Origin: an uncultured bacterium | GTDB taxonomy: Bacteria > Chlamydiota > Chlamydiia > Chlamydiales > SM23-39 | Length of the DNA: 64,000 nucleotides | Direction: 5' to 3' | Assembly: GCA_963716985.1 (NCBI GenBank) | Contig: OY970323.1 | Location: 640,001-704,000 of the forward strand | In this document: in pieces, positions 1-64,000 of the stretch | How the letters are laid out: each line of letters opens with the position of its first letter | How positions within the stretch are numbered: position 1 is the stretch's first letter | Made by a program: the position numbers and the translations under genes | Notes under the pieces: model-generated | What the model was told of the DNA's origin: nothing | The model's database searches: none | The model's input: the letters and a program-made list of their open reading frames with translations, nothing else

Positions 1-879
1 CTCTTCCCATGGATTTTGCCCTTTTTGCTTGAGGCCAAGGGCAACTCTTCCCTTCTCTTTGTCGATGCTGAGAATCACCACTTCGAGCTCATCGCCGATC
101 TTCACCATTTCGGAAGGATGGCGGATGCGTTTCCAAGTCATGTCGGTGATATGGAGAAGTCCATCGATTCCATTGAGATCCAAGAAGACGCCGAAGTCCG
201 TGATATTCTTCACGACGCCTTTTCTAAGACTTCCTTCCTGAATGGTTTCAAGAAGCTCCGATTTTCTAGACGCTCTTTCCTCTTCGAGAAGCTCTCTTCT
301 GGAAACGACGACGTTTTTACGTTCGATATTGATTTTGAGAATCTTAAAGTCATAGGTTTTTCCAAGGAAATCGTCGAGACTTTTGATTCTCTTATTGTCG
401 ATTTGCGATCCGGGCAGGAAGGCTTCGATGCCGATATCGACCATAAGGCCGCCCTTGACCTTTCGAACGACTTTCCCCTGGACAATAGAACCCTCTTTGC
501 AGTTCTTGAGTATGTGCTCCCATTGACGGAGTCGCCTTGCTTTTTCGAGCGATAGAACTACCTGTCCGTCAGATCCTTCTGCTTTGTCAAGAAGCACCTC
601 TACAATGGTGTCGAAGGCAAGTTCTTCGGGATTGACAAACTCGGATATGGGAATAAGACCCTCTGATTTCAGCCCCACATCGATAACGGCAAAGTCTTTC
701 GTAATTTCGACAATTTTACCCTTTAGGATCTGTCCGGATTTCATTGGGTTTGCGGTTTCTTTGGGAATTCCATCTTTGCGGTCAATGAGGGATTTAAAAA
801 GCTTTGCTTCTTCTTCTTGGAAGGCGACGCCGTCGAGAAAATTTGCGTTTTCTGGAATGGGGGTTGATTGTTTTGTCAT
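1..879 (-). CDS. rpsA: 30S ribosomal protein S1 (5' part; runs off window start)
   Basis: Minus-strand translation from ATG at 879: [11 protein letters not shown]...[11 protein letters not shown]...[21 protein letters not shown]...[25 protein letters not shown] (S1 repeats). Absent from the ORF track because the stop lies outside the window. Confidence 0.96.
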
Positions 880-1307
880 TTAAGGGTTGCTCCTGTTTAT
901 AAAAAAAGAACTTCGCAAAAACTCTTTGTTTTTGCATGGGTTTTTTGATGTTTCAATGGCCAGATTTCTGGTTTTAAAGTGGTTTCATTTTAGACAAGGG
1001 AGAAATTTAAAACAAGGGGCATATGCTCAGAAAAAAATTAAAAGGTTTCTAATTATATGATCATTTGCCATAGATCAAGTCCCTTTAAAGATATTCCGGA
1101 CCATCCGGTTTTTATTTCGCAGGCTTCACTCTCCGTGAAAGTTACGGAATGTCAAAAATATTTTTTATCGAGAGATAATGTCAAAATGAATACGCCGTTG
1201 CGGCGCAATGTTAAAAATGATTGTTGCAAATTTGCTGCTTAGTATATACAGGTAATTTCGGCCTCAGGCAGAAGAGGCGCCTCTATGGCTTTTGAGTTGT
1301 AAAATTT

Positions 1308-3215
1308 ATGAAGAGTCAGCGCGTTTTAGAGATCGAGTTCCCTGAAATCGAAACCTCGTCAGAAATGGGGGTGCATTCGAAGGAAAAGATCCGATCGCTT
1401 TTATCTTCGATTTTTCCGGAAGAATTCTTCCATCTGGACAATCAAAAGGAATTTGTCGAGCAGCATTTTCCCATCATCCAATCAAAAGAAGGATCGTCTT
1501 CGATCTCTATCACTCTCCTGTGCCGGCAGAGAATGAACGTGGGTCATTTCTTCTACGACATGGTCAGCCGATGGCTTGTTCCGAATAAACGATTGAACGT
1601 GGATTTTTTCTTTTGCGTGGATTTTCATATGCCGAAAATCTCTTTCGATTTATGGACTTTGGCGGAAGCTTTCATTTCGATCCGAGACGAAACAGAGAGA
1701 GGGGAAATTCAAAGAAATATTAAAAATTTGGAAACGGAAATCAGGCTCGGAGTGATTTCAGACTACCATGCAAGCCGGGTCATGGAGTTCAAAGGGCTGC
1801 CGTCCGATCGCAAGACGATGATGATCCAGGAAAAGATCGGATCGTTGATGAAGTCAAGGCCGCAGGACTTCGGCAGAAGCATCTTTACTCAGATGCAGCA
1901 TTTTCTGGTCACGTGTAGAGAAGATTTTAAAGCCATTCGAGACCCCCACCACATCAGCCGGCTCATTTCCGTGATTTATTACACCAGAAAGGGAATCAAG
2001 GAACGGTTGGAAAAAGAGCCCAATCAGCGGCATATTGCTGTCAAATTTTTCAAAACGCGTTTGCATTTTCCCGAGAGAGATAAGATTGTTTTAGGGGTAC
2101 TCGTGGGGCTCAACTTCTTGAGCGAAAGAGAAATTTTTGGAAAAGATCATCTGATGCAGGTGATTGAAAGCCATCAGCCGCAAGTGCAGATGATCGAAAA
2201 CTCCTTTTTTATCGACCGCAATAACAAAAGTTCGATTCAGACGATCTATCTGGAAATCGAAAAGAAGGAGTATGCAGAATTTACCTCCGAGCAGGTACGG
2301 ATCCTTCGCGACGCTCTTCTTGGCAGTTTGCGGGGAGCCATTGAACAGTTGGTCCATCCGGTCTTCATGCCGAGAAATGAAGAGGAGATTGTCCGTAGTA
2401 TCATGACGCTTTCCCGGCAGATTCGCTACGTTCAGGACATCCCGCAGCTGATCATTAATTTCGATCAACAGACAAGAGAGGAGCTTTCCTTTACGATCGT
2501 ACTTCTAAGGGTCCTGAGAGCCGAGTCGGAGCCGATTTTAAAGATTTTATCGAGAGCGCGTTCGAATTTGCGCCTTTCTTTGGATCGGGTCAAAAAGGTC
2601 GGCCTTTTGCGCCGGCGGCATTATAAAGAAGCGAGCGTTCTTCGTGCGGTTTTTGCGGGAGAGCCCTTCTTGCGGGCCGACCATAGCGTGGATCTGAATC
2701 AGGCAAGAAATTTTGTCCTTTCCGAACTGATGCATCTTTTTGGCGAAGTGAGAGATTATAATGGCGGGATGATCGGCAAGCAGAATCAGGTCTATCGAAC
2801 TTTTAAGGAAGAGCTTGGGGTGCTAGCCGAAAAACACCAGATTCTTTTAGAAAAATTCTTCTATTCTGTGTTGCCGGTCGAGATGATCTTGACGCGGCCG
2901 TCGGAACCTTTAAAGAGCCTTTTTTTAATGCTCGTCAATGCCGTCAATCGAGAGGAAAACCGTATCCGCAAACGAAGCGACTGGCTCTTTAAGCAGGAAG
3001 CAAAAGCCGTTTATGTGATCGTTCCTCTTTATGACTCTACAAAAAAGAAAAAGCTGATGGAGACGATGGAAGAGCTGAACTTCCTCTCTTCGGAAGTGAT
3101 CTCTTTTGATATTTCTCTTCATGATGCGAGCTACGTGGGCTACGTCTATTTTTGTTCCGATATTATCCGTCAAAAAAACTTCTTAAAACAGATCCAGCAA
3201 GCGCTTGACTTTTGA
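1308..3215 (+). CDS. Hypothetical protein, 635 aa
   Basis: Long ORF with normal composition; no motif I can assign confidently. Confidence 0.8.
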   Translation: MKSQRVLEIEFPEIETSSEMGVHSKEKIRSLLSSIFPEEFFHLDNQKEFVEQHFPIIQSKEGSSSISITLLCRQRMNVGHFFYDMVSRWLVPNKRLNVDFFFCVDFHMPKISFDLWTLAEAFISIRDETERGEIQRNIKNLETEIRLGVISDYHASRVMEFKGLPSDRKTMMIQEKIGSLMKSRPQDFGRSIFTQMQHFLVTCREDFKAIRDPHHISRLISVIYYTRKGIKERLEKEPNQRHIAVKFFKTRLHFPERDKIVLGVLVGLNFLSEREIFGKDHLMQVIESHQPQVQMIENSFFIDRNNKSSIQTIYLEIEKKEYAEFTSEQVRILRDALLGSLRGAIEQLVHPVFMPRNEEEIVRSIMTLSRQIRYVQDIPQLIINFDQQTREELSFTIVLLRVLRAESEPILKILSRARSNLRLSLDRVKKVGLLRRRHYKEASVLRAVFAGEPFLRADHSVDLNQARNFVLSELMHLFGEVRDYNGGMIGKQNQVYRTFKEELGVLAEKHQILLEKFFYSVLPVEMILTRPSEPLKSLFLMLVNAVNREENRIRKRSDWLFKQEAKAVYVIVPLYDSTKKKKLMETMEELNFLSSEVISFDISLHDASYVGYVYFCSDIIRQKNFLKQIQQALDF

Positions 3216-3260
3216 CCTTGTTAAAAGATAAGGTAGAGAGACAAAAATGAGCTGGTTTCT

Positions 3261-3935
3261 ATGCCTGGGAAAAAAGTTTGCGTGGCAGCATCAATGTTAT
3301 CGGCGGATTTCGGCCATTTGGCCGATGAGGCAAAACGCATTGAAGATGCGGGAGCGGACGCCATTCATATCGATGTGATGGATGGACAGTTTGTTCCCAA
3401 CCTAACTCTTGGCCCTCGCGCAGTTGAAGCGATCAACCGTTCTTGCGGCCTCTTTTTAGACGTCCATTTAATGATCTATAATCCTTTTGATTACCTCGAG
3501 CGATTCATAGAGGCCGGCGCCGATCTAATCACCTTTCATTTTGAAGCAACGGAAGATGTGGAAGAGACTCTTAAGTTTATCCGCAAATGCGGGAAAAAGG
3601 CGGGACTTGCCTTCAATCCGGAGACCTCTTTTTCCATGGCGGCTTCCTATATTGCCCAATGCGATCTGTTGCTGTTCATGACGGTTCATCCGGGATTTGG
3701 GGGTCAAAAGTTCATGAAAGAGGTCGTGACAAAAATTCGAAAAACACACGATCTTTGCAAGAAGATGCCGGGAGGAAAGAAGGCTCCCGATATTCAAGTG
3801 GATGGCGGGATCAATCCAAAGACCGCAAAAGCCTGTGTTTTGGCCGGGGCCAATTGTTTAGTGGCGGGACACTATCTGTTTAGCCAGCCCGACATGAAAG
3901 CAGCAATCGAAGAGCTAAAGGGCTGTGGTTTGTGA
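3261..3935 (+). CDS. rpe: Ribulose-phosphate 3-epimerase
   Basis: SMLSADF, HIDVMDGQFVPNLT, DVHLMI, MTVHPGFGGQ and VDGGIN motifs. Confidence 0.97.
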   Translation: MPGKKVCVAASMLSADFGHLADEAKRIEDAGADAIHIDVMDGQFVPNLTLGPRAVEAINRSCGLFLDVHLMIYNPFDYLERFIEAGADLITFHFEATEDVEETLKFIRKCGKKAGLAFNPETSFSMAASYIAQCDLLLFMTVHPGFGGQKFMKEVVTKIRKTHDLCKKMPGGKKAPDIQVDGGINPKTAKACVLAGANCLVAGHYLFSQPDMKAAIEELKGCGL

Positions 3936-3955
3936 AGAGAGAAAGAAAAGGCTCG

Positions 3956-4921
3956 ATGCAAAAGAAGGTGGTCGTCATAGGCGGGGGAACCGGGAATTTC
4001 GTCGTTCTGAAGGGGTTGAAAAAATATGAGGTGGAACTCTCCGCCATCGTTTCTATGGCCGATAGCGGCGGAAGTACCGGCATATTGCGCGATGAGCTTG
4101 GAGTTTTGCCCCCGGGCGATGTGAGGCAGTGTCTGGTAGCCCTTTCCAATTCCAGCCGTTTGATGCGCGATCTGATGAACTATCGTTTTGAAAATGGCAA
4201 TTTAGAGGGGCATAGTTTTGGCAATCTTCTTTTGTCTGCATTAGAAAAGGTTGCAGGAAGTTTTGAAAAGGCAGTAGAAGAGGCCGGAAAAATTCTTTCG
4301 ATTCGCGGCAAGGTCATTCCGGTTACGACCAATCAAGTGCATCTGAAAATGATTTTGAATAATCGAAGAGTTTTAGAGGGCGAAGGGGAGATCTATCTTT
4401 CTCGGGAGATCGACCAGGGATACAAAAGCATCTATTTAGAACCCTATCCCAAGGTCAATCCTCATGTGATCGCCGAGATCATGAGCGCCGATCTCATCGT
4501 GATTGGCCCCGGGGGGATTTATACTTCGATCATCCCCAATCTTCTTGTGGAAGGAGTCAGCGAAGCATTAAAATCTTCTTCCGCGAAGAAGGTGTTTGTC
4601 GTGAATTTGATGAATCGAAAAGGACAGACGACCGGATGGAAGGTCAGCCATAACCTGCAAAAACTTGTGCAATTTATCGGGGAAGATATTTTTGACTATC
4701 TTCTGGTAAATAAGAGCTTGCCTCCAAAAGAGCTCATCGATGTTTATTCTGAAGAGGGGGAGCTGATAGAAAACGATCTGGAGGATTCCCGCATCATTCT
4801 TTCCGATCTTATAGGGGCTCTGTCGACAGGAATGAAAAACGATCTGATGAGAAGGAATTTGATACGGCACGATTCAAAAAAATTGGCAAAGGAGTTGATC
4901 AACATTGTTAATACTCTTTGA
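3956..4921 (+). CDS. YvcK / gluconeogenesis factor (UPF0052, CofD-like) family protein
   Basis: VVVIGGGTG, ADSGGSTGILR, PPGDVRQCL, GHSFGNL and GPGGIYTSIIPNL motifs. Confidence 0.92.
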   Translation: MQKKVVVIGGGTGNFVVLKGLKKYEVELSAIVSMADSGGSTGILRDELGVLPPGDVRQCLVALSNSSRLMRDLMNYRFENGNLEGHSFGNLLLSALEKVAGSFEKAVEEAGKILSIRGKVIPVTTNQVHLKMILNNRRVLEGEGEIYLSREIDQGYKSIYLEPYPKVNPHVIAEIMSADLIVIGPGGIYTSIIPNLLVEGVSEALKSSSAKKVFVVNLMNRKGQTTGWKVSHNLQKLVQFIGEDIFDYLLVNKSLPPKELIDVYSEEGELIENDLEDSRIILSDLIGALSTGMKNDLMRRNLIRHDSKKLAKELINIVNTL

Positions 4922-5600
4922 TTTGGATGATACTTTGATCGATACATCGGGATCGATCACTCCTTATCGCTTACGCGAGATCATAAGTTTCTTATTAAAA
5001 AAGGGCGCTTCCATTCCTTCCTTTGAAGAAGCTTTTTTAAAACTTCAGAACATTGCAGAACAGACCGATGGCACTGAGGAAGCGGTAAAGAAGTTTCTTG
5101 AACTCTATGGATCAAGCGGTTTTTTTTCGCCTGTTTGCGAGCTTTTGCAGGCCCCTTTGCCGCAGGGTTTCGAAGTTCTCTTATGTCCCGGTGCCAAAAA
5201 GATCCTTCAAGATTTACATCCCTTTCACGATCTTGCACTTGTAACAAGAGGTTTTAGAGATCTTCAGAGACAAAAATGGGAAAAAGCTGGTCTAGAACCT
5301 TCTCTTTTTTGTAAAATTATCGTTGTTGACCCAATGGACAGGGCCGGCAAAAAAAAGGCTTATGAAGATCTGACCAGAGAGAAGAAGAAAACAAACAAAG
5401 AAGTCCTTGTTTGCGCAGATCATATTCTCAGAGATCTTCTCCCCGCGAAAGAACTGGGGTTTTGGACTGTTTTGATGCAGTGGGGGAAGGGGAAGCGATG
5501 GAAAGAACATTTAGAAAACGTAGACTTTGCCATCGGCCATTTACGGGAACTCGAAGTAATCGTTGATCAATTCGAAAAAAGGATGAATAAAACTTTATGA
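4905..5600 (+). CDS. HAD-superfamily hydrolase
   Basis: N-terminal FDLDDTLID motif I; motif IV-like DHILRDLLPAKELG. Confidence 0.85.
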   Translation: MLILFDLDDTLIDTSGSITPYRLREIISFLLKKGASIPSFEEAFLKLQNIAEQTDGTEEAVKKFLELYGSSGFFSPVCELLQAPLPQGFEVLLCPGAKKILQDLHPFHDLALVTRGFRDLQRQKWEKAGLEPSLFCKIIVVDPMDRAGKKKAYEDLTREKKKTNKEVLVCADHILRDLLPAKELGFWTVLMQWGKGKRWKEHLENVDFAIGHLRELEVIVDQFEKRMNKTL

Positions 5601-6154
5601 TTACAAGCAATCAAATCACTCCCGGTATGACGATTCGCGTAGATTCCACGATCTATCGTGTGGAATCAAGCGTTAAAGTGACGGCAGCAAAGGGATCTCC
5701 TTTTGTGAAGACGAAGCTCCGCGATTTGACAAACGATAATGTGATCGAAAAGAATTTTAAGCTGAATCAAAACGTCGAAGAGGTTTTTTTAGAGGAGCAC
5801 CATCTGGAGTTTCTCTATCCTGAAGGAAAAAATTATCTTTTTCTGGATGTGGATAATTTGGAAAAAATCAAGGTTCCCTCTGCTGTTTTGAACGCAGCGA
5901 TCCATTACTTAAAAGAAGGGATTCAAGTAAAAGCTCTTTTTTATAGCGATACGATTTTTTCGGTGGAGCTTCCTCAATTCTTGGAACTCATGGTGGTGAA
6001 AACGGAAGCGAAAGAAGAGAAAGGGGTTGCCACCGGCAGTACCAAGCGTGCTGTTTTAGAGACGGGAGCGGCCATTGAAGTGCCCCTTTTTATTGAGTCC
6101 GGAGATATTATTAAAGTAGATGTTCATGCCAACGGGTATATTCAACGAGTATAA
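5597..6154 (+). CDS. efp: Elongation factor P family protein
   Basis: EFLYPEGKNYLFLD, KRAVLETGAAIEVPLFIESGDIIKVD; chlamydial rpe-efp-accB-accC order. Confidence 0.93.
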   Translation: MITSNQITPGMTIRVDSTIYRVESSVKVTAAKGSPFVKTKLRDLTNDNVIEKNFKLNQNVEEVFLEEHHLEFLYPEGKNYLFLDVDNLEKIKVPSAVLNAAIHYLKEGIQVKALFYSDTIFSVELPQFLELMVVKTEAKEEKGVATGSTKRAVLETGAAIEVPLFIESGDIIKVDVHANGYIQRV

Positions 6155-6170
6155 AGCGATAGGGGGTCAT

Positions 6171-6611
6171 GTGGAATTAAAAGAAGTGAAGGAGTGGATT
6201 GCTCTTCTGGAAAAGAGCAGCTTAAAAAAGCTGCACTGGAAACAAGGGGACTCGGAACTTTCGCTAGAAAAGGGAAACGAGGGCGAGCTTTTTTTTGAAA
6301 AACCGGCAATGGCTCTCTCGCAGCATGGGGAAAAGATTGCATCTGCTCTTCCTTCAAGCGCAAAGCAAGAGTCAAAAGGCACCTTTATCACATCTCCCAT
6401 GGTAGGAACCTTCTATTCCACTCCGGCTCCCGATAAGCCTCCTTTTGTAAAAAAGGGAGATCGAGTGAGCAAAGATCAGATTGTCTGTATTGTAGAAGCC
6501 ATGAAAGTGATGAATGAGGTAAAAGCGGGCGTGAATGGAACGATTGTGGAGATTCTTTGCGACCATGCACAGCCCGTGGAATTTGGTACGAAACTCTTTA
6601 GGGTCGAATGA
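6171..6611 (+). CDS. accB: Acetyl-CoA carboxylase biotin carboxyl carrier protein
   Basis: SPMVGTFY and the biotinylation motif EAMKVMNE; GTG start after a GGGGG RBS-like stretch. Confidence 0.96.
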   Translation: MELKEVKEWIALLEKSSLKKLHWKQGDSELSLEKGNEGELFFEKPAMALSQHGEKIASALPSSAKQESKGTFITSPMVGTFYSTPAPDKPPFVKKGDRVSKDQIVCIVEAMKVMNEVKAGVNGTIVEILCDHAQPVEFGTKLFRVE

Positions 6612-7978
6612 AAGTTTTAATTGCAAATCGAGGGGAGATAGCGGTTCGCATTATTCGGGCCTGCCATGACTTAGGACTTCAAACGGTGGCGGTCTATTCT
6701 GAAATCGATGCGGAAGCTCTCCATGTTCTTTTAGCCGATGAAGCCATTTGTATTGGGGAGGCTCCTTCGAGTAAATCTTACTTGAAAATTTCGTCGATTC
6801 TCGCCGCTTGCGAAATCACGGGGGCGGATGCCATTCACCCGGGGTATGGATTTCATAGCGAAAATGCAAATTTTGCCTCCATTTGCGAGAGCTGCGGTTT
6901 GATTTTCATTGGACCTCCTTCCCGGGCGATTGCCCTTCTGGGAGATAAAGCAGAGGCGAAGAAGTTGGCCAGAAGCGCGAAAGTGCCGGTGATCCCCGGA
7001 TCTGACGGTGCGGTCAAAGATGTGAGTGTCGCTCTGAAAGAGGCAAGGCGAATGGGATTTCCCATTTTCATCAAAGCCGTTGCCGGAGGGGGGGGCAAAG
7101 GGATACGCATTGCTCTTTCTGAAGAGGAGTTTGTGAAGCAGTTCATCGCGGCCCAAACGGAAGCGGAAGTAAATTTCAATAATCCCGAGGTCTATATCGA
7201 AAAAATGATCCAGCATCCGCGCCATGTAGAGGTGCAGATCATCGGGGACAAATATGGAAACTTTGTCCAGCTCGGCGAAAGGGATTGTTCGACGCAGAGA
7301 AGAAGACAGAAGCTTATTGAAGAGACTCCTTGCCCTATATTAACATCGTCTCTCCGCAAAAAGATGGGAGAAGCTGCTATCCATTTAGCCAAAGAGGCAA
7401 AATACCATTCGGTGGGGACTGTTGAGTTTCTGGTCGATAGTGAAAAAAATTTCTATTTCATGGAGATGAATACCCGCATTCAGGTGGAACATACGATTAC
7501 GGAAGAGGTGACGGGGCTCGATCTGGTAGTGGAGCAGATTCGCATAGCTCTTGGTGAAAAGCTCTCTTTTCGACAAAAAGACGTCCAGTTTCAAGGCCAT
7601 GTTTTTGAGTTCCGCATCAATGCGGAAGATCCAAAAAATCAATTCACGCCATCTCCGGGGAAACTCGAGTATTACATCGTCCCGGGAGGTCCTCATGTTC
7701 GTTTGGATAGCGCTTGTTATTCAGGATATACGATTCCTCCGAATTATGACTCCCTTATCGCCAAATTGATCGTGAAGGGAAGAAATCGAAGCGAAGCTAT
7801 TGAGATTGCCAAAAGAGCCTTGAGAGAGTTTCACATCACCGGAGTTTTTTCTACCATTCCCTTTCACCTCTACATGTTAGAGGACAAGCGTTTCTTGGAA
7901 AATGATTATACGCTGAGCTATGTGGATTCGCTGATTGCAGAGGGGTGTCTTTTTTCTCATTCTCAAAATGAGAAGTAA
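6608..7978 (+). CDS. accC: Acetyl-CoA carboxylase biotin carboxylase
   Basis: KVLIANRGEIAVR, HPGYGF, GGGGKG and EMNTRIQVEH motifs. Confidence 0.98.
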   Translation: MKVLIANRGEIAVRIIRACHDLGLQTVAVYSEIDAEALHVLLADEAICIGEAPSSKSYLKISSILAACEITGADAIHPGYGFHSENANFASICESCGLIFIGPPSRAIALLGDKAEAKKLARSAKVPVIPGSDGAVKDVSVALKEARRMGFPIFIKAVAGGGGKGIRIALSEEEFVKQFIAAQTEAEVNFNNPEVYIEKMIQHPRHVEVQIIGDKYGNFVQLGERDCSTQRRRQKLIEETPCPILTSSLRKKMGEAAIHLAKEAKYHSVGTVEFLVDSEKNFYFMEMNTRIQVEHTITEEVTGLDLVVEQIRIALGEKLSFRQKDVQFQGHVFEFRINAEDPKNQFTPSPGKLEYYIVPGGPHVRLDSACYSGYTIPPNYDSLIAKLIVKGRNRSEAIEIAKRALREFHITGVFSTIPFHLYMLEDKRFLENDYTLSYVDSLIAEGCLFSHSQNEK

Positions 7979-7999
7979 GCGGGGGCTCCACGGAATTTT

Positions 8000-8875
8000 A
8001 TGAGAAAGGGAATCATCTTGGCGGGAGGAAGCGGATCTCGTCTTTTCCCCGCAACTCTGGCCATCTCGAAACAGCTTCTTCCGGTTTTCGACAAACCGAT
8101 GATCTATTATCCGCTCTCCATTTTGATGCTTGCGAACGTACGGGAGATCCTCATCATCTCCACACCGGAAGATCTGCCGCGCTTTCAAAAGCTTTTTCGC
8201 GACGGATCTCATTTGGGCCTCCGTTTTTCTTACGCCGAGCAGGCAAAGCCCGAAGGGCTTGCACAGGCTTTTCTCATTGGAAAAGAGTTTATCGGGAAGG
8301 GAGACGTTCTTTTAATCCTGGGCGACAATATCTTTTACGGCCACGATCTTCCACGCTTTTTAAAAGACAGCATGCTGGCGCATAAAGAGGGCGGGCTTAT
8401 TTTTGCCTATCGGGTGCAAGATCCCGAGCGATATGGAGTGGTGGCCTTTGATTCGAAGGGACAAGTGGAATCGATTGAAGAAAAGCCGAAAAAGCCCAAA
8501 TCTTCTTTTGCAATTCCCGGGATCTACCTCTATGATAACGAAGTGGTCCGTATCGCAGAATCTTTGACTCCATCTAAAAGAGGCGAATTAGAAATTACCG
8601 ATATCCATCGCGCCTATCTTCGAAAGGGAAAGCTGCAGGTGAAAGTATTGGGGCGGGGTTATGCCTGGCTCGACGCAGGAACGCACGATGCTCTGCAAAG
8701 GGCGGCCCTTTTTGTCCAAACGATTGAGGAGAGACAGGGTATCAAGATTGCATGCATTGAAGAAATTGCCTATCAGATGGGTTATGTCAAAGAAGAAGAG
8801 CTTCGCTCGCTGACAATGCCCCTGCAGGGCACAGACTATGGACGTTATCTCGAGCGTCTTTTAAAAAAAGATTAG
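8000..8875 (+). CDS. rfbA: Glucose-1-phosphate thymidylyltransferase
   Basis: GIILAGGSGSRLFP, SKQLLPVFDKPMIYYPLS, LGDNIFYG, RGELEITD and WLDAGT motifs. Confidence 0.97.
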   Translation: MRKGIILAGGSGSRLFPATLAISKQLLPVFDKPMIYYPLSILMLANVREILIISTPEDLPRFQKLFRDGSHLGLRFSYAEQAKPEGLAQAFLIGKEFIGKGDVLLILGDNIFYGHDLPRFLKDSMLAHKEGGLIFAYRVQDPERYGVVAFDSKGQVESIEEKPKKPKSSFAIPGIYLYDNEVVRIAESLTPSKRGELEITDIHRAYLRKGKLQVKVLGRGYAWLDAGTHDALQRAALFVQTIEERQGIKIACIEEIAYQMGYVKEEELRSLTMPLQGTDYGRYLERLLKKD

Positions 8876-9552
8876 AAATTCTGTAAGTATCTTGTCTTAT
8901 TATAGTAATGAAAAATCTCATCGGCGATCAGATCGGGATCATCGACGAGGCGAAAGAGAGCAAAATCTTCCTTAGAGATATTTCCTTTTGCTAAGACCGT
9001 TTTCTGTATCCAATCTACGAGTCCTTTCCAATAATCTGATCCAACAAGAAAGACGGGGAATTTTTTGGTCTTTTTGGTCTGGATCAGGTTAAGTGCTTCA
9101 AAAAGCTCATCGATCGTTCCAAAACCCCCGGGCATGACGACAAAGGCTTGTGCATATTTTACGAACATCACCTTGCGAATAAAGAAATGGCGAAATTTTA
9201 AAAGATGTGTTTTGTCGATAAAATCGTTGGGTTTTTCTTCATAGGGAAGATCGATGCAAAGACCGCAAGATTTGCCGCCCACTTCCTTGGCCCCTTTATT
9301 GGCAGCTTCCATGATGCCAAAGCTGCCGCCCGTGGTAATGGTAAATCCCTTTTTTGCAATTTTTTGTGCCAATATTCGGGCCATTTCATAATAGGGATCA
9401 TCAGGGCCTTTTGCGACAGAAGATCCGAAGACGGCGACGGAAGGTCCGATGGTATGCATGACCTCCGTGCTGTCGACAAATTCCGCGATGATTCGAAAAA
9501 TGCGCCACATTTCTGTGGAATAACTATCTTGATTGGGCATCTCTTCGTTCAT
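8872..9552 (-). CDS. LOG family (TIGR00730-type) nucleotide phosphoribohydrolase
   Basis: TGGSFGIMEAANKGA, FFIRKVMFVK and PGGFGTIDE (PGGxGTxxE) motifs. Confidence 0.92.
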   Translation of the reverse strand: MNEEMPNQDSYSTEMWRIFRIIAEFVDSTEVMHTIGPSVAVFGSSVAKGPDDPYYEMARILAQKIAKKGFTITTGGSFGIMEAANKGAKEVGGKSCGLCIDLPYEEKPNDFIDKTHLLKFRHFFIRKVMFVKYAQAFVVMPGGFGTIDELFEALNLIQTKKTKKFPVFLVGSDYWKGLVDWIQKTVLAKGNISKEDFALFRLVDDPDLIADEIFHYYNKTRYLQNF

Positions 9553-10448
9553 AAAAATAATCTTTTTTTTCTTTTTTGATAGGGAAAGCTTGCCTGTTTT
9601 CCGGAAGCGACTTCGTGAAGATTTTCAATTGCTAAGAAGGCTGAAGGATCTTCTCCAAGCACGATTTCCTTGAGTTCGGCAAGATCGAGTCTTTCGATGA
9701 TGATGTAGAGGATTTCTCGATCTTCTCCAGAAAATCCCCCGATTCCTCGAATAATCGTCATTCCCAAACCAAGCTTATGGGTGACGAGTTCTTTGATTTG
9801 TCTGGGTTTCTGCGTAATGATGAGCACCGACTTCATCTCTTCCAACCCCTCGATCACTATATCGATCATCTTAAATGCGACAATATATGTCATCAAGGAT
9901 TGCAGTGCGCTGTGCCAATCGGAAAATAAAAGTCCGTAGGCAAGAAAAACAAAGACGTTAATAAAAAGGACGAATTGCCCAACCGTAAAGCCCAATTTTC
10001 GATTAATGATGATGCCAAGAATTTCGGTACCATCGGTACACCCGCCGCTTCGTATGATCAAGCCAACTCCGATTCCGAGCAAAGCTCCGCCAAAGACGAT
10101 GATTTCGAGGATATCCCCCTCGAAGGGAGAGATGCTCTCTAGCAAGGAAAGAAAAAGGGCGAATAAAAGAACGGCGAGAAACATTTGCAAAACAAAGGAC
10201 TTGCGAATGTATTTGTAAGCCAGAAAGAGGAAGGGCAGGTTTAAAGCAATGAGAAAATAGGAGAGGTAATGGCTGCCCAAAAGCCTTCCAAAAATCAAAG
10301 AGATGCCAACGACTCCGCCATCAATCAGGTGGTTGGGAAAGAGAAAAACTCGGATGGCAAGCGCCGCTAAAAAAGTGCCAAGTGTGATACCGATAAAACT
10401 TTTGGTAAAAATCCAAAGAGATTTTTTTGAGACAAACGTATTTGACAT
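9549..10448 (-). CDS. YitT family membrane protein
   Basis: LIDGGVVGIS, GGCTDGTEI and C-terminal DPSAFL; several TM segments. Confidence 0.9.
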   Translation of the reverse strand: MSNTFVSKKSLWIFTKSFIGITLGTFLAALAIRVFLFPNHLIDGGVVGISLIFGRLLGSHYLSYFLIALNLPFLFLAYKYIRKSFVLQMFLAVLLFALFLSLLESISPFEGDILEIIVFGGALLGIGVGLIIRSGGCTDGTEILGIIINRKLGFTVGQFVLFINVFVFLAYGLLFSDWHSALQSLMTYIVAFKMIDIVIEGLEEMKSVLIITQKPRQIKELVTHKLGLGMTIIRGIGGFSGEDREILYIIIERLDLAELKEIVLGEDPSAFLAIENLHEVASGKQASFPYQKRKKRLFL

Positions 10449-10472
10449 TACTTCCTATTTCAAGAAAAGATG

Positions 10473-10546
<74 letters not shown>

Positions 10547-10561
10547 ATCCATAGTACTTTT

Positions 10562-10634
10562 TGGGCGCAACAGGACTCGAACCTATGACAACCTGTGTGT
10601 AAGACAGGAGCTCTACCAGCTGAGCTATACGCCC
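10562..10634 (-). tRNA. tRNA-Val(TAC)
   Basis: GGGCGTA...TGCGCCC acceptor stem, anticodon loop CTTACAC, T-loop GGTTCGAGTCC. Confidence 0.97.
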
Positions 10635-10683
10635 ATAAAAGAAGGTATAACTTATCACCTTATAGGATTTCCTGCAAGGGCTT

Positions 10684-10868
10684 ACTTCCTCGAAGATCGT
10701 TTCGTGGAAGAAAAACATTCTCGATGGCCAAATTTTTGACCGAGGAAGCATTCTGCCGTCGGTCTTTAGCACTCTCAACGTAGCCATCTTATGGACTTTA
10801 AGCTAGGCCAACCAGGAGTTTGTTCGTCTCCTTTCCAGCCCCTCTCACTTTAGGGAGGAGTGATTGAC
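10684..10868 (-). ncRNA. HEARO / omega-RNA-like structured element (IscB-type IS200/IS605 RNA scaffold), no cognate ORF
   Basis: Minus strand GTCAATCACTCCTCCCTAAAGTGAGAGGGGCT...TGGTTGGCCTAGCTTAAAG...GGCTACGTT...AAGACCGACGGCAGAATGCTTCCTCGG...CGAGGAAG. GTCAATCA pairs with TGGTTGGC; CTTCCTCG is complementary to downstream CGAGGAAG (pseudoknot-like). Similarity judged from memory of the family. Confidence 0.6.
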
Positions 10869-10874
10869 GGATAA

Positions 10875-11708
10875 TCAAGAGGGCTCTGATTGCAATCTTT
10901 GGCGATCCTTTGATTCCAAACAATGGGTGCTTAAAGATTTTTTGAATGTTTCCTTTTGGGCGTCGAAGTAAGAAAAATCGGTCCATTCTCGAATGTGAAT
11001 GGGGACGATGGTGATAAATCCTTCTTTCAGAAGCTCAATGTCGCTTTCTCTATCTTCTTTGGCAAGAAAGTTCCAATCATTCTTTAAGGAATAATAAGAA
11101 TGACCTTCGCGGTGGCGGAAGCTCATCGGCGTTCCTTCCCAATAACTTTGTCCTTGCCGGGCCAGACGCACGCCTTGAATCTTTGGAGTGGTTGGGAATG
11201 TGACATTAAAAAAGGTCCCGGGAGAGGGGGGATTGTTCATGATCAAAGATATGATGGGAAAAATGAGATGTTCAAAAGGTTCATAGAGAGTTACTTGGAA
11301 ATTTTCCGCGGAGAAAGCAATACCCAGTATTCCCCGAAGGGCGCCTTCGATCACACAGCCGACGGTTCCGCTATAAAAAATGCACCTTCCCGCGTTTGAG
11401 CCGCGATTGATGCCCGATAGAATCAGATCGGGCCTCCGGTCTTTGAGGAGGACGTTGAGTCCCAGTTTGACACAGTCCCCGGGCGTTCCATTGACGCACC
11501 AAGCGTCAGGATGCGATTCTTCCCAAGGGACATTTTTTAGGCGCAGGGCGGCCTGAGGAGAGGTGGCAAGACCCATTCCCGATTTTTCGGAATCCGGGGC
11601 AACGATCATGGTCTTTGCATGTTTTGCGACAGCGCGCCAAAGCGATCGAATGCCGGGTGCGTGAATGCCGTCATCGTTGGTGAGAAGAATCAATGGTTTT
11701 TTTGTCAT
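10875..11708 (-). CDS. surE: 5'/3'-nucleotidase SurE
   Basis: ILLTNDDGIHAPGI, GTPGDCVKLG, SGINRGSN and YSGTVG motifs. Confidence 0.96.
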   Translation of the reverse strand: MTKKPLILLTNDDGIHAPGIRSLWRAVAKHAKTMIVAPDSEKSGMGLATSPQAALRLKNVPWEESHPDAWCVNGTPGDCVKLGLNVLLKDRRPDLILSGINRGSNAGRCIFYSGTVGCVIEGALRGILGIAFSAENFQVTLYEPFEHLIFPIISLIMNNPPSPGTFFNVTFPTTPKIQGVRLARQGQSYWEGTPMSFRHREGHSYYSLKNDWNFLAKEDRESDIELLKEGFITIVPIHIREWTDFSYFDAQKETFKKSLSTHCLESKDRQRLQSEPS

Positions 11709-13135
11709 TGGACAGACTCTTTTTTATAAGTCCCGCATGAGATGAGATAGATTGCGGCAGAGCTAAGGATAAAACTTACGACCATCGTAGGAATTTGAAT
11801 TTCTAAAAATTGTGAAGCGAGAGGCCAAAGTGCTGCAGTGGTCCCCCCAGTGAGTATCCCTGCAAAAGCCGCCTGCTTGGTGGTTTTTTTCCAATAGAGA
11901 GAAAATAAAAGCAAGGGCCCAAAAGAAGAGCCAAGGCCGGACCAAGCATATAAAACAAGGCTATAAATCGAAGAGTTTTGAAAAAAAGCCACCACGAAAG
12001 CAATCAAGGCCATGAAAAGAACGCTCAATCGAGAAGCCCAAAGGAGCTCTTTTTTGGAGTAGGTTTTATGGGATAGGCGCTTGTAAAGATCTTCGGCAAT
12101 GCTGGAGGCCGATACGAGGATTTGAGCGGCCATCACGTTGGTGGCGGCGGCGATGATTGCACATAAAATGAGTCCGGAAAAAAAGGGGGAGAGAGTCGCT
12201 TTGACGACTTCTAAAGAGACGAGTTCCGCATTGTAAAGGCCGCGAGGGAAAATGAGAATGCCGATCAGGCCAAAAAGAGTAGCGCCTCCCAATGCTAAAG
12301 CTTGCCAGGTAACGCCAAGATATTTTGCTTTGTAGATCTCTTGAACGTTCTTGATGCCCATGAATCGGGTGACAATATGGGGCTGTCCAAAATAGCCAAG
12401 CCCCCATCCGCAGCTGATCATCAGAATATCGAAGAGGGTTTGCAAAGAAAGGTCGGGTACGAGAGTCGTAGAAAGGCCATTTTGTTTCAAGAGAGAGAAA
12501 ATCGGAGCAAATCCTCCGAGCTGCCAGAGCAGATAAATGGGAATTGCAAGGATTACGACAAGCAAGAAAAGTCCTTGGAAAAGATCGATCCACGCAACGG
12601 TGACATAGCCGCCCAAAAAGACGTAGGCCACCACAACCAACAGCCCAAAGAAAATGCCGATGAAATAGTTGAGGCCGAAAATGGAATGGACAAGATAGCC
12701 AAAGGCCACGAGCCCTGCGGAAATGTAAAAAGCATAAAAGAGCACGGTCAAAAGAGTAGATAGGAGGCGGAGGGTTCCCGTTTGGTCTTCGAACCGTTTT
12801 TCGAAGAAGGTATTCAGAGTGATGCTTTCTGTTTTTTCGGTTCCCATGCGCAGTTTTGGCGCAACAAATTGCCAGTTCAAAAACATGAAAAAGGTCAGAC
12901 CGATTGCGAGCCAGATATTAAAAATACCCGTTGTGAAGATCAGGGCAGGATAGGCCATAAAAAGCCATTGGCTCATATCGCTTCCATGAGCGGAAAGAGC
13001 GGTTAGCCAAAAATTCAAGGAACGATTTCCAATGACAAAATCTTTGTCCGATTTTTGTTTATGATAAGAGATTGTGACAACGATGCACAAAACGAGGAAA
13101 TAAACAAAAAAAGTGGATATTTCAAGAAAATGCAT
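11705..13135 (-). CDS. putP: Sodium/proline symporter (SSS family)
   Basis: ALSAHGSDMSQWL and GWGLGYFGQPHI motifs; many TM helices. Confidence 0.88.
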   Translation of the reverse strand: MHFLEISTFFVYFLVLCIVVTISYHKQKSDKDFVIGNRSLNFWLTALSAHGSDMSQWLFMAYPALIFTTGIFNIWLAIGLTFFMFLNWQFVAPKLRMGTEKTESITLNTFFEKRFEDQTGTLRLLSTLLTVLFYAFYISAGLVAFGYLVHSIFGLNYFIGIFFGLLVVVAYVFLGGYVTVAWIDLFQGLFLLVVILAIPIYLLWQLGGFAPIFSLLKQNGLSTTLVPDLSLQTLFDILMISCGWGLGYFGQPHIVTRFMGIKNVQEIYKAKYLGVTWQALALGGATLFGLIGILIFPRGLYNAELVSLEVVKATLSPFFSGLILCAIIAAATNVMAAQILVSASSIAEDLYKRLSHKTYSKKELLWASRLSVLFMALIAFVVAFFQNSSIYSLVLYAWSGLGSSFGPLLLFSLYWKKTTKQAAFAGILTGGTTAALWPLASQFLEIQIPTMVVSFILSSAAIYLISCGTYKKESVQ

Positions 13136-13183
13136 GAACGAACAATCCTTACATGTATTGATACTTCATTGAGGAGGTTAAAT

Positions 13184-13933
13184 TCAAGGGAGATCCTCCT
13201 TAATGGCTTTTTTCGAACCGTAAACAAGGGCGCCGTGCGATAAATTTTTTCTAGACATGGGAAACTCCGCTTCCATTGCCCTCAAGACGCGCTCTGCTGC
13301 ACTTCTCTTTGTATTTTTGCCGAATGGGCAGGTGCAGGAAGTTGTCAGAAAGCCATGCAGATGGGCAAATCGGACGATCATTTCTTCCGTTACATAGATG
13401 AAGGGACGGATGATCGTGATACCATATTGGACCATTTTGATTTTGGGGAGCATGGAGCAAAATTCCCCCTTTTGCAAAAGGTTCATGAGCAGGGTTTGGA
13501 TGTTGTCGTCGCGGTGGTGGGCAAAAGCGATGGTAGTGGATCCAATCGACCGGGCGGATTCAAAAAGCAGACGTCTGCGGATACGCGAACAGGTATAGCA
13601 TTCAAGCCTTTCCTTTACGGGAGGAAAGGGTTTGATTGTCAGAGGAACGCCAAGCTCTTTGCAGATTTCCTCTAAATTTTTTCTTGTTTTTTCTCCATTG
13701 GGAGAAAAATGCTCTGCGACATGAAGGGCATGAAGATGAAAGGGAGGAAAGCCCCGTCCGGAAATGGCGTGTAATAGAAAAAGCAATGAAAGGCTGTCTT
13801 TACCTCCGCTCAAGGCGAGTGTTAAAGGAGCGGAAGAATCGATCATGGAAAAGTCATAAAGAGCTTTGCGGCAAGAGCTTTCTAGGCTTTTTCCTAATTT
13901 TGTCCAAGGAGGACGAGCAATCGATTTTGGCAT
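13184..13933 (-). CDS. ttcA: tRNA 2-thiocytidine biosynthesis TtcA-family protein
   Basis: PP-loop SGGKDS, CxxC (CYTC), HHRDD, IIRPF and CTCP motifs. Confidence 0.85.
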   Translation of the reverse strand: MPKSIARPPWTKLGKSLESSCRKALYDFSMIDSSAPLTLALSGGKDSLSLLFLLHAISGRGFPPFHLHALHVAEHFSPNGEKTRKNLEEICKELGVPLTIKPFPPVKERLECYTCSRIRRRLLFESARSIGSTTIAFAHHRDDNIQTLLMNLLQKGEFCSMLPKIKMVQYGITIIRPFIYVTEEMIVRFAHLHGFLTTSCTCPFGKNTKRSAAERVLRAMEAEFPMSRKNLSHGALVYGSKKAIKEDLP

Positions 13934-14020
13934 GTTTTTCCCATAAAGAAAAACGATTATATGTAGACTTTAGATAAAAATTCATGTATTTTATTTGGAG
14001 TTTTATTATTTGGATGATTC

Positions 14021-14281
14021 ATGGAACGAAAAGTTGGACGAAATGATCCCTGCCCTTGCGGTTCTGGGAAAAAATTTAAAAAATGTTGTGAACAGACGCT
14101 TCTTGGAAAGAAGTTTCGTGCGCAGACGCTCGATCGCTCTTCTTTAGCCGGCAGGGCCGTGAAAGTGGCGCAAAGTCTCGGCGGTCTTTTTCAGAAAAAA
14201 AACCCAGAGCCTCAAGAAAAGGCCCCTTCGTCAGATGCCGAAACACCTCCTTCTGAAGAGACTCTTCCGCCTAAAGACTAA
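14021..14281 (+). CDS. SEC-C motif-containing small protein
   Basis: [20 protein letters not shown]. Confidence 0.9.
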
Positions 14282-14332
14282 CTCTTTTCTTGAAGGAAAG
14301 CCTCTGAGCTGTTATACATTTGCTTCTTTCTT

Positions 14333-14405
14333 GCTGGCGTAGCTCAACTGGTAGAGCGCCCGACTTGTAATCGGATGGTTGAGGGTTCAAGTCCTTTCGC
14401 CAGCA
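14333..14405 (+). tRNA. tRNA-Thr(TGT)
   Basis: GCTGGCG...CGCCAGC acceptor stem, anticodon loop CTTGTAA. Confidence 0.97.
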
Positions 14406-14417
14406 ATCACGTATTAA

Positions 14418-14500
14418 GGGGGCGTCGCATAGCGGCAATTGCAAGGGACTGTAAATCCCTCGGTCTATGACCTCCGTTGGTTCGAGTCCAACCGCCCCCA
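14418..14500 (+). tRNA. tRNA-Tyr(GTA); integration target
   Basis: GGGGGCG...CGCCCCC acceptor stem, anticodon loop CTGTAAA, long variable arm GGTCTATGACC. Confidence 0.97.
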
Positions 14501-14628
14501 AAAAACCACCCCGCAAATGCGGGGTTTTTTGTGGACGGAGGAAGCCAATAATTTGGCTTCCGTTTGGGACTCGAAGGGAGGTACTCCGTCGACAAACAAG
14601 CGGTAGGCCCGGAGTCCAACCGCTTCCA
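14501..14628 (+). repeat. tRNA-trailer structured repeat, copy 1 (terminator hairpin, second hairpin, anti-T-loop segment, tRNA 3'-end relic)
   Basis: CCCCGC-AAAT-GCGGGG-TTTTTT; GGAAGCCAA-TAAT-TTGGCTTCC; GGGACTCGAA; ends GAGTCCAACCGCTTCCA. Confidence 0.75.
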
Positions 14629-14867
14629 ATTTTTATAGACAAAATTCTCTCAAAAAACCAAGCCCTAAAAAAACCCGAAAAGTGCGCTTCAAAATCCCGA
14701 ATGGGACACTGGTGGGACAGCAGTTATTACGAGTTTTCAAAGATAAAGGCGTTAAATGAATCGCACTTTTACTCAAAGGGTGCACATACTCATCTTATTC
14801 GGCTTGATAAATGGCTGCTGTGTCGATATATAAATAAATTGATCATTAGAAAGAATGTAGGGAATAA

Positions 14868-16586
14868 ATGACTACTCATGGTGTTCCAAGTCCAAATGAA
14901 CCATCTTTTTTGATAATTAATTCGTCTTCTCAAATAGATTTGTCCAGAGCACGTGTTGCCTACGAGGGCGCGATTAGCAACCCACGAGAGCGACATGCTG
15001 AAGTGGGTATTCTGTTACCCAATGGGAAGGTTCAATATGCCAGACTTGGCAAGAATGAAGAATATGGGCCGCATCGTGTAGGGTCGGTTACAAAGACATT
15101 CACGACATTTTTAGCCTTAAAACTTGCTAAAGATGGGGTATTGCCTCAAGGTTTGAAAACGCGTTGCGGCGACCTTCTTTCAAAGGAAATTCTTGCAAAA
15201 ATATTTGAAGATCCTGCGGCTGCGGAAAATATGACATTAGAGCAGCTTCTTTCCCATACAGCGGGTCTTGAATTAGATGATCATAGTCGCCAACAAGAAA
15301 TTCGTTCTTCTACAATGCATGAGCGTTTTCTACAGGAGGGCCAAGAAGGCCGTAAATTTAAACATACAAGTCAACCTGGAGATGGAATTGGTTCTTATAG
15401 CAATGCTGGGGTTGCGGTTGCGGGTTGGATGTTAGAAGTTGCATATAATAAATATAACGGAAAAGAGACGCCGGTCATTCCCTTTTCTCAGATCATGAAA
15501 AGAGAATTATTTGAAGGAGTTTTTGGATTGTCTGGGCCTTTTATTGGGCCTGCACCTTCTGAGGATATCATCCAGACTCCTGCCGGTGGTATGACATCAT
15601 CCATCGGAGATCTTATGAAAGTTGCCGCCCGTCTTCAGCAAGGAGAAGCTTCTCTTGAGCATTTCTTTGGAAGCGGTTGGCAAAGGGCCATGTTAACGCC
15701 CCGTGATCTTCTACAACATTATGGATTAGGATGCCATGCCAATGCTTCTTCTATTGAACATGCGGGTCTGACTCAAGAAAAATTTGGGGATGAGGCGCGG
15801 GACACTACTGCTTTGGTCGTTTTTCCTCTAGGTCCTGAAAAAGCTGGTTTAGCCGCGATGTGCGATTCAAGTGCACTTGGCCCCGCGCTACAAGAACAGA
15901 GATTTCTCAACGCTTTGAAAAAAAGTGCTGGTATTTCACATATAGAAGAGCCAGAACCTATTTACGATTTGGATTTCTTTTGCCCAGAATCACCGAACGC
16001 TATTCTCTTCCACGGAGATGTTTATCTGATTACGGATGTAGATCCTTTCGCTCTAGTTCCTCCAGAGAGGATTATCTGTACTCGCAATGGGATGAAACAT
16101 GTGCTTGTCCGAGATGCTTCTATCGATAAAAAGGATATCCGTGGGTATCGAGATGAACATGGAAAACCATGGGTTGTCATTTCAAGGGAAGATGGGCGCA
16201 AAGCAATTTATAGCGATTATTGTTTGCTCACCGAAGTGGTAAAGACAGGGGATTTTGCCTTAGCACAACCGGATTTGGTTAGTGTTCAATCATTACAAGG
16301 AGAGTATCGGGATACTGAGACGTTAGGAGAACATCCAATTTATTTCTTTACTGAAAAAAATGGGCACCTTTACATGCGAGAGCGTAATGATAAAATTAGT
16401 TATCCTTGTCTATACATTCCGGACGATGTGGGTGGAGGAGGAGCATGGGTAGTTAGCAATCCAGATGGTCGAAAGATCAAATTTCGATTTCCTAAAAATC
16501 CAGATAGCGACTTCCTTGTAATCACAGATATTCTTATGGGTGTTCCTCAGTTCCCGCCGAAAAGTAAAAGAACTCGTCGCGTATAA
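14868..16586 (+). CDS. Serine hydrolase, beta-lactamase-related (class C-like) family, with C-terminal extension
   Basis: SxxK (GSVTKTF), LLSHTAGL and YSN (SYSNAG) motifs. Confidence 0.8.
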   Translation: MTTHGVPSPNEPSFLIINSSSQIDLSRARVAYEGAISNPRERHAEVGILLPNGKVQYARLGKNEEYGPHRVGSVTKTFTTFLALKLAKDGVLPQGLKTRCGDLLSKEILAKIFEDPAAAENMTLEQLLSHTAGLELDDHSRQQEIRSSTMHERFLQEGQEGRKFKHTSQPGDGIGSYSNAGVAVAGWMLEVAYNKYNGKETPVIPFSQIMKRELFEGVFGLSGPFIGPAPSEDIIQTPAGGMTSSIGDLMKVAARLQQGEASLEHFFGSGWQRAMLTPRDLLQHYGLGCHANASSIEHAGLTQEKFGDEARDTTALVVFPLGPEKAGLAAMCDSSALGPALQEQRFLNALKKSAGISHIEEPEPIYDLDFFCPESPNAILFHGDVYLITDVDPFALVPPERIICTRNGMKHVLVRDASIDKKDIRGYRDEHGKPWVVISREDGRKAIYSDYCLLTEVVKTGDFALAQPDLVSVQSLQGEYRDTETLGEHPIYFFTEKNGHLYMRERNDKISYPCLYIPDDVGGGGAWVVSNPDGRKIKFRFPKNPDSDFLVITDILMGVPQFPPKSKRTRRV

Positions 16587-16650
16587 TAGCCTCGAGAGTC
16601 CCTGAGTTGGTGCAATGTTAATGCTAGCAAAACTTTTGAAAAGTCTACAA

Positions 16651-17022
16651 TTATCTCGCAAGGGCAGCAATTGATGCACGGGATGGCGAATCACCAATCA
16701 TCGTGCTTCCATGTTCTTGATGAGAAGAAGGAACAATGGAAATATAGACATCCTGCCCTAAATCGTTTAGAAATCTCAATAAACGTTCCAGAGAAAAACT
16801 TTTTAGGTATCCTCTCAATAGCAAAGATACTTTAGGTTGATCGATTTTTAAGATTTTGGCTACTTTAGATTGAGTCAATTTCTTTTTCTTAATGATTTTA
16901 CTGATTTCCCAAGCAAGTTGTGATTTAGCAAGAGCTTTTTCTGGATTTGGAACACCTAAATCAGCAAAAACATTCCCAGAGCTTTCTTCATATTCAATAT
17001 CTTTATATTTTTTTTTCTTCAT
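16651..17022 (-). CDS. XRE-family HTH antitoxin (HigA-like)
   Basis: SSGNVFADLG...LTQSKVAKILKIDQPKVSLLLRG...FSLERL; downstream of a RelE-like gene. Confidence 0.88.
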   Translation of the reverse strand: MKKKKYKDIEYEESSGNVFADLGVPNPEKALAKSQLAWEISKIIKKKKLTQSKVAKILKIDQPKVSLLLRGYLKSFSLERLLRFLNDLGQDVYISIVPSSHQEHGSTMIGDSPSRASIAALAR

Positions 17023-17039
17023 AACTTCTCCTCATGAGA

Positions 17040-17390
17040 TTACTTCAAAAGAGCTCTCGCTTCTTTTAGGCGTTGTTTAATGATTTCTATTTCATGTCTT
17101 GGAGTAGCAATACCACATTTTGATTTTTTCTGGAAAACATGTAGTACAACCACAATTTCTTTAAATTCAACTGTATAAACAGCTCTGTATGTTCCGCTAG
17201 AATCATTTTCACGAATTTCCCAGATCTTAGCGCTGTCAAATCCTCTGAGTAATTTTGCCGATGGAGGAACTTCGCCTTTCTGCACGCCTAATAGTGCGTG
17301 GCCAACTGCTCTATGCACTCTGTCTGGAAATTCTTTTAAGTCAAAGCGACTTTGTCTTATCCATATGATGCGCTTCATATCGATATCCAA
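17040..17390 (-). CDS. RelE/ParE-family toxin (HigB / Gp49-like)
   Basis: WEIRENDSSGTYRAVY...VLHVFQKKS...TP; toxin-first order with an XRE antitoxin. Confidence 0.88.
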   Translation of the reverse strand: MDIDMKRIIWIRQSRFDLKEFPDRVHRAVGHALLGVQKGEVPPSAKLLRGFDSAKIWEIRENDSSGTYRAVYTVEFKEIVVVLHVFQKKSKCGIATPRHEIEIIKQRLKEARALLK

Positions 17391-17413
17391 AACTATCTCA
17401 ATTCACAATCAAT

Positions 17414-17431
17414 TATGCCTATATGGGCATA
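17414..17431. promoter_or_regulatory. Palindromic operator upstream of the HigBA-like pair
   Basis: TATGCCTATATGGGCATA is a near-perfect inverted repeat just upstream of the toxin start. Confidence 0.6.
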
Positions 17432-17467
17432 TTATTGCGAAAACAATTTTTGGACCATATGAATTTT

Positions 17468-17660
17468 TGGGACACTGGTGGGACAGCAATCCCTTGAAAC
17501 TACCAAAAACACCCAACAAGAAACAATAATTATTTTACCACAAGACGCTTGTTTTTAGATTGATAGGTATTGATTAGGGTTGATAGAGATTGGATTCCGA
17601 CTGACTGTAAATCCCTCGGTCTATGACCTCCGTTGGTTCGAGTCCAACCGCCCCCAAAAA
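17468..17660 (+). repeat. attR-like site type A (arm motif, ~115-bp arm, tRNA-Tyr 3' half)
   Basis: tRNA identity starts at the anticodon loop; the ~135 nt upstream aligns with 31616-31750. Confidence 0.85.
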
Positions 17661-17789
17661 TAAAACCCGCAAAATGCGGGTTTTTTTATTTTGGGGGCGA
17701 GCAAGCCAATAGTTTGGCTTGCGTGTTGAGACTCGAAGTGAGGAGCTTTGCGACGAACTGGCGGGATTCCCGGAGTCCAACCGCCCCCA
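17657..17789 (+). repeat. tRNA-trailer structured repeat, copy 2
   Basis: CCCGCAAAATGCGGG hairpin; TTGGGGGCG (antisense to the acceptor strand); GCAAGCCAA...TTGGCTTGC hairpin; GTTGAGACTCGAA; ends GAGTCCAACCGCCCCCA. Confidence 0.8.
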
Positions 17790-18210
17790 AATCTCATAGA
17801 CAAAAAATGAACGAAAAAAGATAAAGAAAGAGGGCATGTAAGGAGCTGGGCTCTCTAATTTGTCCAACCCCCTGTTCAACCTTTTTCGGACAACGGTAAG
17901 TTCTGCTCATGACTTTTTATTTCCAACAAATCTTAGATGAGGGCACTTCCAACCCCATCGTAGCTCGCACTCATGTTCAGTGGAGTGAGTTGCTGAAACT
18001 GTGTCGGCTCGAAAAAGAAAAGAAAGACGATCTACGCAGTATTTTTTTTGACATAACGAAGGCGATCCTTGCTGCAAACAAGGAGGCAATCCCACTTATT
18101 GAGGAGTTACGATCTATAGATGGTGATCCCGTTGCGCATGGCCTAATTTGGGAACCGCATAAGCGCGCTATCCCATCCGCACTCAAGTTAGATAATGGTA
18201 AGCGTCTAAT

Positions 18211-18312
18211 CTAGTGCTCTGCCATTCTTTAATTTTAGGATAAATTGACTTGAGTTTATGCCGACCGTTGCCAAACTTATAATCCTAAATTTTAACTATG
18301 ACAGAGCACTAG
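18211..18312 (+). mobile_element. 102-bp MITE (CTAG-flanked), copy 1, inside the IS66 left TIR
   Basis: CTAGTGCTCTGCCAT...ATGACAGAGCACTAG with ~27-bp imperfect TIRs; identical to 25416-25517. Confidence 0.9.
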
Positions 18313-18371
18313 CCATCTTTTTTGTTTTCCTTCGTCATGGCACTCTGGTTTTTCTTAACCAAAGGAGTGTT

Positions 18372-18686
18372 ATGCCAAGACCTTTCCCAGAAGAAAAAAG
18401 ACGCATCTGGCAAGAAAAAGTGCAAACGCAACGAATTAGCGGATTAAGCATGGCGCGTTGGTGTCGTGAGCAGCAGGTAAATTACAATTCTTTCCTGTAT
18501 TGGGATAAGCGCTTCCCTGAAAAATCTCAGATAACACGCGACTCTTTTCAAGAGCTCTATGAAGAAACTAAGACGGACCCAGGCGTTGCTATCGAATGTC
18601 AGGGAATGAAAGTTGTTCTATTAAAATCATTCGACCCAGTCGTTTTGGCTCAATGTCTACAAGTTCTCAAGGCACTGCCATGCTAA
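18372..18686 (+). CDS. tnpA: IS66 accessory protein TnpA
   Basis: W...QRISGLSMARWCREQQVNYNSFLYW HTH-like segment; AGGAG RBS. Confidence 0.88.
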   Translation: MPRPFPEEKRRIWQEKVQTQRISGLSMARWCREQQVNYNSFLYWDKRFPEKSQITRDSFQELYEETKTDPGVAIECQGMKVVLLKSFDPVVLAQCLQVLKALPC

Positions 18687-19009
18687 GTCTGCCTGCAAAC
18701 GCCCGCCTGTTTTTGTGTCGCGCGCCTGTCAGTATGCGCAAGAGCTTTGAAGGTCTGAGCATTCTCGTCGAACAATTGTTCCCCGGAGAGCTCTTGTCCG
18801 GAGCTCTTTTTATTTTTCTAAGCCGACGCAAGGATCATATGAAGGTTCTCTACTGGGATGGTGATGGGTTTGTCATTTTTTATAAGCGCTTGGAAAAAGG
18901 TTCTTTTATTCCTCGGGAAGGAATGACATCAACGCTGCCAAGACGTGAATTTTTGATGCTTTTGGAAGGAGTCGTTCCTAAACGATTACAACCTCGGTTT
19001 TCTCTATGA
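18680..19009 (+). CDS. tnpB: IS66 accessory protein TnpB
   Basis: PVSMRKSFEGL, FIFLSRRKD and KVLYWDGDGF...KRLEKGSF motifs. Confidence 0.93.
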   Translation: MLSLPANARLFLCRAPVSMRKSFEGLSILVEQLFPGELLSGALFIFLSRRKDHMKVLYWDGDGFVIFYKRLEKGSFIPREGMTSTLPRREFLMLLEGVVPKRLQPRFSL

Positions 19010-19075
19010 AAATAATTCGACTTTTCGTGCATTTTTCTCTTCTTTTTTTAAAGGGTTTTTGCTATCATTTTCTCT

Positions 19076-20614
19076 ATGAAAACAACACAAATTCTAGATC
19101 CTGCACAACTTCAAAACCAGATCGAAATTCTGCGAGTTGAAAATCTCGATTTGTGCAATACAGTGGCTTATCTCACACAACAACTCGACTGGTTCAAGCG
19201 CCAAATCTTCGGTAAAAAATCAGAGCGCATTATCTCAGATCTCAATGGAGAACAGCTACTGCTTGAAGGTCTCGATGCAAAAGATCTGCAGAGCAAAGAA
19301 GAAACTCAAACAGTCCCTGCTCATCAACGTCGTAAACCTAAGCGCAATGGCCAAGATGCGATCACTTTGGATCCCAACCTTCCCGTTAAAACCATTGTTC
19401 TCGATGTTCCCGAAGAGCAAAAAGTCTGTCAGGAAACAGGAACTCCTCTCGTCAAGATCGGTGAAGAGGTTACTCACAAATTAGCTCACGAGCCGGGGAG
19501 CTATTATATCAAAGAAACCATCCGTCCCAAATATGCCCATCCTCAAAAACCTGAAGACGGCGTTCTGACAGCCTTGTTACCCGACAGCATACTCTCTAAA
19601 TGCCAAGCTGATGACAGTCTTCTCGCAGAAATTGTTACCCAAAAATTCGTTGATCATCTCCCTCTGTATCGCATCACCGAAATACTGGGTCGTCAAGGGG
19701 TTGGCATCAGCCGTAAGCTTCTCTCCCAATGGGTGATTCGCTGCGGTATGGCTCTCAAACCCCTCTATGAAGTCATGGTTTGCCAGATTCTTGAGAGCGA
19801 AAATGTTTTCATCGATGAAAGCCCAGTCAAATTACAAGCAAAAGACCAGTGCGATACAGCCTATATGTGGGTGATTGTCGGAGGAATCTCTTCAAATCCT
19901 GCCTACAGGGTCTATGATTTTCGAACGAACCGCCGTCATGAGAACGTCCTCGATATTCTTCAGGGATATCGCGGGTTTTTGCACTCAGATAAATATGGCG
20001 CCTACCAACGGTTGGCCGAGAAGAAGGTGATCACATGGTGTCCTTGTTGGAGCCATATTCGAAGAAAATTCTTCGATGCTGAATCGGGAGATTTACCATT
20101 TCGCGATTGGGTTCTTCGAAAAATCCGATATCTCTTCATGTTGGAGAAAGTCGCCTGGGCCCGGACATCTGAAGAGCGCCTGCAGATCCGCCAAGAAAAA
20201 GAAATTCCAATTATCGATGAGTTGATCGAGAAGATCAAAACACGACTTATGGACGGGAAGCTCTTGCCCAAATCAAAATTTCGCGAGGCGCTTGGGTATT
20301 TTTGCGGCCTGATTCCCTATTTAAAAAATTACACCAAGCACGCTTTTGCTCGTCTTGATAATAATGTAGCCGAAAGGGCCGTTCGTCCTCTCGCTATTGG
20401 CCGAAAAAACTGGCTCTTTTTCGGGAGTGAAGATGGCGGCGAAGCCGCTGCAATTTTACTCTCATTAGTACAAACTTGCCGAGGGTTGCAGATAAATCCA
20501 AGAGAATATCTAGAAGATGTGTTCCGGAGACTGATAGGGCACGCCGCTCAGAAGCTCGAGGAACTCTTGCCTGATCGATGGTTTGCCGCTCGTCAACAGT
20601 CGAAAAAGCAATAG
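19076..20614 (+). CDS. tnpC: IS66 transposase TnpC
   Basis: FGKKSER, KFVDHLPLYR, IDESPV, SDKYGAY, CWSHIRRKF and DNNVAERAVRPLAIGRKNWLF motifs. Confidence 0.97.
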   Translation: MKTTQILDPAQLQNQIEILRVENLDLCNTVAYLTQQLDWFKRQIFGKKSERIISDLNGEQLLLEGLDAKDLQSKEETQTVPAHQRRKPKRNGQDAITLDPNLPVKTIVLDVPEEQKVCQETGTPLVKIGEEVTHKLAHEPGSYYIKETIRPKYAHPQKPEDGVLTALLPDSILSKCQADDSLLAEIVTQKFVDHLPLYRITEILGRQGVGISRKLLSQWVIRCGMALKPLYEVMVCQILESENVFIDESPVKLQAKDQCDTAYMWVIVGGISSNPAYRVYDFRTNRRHENVLDILQGYRGFLHSDKYGAYQRLAEKKVITWCPCWSHIRRKFFDAESGDLPFRDWVLRKIRYLFMLEKVAWARTSEERLQIRQEKEIPIIDELIEKIKTRLMDGKLLPKSKFREALGYFCGLIPYLKNYTKHAFARLDNNVAERAVRPLAIGRKNWLFFGSEDGGEAAAILLSLVQTCRGLQINPREYLEDVFRRLIGHAAQKLEELLPDRWFAARQQSKKQ

Positions 20615-20638
20615 CTGATCTTCAATGATCAGCTATTG
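20609..20638. terminator. Hairpin between convergent tnpC and the second tnpA
   Basis: CAATAGCTGATC-TTCAAT-GATCAGCTATTG, a 12-bp perfect stem. Confidence 0.6.
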
Positions 20639-20676
20639 GCTCTATTCATCTTTTCAATCCTGGCTTTTCACAACTA

Positions 20677-20985
20677 CTAACATTGGGTTTTTCGCAGTGC
20701 TGATAAGCAATTTTTCAAGATGGCAAGATCGAAGCATTCATCGAGATGAATGCGAACGCCCCGATATTCGATGGAGACTCCGGGTGTCGTAGGTGCATTA
20801 GGTTTCTTGCAAGACGATCGGCGTATCGAAGTTTTTGAGGAAAGGCAATCTTTCCAATAAACAAATGTACTATGAGCAATTTGATGTTTTCGACACCAGC
20901 TTGTAGCATTAAGACCGCTGTTTCTTTGTTGGCGAATGTTTTCTGTCCATTCGGCTAGTTTTTCTGATGAAATAGGTTCGAACAT
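20677..20985 (-). CDS. Second, inverted IS66 TnpA-like protein
   Basis: QRNSGLNATSWCRKHQIAHSTFVYW...PGVSIEYRG...FDLAILKNCLSALRKTQC aligns along its length with the 18372-18686 protein; AAGGAG RBS. Confidence 0.82.
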   Translation of the reverse strand: MFEPISSEKLAEWTENIRQQRNSGLNATSWCRKHQIAHSTFVYWKDCLSSKTSIRRSSCKKPNAPTTPGVSIEYRGVRIHLDECFDLAILKNCLSALRKTQC

Positions 20986-21541
20986 AGAGACTCCTTGGTT
21001 TAAAAAGACAAAGAGAGCCATGACTCAGAAATAGGAAAAAGATGGGTAGATTAGACGGTTACAGATAATGTGGGAGTATTTTTGAAGTATGCTCATGAGT
21101 GTCTCAGGTGGTTAGCACAAGCATTATCCATATTTTTTGGCACAGGCTGGCAGGAAGCAAAGTTTAAGCCGATCTTGGAATATGTAAAAAAAGAGCAAGA
21201 GAAAGTTCAAGAAGATTGGCTTTTAGTGGAACTATTGCAACGAGATGTTACTTGGCTGGAGGAAATTCGGGACTTACGGAACGTCGAGGACCATAAATTG
21301 TACAAGCGTGAAAAAAAGGATTCGTTTTTCGTAAACTACACTCTTTCTAAGGACGGGGAACTGGTTCGGCCAAAACTATACGATGGAAAAGAGGTGCTTG
21401 CTTTTTTGACGGTTGCGGTTGAACGGCTTTTTCTCTTTAGTGAGCTACTGATAGTTTCCACGATAGAGATATATCTTTCCGAGCCTATAACGATTGAAGA
21501 AATTCCCGTTGAGAAGAGAAAAAAAGAATGCCCAAAACGCT

Positions 21542-22900
21542 TTAAGCACGGCCTCGGTTCTCAACAAATTTCTTCTGAGGATCAAAAGGATTAGTGGACA
21601 CCTCTCCAATCAGCCCTTCTTCAACCATTTTCTTAAGCCGAGTCCGCGTTGCACGATCAGAGATTTTCCAAAGAAGAGCTGCATCTTTGGGAGTGATTTC
21701 CTTCTTTCTAGCAACTAAGTCCATCAGCTCCTTTTTCCATCCACTGATGATAGGTTTCGTCTCTTTGCGATTATAGAGGGTAACACGAAAGAAATGGCCC
21801 AGTTCTTCAAATCGAGGAATAGTTATTCCCGATTTTTGACATTGAGAGATCATCCGCCTTAACCCTGAGCCCCACAACTCAATCAACTCGAGTTCTCGAA
21901 AACAGCGGCCAATTACTCTATTTCTCAGCTGAGAGACCCCTTGAAGTGCGTCTTGTAGATTCAGCCCAAAAGGCAATGCTCCCGGATTCGTAATCTCAAT
22001 TCGATCATCGAAAATAGCAACCTGAATTTGACTTCCGACAGCGCTATAATCGGTATGAATCAGAGCATTTGTTACGGCCTCTTTCACTACAACAGGTGGG
22101 TATTCTGCAATATTTTTGCGAATTGAAGGACCGATCTCAGCACTTAGCCTAGTATTGCGGTGGACAAATGCCATGATTTTATCGAGAGCTAAAGGAAGAT
22201 ACTCATCAACGTCTTGATGATCCAACGCTTCATCCTTCGTTACCCCTAAAAAACGCACACACCGAACAACTGCATTAGGAAAGATCTCCTTGCGATTTTT
22301 GCCGAAAAGCAAGATTGCTCCTTTGCTTGGAATTAGCTTAAACTGCTTTTTCAAATACAAATGGAAAGATAGTGCTGCAGATTCTTCGAATTTCTTGCCC
22401 ACTTTCTTAAAGCAAGCCTTGATGGTATCCAGATCGAGATCTTGAATAGAGCAGCCAGTGGATGGCATTTCATCAAAACATTCGTTTTCTCCCAATCTTT
22501 GTAATTCGGCTAATATCGCCGCATCTACCAATCGATTGGTAGAGCCCAGACGAATGTAAGTGCCCTTTTTCAGCCCTTTGGATTTGGCATAGTAAGGCCC
22601 AATGCTATGGGGAACTTGAACCAGCAGAAATTCCTTGTTTCTCCATGAAACAACATGAATATCCGGATTGAAAAGTGGCTCTATAGAGTCTGCAATGGCA
22701 TTTGCCAGCCGCATTTCGTCTGCGACTGGATCTTCCAATCCCACGATCTCTTTCGTCTTATCCTTGACTCCAATAAGAATCTTTCCGCCAGCGGTATTTG
22801 CAAAAGCGATGATGGTATGAATGATCCGATCAAGGCTCTTGCTATTTTCCTTAAATTCCAGGGTTTTTCCCTCTTCCTGTTGGAGCAACTCTTCTATCAT
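21542..22900 (-). CDS. AlbA_2 (Schlafen-like) domain + RecG-C-terminal-like ATPase-fold domain + HTH transcriptional regulator
   Basis: EGKTLEFKE, IAFANTAGGKILIGVKD, EAVTNALIHTDY, DRIEITNPGAL, RNRVI and GSGLRRM motifs. Confidence 0.88.
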   Translation of the reverse strand: MIEELLQQEEGKTLEFKENSKSLDRIIHTIIAFANTAGGKILIGVKDKTKEIVGLEDPVADEMRLANAIADSIEPLFNPDIHVVSWRNKEFLLVQVPHSIGPYYAKSKGLKKGTYIRLGSTNRLVDAAILAELQRLGENECFDEMPSTGCSIQDLDLDTIKACFKKVGKKFEESAALSFHLYLKKQFKLIPSKGAILLFGKNRKEIFPNAVVRCVRFLGVTKDEALDHQDVDEYLPLALDKIMAFVHRNTRLSAEIGPSIRKNIAEYPPVVVKEAVTNALIHTDYSAVGSQIQVAIFDDRIEITNPGALPFGLNLQDALQGVSQLRNRVIGRCFRELELIELWGSGLRRMISQCQKSGITIPRFEELGHFFRVTLYNRKETKPIISGWKKELMDLVARKKEITPKDAALLWKISDRATRTRLKKMVEEGLIGEVSTNPFDPQKKFVENRGRA

Positions 22901-22921
22901 AGATTTTTTCTCAAAATAAGT

Positions 22922-22969
22922 ACCCGGAAGATAACCCGGAAGCTACCCGGAAGTCAAGAACTTCCGGGT
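22922..22969. repeat. Three direct ACCCGGAAG repeats plus one inverted copy
   Basis: Copies at 22922, 22934 and 22945; inverted CTTCCGGGT at 22961-22969. Confidence 0.85.
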
Positions 22970-23621
22970 TCTTTGTGCCTGGCATGAATAAGACCTAATC
23001 GGTGAAAGTCCGATCGTAACCCAGAAAGGAGGGAATACGTAGACGAAGAGGCAAGGGTGTCCAAAGAAACCTTTACGAGCTGCTGAGAAACCAGACAAAA
23101 CAGAATCGAAAAAGGCCAATGCGGAATCTGAAAGAAGCCTAATCAAATTTGCCACCTAAACGAAAGTGAACCTTCGTAAGGCAGGAGAAGAGGGTGAGAT
23201 AGCTGACAGTATCAAAACCCAAAATCCTTTACGTATCCCTCTCAAGTAGTGAAGGTGGGTGGGCAAAGAAAGGGATTATTCTTACCCAGGGAGAATCCGT
23301 TGGGAAACCGGAGACATGTAACTACGACATAGATCTCCTAAGCACTACAGCGATGTGGATGTTACGGACCAAAGGATTTCGGATTCGGTCATAGTAGTCG
23401 TAAAACTGTGAGCCTAAGAGGGTGTGGTGACACACCTGAGGATAAAACTCATAGAAAGAGACGCGAGTCGAGGCGAAGGACCGAACATGTTAATGTGCAA
23501 ACTCTAACATCTGAAGCTATTGTTCTGAGATTTGAAGAAACCACCTCAATCCAAAAGAACATCGTAATGTTCCCGGAGGAAAGAGGAATCGACGAAAGAA
23601 CAATACAAAAGGAGAAGCGAA

Positions 23622-25136
23622 ATGAACAAGAGCAAGCAACTTGAATTTCAATTTCAAACAGATCTCTTCGAGCAGATCTGCGCACTTGAAACTCTCATGG
23701 AAGCTTTTAAATCCGTAAAACGGAATAAAGGGGCCCCTGGGATAGATGGAATTACCATCGAAAAGTACGAAGAAAATCTCGAAGAGAACCTGAAACAGCT
23801 CAAGGCAGAAGTTTTGAGTTGGATATATAAACCAACACCCGTAAAACGAGTGGAAATACCAAAACCAGGAGGAAAAGGGATCAGATTGCTCGGAATTCCT
23901 ATCGTAAAAGATAGAGTTCTCCACATGGCAATAAAGATGGTTTTAGAGCCCATCATAGATCCCACATTCTCAGAAAACAGTTTTGGATTTCGTCCTGGAA
24001 GGAACCAACAACAAGCGGTTCAACAAGCTCAGAAAATCGTGCTATCAGGAAAAGAGTATGTAGCGGACATAGATCTTTCGAAATTCTTCGATAGGATCAA
24101 CCACGACAGGCTCATCTACAGACTGAAAGGACACGTAAAAGACCCAAGAATTTTAAAGCTAATCGGAATGATCTTGCGCGGAGGAGTCATGATAGATGGG
24201 GTTAAAACTCCATCAGAAGAAGGATCTGTACAAGGCAGTCCATTAAGCCCGCTCTTGAGTAACGTTGTCTTGGATGAATTAGATAAAGAACTGGAAAAGC
24301 GCAACCTGGAGTTCTGCCGTTTCGCTGATGATTGCAACATATTTGCAAAATCACAGAGAGCAGCAGAGAGAATCATGCAATCGATAAAGAAATTTATCGA
24401 AAAGAAACTCAAACTCAAGGTCAATGAAGAAAAGAGCAAAACCAGAAAATCGAAAGAAGTAAAATTTCTAGGCATGACGATCATCGAAGGAACAATAACC
24501 ATCGCCAAAGCCGCTTATGATAAGGCAATGGAGAAGGTGAGAAGTATGATTCCTAGAGGATCCCACCTACCCATTGAGAAAGCCATGAAAGAAGTAAACA
24601 CATGGTATCAGGGATGGGCATCTTACTTCAAGATGACCCAATACCCTTCTCAACTGAGGGGGATAGAGGCTCATATCAGGAGAAGATTTAGAGCCCGAAT
24701 CATTTATCCTAAAAACGGCAGTTGAACCGCTCTGCATGACCTGAAAATTGTAAATTTCTCTCTCAGAAATAAATTCTATCTTGAACTTTCACGCCCACCC
24801 AATAGGTGAGTGGATAAATTTGAGCAATAACATTGATTTTTAGAGGAGAATCGCGAAAGTTTTGATTGTGCGGAGCGGTTCAACTGCCGTTTTTAGGTTT
24901 ATCAGCAAAAGAAGAAAAGAAATCTTCTTTCGTTGCTGCTGAAAAGAGGAATAGAGAAGAAAAGGGCAGGTAAAACGGTATACTCCAACCGAGGCACTTG
25001 GAATCTGTCTCATACAGCAGTCCTAGATAAAGCTTTTTCGGTAAGATGGTTTATAGAACAAGCAGGACAAATAATAATTTCCAACGTAACAATGAGACAT
25101 TGGTTCGAGATTGAGAAATGGGTAAAATTAACATGA
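23622..25136 (+). pseudogene. ltrA: Group II intron reverse transcriptase/maturase, interrupted by a MITE
   Basis: NKGAPGIDG, IPKPGGKGIRLLGIP, GFRPGR, DLSKFFDRINH, QGSPLSPLLSN and RFADD motifs. Removing the MITE and one TTTAT copy restores ...RARIIYQQKKKRNL...WVKLT* (~439 aa, no endonuclease domain). Confidence 0.92.
24708..24897. mobile_element. 190-bp MITE with 5-bp TSD
   Basis: TIRs CCTAAAAACGGCAGTTGAACCGCTC and GAGCGGTTCAACTGCCGTTTTTAGG; TSD TTTAT at 24703-24707 and 24898-24902. Confidence 0.92.
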
Positions 25137-25224
25137 AGAGCCGTGTACGGACCCGTACGCATGGTTCTGTGAGAGGACGGAGCCCAAAGAGGGCTCCTCC
25201 TACTCGGCCCTCAGGGCAATCGCA

Positions 25225-25410
25225 TTAAAAAATGAGTTTCTTCAGTATAAGCAATGGACTAGCCAAAAGCTTTGACCAGTCAAAAGTTCTGAATCCGTCC
25301 AGTCGCCCCCATTCTCATGGACGATTCTTGAATTCCAGCATCGTTAAGAAGGGTTCTCTCACTTGTACTGAGAGATTCATGCCATTCAACTGCAAGTACT
25401 GAATGCGTTC
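25225..25410 (-). pseudogene. C-terminal relic of a large serine recombinase, spanning an attP-like tRNA-Tyr T-arm core
   Basis: Minus-strand ...LQLNGMNLSVQVREPFLTMLEFKNRP*EWGRLDGFRTFDWSKLL...IF*; overlaps plus-strand GTCCAGTCGCCCCCA. Confidence 0.65.
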
Positions 25411-25415
25411 AGCCA

Positions 25416-25517
25416 CTAGTGCTCTGCCATTCTTTAATTTTAGGATAAATTGACTTGAGTTTATGCCGACCGTTGCCAAACTTATAATCCTAAATTTTAA
25501 CTATGACAGAGCACTAG
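25416..25517 (+). mobile_element. 102-bp MITE, copy 2
   Basis: Identical to 18211-18312; CTAG at both ends. Confidence 0.9.
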
Positions 25518-25532
25518 TGCCACTTCGGTGGA

Positions 25533-26343
25533 CTAGAACAAACTACAGGCGTTCACCGAATATAAAAAAGCTTTAATGACAGCGGAAAAACGCTCGGGCT
25601 GATCATAAGGGATCCCATGACCCGCTTCTACGATCTGTGCGATCTCCAAGCGTTGATTGAGTCTAGCAAGTTCTGCGGCTACCACAGGAGAAACAACTCC
25701 GCCAACACCACCGATGACGAGCAAGGCAGGAATAGCGAGAGTATTAATTAGCTGCCTATAGTCGGGATTTGGCGGGGTCAAAATTTCAAAGGCATGAATG
25801 CTGGTTTGAAATCTTGCCTGAGCGAATAATTCAATGAGCTCGGATGAGCGGTGTTTCTGTCGAATTCGAAGTTCAGCCAAGAAATCTTCCTTTGATTGAT
25901 CGAGGATTCGGCGATGTTGATCCGCGACATCACTCTCGTGAACTTCTCGCTGACGTTGTGGTGTCAGAAAGGTTGGATCAACCAAGACAAGCCCTCGCAG
26001 TTGCTTGGGATTTCGACTAGCGGCCAGAGCCGCGGTCATGCCTCCCATAGAATGGCCAAGTAGTACTGGGTTGGTGAGGCTGAGAGCTTCGATAAGGTTC
26101 AAGACATCGGCGGCAAGTGTGTTATAGGAGTAGCCTTGGTTCGGGGCGCTGGAGTTCCCGTGACCTCTGGCATCCGGCATGACCACATCGTAATCTTCCT
26201 CCAGTGCTCTTGCCAAAGGAATCCAACGCTCCATTCGTCGTTAGTCCATGCAGCAAAACTACAGGTTGTTTGTCGCCGCCGGTTCGGAGGTAGTGTATGG
26301 TAATCCCATTTGCTTCACAGGTCCCCGTTGTCCATCTAGCCAT
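25533..26343 (-). pseudogene. Alpha/beta hydrolase, frameshifted
   Basis: PVVLLHG lies in one frame; DARGHGNS, GHSMGG and AGH lie in another. The frameshift is near 26225-26232. Confidence 0.85.
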
Positions 26344-26375
26344 TGCTTCCTCTGTAGATCCAAGACATAGCTCTT

Positions 26376-27228
26376 TTATGACTTGGGTAGCTTACCAGAT
26401 TCTACAATTAGTTTTTTCTCTTCTGATTTTACGCGGCGTTCGAGTTTTTTGAGGTCTTCTTCTGGAGGAAGATTTTCTGGTTTGATACCGCGCTGTCCGA
26501 GCATAGAGCGGACGCTTTCATTATTTTGAACATGCTCATTTGCTATAGCCGTTTCTCCATGTAAATCATCCTGCGATACATTGTGATTAGTCATTTCTGT
26601 CGCTAAATTTTTTGCGGCGATAGTCAGTGTAGGTAAAAAATCTGCTAACGGGCGACACTGTGTAATCCCATATTTGTTCTTCATGGTCTGCGTGCAATGA
26701 CCTCCAAAAAGAGCCTGATCGCCCTTAGAGCGAATTCGTCCAAAGCCAGGCTCGTCTACGCCGCGCTCAAATATTTTGAGAAAGAGTTTTTTCAGCCTCC
26801 CTCAGTTTTTCTCTGGTCTCTAATCTGGCTTGCAAGAGCATGCGACTTTCGATCAATTCCTGTTTGCGTGTTTGAATGGCAAAGTAGCTCTGGGCAAAAG
26901 CGATGGGTTCTTTGCGAGAGTCTCCGTTTTGAGCGATCAGATAGCAGGCATAGCGGGTTAACATGAAGTCTTCAATGGCCCGTTCTGCTCCCTTGCCGAG
27001 ACTGATCATTTTCCTGACGCCACGAAAATGATCGTTCGGATCGCAGCCAGTTGTTTTACAAGACTCTATGGCGCGCATAATCGTGGTGAGAAAGTTTTCC
27101 CACTTCGCATAACCCAATGGCTCTTGCAAGTCTCTAGCAAACCAAAATTCAATGCTTTCTTCGGGAAGCATTTGTGCTAGACTGTCAAAATGACTTTGCA
27201 ACTTTGTAATGATCTCGTTGTTAAACAT
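26376..27228 (-). pseudogene. dinD: DNA damage-inducible protein D, frameshifted
   Basis: EFWFARDLQ, LTRYACYLIAQNGD, AFAQSYFA; frameshift at SQNI(Y)ERGVD (~26769); then RSKGDQALFGG...RPLADFLPT...PENLPPEED. Confidence 0.88.
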
Positions 27229-27289
27229 GGCAATGACCTGTTGGAATAAAATTTTTTGAAGAAATCATAGCGGAAAGAGACAAAACTCT

Positions 27290-27362
27290 CCAATCAAAAG
27301 TTCTGAATTCGTCCAACCGCCCCCAATAAAAAAAGGCCCCGCAAAAGCGTTTTTTTATTTTT
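27290..27362 (+). repeat. att-like site type B (recombinase tail + tRNA-Tyr 3' 15-mer) and truncated trailer
   Basis: CAAAAGTTCTGAATTC-GTCCAACCGCCCCCA; the minus strand reads WGRLDEFRTFDW. Confidence 0.8.
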
Positions 27363-27418
27363 CAGATGCCACCAACGCAGAAGGGGGTATCTGAACTGTT
27401 ACCGAATAGCTTGAAGGA

Positions 27419-28504
27419 TTAGAATTCTTTTCCGAGCAATAAAAGCATGGTGACATCGTCTACTAGACCTGGCTGATAGAGATTCAGCGTTCTATGCTGT
27501 ATTTTTGGGGATGAGAAGTCAATTTTTTTCAAGTCCACGTAAAATGTTTCACTCTGGGTGGGCTGGAGAAAATATTTTAAATTTTTATTATCCCTAATAG
27601 CGATCCACCAAGTGGGAAATGATTTTTCGTTGGGATTAGTGGGATCATAAGGAGAACTAAGGGATCCCGGTGGTTCCACTACGGTGTCAATCATCGAAAA
27701 AACAGCAGCGATGGCCTTGGCTGTGTTAGAAACATTATCCTGCGGTAGAGTTTTAAGAAAGGCAGCCAACCGCACAAATCTTGATTCACTATCAACATCT
27801 CCCGGAAGAGGCAGAAGATTGGGGTTGCAATCTGTAACGGGAAAAACGGGAGGGTTGAAATAGCAGTAATGAGCTAAATTTGCAACCTGATCGGAATACT
27901 TGGGTTCATTCGTCGTAACAGCTGGACCATTAGGTGGACCAATAGGACGGATAATCGGGGTGGGCGGTGAGGTGAATTCAATAAGTGCTGAATCGCCGGT
28001 GGCGTCATGCAGTGTTACGTGCACAGGCAAAACGAAATAATCGATGACATCTCCAAAGATGTTAAGGGTTGCTATTGCAGACACAGCTTCCGCAACCGTT
28101 GCAAAATTATCCAGAATGTAGCGCGACAAATAACTTACGGCGAGTACAGGGTTTCCTGCTGCAGGTAATGGATAAGTTGCACCTTCGAACCACAACGTGG
28201 CAACAGACAATCCTTTTTCGTTTATCCCATCAACCACAGCAAGAGGTTGAATAGTGGCGCCGCTTACGACTACACTTCCATAGCGCGATACCCACTGCAG
28301 AGGTGGAAGAGAAGGGTGAGCAGGATCAGAGGGAGACGTGTTGCTAAGTCCCCTTGGATTCAACACAATATTCGTGGGAGGTTGGAATGAAAGATCTAAG
28401 GTTCTCGCAGAAACGACAACATTGTTATTAGCAATGGTGACCTCAGAGCAGGCAAATAGCTGAAAATCTGCAAAAAAAAGTAACCCAAAACAAAGGAACT
28501 TCAT
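27419..28504 (-). CDS. Choloylglycine hydrolase / penicillin V acylase family (Ntn hydrolase), probably exported; start uncertain
   Basis: Signal-like MKFLCFGLLFFADFQLFA followed by the nucleophile CSEV; ARTLD, DGINEKGL, HDATGDS, TNEP and LPGDVDSESRF motifs. Confidence 0.88.
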   Translation of the reverse strand: MKFLCFGLLFFADFQLFACSEVTIANNNVVVSARTLDLSFQPPTNIVLNPRGLSNTSPSDPAHPSLPPLQWVSRYGSVVVSGATIQPLAVVDGINEKGLSVATLWFEGATYPLPAAGNPVLAVSYLSRYILDNFATVAEAVSAIATLNIFGDVIDYFVLPVHVTLHDATGDSALIEFTSPPTPIIRPIGPPNGPAVTTNEPKYSDQVANLAHYCYFNPPVFPVTDCNPNLLPLPGDVDSESRFVRLAAFLKTLPQDNVSNTAKAIAAVFSMIDTVVEPPGSLSSPYDPTNPNEKSFPTWWIAIRDNKNLKYFLQPTQSETFYVDLKKIDFSSPKIQHRTLNLYQPGLVDDVTMLLLLGKEF

Positions 28505-28530
28505 ATTCCGAAATAAGTTGTACATATTAC

Positions 28531-29283
28531 TCACCATGTATGCCAAATCAGTGCAAGTGTGAATTGATTATTTGAAGGCTGAAGTTTTGCTGTTGTCGAT
28601 GAAACAAACGAGGTGTAGGTATTCCTAAATGACTGGTAGCTTGTGTGAGTGAATTCCGCTCGTAAACTAAGGCGCCAGTAAACAGCTTCTTCAAAACCAA
28701 ATCCATAGGAAAAGCCATTAGCATAGTGATCAAAAGTCGATTGGAGAAAAGGCGTTCCATTAGGAGCATCTAAAAGCGATTCATTTTCTTTTTCTTTGAA
28801 ACGCGCTCGAACAAAACCTAGTCGGAGATAGATCAATGAACGATCATTCACTTTATATCCTGATAGAAGGCTTACTCCATAACTAAAATCAGTAGATGTT
28901 TTAGTGTGATATGTAAATTCCCCTAATGGCTGAAAAATAGCAGTGCTTATTTTTTCATCTGCGCCGGTTAAATTGCCAAAAAGTTCAACGCCTAAGTAAC
29001 CTCGTTCTTTAATAGAGTGGCCATAACCCACAAATAGGGTGCCCAGGAACCCATCAGGGTTGACGAAGGCTTTTTCACGAAATAACAAATCGCCTAAAGT
29101 TGTTGCTTGGACATTCCTTTGAACGCTATACCAGCTATAACCGCCTCCAATTCCTAAATAAAATCCATCGCTTAAACTCAGAGTTTTTTTAGAGCTGCAA
29201 GAGGGAGCGTTCTTTTCTAGGTCATCAGCAAAACATGCCGATGAGAGGAATAGCACGGCTGTAATGAAAGAGAAGCGTGGCAT
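28531..29283 (-). CDS. Outer-membrane beta-barrel protein
   Basis: Signal peptide, GFYLGIGGGYS, alternating beta-strand pattern, GFGFEEAV...LSLRAEF and a terminal aromatic residue. Confidence 0.8.
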   Translation of the reverse strand: MPRFSFITAVLFLSSACFADDLEKNAPSCSSKKTLSLSDGFYLGIGGGYSWYSVQRNVQATTLGDLLFREKAFVNPDGFLGTLFVGYGHSIKERGYLGVELFGNLTGADEKISTAIFQPLGEFTYHTKTSTDFSYGVSLLSGYKVNDRSLIYLRLGFVRARFKEKENESLLDAPNGTPFLQSTFDHYANGFSYGFGFEEAVYWRLSLRAEFTHTSYQSFRNTYTSFVSSTTAKLQPSNNQFTLALIWHTW

Positions 29284-29450
29284 AATTTTTTTCACTAATT
29301 CTCGAATTTTCAATATTTTATCGGTTCAGCTCCATTTCTCGGTACTTTTTTCTAAATAAATTTCAAGAAAACAGGAATACTTCCTTACTTTATCAGATGA
29401 AGCGGATTCCCGGTTGAAGGAAAAATCCTAAAGATTTCCAACAGTTTCTG

Positions 29451-29621
29451 CCAAGCAAAAGTTCTGAATGCGTCCAACCGCCCCCAATAAAAAATTACCC
29501 CACATTTCGCGGGGCTTTTTATTGGGGGCGAGCAGGACAACTGCTTGGCTTGCGTGTTGAGACTCGAAGTGAAGCGCCATGTAGGGCGCGAACCGGCGGG
29601 ATTCCCTGAGTTCAATCATCC
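29451..29621 (+). repeat. att-like site type B plus tRNA-trailer structured repeat
   Basis: CAAAAGTTCTGAATGC-GTCCAACCGCCCCCA (minus: WGRLDAFRTFAW), then a hairpin, TTGGGGGCG, TTGGCTTGCGTGTTGAGACTCGAAGTGA and GGCGGGATTCCC. Confidence 0.8.
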
Positions 29622-29952
29622 GCAAATTTATCTATGGAAAATACCCCGGAAAATATACCTTGAAAAACTCAAAAGATTTTGTTAGATTTATTATCTATTC
29701 TTGGAGATTTTTTTATGAGGCTTAATGTTGACTTTTCTTGGAATAACAAAAAGAATAAAGGGCAAGTCGTTATTGTTTATGAAAATCGTATGTCCTTAAA
29801 AAATTATGGCAGATCCGAGCTTCCCATCCTTTGCTACATGGAGAAAGTCCTTGAACATTTGGCCTTTTTGCCATGACTTTTTAAGGATGTCCTTCATTTC
29901 GGCTAAGAGATTGCAAATTGCTCATCACTTCAATTTCAACTTTCCTCCTTTT

Positions 29953-30279
29953 TTAACCGCAGCAATGAACGAGCTTCGCAACTGTCTTTATCGTTGGGTT
30001 CTTGCTTTTCATAGTGTGATAAAGAGTGGACCTGGGCATTTCTGCTTCTTTTGCTAAATGTACCTTGTTAAGAGCCTGAAAATGAGCAGAGATAACTTCC
30101 ATAGCGCCTTCAGGATCATTTTCTTTTAAGCATTCCCAAAAGGCTTGAGCAATGAGTTTTTCATTTAAGAGAGTCTTAAAAGGGTTATGCTTAGCTAACT
30201 TTATCCCTTTTTTAAGGCGAAGTTTCGACGTATTTGCCGAGAATCTTTTTCGCTTGTGAAATGTCTTTACTTTGCCCAT
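29953..30279 (-). CDS. Addiction-module antidote (HTH) protein
   Basis: LAKEAEMPRSTLYHTMKSKNPTIKTVAKLV HTH; overlaps the toxin gene. Confidence 0.82.
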   Translation of the reverse strand: MGKVKTFHKRKRFSANTSKLRLKKGIKLAKHNPFKTLLNEKLIAQAFWECLKENDPEGAMEVISAHFQALNKVHLAKEAEMPRSTLYHTMKSKNPTIKTVAKLVHCCG

Positions 30280-30511
30280 TTTTGTTTCCTCCTAGAAGAA
30301 GTAAAATATTGTATTCAGCGATGTGCGCATAATAGATATGCCTTCCATTTGCCCACTTTAACTCCCATACATGATCGGTTAAGCGTTTGCAAGTCCCAAA
30401 ATATCCATCGCAGGAGATGTGAAGGAGGCGAACCTCTGCTTGCAGTTTCGGTTTTAGAGGTTGCTCGCTTAGCCATTCTTCAAATTCTGGTGTTTTTAGG
30501 AGAGCGTACAT
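30212..30511 (-). CDS. RelE/ParE-like addiction-module toxin
   Basis: TPEFEEWL...GYFGTCKRL...VWELKWANG...LLLGGNKNGQSKDISQAK. Confidence 0.82.
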   Translation of the reverse strand: MYALLKTPEFEEWLSEQPLKPKLQAEVRLLHISCDGYFGTCKRLTDHVWELKWANGRHIYYAHIAEYNILLLLGGNKNGQSKDISQAKKILGKYVETSP

Positions 30512-30537
30512 TGCAAATCAAAATGATTTTTCTTTAT

Positions 30538-30555
30538 TGTACAATTAATTGGACA
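30538..30555. promoter_or_regulatory. Palindromic operator upstream of the TA pair
   Basis: TGTACAATTAATTGGACA is a near-perfect inverted repeat. Confidence 0.55.
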
Positions 30556-30558
30556 TTT

Positions 30559-30672
30559 TTAAAAGGTCAAATTTTCTGCTTTTGGGATCATCATATTTTT
30601 GATTGATTCCGCGGGGGTGGGAATATTTTCAGGAAAAGTACCGCCAATTTCTTCAATTGCTGAACGCGCTGG
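30559..30672 (-). pseudogene. Relic of a DinD-like C-terminus
   Basis: RSAIEEIGGTFPENIPTPAESIK resembles the DinD tail pattern IxELGGTMPExLPTP. Confidence 0.5.
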
Positions 30673-30763
30673 GAAACTTGGAGTTTGGGTTACGTTTGAG
30701 GCTCGAAGAGGGGAGCTCCGTCGACCAACTGGCGGGAAGATTTCCGGAGTCTGACCATCCCCA
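30672..30763 (+). repeat. Degenerate tRNA-trailer structured repeat
   Basis: CGTTTGAGGCTCGAAGAGGGGAGCTCCGTCGACCAACTGGCGGGAAGATTTCCGGAGTCTGACCATCCCCA aligns with copies 1 and 2. Confidence 0.7.
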
Positions 30764-30915
30764 GCTTCAATAGCAACAACAACCGGCAATTTTTCATAAT
30801 TTCGTCATTTGCTATCCACTCCGAGGGAATCAAGCCACTCGATTTTTCGATTCTTTCTGGTTCAGCGAAGGCGCTCTCTTTCGCGGCCTGTTTGGTAAAT
30901 GATTCTCTCCAATAT

Positions 30916-31299
30916 TCATCCCAAGCCGTTAGAAAAAAATGCAGAAATAGCATCTTTTTTCGTTTTTCCCTCGGCGACTTTCAGAACAAGCTCTTCTAAG
31001 TCAGTTTCTTGATAATCAAACGGACAGTTGTTCATGGAAAGAAACATCAATGCAGACACAAGAGCGGTCCTTTTATTTCCATCGATAAAGGGATGATTTT
31101 GGCAGATATGAAAGAGATAAGCTCCCGCTTTATCGGGAAAGGTTCTGTGTAAGTATTGTCCATCAAAGGTGCTGAGCGGTTGCGAGATCGCAGAGAGCAG
31201 GAGATTATGGTCACGAAGGCCTGTTTTTCCTCCATAACGTTTAATCTGGTCTTCATGAATTTCTAGAACATCTTCCAGCGTTAGAAAGTAGATTTCCAT
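30916..31299 (-). CDS. doc: Death-on-curing (Fic/Doc) toxin
   Basis: HPFIDGNKRTA Fic/Doc motif; IHEDQIKRYGG...GLRD. Confidence 0.92.
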   Translation of the reverse strand: MEIYFLTLEDVLEIHEDQIKRYGGKTGLRDHNLLLSAISQPLSTFDGQYLHRTFPDKAGAYLFHICQNHPFIDGNKRTALVSALMFLSMNNCPFDYQETDLEELVLKVAEGKTKKDAISAFFSNGLG

Positions 31300-31303
31300 A
31301 CTT

Positions 31304-31540
31304 TTACTCAGCTAGGCGTTTTAGAGTACGTCCATATTTCTTATTGATCTTCTTCAATGAAGTGGCAAAGTGGTGTTTTTGCGCTTTACTCTTCAGTGGG
31401 GTAATGATTATGGAAATGCCATCGGGTGTAGAAATTTGGAGTAGTGTCTCACTATCAATTCCTAGTAGATCAAGAATAGGTCGTTCAATGATAAGGGCGT
31501 AACTATTTCCGTGTTTGGTGAGTTTTTTAGTAACTGTCAT
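31304..31540 (-). CDS. AbrB/MazE-like antitoxin
   Basis: KKLTKHGNSYALII...Y..TLKRLAE; directly upstream of doc. Confidence 0.85.
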   Translation of the reverse strand: MTVTKKLTKHGNSYALIIERPILDLLGIDSETLLQISTPDGISIIITPLKSKAQKHHFATSLKKINKKYGRTLKRLAE

Positions 31541-31615
31541 GAAAGCCTCCTGATTATGTGCATACTTATGTATATACATTGTAGACACGGAGTGAATTCC
31601 TAGTCAACTATTTAA

Positions 31616-31891
31616 TGTGGCACTGGTGGGACAGCAATACCTCGAAGCTATCAAAAACACTCAACAGATAACAATAATTATTTTGCCACAAGATATTTGT
31701 TTTTAGGTTGATAAGCATTGAGAATGACTGTGGAAGATTGGATTTCGACTGACTGTAAATTCCTCGGTCTTCAGGCTTTCGTTGGTTCGAATCCTAAACG
31801 TAAGCCAACTACTTGGCTCACGTTTGAGACTCGAAGTGAAGCACCAGGCAGGGTGCGAGCTGGCGGGATTCCCGGAACCCAACAGCCTCCA
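31616..31891 (+). repeat. attR-like site type A (diverged) followed by a trailer repeat
   Basis: TGTGGCACTGGTGGGACAGCA, then an arm homologous to 17468-17602, then GACTGTAAATTCCTCGGTCTTCAGGCTTTCGTTGGTTCGAATCC, then AAGCCAACTACTTGGCT...TTTGAGACTCGAAGTGA...GGCGGGATTCCCGGAACCCAAC. Confidence 0.8.
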
Positions 31892-32007
31892 TAAATAAAA
31901 TGGCTCCGTTCTTTTGATTCCTCCATAGATCCTTGTGCTTTTAAAATTGAAAAATTTCTTCTTTTTTAATAGCAGGGGCTCTATTTGTAAAATTGACGAA
32001 GGTATAA

Positions 32008-32994
32008 ATGAAAAATATTTTCTTTCTTTTAGTGTTTTTTTCTTTTTCACTCTTTGCAAAGGAGGGAAAAAGAGAGTATCAAATCAACGATTGCCATTTG
32101 CATCTCGTCGATTTTTTACAACACGAGGGAAGCATTTTCTCTTTCGTGCAAAGTATGAATGAAATTGGCATTGATCATGTGATCGCCTTCGGCATTCCCT
32201 ACATAAAAAAGTGGGACAGCAGCGAACCGGAACAACCCTTCTATTACCTAGTTGATGACGCTCGCTGCTATTGGTACTCCTTAACCGATACAATCGTGGC
32301 TCAAGAGATTTTGAAACTTCCAAAAAAGGATCGTCAAAGATTTCATCCAATGATCTGTGGTTTCAATCCAACGGATCGTAATGCAATCGAACATGTAAAA
32401 AGAATGTTTGAGATGTTCCCCAATTTCTGGGAAGGCATTGGGGAGATCTTGACGCGACATGACGATCTCACTGCCCTTGTCTACGGAGAAACGGCTCGAG
32501 CCAATCATATGGCCTTAGATCCCATTTATGAGTTTGCGGCTGAAAAAGATCTTCCTGTTTTAATCCATAGCAATATCGGATCCGTTTGGAGACGTGAACC
32601 TATCTATTTGAATGAAATTGAAGAGGCTGTCAAAAAACATCCCAAAACCCGATTCGTCTGGTGTCATGCAGGTATCAGCCGCAGGATTCTTGTTCCCACT
32701 ATCATTCAGCATGTAAGACGTCTCCTTGCCACCTATCCCAATCTTTTCATTGATCTTTCTTGGATGCTCTATGATCTCTATCTGGTTAAAGATGGAAAAC
32801 CTGATGAACAATGGATCGCTCTTGAAGAAGAATTTCCCGATCGTTTTCTTATCGGATCAGATCAAGTGGGACACAATGAAGGATATAAGGAGACTTTGTT
32901 GAGATATTTTCTCATTCTCGACTCCCTCAAGCCCCGAACCGCGAAAAAAATTGCTCATGAGAATTTCTTAAAAATTTTGCCGAAAAAAAAGTGA
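32008..32994 (+). CDS. Amidohydrolase-family metal-dependent hydrolase with signal peptide
   Basis: DCHLH, GIGE, LPVLIHSN, WCHAG, IDLSW and RFLIGSD motifs. Confidence 0.85.
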   Translation: MKNIFFLLVFFSFSLFAKEGKREYQINDCHLHLVDFLQHEGSIFSFVQSMNEIGIDHVIAFGIPYIKKWDSSEPEQPFYYLVDDARCYWYSLTDTIVAQEILKLPKKDRQRFHPMICGFNPTDRNAIEHVKRMFEMFPNFWEGIGEILTRHDDLTALVYGETARANHMALDPIYEFAAEKDLPVLIHSNIGSVWRREPIYLNEIEEAVKKHPKTRFVWCHAGISRRILVPTIIQHVRRLLATYPNLFIDLSWMLYDLYLVKDGKPDEQWIALEEEFPDRFLIGSDQVGHNEGYKETLLRYFLILDSLKPRTAKKIAHENFLKILPKKK

Positions 32995-33093
32995 AAAAGC
33001 TCGTCAATTATTCCTCCGACTATTTCTAAAAACCATTTCTTGCTATAACTCTTTGTTTAACTTAAATTTACTGCGTAGGACAGGGACAAAAAT

Positions 33094-33720
33094 ATGAGCA
33101 ATAAAATCGCTATATACCTTGCGGGAAGTATCAAAAAAGGCCACGAAAGAGCCGATGAGTCTTTTTGGACAGATGAAGACATCCTTTTGTTAAAGAAAAG
33201 CCTAGCTGAATATGAAGTTTCTTTTCTAAATCCTGCCTTTCGATCCGATAATTTGTCTGATCAGCGTTCTGTGTTTGGCCGTGATATGACCCAGGTCTAT
33301 TGTAGCGATGTTGTTTTTGTTGATGCACGTGATCGGCGCGGCTTAGGTGTTGGAGCTGAGATGATGTGGGCTAAATTCCATAAAATTCCCATCGTCACTC
33401 TTGCTCCCAAGGATTCCCACTATAATAAAAGCAAGACGACACTCTTAGGAATGGTTGTGGAAAATTGGGTTCATCCGTTTGTAGCGTCATTAAGCGACGC
33501 AATCGTAGAGAATCTTATTGATGGAGCTGTATGTATTAGGCGCTTCATAGGTGGCTCTGTCCCTGAAGTGAGAGATATTGAATACATTGAATCCGCCATG
33601 CGCTATTATCGAGATAGTCAATTACCACATGACGGACCGATGAAAGCATTGTTAGAGGCTAACAATCAATTACACAAACGCGTTGCTAATCTAGAGAAGC
33701 GATGTGCTAAAAGAAGCTGA
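33094..33720 (+). CDS. Nucleoside 2-deoxyribosyltransferase-like protein
   Basis: IYLAGS, F.RD...V..SDVVFVD and G.G.GAEM.WA....IP pattern. Confidence 0.6.
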   Translation: MSNKIAIYLAGSIKKGHERADESFWTDEDILLLKKSLAEYEVSFLNPAFRSDNLSDQRSVFGRDMTQVYCSDVVFVDARDRRGLGVGAEMMWAKFHKIPIVTLAPKDSHYNKSKTTLLGMVVENWVHPFVASLSDAIVENLIDGAVCIRRFIGGSVPEVRDIEYIESAMRYYRDSQLPHDGPMKALLEANNQLHKRVANLEKRCAKRS

Positions 33721-33882
33721 TTATCAGAGAAAAAGTTCCCTATGGTGTGAAGAAGCTCCAGGGTTCTCTTCGGGGTCTTTTGTTGGAGAAGAAAAATATT
33801 GTCTCAGGCGCACCACGCATTCCGAAATGGAAGATGGCAGACAATGCTCTGAATCCGATCCTGGGATTGCCTCTTTTTTAGC

Positions 33883-34317
33883 CTAGTCAGCCAGCAGTTG
33901 ATTTGCCAAATCTTTGGCCAGCTTTCCATCAACTGCGCTGTTGAGTTTCATGACGCTCTTCATCACCAATCCTAAGTCTTTTTTTGTCTTGGCCCCGGAA
34001 TCGGCAATTGCCTGCACCACGATTTTTTTAGTTTCTTCTGGCGAAAGCGCTTTAGGTAAAAACTCTTGAACGATATCTAATTCCTTTTTTAGCTGTTCTG
34101 CGATCTCGGGTCGGCTACCGGCTTGATCTAGCGCTTCTTGAAGGTTGCCAAAATAAGTTTTGAACAGTTTTAAAACTTCTGAGTCGGGGAGGTTAGCGCG
34201 AGCATCAACAGCTAATATCTTTGATTTTAGCATGCGCAGGGTGTTGAGTCTAATCTGGTCTTGACTTCGTATCGCTTCTTTGATCCCAAGATTGATTTTT
34301 TCAATCAGTGTCATCAT
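33883..34317 (-). CDS. GatB/YqeY domain protein
   Basis: RLNTLRMLKS, E...V.EFLPK.LS.EE, KDLGLVMK and DGKL motifs. Confidence 0.88.
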   Translation of the reverse strand: MMTLIEKINLGIKEAIRSQDQIRLNTLRMLKSKILAVDARANLPDSEVLKLFKTYFGNLQEALDQAGSRPEIAEQLKKELDIVQEFLPKALSPEETKKIVVQAIADSGAKTKKDLGLVMKSVMKLNSAVDGKLAKDLANQLLAD

Positions 34318-34388
34318 GCATCACTCTCACTTTGATTTCTTTTGCACTTACATCTAAAAAAATAGCTTAATTCAGTTTTTGATTTTTC

Positions 34389-34472
34389 CCAATCAAAAGT
34401 TCTCTGATCGCGTCAACGAGATGAGTCGCTACGTCGACGAATGGGCGGGATTTCCGGAGTTCAACGCCGGCA
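34389..34472 (+). repeat. Degenerate att type B / trailer relic
   Basis: CCAATCAAAAGTTCTCTGATCGCGTCAAC (minus: LVDAIR, frameshift, TFDWEK), then CGTCGACGAATGGGCGGGATTTCCGGAGTTCAAC. Confidence 0.6.
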
Positions 34473-34505
34473 ATTTCTAGGCAACGTTACCGGTTTGAAG
34501 CACTG

Positions 34506-34910
34506 TTATAAATCAATAAATGTCGTTGGTTTGCCCATGTTCTGCATAGCCCAAGTGGTGGCTTTTCCTTTGAGTCGAAGAACTCCCAGGTTGTCGTAAC
34601 CCGTTTTGTAATGAGGCTTTAAAAATGGCCGATTTTCTACGATTTCTTTTTTCAATTTCAAATCTTCAATTATTTCGATTCTACCGCGTACTCTTACCTG
34701 GACTCCCTCGGCAAAGTAGCAGACTTCTACCTCTGGGTTTTTAGTTATTTGTTTGAAAACATCTTTCATTTTGCTGGTGTAAAATATCAGTCCCCCTTCG
34801 TCGGCACGGAAGGTGTCCATCCCTCGTACTCTGGCAGCTGCGCTATCGACCGTTCCAAGATAACCTATGCGACTTTTGGTGATGAAGGCCAAGATTTCTT
34901 TTTTGTCCAC
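34506..34910 (-). CDS. Pyridoxamine 5'-phosphate oxidase-like FMN-binding protein
   Basis: YLGTVD...RVR...FYTSKMKDVFKQITKNPEVEVC...QVRVRG pattern. Confidence 0.82.
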   Translation of the reverse strand: MDKKEILAFITKSRIGYLGTVDSAAARVRGMDTFRADEGGLIFYTSKMKDVFKQITKNPEVEVCYFAEGVQVRVRGRIEIIEDLKLKKEIVENRPFLKPHYKTGYDNLGVLRLKGKATTWAMQNMGKPTTFIDL

Positions 34911-35097
34911 GAAAACACTCCGCGTTGTTACCAAGTTTGGGGAAAATTTAGCGCATAGGATCAATTGCCTCAACCAAATAATTGGAAAATCAGCGTTGTT
35001 TGTAAAATAAAATTTTTGCATAATCTTTTTTTCAAAACTTAGGGATCATGGCAGTTGCTGAAAAGCAGAAGACGAACATCTGATTTAGGGGGGTAAC

Positions 35098-36213
35098 ATG
35101 AGGAGCAAACATTTACGCACCAATATTATTTTTGTTTTTGCGTTGAGTTTGATTGTTTCTGGTTTTTCTTCACAAGAAGACGAATCATCTATGTCTACAA
35201 AATCAACGACTTATAATGATTATGTCCCTGCAAGGATAGCTGTCAATGGAGATTGGGATTTTTATCTGTCTGCAAATTTCATCTATTGGACTGCCAAAGA
35301 AGATGGTCTTGATGTGGGAGCAAACCAACATAATCCAGGAGCTACAAATCCTCGCCCGCACGCACTCCAATACTATCAAATGGACTTTGACTACCATCCC
35401 GGGTTTCAAGTTTCATTCGGCATGAATTGTGGTAAAAGGTCCGATTGGATCACTCAAGCAGAATATACGCATCTTCACTTAGAAAATCATGCCTCCGGTT
35501 CCATTCCTGCGATCTGGTTCAATGACATTCAACCCAATTTCCTATCCCCTGAAATCAACCAGGTTCCTGGAACATCCACTGGCTACTCATTCTTAAAAAC
35601 CGCCGGCAAATGGAAAAACCAGATTGATTTGGTCGATTGGGACTTGAGACGATCTTTTCATTCGGGAAAAAAGCTTTTACTTACTCCTCTTTTTGGTCTG
35701 AGAATAGGATCTCTCAATCAACGCTATAACGGTCATTATCTTGCTACTTATGTTGCTGACACATCCCAGCGCTATACTCTTTCTTCAATAACCAAGCAAC
35801 ACAGCTGGCTTGTTGGGCCTAGGGCAGGACTGCTCACGGATTGGCTCTTGGGCGCCGGTTGTGAAATTTTCGGAAATGTCCATTTTAGTCTTTTCTACCA
35901 GCATTTCAGAGACAGCTTCAAAGATTTTGACGCTGCAGGCATCTGCTCCTCCACTTCTGAAAAACTCAATCGCTTGACTCCTAATTTGCAATTAGGACTC
36001 GGATTTGGTTATGGGACCTATTTTGCCAACCACAACTCTCATTTAAATTTCACAATTGGATATGCTTTTCAAATCTTCTGGAATCAAAACTACATGTCGG
36101 CCCAGGTTTTCAATAAAACGATTGCTGCAATCGGCCCCATCTATTTCAATGGAGCCAAACCCGCCGATCTTTTGATTCATGGACTGACAACTGGCATGCG
36201 ATTTGATTTTTGA
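35098..36213 (+). CDS. MOMP-like / Legionella-type (Lpg1974 family) outer-membrane porin
   Basis: FIYWTAKEDGL, FDYHPGFQV, SWLVGPRAGL, GYAFQIFWNQN and terminal GLTTGMRFDF. Confidence 0.82.
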   Translation: MRSKHLRTNIIFVFALSLIVSGFSSQEDESSMSTKSTTYNDYVPARIAVNGDWDFYLSANFIYWTAKEDGLDVGANQHNPGATNPRPHALQYYQMDFDYHPGFQVSFGMNCGKRSDWITQAEYTHLHLENHASGSIPAIWFNDIQPNFLSPEINQVPGTSTGYSFLKTAGKWKNQIDLVDWDLRRSFHSGKKLLLTPLFGLRIGSLNQRYNGHYLATYVADTSQRYTLSSITKQHSWLVGPRAGLLTDWLLGAGCEIFGNVHFSLFYQHFRDSFKDFDAAGICSSTSEKLNRLTPNLQLGLGFGYGTYFANHNSHLNFTIGYAFQIFWNQNYMSAQVFNKTIAAIGPIYFNGAKPADLLIHGLTTGMRFDF

Positions 36214-36471
36214 TTGAGATCTGCAAGCCCAAAAATGGTTGCACTCATCGGCAGGGCCTCGAAGGATGCGGTAGGACATCGGCTTGCCTAAGAGGGGGCC
36301 CTCCCTTCCATCAACTATCAAAGTCAGGCTCTATCTATTATCTCTGTGCCGGCATAAGCTGAAAATCCTCTATGGCCTGAGAGTCAATAAAGCTGCCGGT
36401 AGGAAAGACGAAATCCTTATGGAAAAGAATTTTTCTTGAACACTCATAACGATATTGAAGGTTTTTTTTCT

Positions 36472-38169
36472 TCATTTGACAGAAATAAGCTCTCTGGCTT
36501 TTTTCAATGCAGCGTTAATGTCGGTAAAAATTCGTCCTTCCCCAATGGTTTCCAACAGCCCAAAAATCTTAAGATTTTGCCTCGTTTGTCCGTGAACTTC
36601 AGATAAAAAAAGAATGATGTTGTTTTTTTTGCACTGGGCATAAAACTCATTGAGTCCGTCCATCCCAGAGGCATCGATCATGGGGACAAAGCGCATGCGA
36701 AGAATAAAAACCTTCTGCGCAGTAGTAGAATTGTTTAACAGATCTCTGAGCATATTCGCAGCGCCAAAGAAAAATGGTCCTTGAATTTCATAGACCTCAA
36801 CGCCCGGAGGCACTAGTTTTTTAGAAATATCATCCGGGTCTTTTTTTTCAGGAAAATCTATTTGGCTTTCCTGAAAAATTTGGGATAGGGGTACAGCCCT
36901 TGACATTTGACTCATCTGTTTCATAAAAAGAAAACTTGCCAGAATCATCCCAACAGAAATAGCAACTGTTAGATCCACAAAGAGGGTCAAAAGAAATGTC
37001 GTCAAAAGGATGATGCGATCGCTTAAAGGAGCTTTAAGTAGGCGTATGAAGTGTCTCGCCTCGCTCATATTCCAAGAGATAATGACCAGGACGGCGGAAA
37101 GGGCTGCTAGAGGAATTTTACTTACGATAGGAGCCAGGCAATAGAGGATGAGAAATAAGACTAAGGCATGGATCATGCCAGCCAAAGGAGTTTGGGCGCC
37201 CGTCTTGATATTTGCCGCAGTCCGGGCGATTGCGCCAGTCGCAGGAATTCCACCGAAAATAGCTGAGCCAAAATTAGCAATTCCTTGAGCAATCAATTCA
37301 CAATTGGAACGATGCCGGCCACCGATCATCCCATCGCCAATTATTGCGGAAAGGAGCGATTCGATACTTGCCAGAAATGCAATCGTAAGTCCATTGGTGA
37401 GTATTTCTTTAAAGTTTTCAACGAAAATCATAAAGCTCGGTAACGTTGGAACGGGCAAGCTTCTTGGGATCTCGCCAAAACGCGATTGAATCGTTTCTAA
37501 AGGCAGGTCAAATAGTATGCAAGCGGCTGTCGCAAGAGCAATGGCGCTGATTCCCCAGGGAAACCAGGGAATTAAGCGCCGAATCAATAGCATGACTCCC
37601 AAGGTTCCCATCGCGATCGAGAAAGTGAGAGGATCAAAAGTGAGAAAAGCCTGGGAATAAGCGATTAATTTCGCGGCAAAGTCAATCGGCGGAGTTCCCA
37701 TTTTTAATCCAAAAAAATCCTTGATTTGCATTGAAAAAATGATCACCGCAATTCCTGAGGTAAATCCAGTAATCAACGGGTTCGGAATATATTTGATCCA
37801 ATAACCAATACGAAAAATCCCCAATAAAACAAGAATGAGCGCAGCGACCATCATCGACAGGCAAAGACCGTCATAACCTGTTCTTTGAAGGATTCCATAG
37901 ACAATAATAGCAAAAGCACCTGTGGGGCCACCTATTTGGATGCGACTGCCTCCAAATGCTGAAATCAGAAAACCAGCGACGATCGCAGTAAATAGTCCAC
38001 GAGAAGGCTCTGCGCCGGAAGCAATCGCAAAAGCCATTGCAAGAGGAAGCGCAATGATTCCGATGGTAACCCCAGCTAACAGGTCTTTTTTAAATGTCGA
38101 AAATTTATAGCCACTGCGCAGATAAAGATAAGATTTTGGTATAAATTCATGGAATTTAGAAAAACGCAT
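36472..38169 (-). CDS. SulP-family anion transporter with STAS domain
   Basis: DLLAGVTIGIIALPLAMAFAIASG, GPTGAF, ELIAQGIAN and STAS GPFFFGAA...IDASG motifs. Confidence 0.95.
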   Translation of the reverse strand: MRFSKFHEFIPKSYLYLRSGYKFSTFKKDLLAGVTIGIIALPLAMAFAIASGAEPSRGLFTAIVAGFLISAFGGSRIQIGGPTGAFAIIVYGILQRTGYDGLCLSMMVAALILVLLGIFRIGYWIKYIPNPLITGFTSGIAVIIFSMQIKDFFGLKMGTPPIDFAAKLIAYSQAFLTFDPLTFSIAMGTLGVMLLIRRLIPWFPWGISAIALATAACILFDLPLETIQSRFGEIPRSLPVPTLPSFMIFVENFKEILTNGLTIAFLASIESLLSAIIGDGMIGGRHRSNCELIAQGIANFGSAIFGGIPATGAIARTAANIKTGAQTPLAGMIHALVLFLILYCLAPIVSKIPLAALSAVLVIISWNMSEARHFIRLLKAPLSDRIILLTTFLLTLFVDLTVAISVGMILASFLFMKQMSQMSRAVPLSQIFQESQIDFPEKKDPDDISKKLVPPGVEVYEIQGPFFFGAANMLRDLLNNSTTAQKVFILRMRFVPMIDASGMDGLNEFYAQCKKNNIILFLSEVHGQTRQNLKIFGLLETIGEGRIFTDINAALKKARELISVK

Positions 38170-38270
38170 AAAAACCTTTTAGGTGAACAAAAATTTATTG
38201 TAAGGCAATTTGAAAAAACTAAAAGAAAAAACAGTTTTTCGAAGGACATTATTTAATGCTTATGGGCGTA

Positions 38271-38372
38271 CTAGTGCTCTGTCATAGTTAAAATTTAGGA
38301 TTATAAGTTTGGCAACGGTCGGCATAAACTCAAGTCAATTTATCCTAAAATTAAAGGGTGACAGAGCACTAG
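38271..38372 (-). mobile_element. 102-bp MITE, copy 3 (inverted, 3 substitutions)
   Basis: Reverse complement of 18211-18312; CTAG at both ends. Confidence 0.9.
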
Positions 38373-38736
38373 TATACGTTTCTATTCCCATAGTGGGGGG
38401 AGGGACGGAAAGAAATTGTGAATTAGCAACTTTAATACTCTCCCTAAGAGGGTTAGGTCAATTTAACTTTTCTGTGCAACTCTTTTCTTAATCGGCGTCC
38501 CTGCTTGCTTTTTTCCCTATCCTTGAAAGGCTTGCTTGCAAATAGGCGAGTCCGTGAAAAGGCATCCCCCGACATCTTGAGAACAATTCCTGTGATTTAA
38601 AATGGTAGATGGGCAAAATAGAGCATGTGGGAATTGTTATCGATTAATAATAAACTACATAAATACATAAAAAAGTCTTAATAAATGGTTAAGAGCCGAA
38701 TTCCATCAAGAGACACTAAGAACCTTTGGATGCTAG

Positions 38737-39759
38737 ATGAATGAAAAGTTGCTATTTTTGCCCCTGATTGCTGATGGAGAGGACAAAAGCTCTCCTCTAA
38801 AAAATCGCATGAGAAAAAACTATCGATATGTGCGCAAATGGGCGAAGAGAACACAGACCAACTGCTTCCGCATCTACGATCGCGAAATCAAAGAATATCC
38901 CCTTGCAATCGACTTTTATGACGGTCGCTTTTGCGTTCACTATTTTACGAGTTCTCGAGAGTGTGATGAACCGCGTCAAGATCTCTATGATGAAGCTGTA
39001 AGTGCGATCTGCTCGATCTTTAACACGTCTGCTGATTCGATCTACTGGCGGACGCGAATCAAGAGGGAAAAAACTCAGCAGTATGAAAAAAACAGTAAGT
39101 CCGATGAGTTCTTTACAGTTCTTGAATATGGGGTCAAATTCAAGGTCAATCTTCTTGACTATCTCGATACGGGGCTTTTTCTCGACCATCGCGAAACGCG
39201 AAAGGTCGTTTCGTCGATGGCTCATGGAAAACGTTTGCTCAACCTTTTTGCATATACCTGCTCGTTTAGCGTTCATGCGGCTTTGGCGGGGGCGGCCTTT
39301 ACCAAGAGCGTAGATATGTCCAACACTTATACTGATTGGGGAAGGGATAATTTTCTTTTGAATTCAATTTCTTTGAAAAACAATCCGATTGTGCGGGAGG
39401 ATTGTTTGAAATTTCTCGATGAAGAAAAAGGGGAAAAATATGATCTCATCGTAATCGATCCGCCGACGATTTCTCGCTCCAAAAAGATGGATCAGATGTT
39501 TGATGTGCAGGTGGATTATGCTCGTTTAATATCAAAGGCTTTCCCTCTTTTATCTAGAGAAGGAACGATTTTTTTCAGCACGAACTCTCGCAAATTTGAT
39601 TTTGATGAACAGTTGTTTCCGGACAGCTCCATCCAAGAAATATCCCAAAAGACAATCCCAATCGATTTTCATAATCAAAAGATCCATCGCTGCTGGAAGA
39701 TTAGACCGCGGGAAAACGTGGCCGCTTGCGTTCCGCATGCGGAGATGAAAATTTTTTGA
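38737..39759 (+). CDS. Class I SAM-dependent rRNA methyltransferase (RlmK/RlmI-like)
   Basis: RIYDREI, YLDTGLFLDHR, LNLFAYTCSFS, VDMSNTY and DPPT motifs. Confidence 0.9.
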   Translation: MNEKLLFLPLIADGEDKSSPLKNRMRKNYRYVRKWAKRTQTNCFRIYDREIKEYPLAIDFYDGRFCVHYFTSSRECDEPRQDLYDEAVSAICSIFNTSADSIYWRTRIKREKTQQYEKNSKSDEFFTVLEYGVKFKVNLLDYLDTGLFLDHRETRKVVSSMAHGKRLLNLFAYTCSFSVHAALAGAAFTKSVDMSNTYTDWGRDNFLLNSISLKNNPIVREDCLKFLDEEKGEKYDLIVIDPPTISRSKKMDQMFDVQVDYARLISKAFPLLSREGTIFFSTNSRKFDFDEQLFPDSSIQEISQKTIPIDFHNQKIHRCWKIRPRENVAACVPHAEMKIF

Positions 39760-39778
39760 TTTTTTGCAAATGCGCGTA

Positions 39779-40129
39779 TCAATCGCGATAGTCAAAGCGG
39801 CGGAGACGTTTTTTTTCGCGTTCTTTTGACTTTTTGATTCTGTTTTTGTTCGCGATAGATTTGGATGGGCGCGTCGGGATGCGCTTTGGTTTTCTGTAGT
39901 TGAGCTTTGCTACTGCGTTGCGTAATTTCTCAAGACAATCCATTTTGTTCAAATATTGACTTCGCTCTTTTTGACTTGTGACGATGATTCCTGTTGGAAT
40001 ATGGGTAAGGCGGACGGCGCTGTCGGTGACGTTGACATGCTGACCCCCCTTTCCGCTGGCGCGGCAAGTGGTGATTTTGCACTCTGCAAGAAGCTCTTCA
40101 TCCGACGAGGGAAGATGGATTTTAACCAT
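39779..40129 (-). CDS. Peptidyl-tRNA hydrolase, ArfB/YaeJ-like (GGQ)
   Basis: [28 protein letters not shown] and a basic C-terminal tail. Confidence 0.85.
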
Positions 40130-40430
40130 AGTTTGTTTCACCCGTGTTTTTATTGGCAGAATTGACCAGAGCAAGTTTTTCATTCCGGCTCAATTTCTTG
40201 ATGGCCATCTCTTGTTTTGAGGCGTCCGAGCGGTTGGAACAGGACTTGCGAAAGACCACTCTTTTGGGACTTGAAAAATAAAAAAAACGCGCTCCTTTTT
40301 GCTTTTTCTGGTGCTGCCGGAAGCGGCGGCCCAGGTTGTTGGTGATGCCCGTATAAAACTTGCCCGCTTTGGTTTCGATCACATAAACTTCCCATTGAGA
40401 TGGTGCCGACCTCTTTATTTTGCATTCCAC
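40122..40430 (-). CDS. GIY-YIG nuclease family protein (UPF0213-like)
   Basis: VYVI....[13 protein letters not shown]...GARF...A.K.E..IKKLSR. Confidence 0.85.
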
Positions 40431-40706
40431 GTCAAATTCTCGCGCGCGACTTTGTTTATTGCCCGCTTCCTCTATTGATCATTCTAACAATAATTGTTAA
40501 GTTTTGTAATATTTATAATAAACTTCTAATTTTTAATTACTTGCGCAGTTTTTTCCTGGAAAGAAAACGAGTTTTTGTGAAAGGAAATCGAGGATGTGAT
40601 AAACTCTTAGGTCTTTTTAGAGAAAAAATATTCTGGATTTTTGAATGTTCCGATCGCAAAAGCGAAGGATCTCTTGGACATGGACAAAAGATAAGGAGAA
40701 AAACGT

Positions 40707-41570
40707 ATGAACTTCGTATGGATTATCGTCGTTGCTTTGGTTTGTTTGGTTTTTTTTGGAATTCGAATCGTTCGGCCCACCCAACGCGGCTTGGTGGAGA
40801 GATTTGGCAAATATAAGCGATTTGCAGAACCTGGATTGAACTGGGTTTTTCCCTTGGGAGTGGACCGTATTTACATAGTGAATGTGACGGAGCAGATGGT
40901 GGATGCTCAGCCGCAGGAAATTATTACTAACGATAATTTGAATGCTAAGGTGGATGCGCAGGTATATTTTAAGGTGAAGCCAGATGAACAGAGCGTGAAA
41001 AAATCGCAATATAATGTCAATTGTTGCCGTGTACAGATTGTGAGCTTGGTACGCACGACCTTGCGAAATATTATCGGGACCTTGACTTTACGATCTGCAA
41101 ATAGCGAACGCGGAAAAATTAATTCCGAGCTGCACAAGACGCTGATGGAAGAGACCAGCAACTGGGGCATAGAGATTGTCAGGACCGAGCTCAAAGAAAT
41201 CGATCCGCCCAAAGATGTGCAAGAGACGATGAACAAAGTGGTAAAAGCTGAGAACGAAAAAATTGCCGCAATCGATTCTGCAACGGCCAAGGAGACGGAA
41301 GCCGATGGGCAGAAGAGAGCGGAGATTAAGAAAGCCGAAGGGATTAAGCAGGCAAGAATTTTAGAGGCGGAGGGCGAGGCAAAAGCCATTCAATTGGTCA
41401 ACGAAGCGGCTGATAAATATTTTGTCGGCAATGCCCAGATTTTACGCAGATTGGAAACCGTAGAAAAAGCAATGTCGAATAACACCAAAGTAGTGATTCC
41501 CTCTCAGACCGAACTGGTAAATGTGATTGGCGATTTGGCCGGCGTGCTGCCGCTTGTTAAGAAAAAATAA
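40707..41570 (+). CDS. SPFH / band 7 (stomatin-like) membrane protein
   Basis: N-terminal TM, GLVERFGKY, QEIITNDN...VDA, TTLRNIIG and AEGEAKAI motifs. Confidence 0.92.
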   Translation: MNFVWIIVVALVCLVFFGIRIVRPTQRGLVERFGKYKRFAEPGLNWVFPLGVDRIYIVNVTEQMVDAQPQEIITNDNLNAKVDAQVYFKVKPDEQSVKKSQYNVNCCRVQIVSLVRTTLRNIIGTLTLRSANSERGKINSELHKTLMEETSNWGIEIVRTELKEIDPPKDVQETMNKVVKAENEKIAAIDSATAKETEADGQKRAEIKKAEGIKQARILEAEGEAKAIQLVNEAADKYFVGNAQILRRLETVEKAMSNNTKVVIPSQTELVNVIGDLAGVLPLVKKK

Positions 41571-41616
41571 TTGCGTTAAAGAATGGGCATTTGTTGAAAA
41601 TGAGAAGTGGGGACCG

Positions 41617-42021
41617 ATGAAGCAAATCTTTCGCTATGGCGCTTATGGAGTAGTGCGCAAAGACTCTCAATTGCTCGTGACGCGCAAAAAATCGGGCCCT
41701 TATCAGGGGCTTTGGGGACTCCCGGGCGGATTGATTGAATTTGGAGAGACCCCCGAAGAGGCATTGAAACGCGAACTGATGGAAGAAACGGCTTTAGAAG
41801 GGAGCGAACTAAAGCTACTCTTCATCGCTTCCAATGTGGGCACGTGCGATCAGAAAGGAGAGAAGCATCTCTTCCATCACGTGGGCATTGTCTATCAAGT
41901 TCATCAGATCAGATGTTTGCCCCACTTGGTGGCTGAAGAAGAGAGTTGTTGGATTTTGCTAAAAGATATGCGCCAAGAAGAGCTGACGCCCTTTGCCCAA
42001 CAGGCGCAAAAATTTTTCTAA
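41617..42021 (+). CDS. Nudix hydrolase
   Basis: Nudix box GGLIEFGETPEEALKRELMEETAL. Confidence 0.9.
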   Translation: MKQIFRYGAYGVVRKDSQLLVTRKKSGPYQGLWGLPGGLIEFGETPEEALKRELMEETALEGSELKLLFIASNVGTCDQKGEKHLFHHVGIVYQVHQIRCLPHLVAEEESCWILLKDMRQEELTPFAQQAQKFF

Positions 42022-42041
42022 CATCTTTTGCGGAGCTATCA

Positions 42042-42719
42042 ATGAAAATCAATATCTATCCGAGACATGAATGTTCCAAGGCGGAGGGGCTTTGTGTTGT
42101 GATTGACGTTTTGCGCGCTTTTACTACTGCGGCATTCGCATTTGGGTCGGGGGCGAAAGAAATTTTCTTGGTTTCGTCTCCCGAAGACGCTTTTCACAAA
42201 TATTCTCAGGATCCTTCATTGGTTTTAATGGGAGAAAAGGGGGGGCGGCGCATAGAGGGTTTTCATTACGGAAATTCTCCGGTGGATATTGCCCGTGCTT
42301 CTTTAACTGGTCGAAGTATTGTTCAAAGAACATCCTCCGGCACCCAAGGAGTTGTGGGGTGTCGCCATGCAAGTCATTTAATGATCGCAAGTTTTGTTGT
42401 GGCAAAGGCAACTCTAAAGCATATCCTTGCACTACAACCATCCATTGCGTCCTTTATTGTGACAGGCACGCGGAATGGCGATGAAGACCTTTCTTTTGCT
42501 GAGTACTTGCAGGCGCAGATCTTGGGTCAAAAAGTTTCGTTACATTCATTTCTTGATCGGGTACGAACTTCTCCATTGGGAAAAACCTTTGCCGATCCTG
42601 CAATTCCAGAATTTTCACAAGAAGATCTGCAATATGCATTGCAAGCGGACCGGTTTTCGTTTGCAATGGAGGTTTTTAAAGAAGGCGAAGATTTAATTGC
42701 AAGACAGGTGGCAACTTAA
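42042..42719 (+). CDS. 2-phosphosulfolactate phosphatase (ComB) family
   Basis: VVIDVLRAFTT, GEKGG...GF.YGNSP, TSSGTQ and ED motifs. Confidence 0.88.
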   Translation: MKINIYPRHECSKAEGLCVVIDVLRAFTTAAFAFGSGAKEIFLVSSPEDAFHKYSQDPSLVLMGEKGGRRIEGFHYGNSPVDIARASLTGRSIVQRTSSGTQGVVGCRHASHLMIASFVVAKATLKHILALQPSIASFIVTGTRNGDEDLSFAEYLQAQILGQKVSLHSFLDRVRTSPLGKTFADPAIPEFSQEDLQYALQADRFSFAMEVFKEGEDLIARQVAT

Positions 42720-43940
42720 TTTCAAATTTTCGGTTTTTTGATTTTCTTCTTTAGTGTTTGAAGAAGCCCCCTCTAGGTAATTCTTAATCCCGTGAAAGTA
42801 GGCGCTTGCCACCTCTTTCACTCTTTTGGGGCACGATTGACCTGCAATTTCCATATCATAGGTGCTTAGCCGGCTCACCTCTTTCTCATTGTTTTGTACG
42901 AGAGATTCTCCATAACACAAAGGGCTGTGAACTAGACGCGTCAAAGCTAAATTCCGAGAATAGATGCCCATCTCCTGCAAGAGACAGGAGGGGTGGGCAG
43001 AGGATCGTTTTTCATTGCAAAGTGAAGGGACGTCTAGTTGATCCACGAACTGGGGAAGAATGCAGCGGGCAAGTTCTAGAGACTCTTCCAGATCGTCGCT
43101 AACAATCATACGCAAAAATTCATAGCGATCCTCAGCTTGGCACAATTCATTGGCGCAAAAAGCGCCGGGGATGAATGCGAGAGTGTAATTTGTTTGCGTC
43201 AGCAGGGCTCCTTGCTCTTTTTCAAACTCGCTTAAATGCCAATTGTAATGAATGATAATCGTAAGATCGGGAGCAAATGCATTGATCGCCTCGGCTCTTG
43301 CGTAAAGATCTGCTCTATTGTAGTAGTTGCGAAAAAGGTTGCGAAGAGTCTCCTCATTTTTCCAAAGTAAAGGGTATTGTTGCACCCATTCAAAGAAATT
43401 TTCCCGGATTGCGCCCTGTCCTATCCCCGGACGTGTAATCAAAACCTTTGCGCCCTCAGCTTCCAAAAGCGATTTGAGTGCAACTGCGGTTAGATAGGTT
43501 AAAGTGCCTTCGTTAAAATTGAAGGGGCCGTCTCCCTTTGCTTTTTCTCTAGGAATGCTTATATACCGCTCCTCGAGCGCTGCATAGGCACCTCCGAAAT
43601 GTCCCGGATCAATCGCAATTTTGGCGTTTTTCAGCTTAGGTTTGCATCTGCCCTTGGACTTCATGGGGTGCACATCTGTTGTTAAGTGCAATACATAGTC
43701 GGTCTGCTGGCTTGCGAAATCGCCGATGTAAAGAGCCTCGGGTGTAATCTGGTAAAATCTCTTAATTTGGGGATCTTTTTCCAAATAGGTTTTGATCTTT
43801 TTTTCGACCATTTCTTTAGTGAGCACATTTTGATAGGAATCAAAATCATGAAAATCGCTGCTAAACAAATGTCCAGAAAACAAGAGTAATCCAAAAATTA
43901 AGGCAGATAATACTGATCTTATCAAACTTATTCCGAGCAT
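42693..43940 (-). CDS. N-acetylmuramoyl-L-alanine amidase (Amidase_3-like), exported
   Basis: IAIDPGHFGG, E..LT, GAKVLITR and L..RA...N....D..I.IHYN motifs. Confidence 0.75.
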   Translation of the reverse strand: MLGISLIRSVLSALIFGLLLFSGHLFSSDFHDFDSYQNVLTKEMVEKKIKTYLEKDPQIKRFYQITPEALYIGDFASQQTDYVLHLTTDVHPMKSKGRCKPKLKNAKIAIDPGHFGGAYAALEERYISIPREKAKGDGPFNFNEGTLTYLTAVALKSLLEAEGAKVLITRPGIGQGAIRENFFEWVQQYPLLWKNEETLRNLFRNYYNRADLYARAEAINAFAPDLTIIIHYNWHLSEFEKEQGALLTQTNYTLAFIPGAFCANELCQAEDRYEFLRMIVSDDLEESLELARCILPQFVDQLDVPSLCNEKRSSAHPSCLLQEMGIYSRNLALTRLVHSPLCYGESLVQNNEKEVSRLSTYDMEIAGQSCPKRVKEVASAYFHGIKNYLEGASSNTKEENQKTENLKLSCHLSCN

Positions 43941-44056
43941 ATTGCACGATTATCTGCATTGGGTCTTATTTTTGGCCAGTTGAAAGTGCGTCGGATATTT
44001 TCCTTTTGGAAATTTCCATTTGCTGAAGGGAAAGGGGAAGAACAATAGGTCTCTTC

Positions 44057-44656
44057 TTAGATCTCCAGGGGTTTTGGCCGAATATACCAATAGGTCGGAC
44101 CATAATTATAAGTAAGCTGTTCGCCTATTTTTATCTCGCGAAGAGTGAGGAAAATTAGATGAAAAAAACCATCGATGAAAACATGGTGGGGTTTTAGATT
44201 GGGACATAAGCTGTGATTGATAAAGCGCGCATGGTTTCCATTGCTTGCGTCAATCACATGGCTTCTTCCAATGGAATCTGGAATGGGGTATTCATAGCAA
44301 TAATTATTGAGCGGCTCTAAGTATCTTCGGTCATTTCTTCGGACAATACCCGTATATTCGCCAAAAAAAGACCCAGTTTTTAAATTTTCAGCGGCATAAA
44401 GCCCATATCCCGCTTGTTTATTTATCCACTTGATTTTGACCTTCGGGAAGAAATGGGATTCGATTTTTAATTGGTATTTTCTACCGAACAGTAACGCTTT
44501 TTTCCCAATGCGTTTATTTTTCAATTCTTCAAGGCCTCTTTTTAAGATCTCTTGTCGACATACTTCGTTTTCGAAGGCAATGCCCGTAAGGTATTTGAAA
44601 CGGAAGCGTTTTTCCAAAAGTTGAATAGACAATTTTTCCCCCACTTTCGATCGCAC
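44057..44656 (-). CDS. SET-domain protein
   Basis: GYGLYA, GEYTG, GNHARFINHS and GEQLTYNYG motifs. Confidence 0.92.
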   Translation of the reverse strand: MRSKVGEKLSIQLLEKRFRFKYLTGIAFENEVCRQEILKRGLEELKNKRIGKKALLFGRKYQLKIESHFFPKVKIKWINKQAGYGLYAAENLKTGSFFGEYTGIVRRNDRRYLEPLNNYCYEYPIPDSIGRSHVIDASNGNHARFINHSLCPNLKPHHVFIDGFFHLIFLTLREIKIGEQLTYNYGPTYWYIRPKPLEI

Positions 44657-44779
44657 TAAAATCCTATTTTTTCAAAAGGCCAAATGCACGGCTCTTATCG
44701 GTTTTTCGATAGCGGGATGTTGACAGATTTTCAAAAAGCCATCCAGTTTTTTTTAGTAGATGAAATGGTCGACTCGCTT

Positions 44780-45313
44780 TCAATCCATTTTCGAGGGCAG
44801 CTTGATCCTATTTCCATCCACTACAAAAGACCCCTTGCCGCAATGATGAATCATGCGAGGCCTTTTTTTCGAAGGGCGGACCCAGGCTTTGAGAACTTGC
44901 AATATAAACATGTTATATTTCGAAGACATTTTCCCATCGATCACTTGGCATTCGAGATTTGCATATGCTTCCGTGAGAAGAGGCGCTCGTACGAGCATAG
45001 CCTTTTCTTGGGAGAGGTGAAATTTCTCGAATTTGTCCACTTGCCTTCCTGAGATATTTCCAACCAGGACCGTTTTTTTTGCCAGATCCACCGTTGGGAT
45101 GTTGATCACGCATTCTTTGGTTTTCTTTAATATGTCAAACGTATAGTTCTGATCGCTGACGACACATGCTATGAGGGGAGGAACAAAATCAATCATCATA
45201 TGCCATGACATGGTCATCACGTTGGGCCGCTCCAGATAGGTGGAGAGCATCACAACAGGTCCCGGCTCGAGGAGCTGATAAACTTTTGATAGAGGAAGGC
45301 TTCTTTTTGCCAT
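44780..45313 (-). CDS. Flavin reductase-like family protein
   Basis: LLEPGPVV, PNVMTMSW, ECVINIP, GN.SG..VDKF and NLEC motifs. Confidence 0.88.
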   Translation of the reverse strand: MAKRSLPLSKVYQLLEPGPVVMLSTYLERPNVMTMSWHMMIDFVPPLIACVVSDQNYTFDILKKTKECVINIPTVDLAKKTVLVGNISGRQVDKFEKFHLSQEKAMLVRAPLLTEAYANLECQVIDGKMSSKYNMFILQVLKAWVRPSKKRPRMIHHCGKGSFVVDGNRIKLPSKMD

Positions 45314-45412
45314 CGGGGCAACTCCTATTTCCTTTGACCCAATAAAATGACGGGCTTGTGCAGAGGCAATCCGACCCCTGCTATTTTGCAAGATAAGAAT
45401 ATCCTCTATTTT

Positions 45413-46129
45413 TCACAAGGCCCCCGCGAGTAGTTTTTTAAATAGTGCATTGTGCCTTTGTCTATATTCGTCGAAGGGAATTAAGGGGCTTTCGAGTTTT
45501 TTTTGCGTCTCTTCGGAGATTTTTCCGATCAAAACGATCTCGCTTCCGGCTTTTTGTAAAAGTCTTTTATAGGCAGCGATGATTTCTTGATCTTTTGGCT
45601 CTTCGGATTGTAAAAGCGATCCGCCGCCGCGATAGATTTCGCCGATGAGCTCTGTTTGAGAGTTTCTGCTCATTCGAAGAAAGAGCAGTTTTAATATTTC
45701 GAAGTGGGTTTGCTCCGGAAATCCGCAGTTGGACATTGCCACAATCTTTGCAGGGGTTTGTCTTTTTTTTGGATGGACAGATTCTCCTTTACTGTCTATT
45801 TCCATGAAAGGGTTGGCTTTGATAATGGATCGATCGAGAAAGTTTTTCAAAATTCCGGTGATGTTGTCTCTATACAAAGGCGATGCATAGAGAATCACAT
45901 CCACGTCCGATAAGTCGATGGATTGCATGTCGTCTTTGATGGCACATACCCCGGGAGTTTTAGCCCAACAAGTAAAACACGCACAGCAGGGATGGATGGA
46001 GAGTTCTGAGAGTAAAATATGCTGGCACTCGGCGCCCTCTTTTTTGGCTCCTTGCAAAAATTCCTCGATCATTAGGAAAGTGGTGCTTTTTTTTCCTTTG
46101 GGACTGCCGTTGATTGCGATGATTTTCAT
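45413..46129 (-). CDS. Flavodoxin-family (iron-sulfur flavoprotein-like) protein
   Basis: INGSPKG, CCACFTCW..TPG.C..KDDM, ASPLY and K.FLDR motifs. Confidence 0.88.
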   Translation of the reverse strand: MKIIAINGSPKGKKSTTFLMIEEFLQGAKKEGAECQHILLSELSIHPCCACFTCWAKTPGVCAIKDDMQSIDLSDVDVILYASPLYRDNITGILKNFLDRSIIKANPFMEIDSKGESVHPKKRQTPAKIVAMSNCGFPEQTHFEILKLLFLRMSRNSQTELIGEIYRGGGSLLQSEEPKDQEIIAAYKRLLQKAGSEIVLIGKISEETQKKLESPLIPFDEYRQRHNALFKKLLAGAL

Positions 46130-46683
46130 AGATTTGCCTCGATTTTTTTTTGAAGTATTCTCTTTTTGTACCAGGGAGGAAATGTTTTGATAAAAAGGAG
46201 CTTCATTGCAAATGCAGCCCCCCACACCATCCATCCGTTGAGGAGTCCTGGATGAAAATGTCTATAGAGATTGACCAGCGTGACGCATAGGAAGATGATG
46301 CCCAGTCCCGCTGTCAGTATCGTGTTTACTCGCATAAAGAGAGGGGAGTCCCAAAATTTTTCCTCCACTTCGTGTTTGGCATATTGGAGGGTAAACGGCT
46401 GGCGCACAAGTAGGGAAATGAAGGCAACAAGGGCAAAAAAAAGAGAAGAGAGGATCGATATGTGCTCCGTGATCCAGGGTGTTTTCAGAAACTGATCATT
46501 GAAGTAGTTGACTCCGAAAAAGATGAGGGAGCTCCATTCCAGGATAAAGCCTTTGCGCAGCTGGGAAAAAGAAAGAAGGGCAAAGGTGAGAGCTGAAAGG
46601 TAGCCATAGGAGGGGAAAAATGCTGCAATGAGTCCGGAAATAATCCAGGGGAAAAAAGTCATCAATGAGCGCATTTGTTTCAT
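46126..46683 (-). CDS. Hypothetical membrane protein
   Basis: Several TM segments and PFTLQYAK; translationally coupled between padR and the flavodoxin gene. Confidence 0.75.
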   Translation of the reverse strand: MKQMRSLMTFFPWIISGLIAAFFPSYGYLSALTFALLSFSQLRKGFILEWSSLIFFGVNYFNDQFLKTPWITEHISILSSLFFALVAFISLLVRQPFTLQYAKHEVEEKFWDSPLFMRVNTILTAGLGIIFLCVTLVNLYRHFHPGLLNGWMVWGAAFAMKLLFIKTFPPWYKKRILQKKIEANL

Positions 46684-47231
46684 GAAGAAATCCCTTCGAG
46701 TGTTTTTATCGACCTGGAACACCAGAGAATTTCCGCTTTGGCGCTGCAGATGCCATTTTGGAGCGTAAGGAGCCAGTAGACATGATGGGGCGAGTGGGTC
46801 TTTGTTTGGAGTTGCTGCAAGATTTGATTGTACTCTTTGAGGCGGCCTTTCATTTTTCGCTTTCGATTTTCGAGGCGCTGCATGCAATTTTTTTTGTTCA
46901 AGTTTTTTCCAAAAAACAACTTGAGCAGGGTTTCGTCGCGATGAATACTTTTTTCCTCCTCGGATGATTCGAGCCATTTATTAAGCTCTCTTTGGCCCAT
47001 GTCCGTAATGGAGTAGATATTTCGTTCTTTTTTTCCTTTTTCGCGCAGTTCTTGAAGCGCAACCCATCCGGATTTCTGCAGCTCGTTTAGCGCGGGATAG
47101 AGTTGGCCGTTGCTTTCTGACCAGAAGTAAGAAAGCGTCTGCTCAATCATTTTTTTGATATCGTAGCCCGATTGGGGTTGTATGGTAAGAAGCCCGAGTA
47201 TTGCAAATTTGGTTTTATTGAGTTTTTTCAT
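46680..47231 (-). CDS. PadR-family transcriptional regulator
   Basis: AILGLL...SGYDIKK...FWSES.GQLYPAL..L...Y.IT..G...L..WL pattern. Confidence 0.93.
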   Translation of the reverse strand: MKKLNKTKFAILGLLTIQPQSGYDIKKMIEQTLSYFWSESNGQLYPALNELQKSGWVALQELREKGKKERNIYSITDMGQRELNKWLESSEEEKSIHRDETLLKLFFGKNLNKKNCMQRLENRKRKMKGRLKEYNQILQQLQTKTHSPHHVYWLLTLQNGICSAKAEILWCSRSIKTLEGISS

Positions 47232-47238
47232 GATGATG

Positions 47239-47268
47239 ATTATATGTCTAAAAGACATATTCTGTCAA
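47239..47268 (-). promoter_or_regulatory. Sigma66/70-type promoter with an embedded palindromic operator
   Basis: TTGACA-18 nt-TATAAT ending 7 nt before the padR ATG; palindrome ATATGTCT-AAA-AGACATAT at 47242-47260. Confidence 0.8.
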
Positions 47269-47349
47269 AGAGAAAAGGGAGGTTTTTTTGCATGCATGTC
47301 GTTCCGCATATTTCCTTTTCGAACTCCTTCGAAAAGAACGACTTTGAGA

Positions 47350-47528
47350 GCAGGAAGAAAAGGATTGTAAGAATTTCTTGAACGTGCAAATGGGCCTGAG
47401 CTCTTTTTCTCTATAGAGAGACCCCGCACGGATCCTAAAAGGGAGTCTAAAATCGCTCAGGTCTTTAAGAGAGCTATGTGTTTATCTTTAAAAAAAAATT
47501 CGTAAGAAGTTTCGATTCTCATCTTGCG
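47350..47528 (+). ncRNA. Candidate rod-like structured RNA (6S-like architecture), tentative
   Basis: GGGCCTGAGC/GCTCAGGTCT helix, inner AGACCCC/GGGAGTCT, outer GAATTTCTT/AAGAAGTTTC. Confidence 0.25.
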
Positions 47529-47592
47529 CAAAATCGATGTTGCGTGAAAGAATAATTTTGACTCAGAGTCTTTTTATTTAAGGGTGTTTCAT

Positions 47593-47946
47593 ATGATGGG
47601 ACTAGAAATAGATGTAGAACAGGTCGATAAAAAGATCATTCTTCGTCTTGAGGGGAGAATCGATGCGACGACCTCTCCTATTTTAGAAAGGAAGATGCAG
47701 AGCCTCCTGCAAGAGGGGCATAAAGATCAAATCTTGGATTTTTCCAAGGTGGATTACCTGAGCAGCGCCGGAATGCGCCTTCTGCTTTCCTCGTCGAAAA
47801 AATTGAAGGCAATGAAAGGGCATTTGGTGATCTTTTCCGTACAGGAAGATGTGATGGAAATCATTAAAATGGCTGGCTTTGAACGTGTTTTGACTCTTTG
47901 TAATCTGGAACAAGAAGCACTTCAAGTCTTCCTAAAAAAACCGTGA
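47593..47946 (+). CDS. rsbV: Anti-sigma-factor antagonist (STAS)
   Basis: LEGRIDA, DFSKVDYLSSAGMRLL and EIIKMAGF motifs. Confidence 0.9.
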   Translation: MMGLEIDVEQVDKKIILRLEGRIDATTSPILERKMQSLLQEGHKDQILDFSKVDYLSSAGMRLLLSSSKKLKAMKGHLVIFSVQEDVMEIIKMAGFERVLTLCNLEQEALQVFLKKP

Positions 47947-48974
47947 CGATCCAGCAAAACTATCGGGGACTCGATCCCTGGAGCCTGATCGCTCCTACTT
48001 ACCATCCCAAAAGAGAGGAAATTCTTTCTTCCTTAAAAAAGAAACGCGTCATTGTGATTAGCGGCCCTACCGGGGTCGGAAAGAGCCAGCTGGCCCTTTT
48101 TATCGCCCAAATTCTTGGGGGAGAGGTCCTTTCGGCAGACTCTATGCAGGTCTATCGGGGAATGGATATTGGAACGGCAAAGCCGACCTTGCAAGAGAGA
48201 GAACAGGTTCCCCATCATCTAATAGATATTCGAGACATAACCGAAAGCTTTAATGCGGTCGACTTTTATCATGAGGCGATGAAATGCTGCCGGGATATTC
48301 TGCTCCGAGAAAAGGTCCCTATTATTGTTGGGGGTACGGGATTTTACCTCCGCGTTTTTTTATATGGACCCCCGCAAGGACCTGCTTCGATTCCCGAGGT
48401 GAGAAAGCATCTCGAGGAGCGCATGGAGGCGCTCGGCTGCGAGGCACTCTATGAACGTCTCCAAATGCTCGATCCCGAATATGCCAAAAAGATTACGGAA
48501 CACGATAAGCATAAGATCATTCGGGCGCTGGAGATCATCACTATTTTGGGAGAGCCGGTGAGTTCTTTCCCTCCTCCGGAAAAGAAACCTCATATGGAGT
48601 TTGATTGCCGCTGCTGGTTTCTTTATATGCCAAGAGAAAAGCTCTACCAGAAAGTGGAAGAGCGTTGCGAGGAGATGGTCGACAAAGGATTTGTTGAAGA
48701 GGTAAGGCTTTTGAAAGAAAAGGGTCTTGAGAAAAATTCATCTGCTTCGAGCGCCATTGGTTATCGGCAAGCCTTGGAATTTTTGCGAACTCCTCAAACT
48801 GATGAGGATTATAGGCTTTTTTTAGAAAAGTTCAAAAGAGCTTCTCGCCACTATGTGAAGAGGCAGTTCACCTGGTTTAAAAAAGAGCCCTTTTTCCGCT
48901 GGATGGATCTCGAGGAAATGGGCAGCGAGAAGGCCAGGGAATTCATTCTTCAGGATTATGAGCAGGGAAGGTGA
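47943..48974 (+). CDS. miaA: tRNA dimethylallyltransferase
   Basis: GPTGVGKS, SADSMQVYRGMDIGTAKP, VGGTGFY and YVKRQFTWF motifs. Confidence 0.97.
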   Translation: MTIQQNYRGLDPWSLIAPTYHPKREEILSSLKKKRVIVISGPTGVGKSQLALFIAQILGGEVLSADSMQVYRGMDIGTAKPTLQEREQVPHHLIDIRDITESFNAVDFYHEAMKCCRDILLREKVPIIVGGTGFYLRVFLYGPPQGPASIPEVRKHLEERMEALGCEALYERLQMLDPEYAKKITEHDKHKIIRALEIITILGEPVSSFPPPEKKPHMEFDCRCWFLYMPREKLYQKVEERCEEMVDKGFVEEVRLLKEKGLEKNSSASSAIGYRQALEFLRTPQTDEDYRLFLEKFKRASRHYVKRQFTWFKKEPFFRWMDLEEMGSEKAREFILQDYEQGR

Positions 48975-49047
48975 AAAGACTTTCCAGAAAAAGATTTTTC
49001 TCTATAATGTCTCTATTCCTTTTCTTCTTTAACCGGATTGGTTTTTA

Positions 49048-50646
49048 ATGTCATTGGAGTCTCAGAGCACAGAAAGTGCAACAGTTGAACGCATGAATCA
49101 AGGTGCAAAAAGCATGCATGAAAAGAACGATGAGACGGACTTCTATTTTCTGCAAAAGCTTGAGAAGCTTTCTTCAAATGAAGAAAAGGTGGCCCTTCTC
49201 CTCGAAGAGATGAAGGAGGCAATATCTCAGGAAGGAAAAGCGAACTTCAAATTGTTTTGGAGGGCCAAGCAGCTTACCCTTTCATTTTTTAAAGAGACGA
49301 TTCATCCGATCATCCGCTCTCAATATTGGAATCAGTTCACGGAACTTTCCAATGAAGCCCGCCATTTGAAAACCCATCTCGAAGAAGCAACGACTTTTGC
49401 TCTCGAGCAGATCGAACTTGCAATCACCGCATTAAAGGAGGATTTGCAAAAATATGATCTTTCCCTTGCGCAAATTCCGGAGATTCCCTTTCCTGAATTA
49501 ATGGAAAAGGCCGGCTTTTCAAAAGAAAGCTACCTGCCCTTGCATAAAGAACTGACTCTTCTAGACACTCTCGCATCCCGAACAAATGCCCTTAGAAAAG
49601 AAGTCATGCAAATGGAGATGAGGTCCCGAGATAAAAATCGGTTTTTCAAAGAGCTTTCCTCCATTGCAGATTTTGTTTTTCCCAAGAAGAGGGAAATGAT
49701 CCAAACGATTTCCGAAAAATTTTGTACCGATGTGGACGCTTTTATTCAGAAAAATTTTCGAGAAGGAATCAACAAACAAAAGCCCTACTTTATTTTGAGA
49801 GAAGAGATCAAGGGAATCCAGGGTCTTGCAAAAATTTTCTTTTTGAACGCAAAGTCCTTTACTTCCACACGCACGGAACTTAGTGAATGTTGGAATCAAT
49901 TGCGCGAAGTGGAGAAGGAGAGAAAGAAGGAGATTGCAAAAATTCGACAAGAAAGCCTTGAGAAGATCGTCGGAGCTAAAGAGAAAATCAAAGAATTTGA
50001 AAGAATCTGTCAAACGTCCACAGAGACGCAAGAAGTCGAGCGCTCGTATGAAGAGAATCTTCGATGGGTGCAGGCGCTGCGATTAAACCGAGAAGATGAG
50101 CGTTCTCTTCGTCGAGAGATCGATGCGGCAAAAGCTCCCTTTTTGGAAAAACAGAAAGAAGCGAAAGAAAATGAAGAAAAGCAAAAAAGGGAAGGGCAGG
50201 TCAAGAGGAAAGAAATTTTACAAATGCTCAAAGAAGAGATCAAACGATTGCTCGGCCAGCCTGACCTTCCTCTAGAAGATCTACTTCGCGAGCACAAGGA
50301 GATCAAAGAAAAATTTCTAGCTCTTAGACTATCCGGACAAGAAAAGCAGCTTTTTGAAAGACTCCTATTTTCTCTGGACGGGATGGTGGAAGATCGGAAG
50401 ATTTTAGTCTCTCCTGCAAAAGAGACTTTACAAGAGTATCGAGAACGATTGGCGCAAAAAAAGAAAAGACAGGCAGAGATCAAAAAACAGCTTGAGGATT
50501 ATCGCAAAACGATGAATGCATCTGGCTTGGATTTCGAAAAAGCAATCATATATCGGGAGCTGATCGATAGGGAAAAGCTCATGCTTGAAAAAACAGAAAA
50601 GGAGATCCTGGAGATTGAAGAGAAGATCGATCAGCTTCTCTCTTAA
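49048..50646 (+). CDS. Coiled-coil hypothetical protein (position matches chlamydial CT768-like genes)
   Basis: 532-aa charged helical ORF between miaA and rsfS. Confidence 0.75.
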   Translation: MSLESQSTESATVERMNQGAKSMHEKNDETDFYFLQKLEKLSSNEEKVALLLEEMKEAISQEGKANFKLFWRAKQLTLSFFKETIHPIIRSQYWNQFTELSNEARHLKTHLEEATTFALEQIELAITALKEDLQKYDLSLAQIPEIPFPELMEKAGFSKESYLPLHKELTLLDTLASRTNALRKEVMQMEMRSRDKNRFFKELSSIADFVFPKKREMIQTISEKFCTDVDAFIQKNFREGINKQKPYFILREEIKGIQGLAKIFFLNAKSFTSTRTELSECWNQLREVEKERKKEIAKIRQESLEKIVGAKEKIKEFERICQTSTETQEVERSYEENLRWVQALRLNREDERSLRREIDAAKAPFLEKQKEAKENEEKQKREGQVKRKEILQMLKEEIKRLLGQPDLPLEDLLREHKEIKEKFLALRLSGQEKQLFERLLFSLDGMVEDRKILVSPAKETLQEYRERLAQKKKRQAEIKKQLEDYRKTMNASGLDFEKAIIYRELIDREKLMLEKTEKEILEIEEKIDQLLS

Positions 50647-50662
50647 GAATCAGGCCCGTTTC

Positions 50663-51304
50663 ATGAATTTAGCTATTTTTGATTTGGATCGCACGCTTCT
50701 TACGGTTAATAGCAGCTTTCGTTATTATCTTCACCTTTTTCGGATGGGCATATTCTCTCCACTTTCTCTTGGTTTTGTGTTTTTTTGGGGACTCCTTTTC
50801 CGATTTTTCCATCTGCCTCCCCAAAAGCTCCATCATGCGATCTTTCAGAAGCTTTTGAAAAACCTTCCCTTTTCCTCTCTTTCGGATCCCGCATCCTTTT
50901 TTTCTTTGCAATTGGAATCTTTTCTCTATGAACCGCTCGTGCATTTGTTCAGGCAAGCAAAGGAAAAGAGAGTCTATACTCTTCTGCTTTCTTCCTCGCC
51001 GACCTTTCTTCTTGAGCCACTTGCAAAACGGTTTGGATTTGATGAGTGGAAAGGAAGCGAATATGGACTCGACAAAGAAGGTAGATTGGAGCATATTTCT
51101 TTTTTGATGAGCGGGGATGAAAAAAGGGATCTAGCATTGCAGCTATCGAAGAGGCTTTGCATCGAGAAAGGAAAAATCATTGTTTATACAGACAGTTGTT
51201 GGGATTTGCCACTGCTTGAGATGGCCGGCGTTCCCGTTGCGGTCCGTCCAGATCGCCGGCTCAAAGCGATCTGTAAGAAGAGGGGATGGAAGGTGTTTTC
51301 ATGA
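50663..51304 (+). CDS. HAD-IB family hydrolase
   Basis: AIFDLDRTL, LSSS and YTDSCWDLPLLE...PVAVRPD motifs. Confidence 0.88.
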   Translation: MNLAIFDLDRTLLTVNSSFRYYLHLFRMGIFSPLSLGFVFFWGLLFRFFHLPPQKLHHAIFQKLLKNLPFSSLSDPASFFSLQLESFLYEPLVHLFRQAKEKRVYTLLLSSSPTFLLEPLAKRFGFDEWKGSEYGLDKEGRLEHISFLMSGDEKRDLALQLSKRLCIEKGKIIVYTDSCWDLPLLEMAGVPVAVRPDRRLKAICKKRGWKVFS

Positions 51305-51900
51305 AGAAAAAAATTGGATTTTTGGGCGGTACGTTTGATCCGATCCATTTGGGCCATATCCACTTGGCCATTTGTTTGAAGGAAAAGTGCTTGCTCGATG
51401 AGGTCTGGTTTTCTCCGGCTTTTCTTTCTCCTTTCAAACAAAAAACGCCTCCTCTTGCCTCTGCTAAAGATCGTTTGGAAATGACACGTCTTGCCATTGA
51501 AAAGATTGAGGGGTTTTTTCTGAATGAATCCGAGCTTCGGGAAGAAAAAATTTCTTATACGATTGATGCTTTGCGAAATATGCAAAAAAAAGACTTAAGG
51601 GCCGAATGGCATCTTCTCATTTCTGAAGATGAAGTGGAGCGGCTGGAGGAATGGAGGGATATTGAAGAGATCCAGCGCATCGCCCCTCCCAGGATCGGAG
51701 GCAGATCGGGAAATTTTTCAAAAGACTCCAAGGCAGGTAGGTGGAAAAAAAATTTGATAGAAATGCCCCAAATGGAGATCAGCAGCACTGATGTCCGGGA
51801 AAGGCTCAAAAAGGGACTTTATTGCGGTCATTTGATGGACGCAAAAGTTCTGGACTACATTTATCGCAACAAACTATATTCTTCCTTTAATTACAAATAA
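51301..51900 (+). CDS. nadD: Nicotinate-nucleotide adenylyltransferase
   Basis: GGTFDPIHLGH, SYTIDAL and ISSTDVR motifs. Confidence 0.94.
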   Translation: MKKKIGFLGGTFDPIHLGHIHLAICLKEKCLLDEVWFSPAFLSPFKQKTPPLASAKDRLEMTRLAIEKIEGFFLNESELREEKISYTIDALRNMQKKDLRAEWHLLISEDEVERLEEWRDIEEIQRIAPPRIGGRSGNFSKDSKAGRWKKNLIEMPQMEISSTDVRERLKKGLYCGHLMDAKVLDYIYRNKLYSSFNYK

Positions 51901-51911
51901 AAAAAGAGTGA

Positions 51912-52307
51912 ATGGAAATAGAAAAAAATATTTTACTTAATTCGATTGCGCAAGCAATTTTTGATAAAAAGGGCTTTAACATTTTAGCTCTCGATGTGCG
52001 CGGCCTTTCCTCTTTGACCGATTTTCTGGTCATTGCCGAAGGAAATGTCGATCGCCATTTGCAAGCCATCGCACACGCGATCATTGGGGAAATGAAAAAA
52101 CAGGATCGCCTTCCCTATTTTGCCGAAGGAACGGAAGGAGGGGAGTGGATTGTCCTGGATTATCTGGATATCATCATCCATCTGTTTCTGCCCTTCTATC
52201 GGGAAAAATATCAGCTTGAGCGGCTTTGGAGCCAAGGGAAAATCGTGGAATTGAAGATCCAATTGGACAAGAAAGAAGAAATCTATTCAAAGGAATCTAT
52301 CAAGTAG
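51912..52307 (+). CDS. rsfS: Ribosome silencing factor
   Basis: DKKG.NI.ALDV...DFLVIAEG...W.VLDY.D.IIHLF...R..Y.LE.LW pattern. Confidence 0.94.
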   Translation: MEIEKNILLNSIAQAIFDKKGFNILALDVRGLSSLTDFLVIAEGNVDRHLQAIAHAIIGEMKKQDRLPYFAEGTEGGEWIVLDYLDIIIHLFLPFYREKYQLERLWSQGKIVELKIQLDKKEEIYSKESIK

Positions 52308-52317
52308 ACGGGGGCAT

Positions 52318-53574
52318 ATGAAAAAGAAGCGAATCTGTGTAACGGGCATGGGTGTTGTCTCTGCATTTGGAAACGATGTCCGCCTTTTGTATGAAAAACT
52401 TCTCCAAGGCAAGAGTGCCGTTTCTTTCATCGAGACCTTCCCTTGCGTTGATTGGCCGACGCATTTTGCGGGAATTATCCGCAATTTTGACCCCGGCGAA
52501 TATGTAAATAAAAAACTCCTCAGACGAGTCGATCCGTTTGTCCATTATGGCATGGTGGCGGGTAAAAAAGCTTTGGAGATGGCGGGCCTTACGGAATCCA
52601 CGCTTTCTTCGTGCGATAAATCCCGCATCGGAGTGGTCATTGGTTCGGGAATGGGAGGAATGGGTGTTTTTTATGACGGTGTGGCTACGATCATCGAAAA
52701 GGGATATAAACGACTGACTCCGTTCTTTGTTCCCTCCATCATCACGAATATGGCGGGTGCGCTTTTAGCGATAGATCTTGGTTTTACCGGACCAAATTAT
52801 TCCGTTTCAACGGCTTGCGCCACTTCGAACTATGCTATTTTGTCTGCCGCGGAAGAGATCCTCATGGGCAAGGCGGACATTATGGTTTGCGGGGGATCGG
52901 AAGCCCCGATGAATCCCATCGGCCTTGCCGGGTTTGTTGCGAGCCGGGCTCTTTCCACAAGAAATGAAGAGCCCATGAAGGCTTCTCGTCCCTGGGATAA
53001 GGCAAGGGACGGTTTTGTGATGGGCGAGGGGGCCGGCGTTCTCATTTTAGAAGAATTGACCCATGCGCGCAAAAGAGGAGCGACAATTCTTGCCGAGCTT
53101 CTTGGCGGAAGCAAAAATTGCGATGCTTATCACATGACCGATCCGAGAGCCGATGGTTCGATTGTTGCAAGATGCATGCAGGATGCAATCAAAAATAGCG
53201 GCCTTTCGATTGAAGAGGTCAATTATGTCAACGCACATGCAACCTCGACGGTTGTTGGAGATCTTTGTGAAATTGCCGCCTTAAAGCAGGTTTTTAAAGA
53301 CCATCTCAAGAATGTGAAGGTGAATGCGACCAAATCCATGCTGGGCCATTGTTTGGGAGCTGCCGGGGGTATTGAAGCCATTGTCACGATTATGGCGATA
53401 CGGACGGGAAAACTGCATCCCACGATCAATCTCGAACATCCCGACGAGGCAATCGCAGGCATCGACGTGATTCCAAATGTTGCCAAAGAACTCAAGGTCA
53501 AAGCAGCTCTTTCGAACTCCTTTGGGTTCGGGGGCCATAATGCAACGATCGTGCTTGGGCCATTTAGAGAATAA
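52318..53574 (+). CDS. fabF: 3-oxoacyl-ACP synthase II
   Basis: TACATS, NAHATST, KSMLGHCLGAAG and SNSFGFGGHN motifs. Confidence 0.96.
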   Translation: MKKKRICVTGMGVVSAFGNDVRLLYEKLLQGKSAVSFIETFPCVDWPTHFAGIIRNFDPGEYVNKKLLRRVDPFVHYGMVAGKKALEMAGLTESTLSSCDKSRIGVVIGSGMGGMGVFYDGVATIIEKGYKRLTPFFVPSIITNMAGALLAIDLGFTGPNYSVSTACATSNYAILSAAEEILMGKADIMVCGGSEAPMNPIGLAGFVASRALSTRNEEPMKASRPWDKARDGFVMGEGAGVLILEELTHARKRGATILAELLGGSKNCDAYHMTDPRADGSIVARCMQDAIKNSGLSIEEVNYVNAHATSTVVGDLCEIAALKQVFKDHLKNVKVNATKSMLGHCLGAAGGIEAIVTIMAIRTGKLHPTINLEHPDEAIAGIDVIPNVAKELKVKAALSNSFGFGGHNATIVLGPFRE

Positions 53575-53576
53575 TC

Positions 53577-53990
53577 ATGGAAGAGTCTTTTGGAGTGGTT
53601 CCGCTCAGAAAAACGAAAGAGGGCTGGCAGGTTTTTTTAGTCCGTTTGAAAAGCGGCCATCATTGGGGATTTCCAAAAGGGCATAAGAAAAAAGAAGAGT
53701 CGCCGAAAGAAGCGGCCCTGCGCGAGCTCAAGGAAGAAACCTCTTTAGAACTCCTCTTTTTTTTCCCCACGAATCCCTTCGTTGAAGAATATTCTTATGA
53801 AAAGGGAGGGGAAAAGAGAGAGAAAAAAGCGACCTATTTTCTGGCCTCCGTCAAGGGAGATGCGCGCATTCAAAAAAAAGAGATTCTTGAGGGGGAGTGG
53901 GTGTCATTATCCGATGCGTCTTTGCGCATTACCTACCCCGCCAGCCGAAATGTTTTGAAGTTGGTTGAAAAAATCCTCGACAAGTTTTAG
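53577..53990 (+). CDS. Nudix hydrolase (Ap4A hydrolase-like)
   Basis: HWGFPKGH...ESPKEAALRELKEET. Confidence 0.88.
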   Translation: MEESFGVVPLRKTKEGWQVFLVRLKSGHHWGFPKGHKKKEESPKEAALRELKEETSLELLFFFPTNPFVEEYSYEKGGEKREKKATYFLASVKGDARIQKKEILEGEWVSLSDASLRITYPASRNVLKLVEKILDKF

Positions 53991-54023
53991 AGTGTTTTTT
54001 TCTGCTTCCTACCCAGGGTTGGA

Positions 54024-55715
54024 ATGAAGAAACTTTTTATTTCTTTCTCTATTTTTTTCTGTCTTATTTTATTTGTATATCTCATGCAGAACACGAGCGG
54101 CGGATATTTGCCCTCTTCTCAATTTTTCTCCGATCGATTTTCCAAACCTTCCGTTTATTCGGTTACGGATCATAAGCCCTTCGTTCTGATCGTATATGCG
54201 CAGAATACGATTGACACCTGTGAAAAAAATCTACGCTCTATTTTTGAACAAGAATATGACAATTTTCGCGTGATCTATCTTGACGATGGATCGAGCGACG
54301 GGACGATGCACTGCGTCAAAGAATTTACACAAAAGAACGAGAAGGAAAAGATCGTTACCCTGATCAGAAGCGAGAAGAGCCGCGGAATGATGGCTTTTCT
54401 TTTTGATGTGGTTCATTCGGTTCGAGATGAGGAGATCGTGGTTTTGATCGAAGGGAAGGATTGGCTATCTCATCATGGCGTTCTTTCGGCATTGAATGAA
54501 GTGTATGCAAACCCCAACATATGGCTTACCTATGGGCAATATGTTTGCTATCCCTCCTATCGCCCGGGGATTTGCGCTCCGTTCCCTCCTTTTTCATTGG
54601 AAAAATATGGGTTTCGCCAAGGCAATGCATGGGTAGCCTCTCATTTGAAAACTTTTTATGCCGCGCTTTTTAAAAATATTCGCTTAGAAGATCTCCTTTA
54701 CGAGGGCAAATGGATCAATCGCTCCTCCGAGATGGCGATCATGCTTCCCATGCTGGAAATGGCAAGGGAGGGGCATTATACTTTTGTTCCGGAAGTTTTC
54801 TACATCTGCAATGAAGAAATATCTACTCCGAAAGATCGTTTTGATTTGATTGCAGATAATGAAATGGAGAGCTATTTGAGGAATCTGCCGGCCCAAGATC
54901 CTCTGCCCTCTCTCCGACCGCCGCAAAATTCTTTGCTCAGGTTGGCTGACGGTGTTATTTTTTCTCTCGATCGTCCTATGCAGCTCTATGCTTGTTTAGA
55001 ATCGCTCGAAAAGAATGTGGCCGGCGTGCATAAGATCTTTGTGATCTATCGGACCACATCGGAAAGGTTTCAAAAGAGCTACGAAGAGATGAAGAAAAGA
55101 TTTCCAAAGGTTGTTTTTATCCAGCAGCCGGAAAATCCTTATGAGAATTTTAAGCCCATTCTTTTGGAGAATGTTTTCCACCTTTCGAAAGCGCATTATG
55201 TCATGTTTGGCGTGGACAGCAGTCTCGTGAAAGAAAAGATCGATCTGACCTCTTGCATCGAAATGATGGAAAAGACCCATGCCTATGGTTTTTTCTTTCG
55301 TTTGGGCTGTGTGGACCTCTGGGATGCTCCTCCCTGCATTGCGCTGAACGATCATATCTATGCCTGGCAGATTTCCAAGGGCCAAAAGCAATGGAACTCT
55401 TCTCACGATCTGCATTTAACGCTCTATCAAAAAGATGCGATCTATCGTGATTTTGTCGAAATGTCCTATAAAGATGCTAACCAGCTCCGCCACTGCTGGG
55501 CGATGCGGGAGAGCGAAAATCCCCATTTGATTGGTCTTTGTTTTGATCAGATTAAAACCCTCCATCTATCGGGCTATCGCAATAAGGTCTTTCTTTCTCC
55601 CGATCAATTTGAGGATCTGTTTGAAGAGGGGATGAAAATCGACACAAGGCAGATCGTGCAAACAAAAAACCACACCTCGCACGTTGACTGCGAGATGGGG
55701 TTTGTGAAAAGATAA
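54024..55715 (+). CDS. Glycosyltransferase family 2-like, two-domain membrane-anchored protein
   Basis: SIFEQEYDNFRVIYLDDGSSDGT and WLTYGQY; second domain FSLDRPMQL. Confidence 0.8.
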   Translation: MKKLFISFSIFFCLILFVYLMQNTSGGYLPSSQFFSDRFSKPSVYSVTDHKPFVLIVYAQNTIDTCEKNLRSIFEQEYDNFRVIYLDDGSSDGTMHCVKEFTQKNEKEKIVTLIRSEKSRGMMAFLFDVVHSVRDEEIVVLIEGKDWLSHHGVLSALNEVYANPNIWLTYGQYVCYPSYRPGICAPFPPFSLEKYGFRQGNAWVASHLKTFYAALFKNIRLEDLLYEGKWINRSSEMAIMLPMLEMAREGHYTFVPEVFYICNEEISTPKDRFDLIADNEMESYLRNLPAQDPLPSLRPPQNSLLRLADGVIFSLDRPMQLYACLESLEKNVAGVHKIFVIYRTTSERFQKSYEEMKKRFPKVVFIQQPENPYENFKPILLENVFHLSKAHYVMFGVDSSLVKEKIDLTSCIEMMEKTHAYGFFFRLGCVDLWDAPPCIALNDHIYAWQISKGQKQWNSSHDLHLTLYQKDAIYRDFVEMSYKDANQLRHCWAMRESENPHLIGLCFDQIKTLHLSGYRNKVFLSPDQFEDLFEEGMKIDTRQIVQTKNHTSHVDCEMGFVKR

Positions 55716-55725
55716 AAAAAAGAAA

Positions 55726-55980
55726 TTATTTGGGTTTAGGGGCAACGGGTGCGAGCAGACCGAGACGGTCTTTTTTTGTGCCTTCGTCAATCACATGCTG
55801 ATCGTAGAAATTGGTTCTGTCGGTTTTATTGAGACTATTGAACTCTCCTTTTTGAGTTCCATGCTGCAAAATATTTTTCGTAGCGACTTCTTGAATTTTT
55901 CCTTCAACTTTTCGACTCTTTTTGGGAAGCTCGGCTGGGAATTGAGCCCTGAGGTTGTTATGAATCGACCTTATCATCAC
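55726..55980 (-). CDS. Small hypothetical protein
   Basis: GGAGG RBS before the ATG; 84 aa. Confidence 0.5.
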   Translation of the reverse strand: MMIRSIHNNLRAQFPAELPKKSRKVEGKIQEVATKNILQHGTQKGEFNSLNKTDRTNFYDQHVIDEGTKKDRLGLLAPVAPKPK

Positions 55981-56044
55981 TTGCCTCCTCGTTTGGGGGG
56001 TTGATCCGAGTGTAGGAAATTTTTTAAAAAGTGTCTAGTCAAAT

Positions 56045-56293
56045 TTAGAAGATATCGTCGTAGATTTTCGTCGCTTTCAGCTGGTGTTTGTCTTGCGTAC
56101 GCGCGCGCGTTTCGAGTCGTTTTTGCTGATTGGCTTTTTGAATCGCCTGTTTGATGAGCAAATGAAGAGCGGGAAGAGCGACGCTGGTGACCTCTTCTGC
56201 ATTTTTTTGTGCATCGCCGGGTGTTTCGATGGGCCCGCCTAGATCATATCGATTATAAGGAAGAGCTTGTCCAACTTTTGTTAGGTCTTTCAT
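56045..56293 (-). CDS. Small hypothetical protein
   Basis: GAGGAAGGA RBS before the ATG; AT-rich upstream region; 82 aa. Confidence 0.55.
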   Translation of the reverse strand: MKDLTKVGQALPYNRYDLGGPIETPGDAQKNAEEVTSVALPALHLLIKQAIQKANQQKRLETRARTQDKHQLKATKIYDDIF

Positions 56294-56775
56294 ATCCTTC
56301 CTCTTTGTTTAATTCTTAATATAATTATATAATAAATTGGTTAAAATTTCAATAACTAGCTTTATTCACTTGGTTTAAATAACTTAAGAGATTTGGGTAT
56401 TTGTTTAAAAAAGAAGTAGGGAGATAAGGTGATGATTTACAGTTTCTTAAGGGATGTTCGGTTTTTCTTCTTGTTTTTGCATGCAACTGATTTATATAGA
56501 ATCGTTTGCGACAGACCCGGTGCGCTTTCTTTTTGGCCTTGTTCACTTCGAGAGGGAAAACTTTCGATCAGTGGATGGCACAAGTCAGCAAAGTCGCCCT
56601 CATCATTGAAAAACAAAGTCAGTCGCATTAACAACTGACCGAAGAAGTGAACATGGCCTTCTTTTTGTTCTCCAAACTCTCTTGAAAAAAGGGGTGTTTC
56701 TTGCTTTAGAGAATGCTTGCAATTCTTCAAATTTGTGTTACGATGGAATCTGCTATCTTACTTAGTAGGAGTCCG

Positions 56776-59439
56776 ATGCTACAGAAGCTCATCTCCTTTT
56801 TTTGTTCATTAGCTTTCAAAGGTCTTTCTTTGCGCTACCGAGTGGTCGTCAAAGGAAAGGAGGAGCTAAAGAAAATCGCATGGGAAAAGAAAGGGGGAAT
56901 CCTCTTCTTGCCCAATCATCCCGCACACATGGATCCCGTTCTTCTTTCTTTGACTTTGTGGCCCTTATTTCACGTTCGGCCCTTGGTGGTCGAATATGTC
57001 TATCGCCAATCGGGCATCCAGGCCATCATGAAAATGGTCCAAGCGTTAAGCGTTCCAAATCTCGAGACCTCTCTAAATGAACTTAAGATCAAGAAAACGA
57101 AAGAGGTGGTCGATGAAGTGGTCCGAGGGCTTGAGGCCAAAGAGAATTTTCTCCTCTATCCCAGCGGACGGCTCAAAACTAGCGGAAAAGAAATTTTGGG
57201 AGGATCTTCCGCTGCCCATTACATTCTGGAAAGATGCCCCGATGTCAATGTAGTCTTGGTGAGAACGACCGGCCTATGGGGGAGCAGTTTTTCCAGAGCC
57301 TATGAAGGGCAGTCTTTGGAATTTAAAAAAACGCTTGCCCGTGGTCTTTGGAAATGGATGCTCAACGGCTTTTTTTTTATGCCGCGAAGACGCGTCACCA
57401 TTGAAATAGAGCCCGCTCCAAAAGATTTTCCCTACAAGGCGACGCGGCTTGAGTTCAATCGCTATTTGGAAGATTGGTACAATCGATATCCTGTAAACGG
57501 CAAGATCGTCGATAGCGAACCTTTGAATCGCGTCTCTTATCTCTTTTGGAAGAAGGATCTTTTGGAAGAAAAGAAAGAGGAAAAGAAAACAAAAGTTGCA
57601 AAACGAGTCTTTTCCTCCCAAATCGAAGAAGAGGTCTTTACCGAGCTTGGGCGCATTCTTCCCAATCGCGACATTGCCCCGAACATGAATCTCGCAACAG
57701 ATCTTGGAATCGATTCTTTGGATATCGCCGCGATTATTTCCTTTCTCAATCTCCATTATGACGTGGGCGAGATCCACCCCGAAAATCTCAAAACGGTGCA
57801 AGATGTCTTGGAGATTGCCGAAGGGAAAAAAAAGAAACAGATCAAAAAGGAGATTTGTACCTTTCATTGGCCTCAAGAAAAGGAGAGGAAAGATCCTGGA
57901 TACCCTCAAGGGAAAACGATTCCCGAAGCCTTCTTTTCCATTTGCGATCGGATGGGGCGCTCTCTTGCGGCTGCAGATGATCTTACAGGTCCTCTGACCT
58001 ATCGGAAATTCAAAATTGCCGTCCTGGCTTTAGCTGCCCAATTTCGGAAAATCCAAGGTACCTATGTCGGCATCCTGCTGCCCTCTTCTGTCCCCGCCTA
58101 CATGGCCCTATTAGCTCTAATGATTGCAAAGAAAGTTCCCGTCCTTCTCAACTGGACGCTGGGTCCGCGCTATCTTAACCATATGGCGGATGTGGCGCAT
58201 GTTCAAACGGTGATCAGCTCTTGGCGATTCTTGGAGCGATTGAACAACGTGGAGTTTGGCAACGTTTTGCAAAAGATCCGTTATTTAGAAGACATCAAGA
58301 AGGAAATCTCTAAAATAAACAAACTTTATGCCTTTCTCCTGTCCTTCAAAAAAACCCCGAAACTACTGAGGCATTTCGGTCTCGATTCTATATCGGAAAC
58401 AGAGAGCGCAGTTATTCTCTTTACGAGCGGAACAGAGGCGGCGCCGAAGGGCGTGCCTTTGAGCCATAAAAATATTCTTGTCAATCAGACAGGGGGTTTA
58501 AAGTGCGAGCATATGGTCAAAGAGGATGTGTTTTATGGAATTTTGCCCCCTTTTCACTCTTTTGGCTTTTCCGTGGTAGGGCTCCTGCCCATCTTGGCAG
58601 GAATTCGCGTCGTTTACGCTCCCGATCCTACCGATAGCTATGCCTTGGCGGAAGGAATCGAGCGGTGGAAAGTAACCGTTTTTTGTTCGGCCCCCTCTTT
58701 TTTAAAGGGTTTGCTCCAAGCGGCGACAAAAAAACAACTCGAAACCATTCGCCTTTTTGTGACGGGAGCTGAAAAAGCCGGAAGCGACCTTTTTCGCAAG
58801 GTAGCTCTTTTGGGAGGGGCAAAGCTCATCGAGGGTTATGGCATTACAGAATGTGCGCCCATGATTTCCATCAATCGAGCGAATCTTCCAATCAAAGGGG
58901 TCGGTCAGCTGTTAGAAGGGATTGAAGCCATCGTCATTCATCCAGAGACGAAAGAATTGTTGGAAAAAGGAAAAGAGGGCGAAATTTGCGTGCGCGGAGA
59001 GAATGTCTTTGCAGGATATCTGGAAAAGGAGAAAGATCCTTTCCTCACCATCGACGGGAAAAGGTGGTACCGGACAGGGGATTTGGGCTTTTTTGATGAA
59101 AATAACTATTTAATTCTTTCGGGAAGGCTTAAAAGATTTGCCAAAATTGGCGGGGAAATGATTAGCTTGACGGGTCTTGAAGAGGTGTTGCTCGATGCTT
59201 TGGAAGATGGCAAAGACGAGCCGAGTCTGGCCATCTGCTCCCGGGAAAAGGAGGGGGATAAATCGATCCTCGTTCTTTTTACGACCCAAGAAGTGGAAAA
59301 AGAAAGGGCCAATGCCATTTTAAGAGATGCAGGGTTCAGCCGGCTTGTGAAGATTACGGAGGTCAAAAGAATTGATCAGATTCCCCAGATGGCAGCCGGA
59401 AAGATCGATTATCGATTTTTACAGAGTTTGATCGAATAG
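56776..59439 (+). CDS. aas: Acyltransferase - acyl carrier - acyl-ACP synthetase fusion (Aas-like)
   Basis: NHPAHMD (PlsC HxxxxD) and YPSG; DLGIDSLD phosphopantetheine site; FTSGTEAAPKGV, EGYGITE and YRTGD motifs. Confidence 0.88.
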   Translation: MLQKLISFFCSLAFKGLSLRYRVVVKGKEELKKIAWEKKGGILFLPNHPAHMDPVLLSLTLWPLFHVRPLVVEYVYRQSGIQAIMKMVQALSVPNLETSLNELKIKKTKEVVDEVVRGLEAKENFLLYPSGRLKTSGKEILGGSSAAHYILERCPDVNVVLVRTTGLWGSSFSRAYEGQSLEFKKTLARGLWKWMLNGFFFMPRRRVTIEIEPAPKDFPYKATRLEFNRYLEDWYNRYPVNGKIVDSEPLNRVSYLFWKKDLLEEKKEEKKTKVAKRVFSSQIEEEVFTELGRILPNRDIAPNMNLATDLGIDSLDIAAIISFLNLHYDVGEIHPENLKTVQDVLEIAEGKKKKQIKKEICTFHWPQEKERKDPGYPQGKTIPEAFFSICDRMGRSLAAADDLTGPLTYRKFKIAVLALAAQFRKIQGTYVGILLPSSVPAYMALLALMIAKKVPVLLNWTLGPRYLNHMADVAHVQTVISSWRFLERLNNVEFGNVLQKIRYLEDIKKEISKINKLYAFLLSFKKTPKLLRHFGLDSISETESAVILFTSGTEAAPKGVPLSHKNILVNQTGGLKCEHMVKEDVFYGILPPFHSFGFSVVGLLPILAGIRVVYAPDPTDSYALAEGIERWKVTVFCSAPSFLKGLLQAATKKQLETIRLFVTGAEKAGSDLFRKVALLGGAKLIEGYGITECAPMISINRANLPIKGVGQLLEGIEAIVIHPETKELLEKGKEGEICVRGENVFAGYLEKEKDPFLTIDGKRWYRTGDLGFFDENNYLILSGRLKRFAKIGGEMISLTGLEEVLLDALEDGKDEPSLAICSREKEGDKSILVLFTTQEVEKERANAILRDAGFSRLVKITEVKRIDQIPQMAAGKIDYRFLQSLIE

Positions 59440-59447
59440 AGGTAGAA

Positions 59448-60863
59448 ATGATTGTTTTAAAGCTGTACAACACGGAAACGCGAACGAAAGTGGAAATTGA
59501 GCCGAAGGCAGAAGGCTCCCTTCTTCTCTATACTTGCGGGCCGACCGTTTACAACTTTGCGCATATTGGGAATTTACGCACCTATGTTTTCGAAGATCTT
59601 TTGAAGAGAACTCTTCTCTTTTTGGGATATCGCGTGCGCCACGTGATGAATATCACGGATATTGATGACAAGACCATTCGCGGAGCTGTGCAAAAGAAAA
59701 TTCCCTTAAAGGAGTATACGGCTCCCTTTGCAAGCGCGTTCTTTGAAGATTTAGAGACGCTCCATATCCTGCCCGCGGATGTATACCCCTATGCCACCGA
59801 TTACATTGATGAGATGATTCAAATTATTCAAGAACTTCTCAAAAGGGGCCATGCGTACAAAGGAAATGACGGAAGTGTCTATTTTTCCCTCCGTTCTTTT
59901 AAAAATTATGGAAGACTCTCCCATTTGAAATTGGAAGAGCTCAAAGAGGGCGCCTCAAATCGCCTGCTTGCCGATGAATATGATAAAGAAAATGCTTCGG
60001 ATTTCGTTCTTTGGAAGAGCTATGACAAAGAGCGGGACGGCCCGATTTATTGGGAAAGCCCCTTTGGCAAAGGAAGGCCCGGCTGGCATATAGAATGTTC
60101 GGCCATGTCTTTAAAACTTTTAGGATCTACGATCGACATCCATTGCGGAGGAGTGGATAATATTTTTCCGCACCATGAAAATGAGATCGCACAGTCGGAA
60201 AGTTATACGTTAAAGCCCTTTGTTCGCGTCTGGGCCCACTCCGCCCATCTCATTGTGGATAACAAAAAGATGTCCAAAAGCCTGGGCAATTTTTATACTT
60301 TGCGCGATCTTTTAAAGATGGGATATAGCGGGGAGGAGATTCGGTTTTTGCTTTTGCAGGTGCACTATCGCATGCAGCTGAATTTCACAAAAGAGGGTCT
60401 GGAGGCAGCAAGAGCTTCTTTGCAAAGGATCAAGGATTTTATCCTTCGCCTCCGGAGAGAAAAGAAAGAGGAGGTGTTTGGAAAAACAGCCGGCTTTTTT
60501 CAAAAGGCAGAAGGGGGTTTTGCAGAGGCCATCGCAGACGATTTGAACATTTCTCTTGCGCTGAGCTTCCTCTTTGATTTGATTCGCGAGGTGAATATTC
60601 TTTTCGATCAGGGGAAAATCGGCGCAAAAGAGGCAAGGGATCTGCTCTTGTTTCTTGAAAAATTGGATCGCGTGCTCGGATTTCTCCCCCTCAAAGAGGA
60701 ATCGGAAAAAGTTCCAGCAGAGGTAAAAGAGGCATTTGAAAAGAGAAAGCAGGCGAGATACGAAAAAAATTGGAAAGAGGCAGATTATTTTCGAAATCTT
60801 ATCCATGACAAAGGGTATATAATTGAGGATACGCCACAAGGCCCTCTATTAAAAAAAAGGTAA
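59448..60863 (+). CDS. cysS: Cysteine--tRNA ligase
   Basis: CGPTVY, HIGN, GRPGWHIECSAM, FPHHENE and KMSKS motifs. Confidence 0.98.
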   Translation: MIVLKLYNTETRTKVEIEPKAEGSLLLYTCGPTVYNFAHIGNLRTYVFEDLLKRTLLFLGYRVRHVMNITDIDDKTIRGAVQKKIPLKEYTAPFASAFFEDLETLHILPADVYPYATDYIDEMIQIIQELLKRGHAYKGNDGSVYFSLRSFKNYGRLSHLKLEELKEGASNRLLADEYDKENASDFVLWKSYDKERDGPIYWESPFGKGRPGWHIECSAMSLKLLGSTIDIHCGGVDNIFPHHENEIAQSESYTLKPFVRVWAHSAHLIVDNKKMSKSLGNFYTLRDLLKMGYSGEEIRFLLLQVHYRMQLNFTKEGLEAARASLQRIKDFILRLRREKKEEVFGKTAGFFQKAEGGFAEAIADDLNISLALSFLFDLIREVNILFDQGKIGAKEARDLLLFLEKLDRVLGFLPLKEESEKVPAEVKEAFEKRKQARYEKNWKEADYFRNLIHDKGYIIEDTPQGPLLKKR

Positions 60864-60866
60864 AGA

Positions 60867-61763
60867 ATGCAAAGATGGATTGTTTTTTTCTTGGCGCTTG
60901 TTTTTGCTCTTATCGGATCAGGGGAGAAATTAGGAATCCATGTTCCTGTCCATGAAGAAAATGATTCCTATATTTCGGGCGACGGATTGAAAAAAAATTG
61001 CGATTTTTCCTATGAAAAAATGAGCTCCTTCGATCCTCTCTTGGTGCAAGAGGGCAATCTCGTATTTGTAGACAAAGACCTGCTCCAAGAATTTTTTTCT
61101 AAAATGCATCCCCGGATTAACCATCGCTACGTCCTCGTTACCCACAACGGGAACTATCTCAAAGGCGGAACAACGCCCGGCCCCTACTATCTTTTTTTGG
61201 ACGACGATAAGATTATCGCCTGGTTTGGGAGCAACTCGAACATCACACATCCGAAAATTATCGGGCTTCCTTTAGGCCTTGACAGCATTGTTTGGAAGAA
61301 CGGAAATATCAATTTCTATTACGATGCGATTTCTCGAGGCCCTGCGAAAAAAAAACATCTGCTCTACATGAATTTCTCTTTAAAAAACGATCCCCTGTCG
61401 CGATTGCAAGTTTATCTCTCCTTTGTCGATAAGCCCTATTGTTTTGTCGCCAATGAAAATGGATGGGAAAAGTATTTTCAGGAGATTTGCGAGTCGAAAT
61501 TTGTCCTCTGTCCTAAGGGCCGTGGAGGAGATAGCTTTCGCGTATGGGAATCCTTGATTTTAGGCAGCATCCCCGTTGTAAAGAGTTCTGTTTTAGATTC
61601 GCTCTATGACGATCTGCCGGTGGTGATTGTTAAAGATTGGAATGAGGTCACGGAAGAGTTTTTGGAAAAAAAATATAAAGAGATGGCGAAAAAACAGTTT
61701 TCCTATCAAAAGCTTTTCGTCTCTTATTGGAAAAAAAGAATCAAAGAAAAGAAAGGCCCGTGA
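60867..61763 (+). CDS. Putative glycosyltransferase (exostosin/GT47-like C-terminus)
   Basis: SKFVLCPKGRGGDSFRVWESLILGSIPVV. Confidence 0.65.
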   Translation: MQRWIVFFLALVFALIGSGEKLGIHVPVHEENDSYISGDGLKKNCDFSYEKMSSFDPLLVQEGNLVFVDKDLLQEFFSKMHPRINHRYVLVTHNGNYLKGGTTPGPYYLFLDDDKIIAWFGSNSNITHPKIIGLPLGLDSIVWKNGNINFYYDAISRGPAKKKHLLYMNFSLKNDPLSRLQVYLSFVDKPYCFVANENGWEKYFQEICESKFVLCPKGRGGDSFRVWESLILGSIPVVKSSVLDSLYDDLPVVIVKDWNEVTEEFLEKKYKEMAKKQFSYQKLFVSYWKKRIKEKKGP

Positions 61764-63331
61764 AGAGAAGTCTTTGGATTTTTTCAATCATTGTTTTGCT
61801 TTTTCTTCTCATCCTTATGGGAAAGAGAATTCAATGCTTTTTCTTTTTGTATCAAAACTCTTCTTGCACAGGTGCCAAGGTCTATCAGCATCCCGTTGTG
61901 CAAAACAAGTCTTTTGCCCTGCTTTTTATTTCCTATGGGGATCTTTCAAAAACAAAGGAGTCTCTGCGCTCGATTTTCGAACAGAATTATCATAACTTTC
62001 GCATTCTCTTTGTCAATCAAAACAAAGCAGTTCTATCTCCTATACAGAAGTTTGTCGAAGACAATCATCAGCAGCATCGAGTCGTTTTTCTTAAAGAGTA
62101 TGACAGAGAACAGGAGCTTCAGAATATCTATAACGCAATTGTCTCTTGCCAAGACCATGAGATCGTTGTCCTTATGAGAGAAGGAGATCTTCTTGCCCAT
62201 AATTGGGTTCTCTCTTCATTGAATCAGGTATACGCAAATCCCGATATTTGGCTTTCCTTTGGCAAGCATTTGCACTTCCCGAGCTATTTTCCCTCGACGG
62301 AACTGCCGTTTAAGATGTCTGAGATTGTTAAAAGAAAGCAGAGAAAAAGAAACTCTTTTGATTTTGGGCTCAAATCATTTTACGCAGGCCTTTTCAAGAA
62401 GGTGGCTTTGCAAGATTTGCTAAACGAGGGAAGCTTTATCTTTTCTGAAGAAGATTTTGCGATGATGCTGCCGATGGTTGAGATGGCCTCCTCGCACATC
62501 GCCTATCTTCCGGAAATTCACTACCTGGAACAATCCTATCGAGATTCCTCTGAAAAAAATCGAGTGGTCCAGACCTATCTGCAGCCCTTCTATCGACAAA
62601 GGCTCAAGAAAGCAGATCCCTATCCTGTCTTGGATCGCCCCCCTTTTGGCGAGGAAAAAAAGGAGTGTTTTACCGATCTAATCCTATTTTCCACGCGTCC
62701 CGAGAGTCTTTTGCGCTCGCTACAATCGGTTGCGGAAAAATTCACGGATATCCATGACGTTTTTGTCATTTTTCCACAGCAGAAAAAGGCCTTGTTTGAA
62801 GAGGTGAAGGAGAAGTTTCCTCAACTCTTTTTCATCGAAGAGTCTTCAAAAAATTTAAAGCAGGTTCTTCTGCGTCAAATCCTGCCGCGCATCTCCTCTC
62901 ATTTCGTTCTTTGCGCCACAGACCGCTATTATGTAGAAAGGAAGGTGAATCTAAAAGAGTGTATGTACCTTTTGCTGCAGACACAAGCGAGGGGGTTCTA
63001 TTTTTCTCTCGGAGAGGATGCGAAATTTTGCCAGCGCGGAGGATTTTTCCAAGAACTTCCGAACCATTTCCTGTCTCTTGGAGAAAAAATACGGACCTGG
63101 GAGTGCGAAGAGTGTGCATGCGGAGATTGGGCTTTTCCCGATGGCTTTGTCATGGCACTCTACGAAAAAGATTTTCTGAAAAAAAACTTGGAACAATTGA
63201 ATTTCCAAAGTTTGGAAGAATTAGAAAGAAGCTGGTCTTTGCTCGCTCAGGAGAGAAAGATCGGCCTTTGCTTCAAAAAATCAGATATCGCAAAAATTCA
63301 AGAATCTTCCGGTTTCATCAAAGGAAAGTAA
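61760..63331 (+). CDS. Glycosyltransferase family 2-like protein, paralog of 54024-55715
   Basis: Shares LRSIFEQ.Y.NFR, LNQVYANPDIWL, FYAGLFK.V.LQDLL.EG and MLPM.EMA with the 54024 protein. Confidence 0.75.
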   Translation: MKRSLWIFSIIVLLFLLILMGKRIQCFFFLYQNSSCTGAKVYQHPVVQNKSFALLFISYGDLSKTKESLRSIFEQNYHNFRILFVNQNKAVLSPIQKFVEDNHQQHRVVFLKEYDREQELQNIYNAIVSCQDHEIVVLMREGDLLAHNWVLSSLNQVYANPDIWLSFGKHLHFPSYFPSTELPFKMSEIVKRKQRKRNSFDFGLKSFYAGLFKKVALQDLLNEGSFIFSEEDFAMMLPMVEMASSHIAYLPEIHYLEQSYRDSSEKNRVVQTYLQPFYRQRLKKADPYPVLDRPPFGEEKKECFTDLILFSTRPESLLRSLQSVAEKFTDIHDVFVIFPQQKKALFEEVKEKFPQLFFIEESSKNLKQVLLRQILPRISSHFVLCATDRYYVERKVNLKECMYLLLQTQARGFYFSLGEDAKFCQRGGFFQELPNHFLSLGEKIRTWECEECACGDWAFPDGFVMALYEKDFLKKNLEQLNFQSLEELERSWSLLAQERKIGLCFKKSDIAKIQESSGFIKGK

Positions 63332-64000
63332 ATGACGTCTCGGATCGATTTTGCTTCCGTAAACAGGATGGCCAGACGATCGATCCCGATGCCAAGGCCG
63401 CCTGTCGGGGGCATTCCCTGGCAGATGGCTTCAAGGAATTCTTCTTCCAGAGAGAATGTCTCCTCTTTCTCGATCTTCTTTTCTGCTTGTTCGGTCAAAA
63501 GTTTGCGCTGGAGGATCGGGTCGTTCAATTCGCTATAGGCGTTGCAGATCTCGCAGCCGTTGATGAAACTCTCAAATCGCTCGACGAGCCCCTCTTTTCT
63601 GGAGGCGTTTTCTCTGTGCAGTTTACAGAGCGGCGTTGTCTCAATGGGATGGTCGGTGATGTGGTGGGGTGAGATGAGTTTTGCTGAAACTAGCTCTTCG
63701 AACAGAGTGGCAATCAAAATACCTCTCGGTGCGCCTTTTACTATCGTTTCGTCGACCTTCCCTTCCTTCATCAAAAGGCGGCGCATTTGTTCCTCATTTA
63801 ACTGATCCACATCGATGTTGGCATAATGGTGAATGCTCTCTTTCATGGTCATTCGCTTCCAGGGAGGGCGCAGGTCGATGGTTTGAAAATTGCCGTCGGG
63901 TGTGGGCACGCGAATTTCGGCTCTTCCCAAAAGGTCTTGGGCAATTTTTTCGAGCAGAGACTCGACGAATTGCATCACATCATTGTAATCCCAATAGGCG
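63298..64000 (-). CDS. lysS: Lysine--tRNA ligase (3' part; starts beyond window end)
   Basis: ERFE.FING.EICNAYSELNDP and GMPPTGGLGIGIDRL...IRDVIYFP motifs. Confidence 0.97.
   Translation of the reverse strand, partial: AYWDYNDVMQFVESLLEKIAQDLLGRAEIRVPTPDGNFQTIDLRPPWKRMTMKESIHHYANIDVDQLNEEQMRRLLMKEGKVDETIVKGAPRGILIATLFEELVSAKLISPHHITDHPIETTPLCKLHRENASRKEGLVERFESFINGCEICNAYSELNDPILQRKLLTEQAEKKIEKEETFSLEEEFLEAICQGMPPTGGLGIGIDRLAILFTEAKSIRDVIYFPLMKPEDS

Follow-up and report, generated by a model that had tools for sequence, protein, structure and literature searches.

ISC transposons (IS200/IS605) such as ISC1-1_MA, ISC2-1_HM and ISC2-1_MS are characterized by an N|ATGA target and a 5'-GT terminus (Kapitonov, Makarova and Koonin, 2016; PMC4810608). 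A Y1 transposase sets such elements 5' of ATGA with the omega-RNA end first, and the upstream host DNA is the guide that enables IscB to cut the vacated site (PMC4810608; 10.1101/2023.03.14.532601). Insertion in this position and orientation thereby turns upstream host DNA into a guide. The structure of OgeuIscB shows an omega RNA whose nexus and central stems form a three-way junction; its terminal hairpins bind PLMP, a domain of the protein, and its pseudoknot is indispensable (Kato et al., 2022; PMC9640706). In addition, Altae-Tran et al. (2021) described standalone omega RNAs, which have no adjacent nuclease gene, as summarized in a commentary (PMC11610941). A literature search on IscB elements of chlamydia-like bacteria found no publication among the sources it covered.

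The copy described here lies on the minus strand of a 64,000-nt window, the window being the whole stretch of DNA that was analysed. Standalone omega RNAs of the kind noted above are said to act in trans, and the first-pass annotation had read the copy as a compact scaffold of about 185 nt, standalone or domesticated. The window copy is a descendant of the omega/HEARO family that is neither an intact scaffold nor a complete element; very probably, it is a decayed, lineage-specific ISC (IS200/IS605) remnant that has no far end and no RNA core and can neither excise nor guide. The features of the locus are as follows.

11708-10875, minus strand: surE (PF01975, E 7e-52), upstream of the element and on the same strand
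10869..10888, minus strand: 5' flank and would-be guide, consisting of the last surE codons, the stop and 6 nt, directly 5' of GTCAA
10739..10868, minus strand: 5' half of an IscB omega/HEARO RNA, which is an ISC transposon end, decayed (from nhmmer, the alignment to L080 and invariant columns); its parts are the guide-adaptor stem, the subterminal hairpin, a small hairpin, a shortened 5' arm of the central stem, and the pseudoknot hairpin as far as its 5' arm and loop
10748-10741, minus strand: CTTCCTCG, the pseudoknot loop, in the 5' half
10679..10741, minus strand: 63 nt of uncertain origin, probably derived from the omega RNA 3' half by deletion and rearrangement (from alignment against shuffles)
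10733-10726, minus strand: ATTTGGCC, within the 3' 63 nt
10706-10698, minus strand: CACGAAACG, within the 3' 63 nt
10692-10685, minus strand: CGAGGAAG, within the 3' 63 nt
10649..10678, minus strand: host promoter-like box TTGCAG-17-TAAGTT of the tRNA-Val/tRNA-Asp pair, outside the element
10635-10561, minus strand: tRNA-Val(TAC) (ARAGORN, Rfam RF00005), downstream of the element
10546-10472, minus strand: tRNA-Asp(GTC) (ARAGORN, Rfam RF00005), downstream of the element

Like ISC transposons, the copy has a 5'-GT(CA) terminus and a subterminal hairpin, its family members in the genome end before ATGA (22/23), and Y1 is encoded elsewhere in the genome; unlike the ISC transposons portrayed in PMC4810608, it lacks iscB, a far end and ATGA. 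It resembles HEARO RNA (RF02033) and IscB omega RNA in the sequence and motif order of its 5' half, in the adaptor stem and in the pseudoknot loop, whereas it falls far short of the HEARO cut-off and its nexus and central stems and terminal hairpins are broken or missing. Similar to the PATE-like gene-less IS200/IS605 elements of Meers et al. (10.1101/2023.03.14.532601), it is an omega-RNA sequence with no adjacent nuclease gene and with the nuclease elsewhere in the genome; those elements have both transposon ends and a whole scaffold, whereas the window copy has one end and half a scaffold.

The surE-tRNA locus

The element starts at 10868, 6 nt past the surE stop, and its end abuts the -35 box of the tRNA pair, giving a surE-tRNA spacer of 239 nt in the window versus 35 nt in congener G001. 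The motifs named in the first-pass annotation were recovered at their places on the minus strand, namely GTCAATCAC at 10868, CTACGTT, AAGACCGACGGCAGAATGCTTCCTCG containing CTTCCTCG, and CGAGGAAG, and TGGTTGGC does close the first stem. The surE 3' end likewise occupies the proposed guide position, immediately 5' of GTCAA. The promoter-like motif assigned to the tRNA pair is present as well, with TTGCAG at 10677-10672 and, after 17 nt, TAAGTT at 10654-10649 (minus strand), and its counterpart in congener G001 (TTGAAT-17-TAAGCT) lies at equal distance to the tRNA; in a consensus promoter scan, the box was too weak to register. With a loose pattern and no shuffle control, a CTTG..AAAT-like box was found 43-54 nt upstream of tRNA-Val in 15/24 relatives' loci, and in 5 of the 24 it stood at an identical 44 nt. 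Judged by this recurrence, the box is therefore ancestral host sequence.

Contigs of four public DNA runs, one of which may be the source sample, contain parts of the stretch with 0-1 differing letters. Their cover is patchy and spans both junctions, and within it neither assembly joints nor an empty-site allele was found. Among the public runs listed as containing the stretch, none is an RNA run, which has no bearing on its expression.

No second copy of 12 nt or more of the would-be guide exists in the genome. The genome also contains no copy of at least 9 nt of it followed by ATG, nor any TAM-flanked target that differs from it at fewer than 3 of 14 nt. One site, at about C1:1573478, has 3 mismatches in 14 nt and is followed by ATGA; it was taken as chance, with no formal control.

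Other features of the window were also recorded. SurE is 277 aa long, and its alignment to most relatives stops near residue 250-265, so that the C-terminal ~15 residues beside the insertion (window 10875-10930, minus strand) may be a recent extension. At 14418-17657 (plus strand), two ORFs lie between a pair of tRNA-Tyr(GTA) genes separated by 3.1 kb, one of 572 aa whose sequence shows an SxxK-like motif (by eye) and one of 123 aa that is HTH-like; the region may be a small tRNA-Tyr-associated island. Group II intron domains occur within 23115-25208 (plus strand), matching RF02001 at 23115-23280 and RF00029 at 25136-25208.

Homology of the 5' half

The descent from IscB omega/HEARO RNA proposed in the first pass is borne out over the 5' half. 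An nhmmer profile of 13 intact subfamily members matched the window copy over positions 1-129 of 261 with an E value of 7.9e-22, and clear homology ends at 10739. In alignment with the intact relative L080, 107/130 columns are identical up to the pseudoknot loop; L080 and L086 are the closest of the loci retrieved by pattern scans (2 genome, 11 metagenome). The nearest copy in the same genome, at C1:389379, shares 76.6% over 137 columns (E 7e-18). Furthermore, omega RNAs homologous to the window copy occur linked to iscB, with full iscB ORFs at three loci (L077, L084 and L085). The 5'-GTCAA terminus with its subterminal hairpin is present at 10868, the hairpin being altered, with 6 pairs possible.

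Covariance models gave a divided answer to the suggested Infernal search. With Rfam RF02033 (HEARO), the window copy reached 12.9 bits (E 3.9) and missed the gathering score of 83, so that Rfam at this threshold reported no HEARO match across the window; a subfamily model built without the window copy, by contrast, returned 37.7 bits and an E value of 8.7e-12. Together with the identity to C1:389379, the latter value places the likeness to omega/HEARO RNA beyond chance. The underlying alignment comprises 13 intact members with a mean column identity of 80% and a consensus of 74 pairs, 31 of them changed on both sides; the genome's two intact members, both included in the model, score 300 and 249 bits.

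The element family in the same genome

The genome (2.07 Mb, one contig) holds 13 HEARO matches with unrelated 5' flanks, 9 of them over the Rfam cut-off and the window copy with the lowest score. Two copies precede full-length 442-aa IscB genes (C1:1818858 and 166410) with RRXRR and HNH domains, and Y1 transposases are represented by two complete matches and a split one beside TnpB. The description of an orphan with no IscB is thus true of the window but not of the genome, in which both iscB and further copies with other 5' flanks, as the first-pass annotation had suggested looking for, were found. A second hairpin marks the element's far end; it is present at 23 sites, 22 of which are followed by ATGA, and complete gene-less elements (RNA plus far end) are located at C1:389379, 35378 and 1669794. 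Decay varies among the copies: the one at C1:1049421 ends at model position 132, versus 129 in the window copy. Of the IscB type linked to the window copy's own RNA subfamily, the genome retains just what looks like a fragment with an internal deletion (C1:1505962), and the two full-length IscB share 47% identity with an IscB linked to this RNA type in the one comparison made, which suggests that they belong to another subfamily.

Several members of the family show features of their own. Far-end sites (e.g., C1:1669664, 1003654, 389022 and 35764) lie on ATGA motifs of which 18 of 22 open a frame of at least 100 aa; among 1500 sampled genomic ATGA sites, 266 are open for 100 aa, and 69 are open for 100 aa with the first ATG near an upstream stop. 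The element family occupies host start codons. The nearest intact sibling (C1:389022-389379, minus strand) sits on the start codon of an apparent type III secretion apparatus cluster (by eye). A complete gene-less element at C1:1919224-1919569 (minus strand) has its ATGA directly before an apparent tRNA gene (by eye) and looks like a second tRNA-adjacent insertion. Both complete Y1 frames (C1:757416 and 1970077) directly follow a 457-aa reverse-transcriptase-like frame, the two copies having the same translations, perhaps representing a group II intron inside an IS200 element, or the reverse.

What the window copy has lost

Among 64 columns invariant in 12 intact members (one wrongly oriented alignment row was dropped, and the alignment is uncertain around positions 64-71), 8 are changed in the window copy, 6 by substitution and 2 by deletion; intact members left out in turn (n=12) show 0-5 such changes, with a median of 0. 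The 50 nt preceding the break carry zero substitutions relative to L080, so change is uneven along the copy.

The helices of L080 are complete (adaptor 8/8, hairpin 2b 6/6, nexus 3/3, central 8/8, P5 9/9, pseudoknot 6/6); the nexus, central, pseudoknot and terminal-hairpin names are those of OgeuIscB, and their correspondence to stems of the window subfamily is presumed. In the window copy, the adaptor stem is retained (8/8 pairs, 2 of them G-U), 2/6 pairs of hairpin 2b are broken, the nexus stem has a changed 5' arm and no partner, and the 5' arm of the central stem is shortened by a 3-nt deletion, with no 3' arm at fewer than 2 mismatches downstream. Both 3' terminal hairpins are absent, and the last positions of the covariance model land on the host promoter with non-standard pairs. 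No ORF remains, none of the genome's 23 far-end matches falls between the element and the tRNA, and no ATGA occurs within 10868-10640. The GGAG and CTCC motifs of the proposed inner hairpin do exist, but the helix of the family is GGCTTG/CAAGC, and it is this helix, hairpin 2b, that is partly broken here.

The fold of the 199-nt minus strand is no better than shuffles (z -0.71), and whole intact RNAs range from -2.4 to -5.6. For the first 190 nt, the window copy has a z of -1.3 and the 13 intact members -1.27 to -4.03, 12 of them lower, so that the predicted fold of this portion does not sharply set the window copy apart. With homology stopping at 10739 and fold scores of this order, the complete scaffold of about 185 nt is not upheld; nor is its compact standalone or domesticated status, given the missing core stems and protein-binding hairpins, a genome full of the family, and the lack of conservation in every relative searched.

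The 3' 63 nt and the pseudoknot-like complement

The pieces of the 3' 63 nt keep the order of a normal 3' half, with ATTTGGCC in place of GTTCTGCC, an exact CACGAAACG, and CGAGGAAG in place of CGAGGGGAG. Aligned to the 3' half of L080, they gave a P of 0.015 versus shuffles, and to that of L081 0.04; with the genome's own two members P was 0.44 and 0.30, and it was 0.15 when the best-aligning of all 13 references was used. With moderate confidence, this segment may be regarded as what deletion and rearrangement have left of the omega RNA 3' half. Two further derivations were considered. The 3' part might descend from a far end fused to the 5' half at a shared GCTTCCTC, but no ATGA follows; and CCCTTGCAGG might be the last omega hairpin, but it also matches the host -35 box of relatives.

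The perfect complementarity of CTTCCTCG to the downstream CGAGGAAG was correctly noted in the first pass: it is an exact 8-mer, placed where the pseudoknot partner of the family would sit, and the subfamily covariance model aligns CGAGGAAG to that partner. Its probability is 0.0036 in shuffles and 0.001 by genome frequency, rising to 0.07 when pairing may involve any 8-mer in the 5' half. The family's own pseudoknot pairing is weaker, with 6 bp including 2 G-U. In the window copy, the pseudoknot hairpin could form 7/8 pairs and a P5-like stem 10/11. In an ensemble of nested pairs only, the hairpin that would display the loop has a probability of 0.0, a local hairpin competing with it, and CTTCCTCG and CTTCCACG compete for CGAGGAAG with helix probabilities of 0.51 and 0.42-0.46. 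This complement is the one result that stands against a plain relic, and it can be an inheritance from the family's pseudoknot pairing.

Distribution among relatives

surE was located in 29/41 genomes, and tRNA-Val follows it in 23/28 relatives' loci, 35 to 1368 nt away. The subfamily covariance model found the element in the surE spacer of 0/28 relatives' loci; the sole other match among the 29 surE loci is weak (10.9 bits) and lies upstream of surE in another genome (L037). Congener G001, the one congener genome compared, has 67% SurE identity; its alignment to the window covers the promoter and the tRNAs and leaves out the element, and its genome yields no HEARO match. The proposed comparison of spacers therefore shows absence of the element from the spacer in 28/28 relatives' loci; with the closest relative just 67% identical in SurE, no true empty site was seen. 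Orthologous-site conservation with covariation was not found in the relatives searched, which include one congener genome. HEARO matches occur in 13/61 family genomes, the window's genome counted; one family relative (G045) has 23, many under the cut-off, and presents another decay series.

Searches for the shortened form returned only the window itself. The exact 26-nt junction pattern had 0 matches in viral contigs, a pattern scan of the genome collection gave 2 loci, both normal, and the metagenome core-motif pattern gave 11 loci, all with a normal 3' half and 0/11 with the window's 3' part. In BLAST searches of 401 phylum genomes (13 matched, 2 candidates scored each) and 103 family genomes (12 matched), only the window itself extended beyond query position 130.

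Origin of the copy and alternative explanations

For the remnant, we infer the following order of events. An ISC element, with or without iscB, would have entered the spacer that separates surE from the tRNA-Val promoter, at a time after the split from congener G001. One or more later deletions would have removed most of the RNA 3' half and, along with any ORF, both the far end and ATGA, and point changes would have built up afterwards. Loss of the far end would prevent excision, so that no empty site would arise and the guide would be under no selection. The remnant may ride passively on surE read-through, and its RNA should not assemble with IscB; its function as a guide RNA has most likely been lost.

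A functional compact omega RNA would instead have had its central stem region deleted and its pseudoknot re-formed (CTTCCTCG/CGAGGAAG), would be cut from surE read-through, and would load one of the genome's IscB proteins in trans, the 3' end of surE serving as its guide. The perfect 8-bp complement in the pseudoknot's place, aligned to the partner by the covariance model, the intact adaptor stem and the two full-length IscB of the genome are consistent with this. Furthermore, engineered scaffolds down to 166 nt work (PMC13180657), and Meers et al. (10.1101/2023.03.14.532601) discuss gene-less elements whose omega RNAs would be used in trans. However, in PMC13180657, the engineered cuts fell in the adaptor hairpin and 3' tail, and small cuts of the nexus hairpin reduced activity, whereas the window copy has broken or lost the three-way-junction stems and the PLMP-binding terminal hairpins (roles: PMC9640706). 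The other subfamily of the genome's IscB, indicated by one comparison, the lack of a TAM-flanked genome target matching the guide with fewer than 3 mismatches over 14 nt, and the lack of a second example in genome, metagenome and viral-contig searches also speak against it, making such an RNA very unlikely.

Exaptation in cis is unlikely too, though a little less remote: the stretch would be a terminator-like or processing structure of the surE operon, or an insulator or switch before the tRNA promoter, with CTTCCTCG and CTTCCACG competing for CGAGGAAG in two folds of similar weight. Its position from 6 nt past the surE stop to the -35 box, the two competing helices and the unchanged parts in contigs of four DNA runs fit such a role. 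Against it, no terminator-like site lies inside the stretch, the overall fold is no better than shuffles, congener G001 does without the element, the promoter box appears ancestral, and sequence identity between samples of a single species is no proof of selection. Chance resemblance or an assembly artefact is hardly credible; an Rfam score far under the cut-off would suit chance, but the subfamily models reach E 8.7e-12 (covariance) and 7.9e-22 (profile), and both junctions are covered without joints by contigs of four DNA runs.

Implications

There is a small chance that the copy, having lost its core, re-formed a stronger pseudoknot-type pairing and is now either a minimal natural omega RNA for IscB in trans or a two-state RNA element between surE and the tRNA promoter. 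The former would provide a natural scaffold with no central and nexus stems, which could help to make IscB editors smaller, and the latter would exemplify the conversion of a guide RNA to a regulatory role in the host. As the decayed ISC remnant that it very probably is, the copy would record a single stage in how an IscB element family abundant in this genome decays, and would matter little.

Follow-up and report, generated by a model that had tools for sequence, protein, structure and literature searches.

The approximately 20 kb that follow the tRNA-Tyr gene in the window (the whole stretch of DNA analysed, 64,000 nucleotides in length) probably constitute a stack of eroded integrative elements, i.e. 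a tandem array of the CIME type. Collection of genes by this array is real and represents a known mode, not a new integron-like system. Ten relics of the tRNA-Tyr 3' end, all on the + strand, divide positions 14.5 to 34.5 kb of the window and are present where the first-pass annotation had placed them; an eleventh, degenerate relic of the tRNA tail is found at 29610. With at most two mismatches allowed, the + strand of the 20-kb region contains seven copies of the 15-nt tRNA tail and the - strand none, compared to 0.04 copies expected from the rate in the rest of the genome. The features of the locus are as follows (LSR, large serine recombinase):

14332-14406: tRNA-Thr, preceding tRNA-Tyr
14418-14500, + strand: intact tRNA-Tyr(GTA), the shared target (ARAGORN, Rfam)
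14501-14628, +: trailer 1, gene-less hairpin insert (fold z -5.65) with a second tRNA tail (14614-14628) at its end
14629-17602, +: unit B, tyrosine-integrase type at both ends, without integrase; left arm repeat 14703-14719, right arm repeat 17469-17485
14868-16586, +: serine hydrolase of unit B, beta-lactamase Pfam family
16651-17390, -: HigBA-like pair of unit B
17603-17656, +: anticodon-loop junction, the displaced tRNA-Tyr 3' half, attR of unit B
17657-17789, +: trailer 2, complete (fold z -7.97), with a perfect tRNA tail (17775-17789) at its end
17790-25296, +: unit D, into which IS66, a group II intron and a 102-bp repeat have inserted; LSR-type right arm 25276-25296
18309-21063, +: IS66 element, a later insertion with several near-identical copies in the genome
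21070-21594: HEPN-like remnant of unit D
21542-22900, -: Schlafen/AlbA-RecG-C gene of unit D
22975-25208, +: group II intron, a later insertion; its RT frame (23622-24725) is split by a repeat of about 195 bp
25294-25401, -: LSR C-terminal remnant, 36 codons with one stop, running antisense into the tRNA tail 25297-25311 (tblastn E 8.6e-10; hmmsearch E 2.8e-6)
25312-27310, +: unit E, LSR type at both ends, with the LSR tail; right arm 27290-27310
25416-25517: 102-bp repeat of unit E
25533-26343, -: alpha/beta hydrolase of unit E, split
26376-27228, -: dinD of unit E, split
27311-29471, +: unit F, tRNA tail (27311-27325) followed by a trailer stub; LSR-type right arm 29451-29471
27419-28546, -: choloylglycine-hydrolase-family gene of unit F
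28531-29313, -: beta-barrel outer-membrane protein of unit F
29472-29624, +: tRNA tail and trailer 3, with the degenerate tail at 29610 as its end
29625-30763, +: unit H with trailer remnant 30668-30763; its arm and anticodon junction are deleted in the window and present in G001, G013 and G230
29953-30511, -: HI1419/HI1420-like toxin-antitoxin pair of unit H
30764-31750, +: unit I, right arm repeat 31617-31634
30916-31299 and 31304-31588, -: doc and phd of unit I
31751-31891, +: damaged anticodon junction fused to trailer 5; same damage in the congener G001
31892-34473, +: oldest part of the array; damaged LSR-type arm at 34388, trailer remnant 34420-34473
32008-32994, +: amidohydrolase of the oldest part
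33094-33720, +: nucleoside-deoxyribosyltransferase-like gene of the oldest part
33883-34317, -: yqeY of the oldest part

The three types of junction distinguished beforehand hold up. Junctions of the anticodon-loop type are located at 17603 and 31751, each with an arm repeat of 11-bp period 134 bp upstream; those of the T-loop type at 25297, 27311 and 29472, with a damaged one at 34388; and trailers follow 14500, 17656 and 29486, with damaged copies at 30668, 31796 and 34420. A candidate junction at 33840-33880 shows eight mismatches. The earlier assignment of about one to three cargo genes per interval holds, except that the frames of both dinD and the alpha/beta hydrolase are split, and the extent of about 20 kb stands, with the qualification that about 5.2 kb thereof are later insertion (IS66, the group II intron and two 102-bp repeats). 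Promoter-like sites occur at chance level (33 versus 34.2). In three public runs, contigs of at least 99% identity span 30, 29 and 29 of the 30 bins; the array is therefore no artefact of assembly.

Frame and profile searches confirm that the array contains no intact tyrosine or serine integrase: no trace of a tyrosine integrase is found in any of its frames, and the 36-codon tail is the only trace of an LSR. Nor is an enzyme matching the array ends encoded in the closed genome to which the window belongs (G000), in which no PF07508 LSR and one small resolvase are found, while none of its 11 tyrosine-recombinase matches lies in or beside the array. The intact relatives of the tyrosine integrase in G000 were rejected as trans-acting enzymes, as they reside at tRNA-Met, show 43% identity to the tRNA-Tyr type and use another arm and core. 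Because the matching enzyme is absent, nothing can move in G000 now. Intact integrases with matching sites, for which the first-pass annotation had recommended looking elsewhere, do occur in relatives at tRNA-Tyr.

Comparison of the tRNA-Tyr locus across relatives reveals intact elements of both families at this site, in agreement with the earlier proposal that two or more recombinase families integrated there in series and that the integrases were then lost. Sequence comparison indicates that the anticodon-loop junctions are the right ends of tyrosine-integrase elements of 8-18 kb. Four intact elements of this kind at tRNA-Tyr close at an anticodon junction (8.0 to 17.8 kb); in three of them the two ends have arms of one class, and the right end of the fourth is unreadable. 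At one locus (L197) tRNA-Tyr is followed by the window's exact arm and then by the start of an integrase. These findings argue for erosion. Against it stands that no complete intact element with the window's exact arm sequence was recovered, that none of 22 integrase-free anticodon-type units harbours an integrase fragment, which random erosion does not obviously predict, and that 27 of 28 right ends keep arm and junction 133-134 bp apart, as if still constrained. One N-terminal integrase fragment was found elsewhere (L022). Intact elements have a second, inverted pair of arms that is missing from unit B.

Comparison with relatives likewise identifies the T-loop junctions as the right ends of LSR elements of 5-16 kb. 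Eleven of 21 LSR loci examined are intact elements ending in the same T-loop arm (5.3-16.5 kb), which again speaks for erosion, and nine of these 11 closed elements contain a primase/helicase-type gene. Most intact parents of both families carry their primase/helicase genes on the left and their cargo on the right. The best NCBIfam match of the LSR is CcrB, and its targets in relatives comprise tRNA-Met, tRNA-Asn and tmRNA besides tRNA-Tyr. The 90 LSR-family loci present in 200 genomes divide into 18 which span the protein, 64 C-terminal tails, seven N-terminal fragments and one internal fragment; that the start points of the 64 tails are scattered over residues 62 to 485 supports erosion. In contrast, none of the window's 15 cargo proteins is found at high identity in the intact LSR elements of 22 loci, the sole cargo likeness being distant Schlafen genes (26-27%). 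The 14 dispersed T-loop junctions of one genome (G155), considered as a case of active spreading, proved to be repeat-flanked duplications whose ends do not follow att sites. Pfam detects no packaging or capsid genes in the 11 closed parents; IMG/VR yields no match to the T-loop arm and one distant LSR relative, and the tyrosine integrase has no confirmed match in the viral collection.

Further support for erosion is provided by the units themselves. Units without an integrase carry cargo that is matched at 65-79% in the right halves of intact elements, and left and right ends of different classes are found inside one and the same unit (L048, L109, L155). The ladder of LSR tails together with the frequent mismatch of unit ends points to erosion in place. 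Within the window, units B and E retain attL and attR of one system, while D, F, H and I lack or mix an end. Mismatches in the tRNA tail increase with distance from the gene (0-2 up to 29472, 4-6 beyond), and the far unit is inherited, damage included, in G001. The order of units differs between G000 and G013, for which separate arrivals would account. Among 29 unselected tRNA-Tyr loci, 15 have an arm, an LSR tail or a trailer directly behind the gene.

The trailer of about 130 nt, which also follows many other tRNAs, is an insert of its own and contains no gene. It carries an inverted, target-matched copy of the T-arm interrupted by hairpins, and copies are present behind at least ten tDNA types in the family. 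Its strict pattern is confined to G000 among 251 genomes; a looser DNA search finds it in 26 of 91 genomes in the family. Alignment of the trailers gives no consensus fold, the hairpin lengths being different, and Rfam, including the RtT model, gives no match at E values up to 0.5. A GIY-YIG protein or Y1 transposase was rejected as the mover, as matches exist in the genome and none of them lies in or beside a trailer. The 178-bp RtT/tyrT-distal repeats of E. coli resemble the trailer in being gene-less, structured, located after a tRNA and terminated by a copy of its tail, whereas the trailer differs in its split inverted T-arm copy, its many tDNA types and the lack of an Rfam match.

We propose the following history. 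Two unrelated element families target tRNA-Tyr, as the intact relatives show: in one, a tyrosine integrase encoded beside the left end crosses over in the anticodon loop, with an arm repeat of 11-bp period at each end; in the other, an LSR whose gene reads back into the tRNA crosses over in the T-loop. In both, the left part is occupied by a core for integration with primase/helicase genes, and the cargo lies nearer the right end. To judge from unit order and known behaviour, each new arrival would restore the tRNA and shift older units to the right or, alternatively, enter a relic still holding its target. Deletions, to which the remnant ladder and the mismatched ends testify, strip away the core, in some cases along with an entire junction, so that att arms and the nearest cargo, often a toxin-antitoxin pair, are left and are then invaded by IS elements and introns. 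The pattern of the trailers shows the separate gene-less insert re-entering the tRNA tail between arrivals. Finally, a later intact element might take along the right end of an older remnant on excision and bring its cargo to other genera. Remnants may travel again, since modules of cargo plus right end, and one whole unit devoid of an LSR, resemble each other between genera much more closely than core genes do. It is conceivable, yet rather doubtful, that the tRNA-Tyr and tmRNA arrays of Chlamydiales form an enzyme-less conveyor, in which passing tyrosine-integrase or LSR elements move units of one to three genes with minimal att arms and spread toxin-antitoxin and stress modules between genera, the 130-nt T-arm-copying insert being a third, wholly non-autonomous traveller.

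Stacking of eroded elements has to be weighed against a less probable reading, in which the remnants are immobile and shared right-end modules result from separate arrivals of related intact elements, each of which decayed. Ends common between genomes are right ends in 13 pairs, the three pairs with a common left end all lying within one genome, and this bias, which supports erosion of transferred elements, is also expected from independent decay. Likewise, two intact elements (G123, G128) have 1.4 kb of their right end in common at 93%, conspecific contigs display no junction variation, and the far unit is vertically inherited. Yet unit E and its counterpart in G366 have the same fusion, in which the hydrolase stop immediately adjoins the LSR tail; one deletion inherited by transfer is the simpler explanation, and the accessible part of PMC5704250 reports cis-mobilisation of such remnants in other bacteria.

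An integron-like platform, on which small circulating cassettes are loaded at the tRNA by the integrases of passing elements acting in trans, had been the second proposal of the first-pass annotation. Unit E, shared with G366 from end to end without its LSR, counts for such a platform and against erosion (both ends 82% at the nucleotide level and the hydrolase 87% at the amino acid level, core proteins 53% and 61%). The platform is also favoured by dinD with its right arm (76-92% in six other genomes, TilS 45-54% in the four tested). Two-armed units with only a toxin-antitoxin pair or one more gene recur (window unit B, G001, L196), toxin-antitoxin pairs or single defence-type genes lie beside 17 of 28 right arms, and integrase-free units often stand closer to the tRNA than an intact element (four genomes: G007, G176, G183, G368), which also counts against erosion. 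As the main explanation, however, the platform is improbable: the array has neither an integrase nor a promoter of a platform, nor cassette sites of a uniform type, it combines recombination chemistries of two unrelated kinds, the remnant ladder is continuous with mismatched ends, and left ends are almost never common between genomes. A full-span LSR is present in the same sample for only five of 32 genomes with a T-loop junction, and breakpoints between the far arrays of G001 and G000 do not coincide with recognisable att sites. Contigs of four runs, at a depth of only about 2-5, contain no excision circle or junction-precise deletion; a join of 14463 to 17773 was discarded as an excision product because it bears another organism's tRNA letters. 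That the repeats arose from tRNA-gene duplication with homologous recombination, or from assembly, is hardly credible and is contradicted for the anticodon and T-loop junctions by arms common across families and located at the ends of intact integrase-bearing elements, as well as by independent runs that cover the array at 99% identity or more, while it is possible for the trailer alone, a gene-less tRNA tail duplication without known enzyme.

The arrays account for toxin-antitoxin pairs, nucleases and small hydrolases gained by environmental chlamydiae living inside other cells, the route being small elements of two families that target tRNA genes and have left frequent scars throughout the order. 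For the T-loop serine recombinase family (tRNA-Tyr, -Met, -Asn, tmRNA) exact att sites and intact enzymes are now given, and such recombinases could become integration tools. If remnants can be re-mobilised, the arrays would serve as a platform for slow exchange of genes that has no integrase dedicated to it.

With integrons the array shares a row of short, toxin-antitoxin-rich units of one to three genes, mostly in one direction; it differs in having no IntI, attI/attC or single cassette site and instead bears tRNA-derived att scars of two unrelated recombinases. A search of mostly open-access texts, without supplements, found no literature on this system (chlamydial description, miniature tRNA inserts, tRNA-targeting serine integrases, RtT), and the accessible text of a 2014 database paper states that serine integrases are not known to target tRNA genes (PMC4383910). 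The arrangement, for which an undescribed gene-capture system had been considered earlier, is of a kind already published: tandem accretion at one tDNA, with decay to elements that would be mobilisable in cis and with members devoid of an integrase, is described in the accessible parts of the papers on Dehalococcoides (PMC3146451) and CIMEs (PMC5704250). Tycheposons and PICI-like elements of Prochlorococcus, as far as their accessible description goes (10.1101/2020.12.28.424599), target tRNAs, carry an integrase, mostly a tyrosine and in some cases a serine recombinase, and a primase/helicase, are parted from their neighbours by partial tRNAs and leave old fragments in the island; the chlamydial parents share the tRNA-targeted integrase and primase/helicase, a likeness by gene content only. 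CIMEs (Pavlovic 2004, Bellanger 2011, in the part of PMC5704250 available) have lost integration genes, keep attL and attR and stack with later arrivals at one site, where the displaced end of the gene can itself serve as entry point for newcomers. Array units have no integration or transfer genes beyond the 36-codon LSR tail; compared with CIMEs so described, their parents are not ICEs or relaxase-bearing IMEs, and in several units one end is missing or has been exchanged.

The ssrA islands of Dehalococcoides with DsiB (McMurdie et al. 2011, PMC3146451, as far as its accessible text goes), of which 15 of 31 lack an integration module, likewise stand in tandem behind one tDNA with insertion in the T-loop. 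There, as in the chlamydial parents, a CcrB-like serine recombinase of about 500-540 residues is encoded on the reverse strand beside attL; the likeness of the chlamydial LSR to DsiB is one of description. The six-gene Dehalococcoides module with a second small serine recombinase is absent by Pfam from the 11 closed parents, which have primase/helicase genes instead. When the conserved 15-bp motif given for Dehalococcoides upstream of the T-loop crossover is compared with 152 chlamydial junctions, 9-13 of the 15 positions agree, 89 junctions agreeing at 12 or more, a level reached by 62 of 200,000 random sites. Measured against the islands as described there, the array is distinguished by its tRNA-Tyr target, the added tyrosine-integrase family and miniature insert, and remnants of 0.3-4 kb.

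The array behind tRNA-Tyr lies in a closed genome of 2.07 Mb and is a real and well resolved product of a known process. All ten relics of the tRNA-Tyr 3' end named in the first-pass annotation were found on the plus strand, together with one extra degenerate relic at 29610. Their common orientation was confirmed as well, as 15-nt tails with up to two mismatches occur seven times on the plus and never on the minus strand, the count expected from the rest of the genome being 0.04. Three features frame what follows:

14332-14500: tRNA-Thr and tRNA-Tyr (ARAGORN)
17575-17657: second tRNA-Tyr, partial (ARAGORN)
25294-25401, minus strand: fragment of a large serine recombinase (LSR), matching the final part of a relative's LSR (E 8.6e-10)

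The far end of the array looks older, since tail mismatches climb from 0-2 as far as 29472 to 4-6 past that point. Three runs, each from a different study, yield contigs of at least 99% identity that cover 30, 29 and 29 of its 30 bins. Later insertions make up about 5.2 kb; they comprise IS66, two 102-bp repeats and a group II intron, each of which has multiple copies in the genome. The non-coding 102-bp repeat (18211-18312 and 25416-25517; about 30 genome copies) and another of about 195 bp (24703-24898; more than 10 copies) behave like miniature insertion elements. The break in the alpha/beta hydrolase at 26225, where one conspecific contig and the homologue in the related genome G366 have two extra bases, is perhaps peculiar to the strain or due to an error in the sequence. 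Pieces of the array have also been displaced to other places in this genome (G000). Far from any tRNA-Tyr, G000:C1:1939636-1943846 carries a pair of T-loop junctions with DUF2608 and epimerase genes between them, and G000:C1:1995500-1995670 an arm and an anticodon junction beside a Schlafen gene.

The anticodon junctions are the right ends of tyrosine-integrase elements. Upstream of every one of them lies a direct repeat of 11-bp period, the arm, which falls into several classes; in the window's class, arm and junction are 133-134 bp apart at 27 of 28 distinct right ends. An intact tRNA-Tyr adjoins five of the 30 closest integrase loci. At locus L197, tRNA-Tyr is followed by the window's exact arm and the beginning of an integrase. 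Four intact elements closed by an anticodon junction measure 8.0-17.8 kb. In two intact elements (L283, L284) cargo is also found between left arm and integrase, which explains unit B of the array as left cargo joined to right cargo with the core gone. Right arms of the window's class are flanked by toxin-antitoxin (TA) pairs of six kinds in 12 of 28 cases and by Fic, Schlafen or YhcG genes in five more. Unit H, an HI1419/HI1420-like TA unit, has lost its arm and junction; G001, G013 and G230 have both of them behind this TA pair.

The T-loop junctions are the right ends of LSR elements. Over 152 distinct junction strings the preceding arm is 87-100% conserved per position across 16 bases, 13 of which were selected for by the search itself. 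An exact 25-base pattern occurs in 86 stretches of the genome collection, and of the 201 genomes from the order 32 hold a 20-base pattern (reversed control: 1); among the 80 loci listed, nearly all named records with the junction motif bear Chlamydiae in their titles. The 3' ends of chlamydial LSR genes read antisense into tRNA or tmRNA tails, and the arm read across the junction continues the LSR frame as WGRLD-x-FRTF. An LSR of 34% identity on a viral contig without tRNA ends in WGALWDVFRT, which fits the excised form of the element. Among 21 LSR loci, 11 are closed by the arm at 5.3-16.5 kb, eight stretches, mostly short contigs, lack it, and two of tRNA-Asn type give weak arm matches only. 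Nine of the 11 closed elements have, close to the LSR, a gene of the DUF927, DUF3987/RepB-primase, AAA_25 or D5 type, the variable cargo lying towards the right end. Targets in relatives are tRNA-Tyr, tRNA-Met, tRNA-Asn and tmRNA. In G000 this LSR arm also stands before tails of tmRNA type, behind tmRNA as well as at a remote locus (L064, G000:C1:745000-762000; L067, 1738000-1748000). One intact LSR element (L388, G200:C7:29449-37103) has a tRNA-Met relic at its left and a tRNA-Tyr-type tail at its right end, a mixture which suggests relaxed target choice. G155 (loci L102-L146) has 14 T-loop junctions scattered across six contigs, several within duplicated blocks of about 3 kb with a gene holding tandem repeats of about 105 bp.

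That the array holds no intact integrase, as had been claimed, proved correct: none of the genome's 11 tyrosine-recombinase matches lies inside or adjoining it. A six-frame profile search of the array revealed no tyrosine-integrase trace and a single LSR fragment, which runs directly into a tRNA tail; the genome search returned no LSR and one small resolvase. Loss of recombinases can be followed in relatives. Across 200 genomes, the search for LSR sequences listed 126; of these, 25 at up to 31% identity were dropped and the other 101 merged into 90 loci: 18 full-span (a few with stops or frameshifts), 64 C-terminal tails, seven N-terminal and one internal. The tails start gap-free from residue 62 to 485, although the six shortest may be tRNA read backwards and the others are blurred by alignment drop-off. 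Among 75 junction-bounded units, a census in which short flanks favour small units and a few are counted twice, a full recombinase is present in four of 26 anticodon-type and one of 48 T-loop-type units, five more of the latter retaining a tail. At 29 tRNA-Tyr loci picked by kinship alone (stretches of 1.1-1.6 kb in 26, below 600 bases in three) there is no full recombinase; an arm, tail or trailer is visible at 15 of them. Three units (L048, L109, L155) have ends of different classes, and in two empty ones (L161, G230) left and right arms are fused, in L161:446-657 to a unit of 211 bp.

Of the two explanations offered originally, serial integration followed by integrase loss is upheld by the intact elements of both families in relatives and by the eroded LSR tails, while an integron-like platform loaded in trans does not stand as the main reading and is a minority possibility. 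The tRNA-Met array of G000 (G000:C1:863000-970100; five anticodon-type junctions in tandem, GGACCA arm repeats, intact tyrosine integrases) is the same system still armed; its integrases, G000's own relatives of the tRNA-Tyr type, are unlikely to act at tRNA-Tyr, because arm and core differ and identity is 43%. Circular excision or precise joins at the junctions, also envisaged, were not seen in low-depth contigs from public runs.

A comparison of 109 units finds right ends, meaning cargo with its arm, common to different genomes in 13 pairs; left ends are shared in three, all within G155. In integrase-free units, the cargo close to the right end has counterparts in intact LSR elements at 65-79%; the window's own cargo genes were found in no intact element among the LSR loci examined. 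The dinD gene with its arm shows 76-92% protein identity in six other genomes, those tested giving 45-54% for TilS, 49-61% for a solute symporter and 60-67% for XerD. Both ends of unit E have counterparts in G366, which has the LSR tail, the hydrolase, the first bases of dinD and the arm; the hydrolase is at 82% nucleotide and 87% protein identity, compared to 77% protein identity in the congener G001. Judged by these identities, modules from right ends pass from one genus to another, as at least one unit without an LSR probably did as well. Co-excision with a later intact element would account for both this transfer and the right-end bias. G001 matches 31653-33737 at 88.6%, damaged junction included; at the position of yqeY it carries the hydrolase instead, and the point where the two genomes diverge shows no att site. 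Two genomes share, at 78%, a 1.58-kb unit (L135, L148) that holds a single gene, is bounded by a T-loop junction on either side and has tyrosine-type arm repeats fused to the LSR arm.

The structured trailer of about 130 nt bears out its description, ten complete units measuring 118-154 bp and folding with much greater stability than shuffled versions (z -3.7 to -8.0). The first of its hairpins is shaped like a terminator, and in the inner one five of nine pairs have changed on both sides. It carries the T-arm of the host tRNA again in inverted orientation, split by hairpins and tracking the host's own variant, and closes with a direct repeat of the tRNA tail. In G000 it lies behind tRNA-Tyr, -Leu and -Phe (further copies at C1 63989, a tRNA-Leu relic; 325780, tRNA-Leu(TAA); 429709, tRNA-Phe), in the family behind tRNA-Met, -Ser, -Lys, -Arg, -Trp, -Asp and tmRNA, at times in tandem. 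Occurring behind so many tRNA types, it is independent of the cargo units and, being gene-less, has to be moved or made by something else; our search identified no enzyme for it. A small stand-alone GIY-YIG gene lies at 40137-40397 (minus strand), 6 kb beyond the array and without adjacent tRNA repeat.

No published account of the chlamydial tRNA-Tyr system was found in the literature searched. The new results are that both element families have been identified in Chlamydiales along with their att sites, that the two families are mixed with a gene-less insert at a single tRNA and, by indirect signs, that remnants may be re-exported. A modular tRNA-Gly island is described for Protochlamydia (PMC548262), Islander counts tandems only if every island has its own integrase and states serine integrases at tRNA genes as not known (PMC4383910), and the route to elements which lack integration genes and keep att ends (CIMEs) is set out in PMC5704250. 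Tycheposons display the same stacking and remnants. According to McMurdie et al. (PMC3146451), Dehalococcoides ssrA carries tandem islands with T-loop insertion and a reverse-strand CcrB-like recombinase, 15 of 31 islands lack an integration module, and the junction motif fits that of the chlamydial junctions.

Follow-up and report, generated by a model that had tools for sequence, protein, structure and literature searches.

A chlamydial family of tRNA-linked repeats whose inverted arm follows the local tRNA gene

What is a structured trailer of about 130 nucleotides doing behind the end of a tRNA gene, and why does it return several times over the 20 kb that follow? The window, by which is meant the whole stretch of 64,000 nucleotides analysed here (G000:C1:640001-704000, part of a 2.07-Mb genome, G000, in a single contig), carries tRNA-Thr(TGT) and tRNA-Tyr(GTA) at 14332-14500; small islets are stacked over the 20 kb downstream of this pair (with addiction modules, hydrolases, IS66, a group II intron and a split dinD), and no integrase was found in them. 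The genes present, together with the labels of related genomes, suggest an environmental chlamydia. An initial annotation of this DNA had listed the trailer at seven places, a stub among them, and every one is found at its coordinates (Table 1). The details need some revision: the third copy, given as 29487-29621, is real and its direct arm runs on to 29624; the stub at 27326-27362 is real and another, at 25281-25311, had been left out; and the statement that tRNA 3' ends flank each copy fails for those at 30672 and 34420, whose 5' parts are lost. Copy 1 lies behind the full tRNA and copy 2 behind a displaced half that matches it perfectly, which implies that an islet came in at the anticodon arm and either brought a unit with it or displaced one. 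(The displaced half is called as a tRNA by ARAGORN; its Rfam score is 13.8 bits.)

Table 1. Features of the tRNA-Tyr locus and its trailer copies, in window coordinates
Feature	Position	Strand	Remark
tRNA-Tyr(GTA), target gene	14418..14500	+	positions 57-73 at 14484-14500; CCA not encoded
Copy 1, spacer hairpin (tip of the fold-back)	14501..14529	+	terminator-like on both strands, 14508-14525
Copy 1, inverted copy of tRNA 65-73	14530..14538	+	7/9 match
Copy 1, side hairpin, 9 bp, 4-nt loop	14540..14561	+	splits the inverted copy at 65/64
Copy 1, inverted copy of T-stem/T-loop (64 to 54)	14565..14575	+	terminal GAA
Copy 1, core (GAAG, hairpin 2, hairpin 3 ending CCCG)	14573..14611	+	somewhat decayed
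Copy 1, direct copy of tRNA 57-73	14612..14628	+	15/17 match
Integrase-less islet, full tRNA to displaced 3' half	14629..17602	.	beta-lactamase-family gene; HTH_37/Gp49 addiction-module-like pair
Displaced tRNA-Tyr 3' half, attR-like	17603..17656	+	54/54 identity to 14447-14500
Copy 2, most intact	17657..17789	+	core extends to 17772
Copy 2, arms	anti-acceptor 17692-17700; side hairpin 17701-17722; anti-T arm 17726-17737	+	
Copy 2, direct arm	17773-17789	+	17/17 match
Copy 2, module common to the E. coli tyrT repeat	17738-17757	+	
Islet-end motif fused to decayed tRNA-Tyr end (from about position 59)	25281..25311	+	without trailer
Stub: islet-end motif, tRNA-Tyr end (27311-27326), spacer hairpin only	27295..27362	+	
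Copy 3: islet-end motif, tRNA end 29472-29487, full unit	29456..29624	+	hairpin 2 of another type
Copy 3, direct arm, decayed	29608-29624	+	
Copy 4	30666..30763	+	decayed; 5' part lost
Copy 5: decayed tRNA-Tyr 3' half truncated in the T-stem, side hairpin 31800-31821, core	31751..31891	+	
Copy 5, direct arm	31875-31891	+	
Copy 6: islet-end motif, 3' half of core, decayed direct arm	34394..34472	+	
Small stand-alone GIY-YIG gene	40122..40430	-	5.6 kb from the last copy; candidate enzyme only

The trailer is not confined to the window. A profile made from seven copies, five of them window copies, scores those five at E 2e-27 to 2.5e-19 and the sixth (34422), which lies outside the profile, at E 5.8e-6; the best match in the reversed genome is E 0.17. 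Nine clear copies are found in G000 in this way: the six of the window and three behind tRNA-Leu and tRNA-Phe ends (tRNA-Leu(TAA) at 325772, a displaced Leu(TAA) 3' half at 63980, and tRNA-Phe at 429698), with a partial tenth match at 1943667. The last belongs to a tRNA-Tyr end that has been translocated well away from its gene and carries a partial unit, with an inverted-repeat insertion inside (L004, G000:C1:1943617-1943828). The displaced Leu(TAA) 3' half (L001) and the full tRNA-Leu(TAA) gene (L002) lie 260 kb apart and differ in their T-stems, the displaced fragment carrying the T-stem allele of the sister genome G001.

Several other elements share the neighbourhood. A conserved motif of islet ends (core CAAAAGTTCTGA) is joined, near base 59 of the T-loop, to the 3' ends of tRNA-Tyr, tRNA-Leu and tmRNA: in the window at 25281, 27295, 29456 and 34394, elsewhere in G000:C1 at 1742974 and 751146, and at L037, L048, L078, L086, L145, L147 and L259. 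No integrase was found near it among 49 ORFs, 48 of them around islet ends, which belong to small cargo islets. A second islet-end sequence (17467-17602 and 31621-31750) precedes tRNA-Tyr halves cut in the anticodon stem, and is present in L044, L048 and L098 as well. The first islet holds a beta-lactamase-family (PF00144) gene of 572 aa at 14868-16586. The group II intron extends over 22970-25209, with a reverse-transcriptase/maturase ORF at 23622-24725 and further pieces elsewhere in G000; its reverse-transcriptase region is interrupted by a MITE-like repeat of about 195 bp (24703-24901), and a second MITE-like repeat, of about 102 bp, stands at 18211-18312 and 25416-25517 (each has many near-identical copies in G000). 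The dinD-like gene (26376-27228) is in two ORFs; at the same tRNA-Tyr locus of L048 it is a single ORF of 284 aa. Two further tRNA genes of G000, tRNA-Leu(tag) at 1343860 and tRNA-Leu(caa) at 1758985, are followed by a related pair of trailers, starting ATC(T/C)CCGGAGACATT, that is unrelated to the chlamydial unit.

To find the family beyond G000, a loose pattern that proved noisy over 101 genomes was replaced by a covariance model built from 42 cores. Besides G000, the model has matches in 24 of the 60 further genomes searched within the family, and in 2 of 40 genomes taken from the order's other families, with 1-17 matches in each positive genome; its weaker matches (16 loci and 20 regions were inspected) lie nearly all behind a tRNA or tmRNA end and have further core modules. 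A core-only pattern run over the GTDB collection gave 53 loci, of which 40 are true units (two pairs overlap) and 13 are chance matches without a tRNA. Units in bins labelled Ignavibacteriae or Verrucomicrobia are not taken as evidence of spread to other phyla, since the gene upstream of L080 is syntenic with a chlamydial locus. (L079 and L080 are on an Ignavibacteriae-bin contig with chlamydia-like synteny at tRNA-Thr/Tyr, and probably mis-binned.) For comparison of the arms 49 tRNA-proximal units were parsed and one, assigned to a neighbouring tRNA-Glu, was dropped; the 48 that were kept are kin and not independent. They sit at 12 tRNA types, to which the ends of Ser(cga), Arg(tct) and tmRNA bring three more, directly downstream of the RNA gene and one to five per locus. 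The literature searched held no description of the family; two older papers on tRNA-linked repeats lay outside that search.

A unit is built as follows. After tRNA base 73 come a spacer hairpin, the reverse complement of positions 73-65 and, about one base further on, a 9-bp hairpin. Some two bases later follow the reverse complement of positions 64-57, a GAA that mirrors T-loop positions 54-56, the core, and a direct copy that begins at position 57 (at 58-59 in some variants). Units measure 95-205 bp, with a single outlier of 629. The 9-bp side stem is perfect in 44 of 48 units and has a 4-nt loop in 43. The direct arm (positions 57-73; CCA is not encoded) is complete, 17/17, in 25 of the 40 units in which it was scored, while 8 of the 48 have no scored arm. 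In 17 of 42 units at G57 tRNAs, GA replaces TC before the GAA. Two units of one genome (L088, L089) differ in the side hairpin: one has it, and the other, lacking it, is a perfect inverted copy. The layout first proposed for the trailer fits the copy at 17657; it is a composite and not that of the copy it was attached to, 14501-14628, whose anti-acceptor segment is TGTGGACGG (7/9), whose anti-T arm is TGGGACTC, and whose direct arm matches at 15/17. The spacer varies, being short and AT-rich in many Phe, Lys, Pro, Ser and Leu-taa units; a plain intrinsic terminator (GC hairpin and T run) accounts for the spacer alone. Behind some arrays (L145, L161, L168, L174) there is a further hairpin module, of the CATGCG...GCGAAGC...CGCATGC type.

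Do the arms follow the tRNA next to which they lie? Of its 11 variable positions the inverted arm has on average 8.6 in agreement with its own tRNA, against 4.1 with other types (48 units), so that the check set by the initial annotation, whether the antisense segments follow tRNA identity, comes out positive. Single positions tell the same: TT stands at the mirrored place in 6/6 units at A57 tRNAs and in 0/42 at G57 tRNAs, and T-loop positions 59-60 are mirrored in 41/48. In a slightly mis-registered test the unit's own tRNA ranked alone in first place among 41-42 for 23 of the 35 inverted arms and for 31 of the 35 direct ones; none of 20,000 permutations reached the observed mean. Alleles are followed too: those of tRNA-Tyr at T-stem positions 63-64 are mirrored in 13/13 units, three of them with one extra base (rows read by eye). 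Beyond base 73 the inverted arm complements the genomic trailer at 108 of 132 bases, against only 28 of 132 for TGG (that is, for CCA); its template is accordingly the gene or the unprocessed precursor and not the mature tRNA. (A tRNA-primed retroelement is rejected on the same count, the arm having no TGG start such as a primer-binding site would have.) The inverted arms are imperfect copies, and some depart from the tRNA now beside them: L002 and L052 have two arms that both suit a different allele of that tRNA, while L165, L169 and L171 retain only the universal part of the anti-T arm.

We class the trailer with the tRNA-linked repeats (TLRs), as a chlamydial variant of them. The reading that we prefer, and to which we give roughly even credence, is that it is a gene-less, modular, palindromic, non-autonomous DNA insert targeted to the T-loop of tRNA and tmRNA genes. 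It rests on what is directly observed: the anatomy, the matched arms, the filled and empty orthologous sites, the tandem arrays, and the modules that are common to the E. coli TLRs and REP-like palindromes. The copying of the inverted arm from gene or precursor, the fixed geometry of the side hairpin, the lack of a G-T excess and the varying RtT copy number in E. coli also speak for it. The tiny mobile element that the initial annotation had suggested thus stands as the best reading, its mobility being something that we infer. How it would work may be put in five points: 1) In single-stranded DNA the inverted arm would pair with the 3' end of the gene or with the direct copy, making a three-way junction of fixed geometry. 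2) A nuclease or recombinase acting in trans would cut at the T-loop and add a unit, leaving the tRNA whole. 3) Fold-back or template-switch synthesis would rewrite the inverted arm from the local gene, and such rewriting would let one core fit many tRNAs. 4) Units might also travel as passengers on islands entering the same tRNA gene, which would produce the stack of copies in the window. 5) The number of units may expand and collapse by recombination between the 17-bp repeats.

Comparison of genomes speaks to gain and loss. At seven tRNA loci (Lys, Leu-tag, Leu-gag, Met/Ile2, Thr-cgt, Pro-tgg, Ser-gct) relatives have a unit where G000 has none, the flanking genes being syntenic. The same sites are filled in G000 and the sister genome G001, with core modules that differ at the orthologous Phe, Leu, Tyr and copy-5 sites (at the last, L044, it is hairpin 2 that differs). 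The identity of filled sites in this pair fits vertical inheritance and so tells against a DNA insert. Tandem arrays reach five core matches (L100), some with uniform and some with mixed cores, and slippage between direct repeats explains the uniform ones without any enzyme, again to the disadvantage of the insert. By our own reading of 11 arrays, the direct arm nearer the tRNA equals or surpasses the distal one in intactness in 8, the order is reversed in 1, and 2 are unscored, a pattern that slippage would produce too. Four DNA runs of sparse cover showed no joint that removes the trailer alone and no strain-level empty site. (A joint from 14463 to 17773 was set aside: other letters lie between, and it looks like another organism's tRNA-Tyr.) Behind one tRNA-Thr(CGT) stand two units in inverted orientation, like a REP doublet (L167, G019:C145:2800-4200).

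Might the trailers then be passive scars? On that account REP-like palindromes landed behind tRNAs only one or a few times, and island traffic, slippage and quasi-palindrome repair did the rest: the spread, the duplication and the matching of the arms. Most window copies do lie behind island-end fragments, no enzyme is linked to the units, and template switching is known to homogenise the arms of inverted repeats (PMC8604942). What makes the account unlikely is that one core is found at 15 RNA-gene types with the same 65/64 split and the same junction, for which repeated, precise retargeting is needed. There are also units directly behind full tRNAs with syntenic genes on either side (L138), and the core was absent from the viral, phage and plasmid sets searched: five scans of IMG/VR viral contigs were empty (three) or gave chance and REP-like matches only (20 loci and 33 loci in the other two), with no tRNA-linked unit, and in the plasmids and phages searched only the terminator-like part was found.

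The structure of the unit raises a different alternative. Folded with DNA parameters, most of 35 units form one long hairpin that runs from the T-loop to the GAA, with the side hairpin as a three-way junction; the predicted fold-back over T-arm and acceptor strand is indeed the minimum-energy DNA fold in most units, and the terminator-like hairpin of the initial annotation, present as it is, turns out to be the tip of this one long fold-back, which begins in the tRNA T-loop. Copy 2, folded alone, pairs its inverted arm with its own direct arm. Copies 1, 2 and 5 fold better than shuffled sequences (z -5.1, -6.6 and -3.0), while copies 3, 4 and 6 do no better than shuffles (z -0.4, -0.2 and +1.1). 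RNAalifold, given a 23-sequence alignment, returned the side hairpin and hairpin 3 only (-4.8 kcal/mol); since it missed the long arm helix, the structure that was tested was drawn by hand. On a MAFFT alignment the paired cells of this structure amount to 86.5%, against 75.4% in shuffles and 25-50% when it is slid along, a contrast with shuffles that is inflated because the structure was derived from the same sequences. The helices do covary, as had been claimed for the second hairpin: 18 of 26 pairs of the hand-drawn structure are changed on both sides in the MAFFT alignment. In hairpin 2, Watson-Crick pairing holds for 87 of 93 inner pairs, as compared with 35% for swapped partners, and tandem GA mismatches flank this hairpin on the sense strand.

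These are features that an RNA device might be expected to have: co-transcribed with the tRNA, the inverted arm and the downstream direct copy would form a tRNA-like acceptor/T helix to be processed off as a small RNA (as RtT and RrB), or else the inverted arm would pair with the pre-tRNA, tuning processing or termination. The strong covariation and the sense-strand GA mismatches count in its favour, and so does the folded unit's mimicry of the top half of a tRNA, with a hairpin in place of the D and anticodon arms; the E. coli TLRs, moreover, are transcribed and processed, and an RNase E signal has been suggested for them (PMC8144298). Taken whole, in either version, the proposal is quite unlikely. 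G-T pairs are not in excess over A-C (5 vs 9 in the side hairpin; 5 vs 7 and 5 vs 2 in the arms), so that neither strand is favoured as RNA. A terminator-like hairpin precedes the inverted arm in many Tyr and Leu-caa units, and copies persist and decay behind fragments that do not look transcribed. In G000 a unit stands behind no more than 4 of 42 called genes (two Tyr calls, Leu-taa and Phe), and the covariance model finds none in 36 of the 60 family genomes searched, many genomes being incomplete.

If the unit is a DNA insert, what enzyme would move it? The 83 downstream ORFs scanned (of 87) are mixed island cargo, with no common neighbour gene, no tyrosine recombinase and no HUH protein among them; an rve integrase-core fragment, a DDE transposase and a group-II-type reverse transcriptase occur once each. 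G000 has 11 tyrosine recombinases, and in one region (G000:C1:878000-970000) three tRNA-Met calls and six tyrosine-recombinase genes cluster, which suggests a tandem island array. Y1 transposases show no co-occurrence with the unit (9/24 positive vs 13/36 negative genomes; none in G013, G016 or G052), and those of G000 are ordinary IS200-type genes adjoining group II intron pieces. Extra GIY-YIG genes are found in 4/24 positive vs 2/36 negative genomes and in G000, and are absent from G013, G019 and G052; GIY-YIG matches are mostly frames of about 600 aa, presumably UvrC. A small GIY-YIG nuclease is a weak lead. The want of a common neighbour gene and of a co-occurring Y1 or GIY-YIG gene weighs against the insert, as do the imperfect inverted arms and the transcription and processing of the E. 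coli TLRs.

The last alternative is that the unit is an attC-like site for single-stranded recombination, by which cargo cassettes are captured at tRNA genes. It is highly improbable. In its favour, folding of the strand does restore the tRNA end in double-stranded form with a defined bulge; islets of 1-3 kb without an integrase are stacked in the window; and a second conserved motif, that of the islet ends, joins tRNA-Tyr, tRNA-Leu and tmRNA ends at about position 59. Against it, none of the 14 integron-integrase model matches in the genome passes the cut-off (the best has 85 of 265 bits), the cargo genes lie on both strands and not one per site, many units have no cargo, and three islet ends of the window have no intact unit. 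The attC-like logic of the initial annotation is thus not supported.

How does the chlamydial unit compare with known systems? The primer-binding site of LTR retroelements is a stretch of about 18 bases complementary to the 3' end of a tRNA; the chlamydial complement, in contrast, goes on into the genomic trailer, and no reverse transcriptase is linked to it. With the ends of IS200/IS605 elements and the GTAG REP/RAYT systems the units share, if our reading holds, a GAAG at the foot of a hairpin and the picking of a target by single-stranded base pairing (PMC6006769). They differ in having no Y1 co-occurrence, no GTAG, a duplication of 17 bp, and an arm some 20 bases long in place of 4; a REP/RAYT or IS200/IS605 MITE is rejected, no Y1 transposase being linked or co-occurring. 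Integrase-driven islands at tRNA and tmRNA genes (Islander, PMC4383910) likewise leave the gene whole and put a displaced 3' fragment at the far end; the chlamydial units, in contrast, are 95-205 bp long, have no integrase, use one core for many tRNA types, and contain an inverted copy of the target.

Closer likenesses are found among palindromic repeats. For the REPs tagged CGTC/TGTC a dedicated transposase is reported absent (PMC3733652). They are, like the chlamydial units, short palindromes with no dedicated transposase known, and an inner module is common to both; unlike them, the chlamydial units are without the terminal tag and REP stem, are few per genome, and lie nearly all at tRNA or tmRNA ends. 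Membership of the CGTC-tagged REPs is rejected, there being no terminal CGTC/TGTC tag with an 8-9 bp stem and no dispersal. A metagenome scan for the module required a GARTCC tail (which is therefore no evidence) and gave 39 loci, 38 of them examined: in 12 the type-A core module is the apex of GTCAT-tagged REP-like palindromes, 4 are behind a tRNA end with a direct copy of 15-17/17 (three unlike the chlamydial units), and one REP-like locus is directly behind a GIY-YIG gene.

The closest comparison is with the TLRs of E. coli. As set out in PMC8144298, the first account of these dates from 1978, and they are credited with 'no known function'; between one and five of them follow a tRNA or rRNA gene immediately, ending in 18-19 bp identical to the 3' end of the upstream gene. 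An older role in processing and the stringent response, restated in a preprint (10.1101/2024.07.17.603846), was retracted, according to PMC8144298. In that article the word 'inverted' is absent, and the passages with 'complementary' or 'antisense' are on other matters; Rudd 1999 and Bosl and Kersten 1991 may mention the arm. No Rfam family is matched by the chlamydial units, in agreement with the initial annotation: at the gathering threshold only tRNAs and group II intron parts are found, at loose E-values sub-threshold terminator-like leaders. Membership of Rfam RtT is rejected on a score under the gathering threshold; RF00391 finds nothing in 5/5 chlamydial genomes while its E. coli control is positive, and conversely the chlamydial covariance model finds nothing significant at two E. 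coli loci (best E 0.22). Since the whole-unit models do not cross-match, the chlamydial units are, on the evidence of sequence comparison, relatives of the E. coli TLRs by architecture and modules and not RtT members.

The E. coli TLRs (RtT/rttR of tyrT-tyrV, RF00391, and those of the lysT cluster) also stand behind tRNA genes in 1-5 copies (annotated RtT copies number from 0 to 4 in the 30 E. coli genomes listed out of 5,426), with a direct copy that begins in the T-loop, at 58-59 as against 57 in the chlamydial units. They too have an inverted arm: the K-12 Tyr units contain an inverted copy of positions 59-68 (10/10 at tyrV, 9/10 at tyrT) followed by GAGAA, which also follows the inverted arm in 17 of 48 chlamydial units. 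In the K-12 Lys units the arm matches its own tRNA at 9/10 in four of five, vs 7-8 for Tyr (lysQ has only 7/10). An anti-5S arm was not found in rrB. The chlamydial inverted copy is longer (54-73 and on into the trailer) and has the 9-bp hairpin inside, which the E. coli units examined are without. The tyrT unit of K-12 holds the core module of copy 2 at 17/17 fixed bases (200 shuffles reach 15 at most; the module was picked after seeing it), and a CGGCCC-GAA-GGG module is common to E. coli units and L140.

Only tentatively, and with more doubt than conviction, can one go further: TLRs may be a prokaryote-wide class of DNA elements without genes, forming a reprogrammable, guide-directed system of T-loop insertion in which a self-carried inverted arm pairs with the target and is rewritten from the host gene, with E. 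coli RtT as a resident member, the CGTC REPs as relatives, and a nuclease acting in trans (small GIY-YIG/COG2827-like proteins are the lead) as driver. Be that as it may, the inverted arm of the chlamydial family is customised base by base to the local gene over many tRNA types and in a fixed geometry, which points to an as yet unknown means of finding tRNA genes, where mobile DNA chiefly enters. The Tyr and Lys repeats of E. coli carry the same arm and a common core module, and the old TLR question is testable in E. coli K-12.
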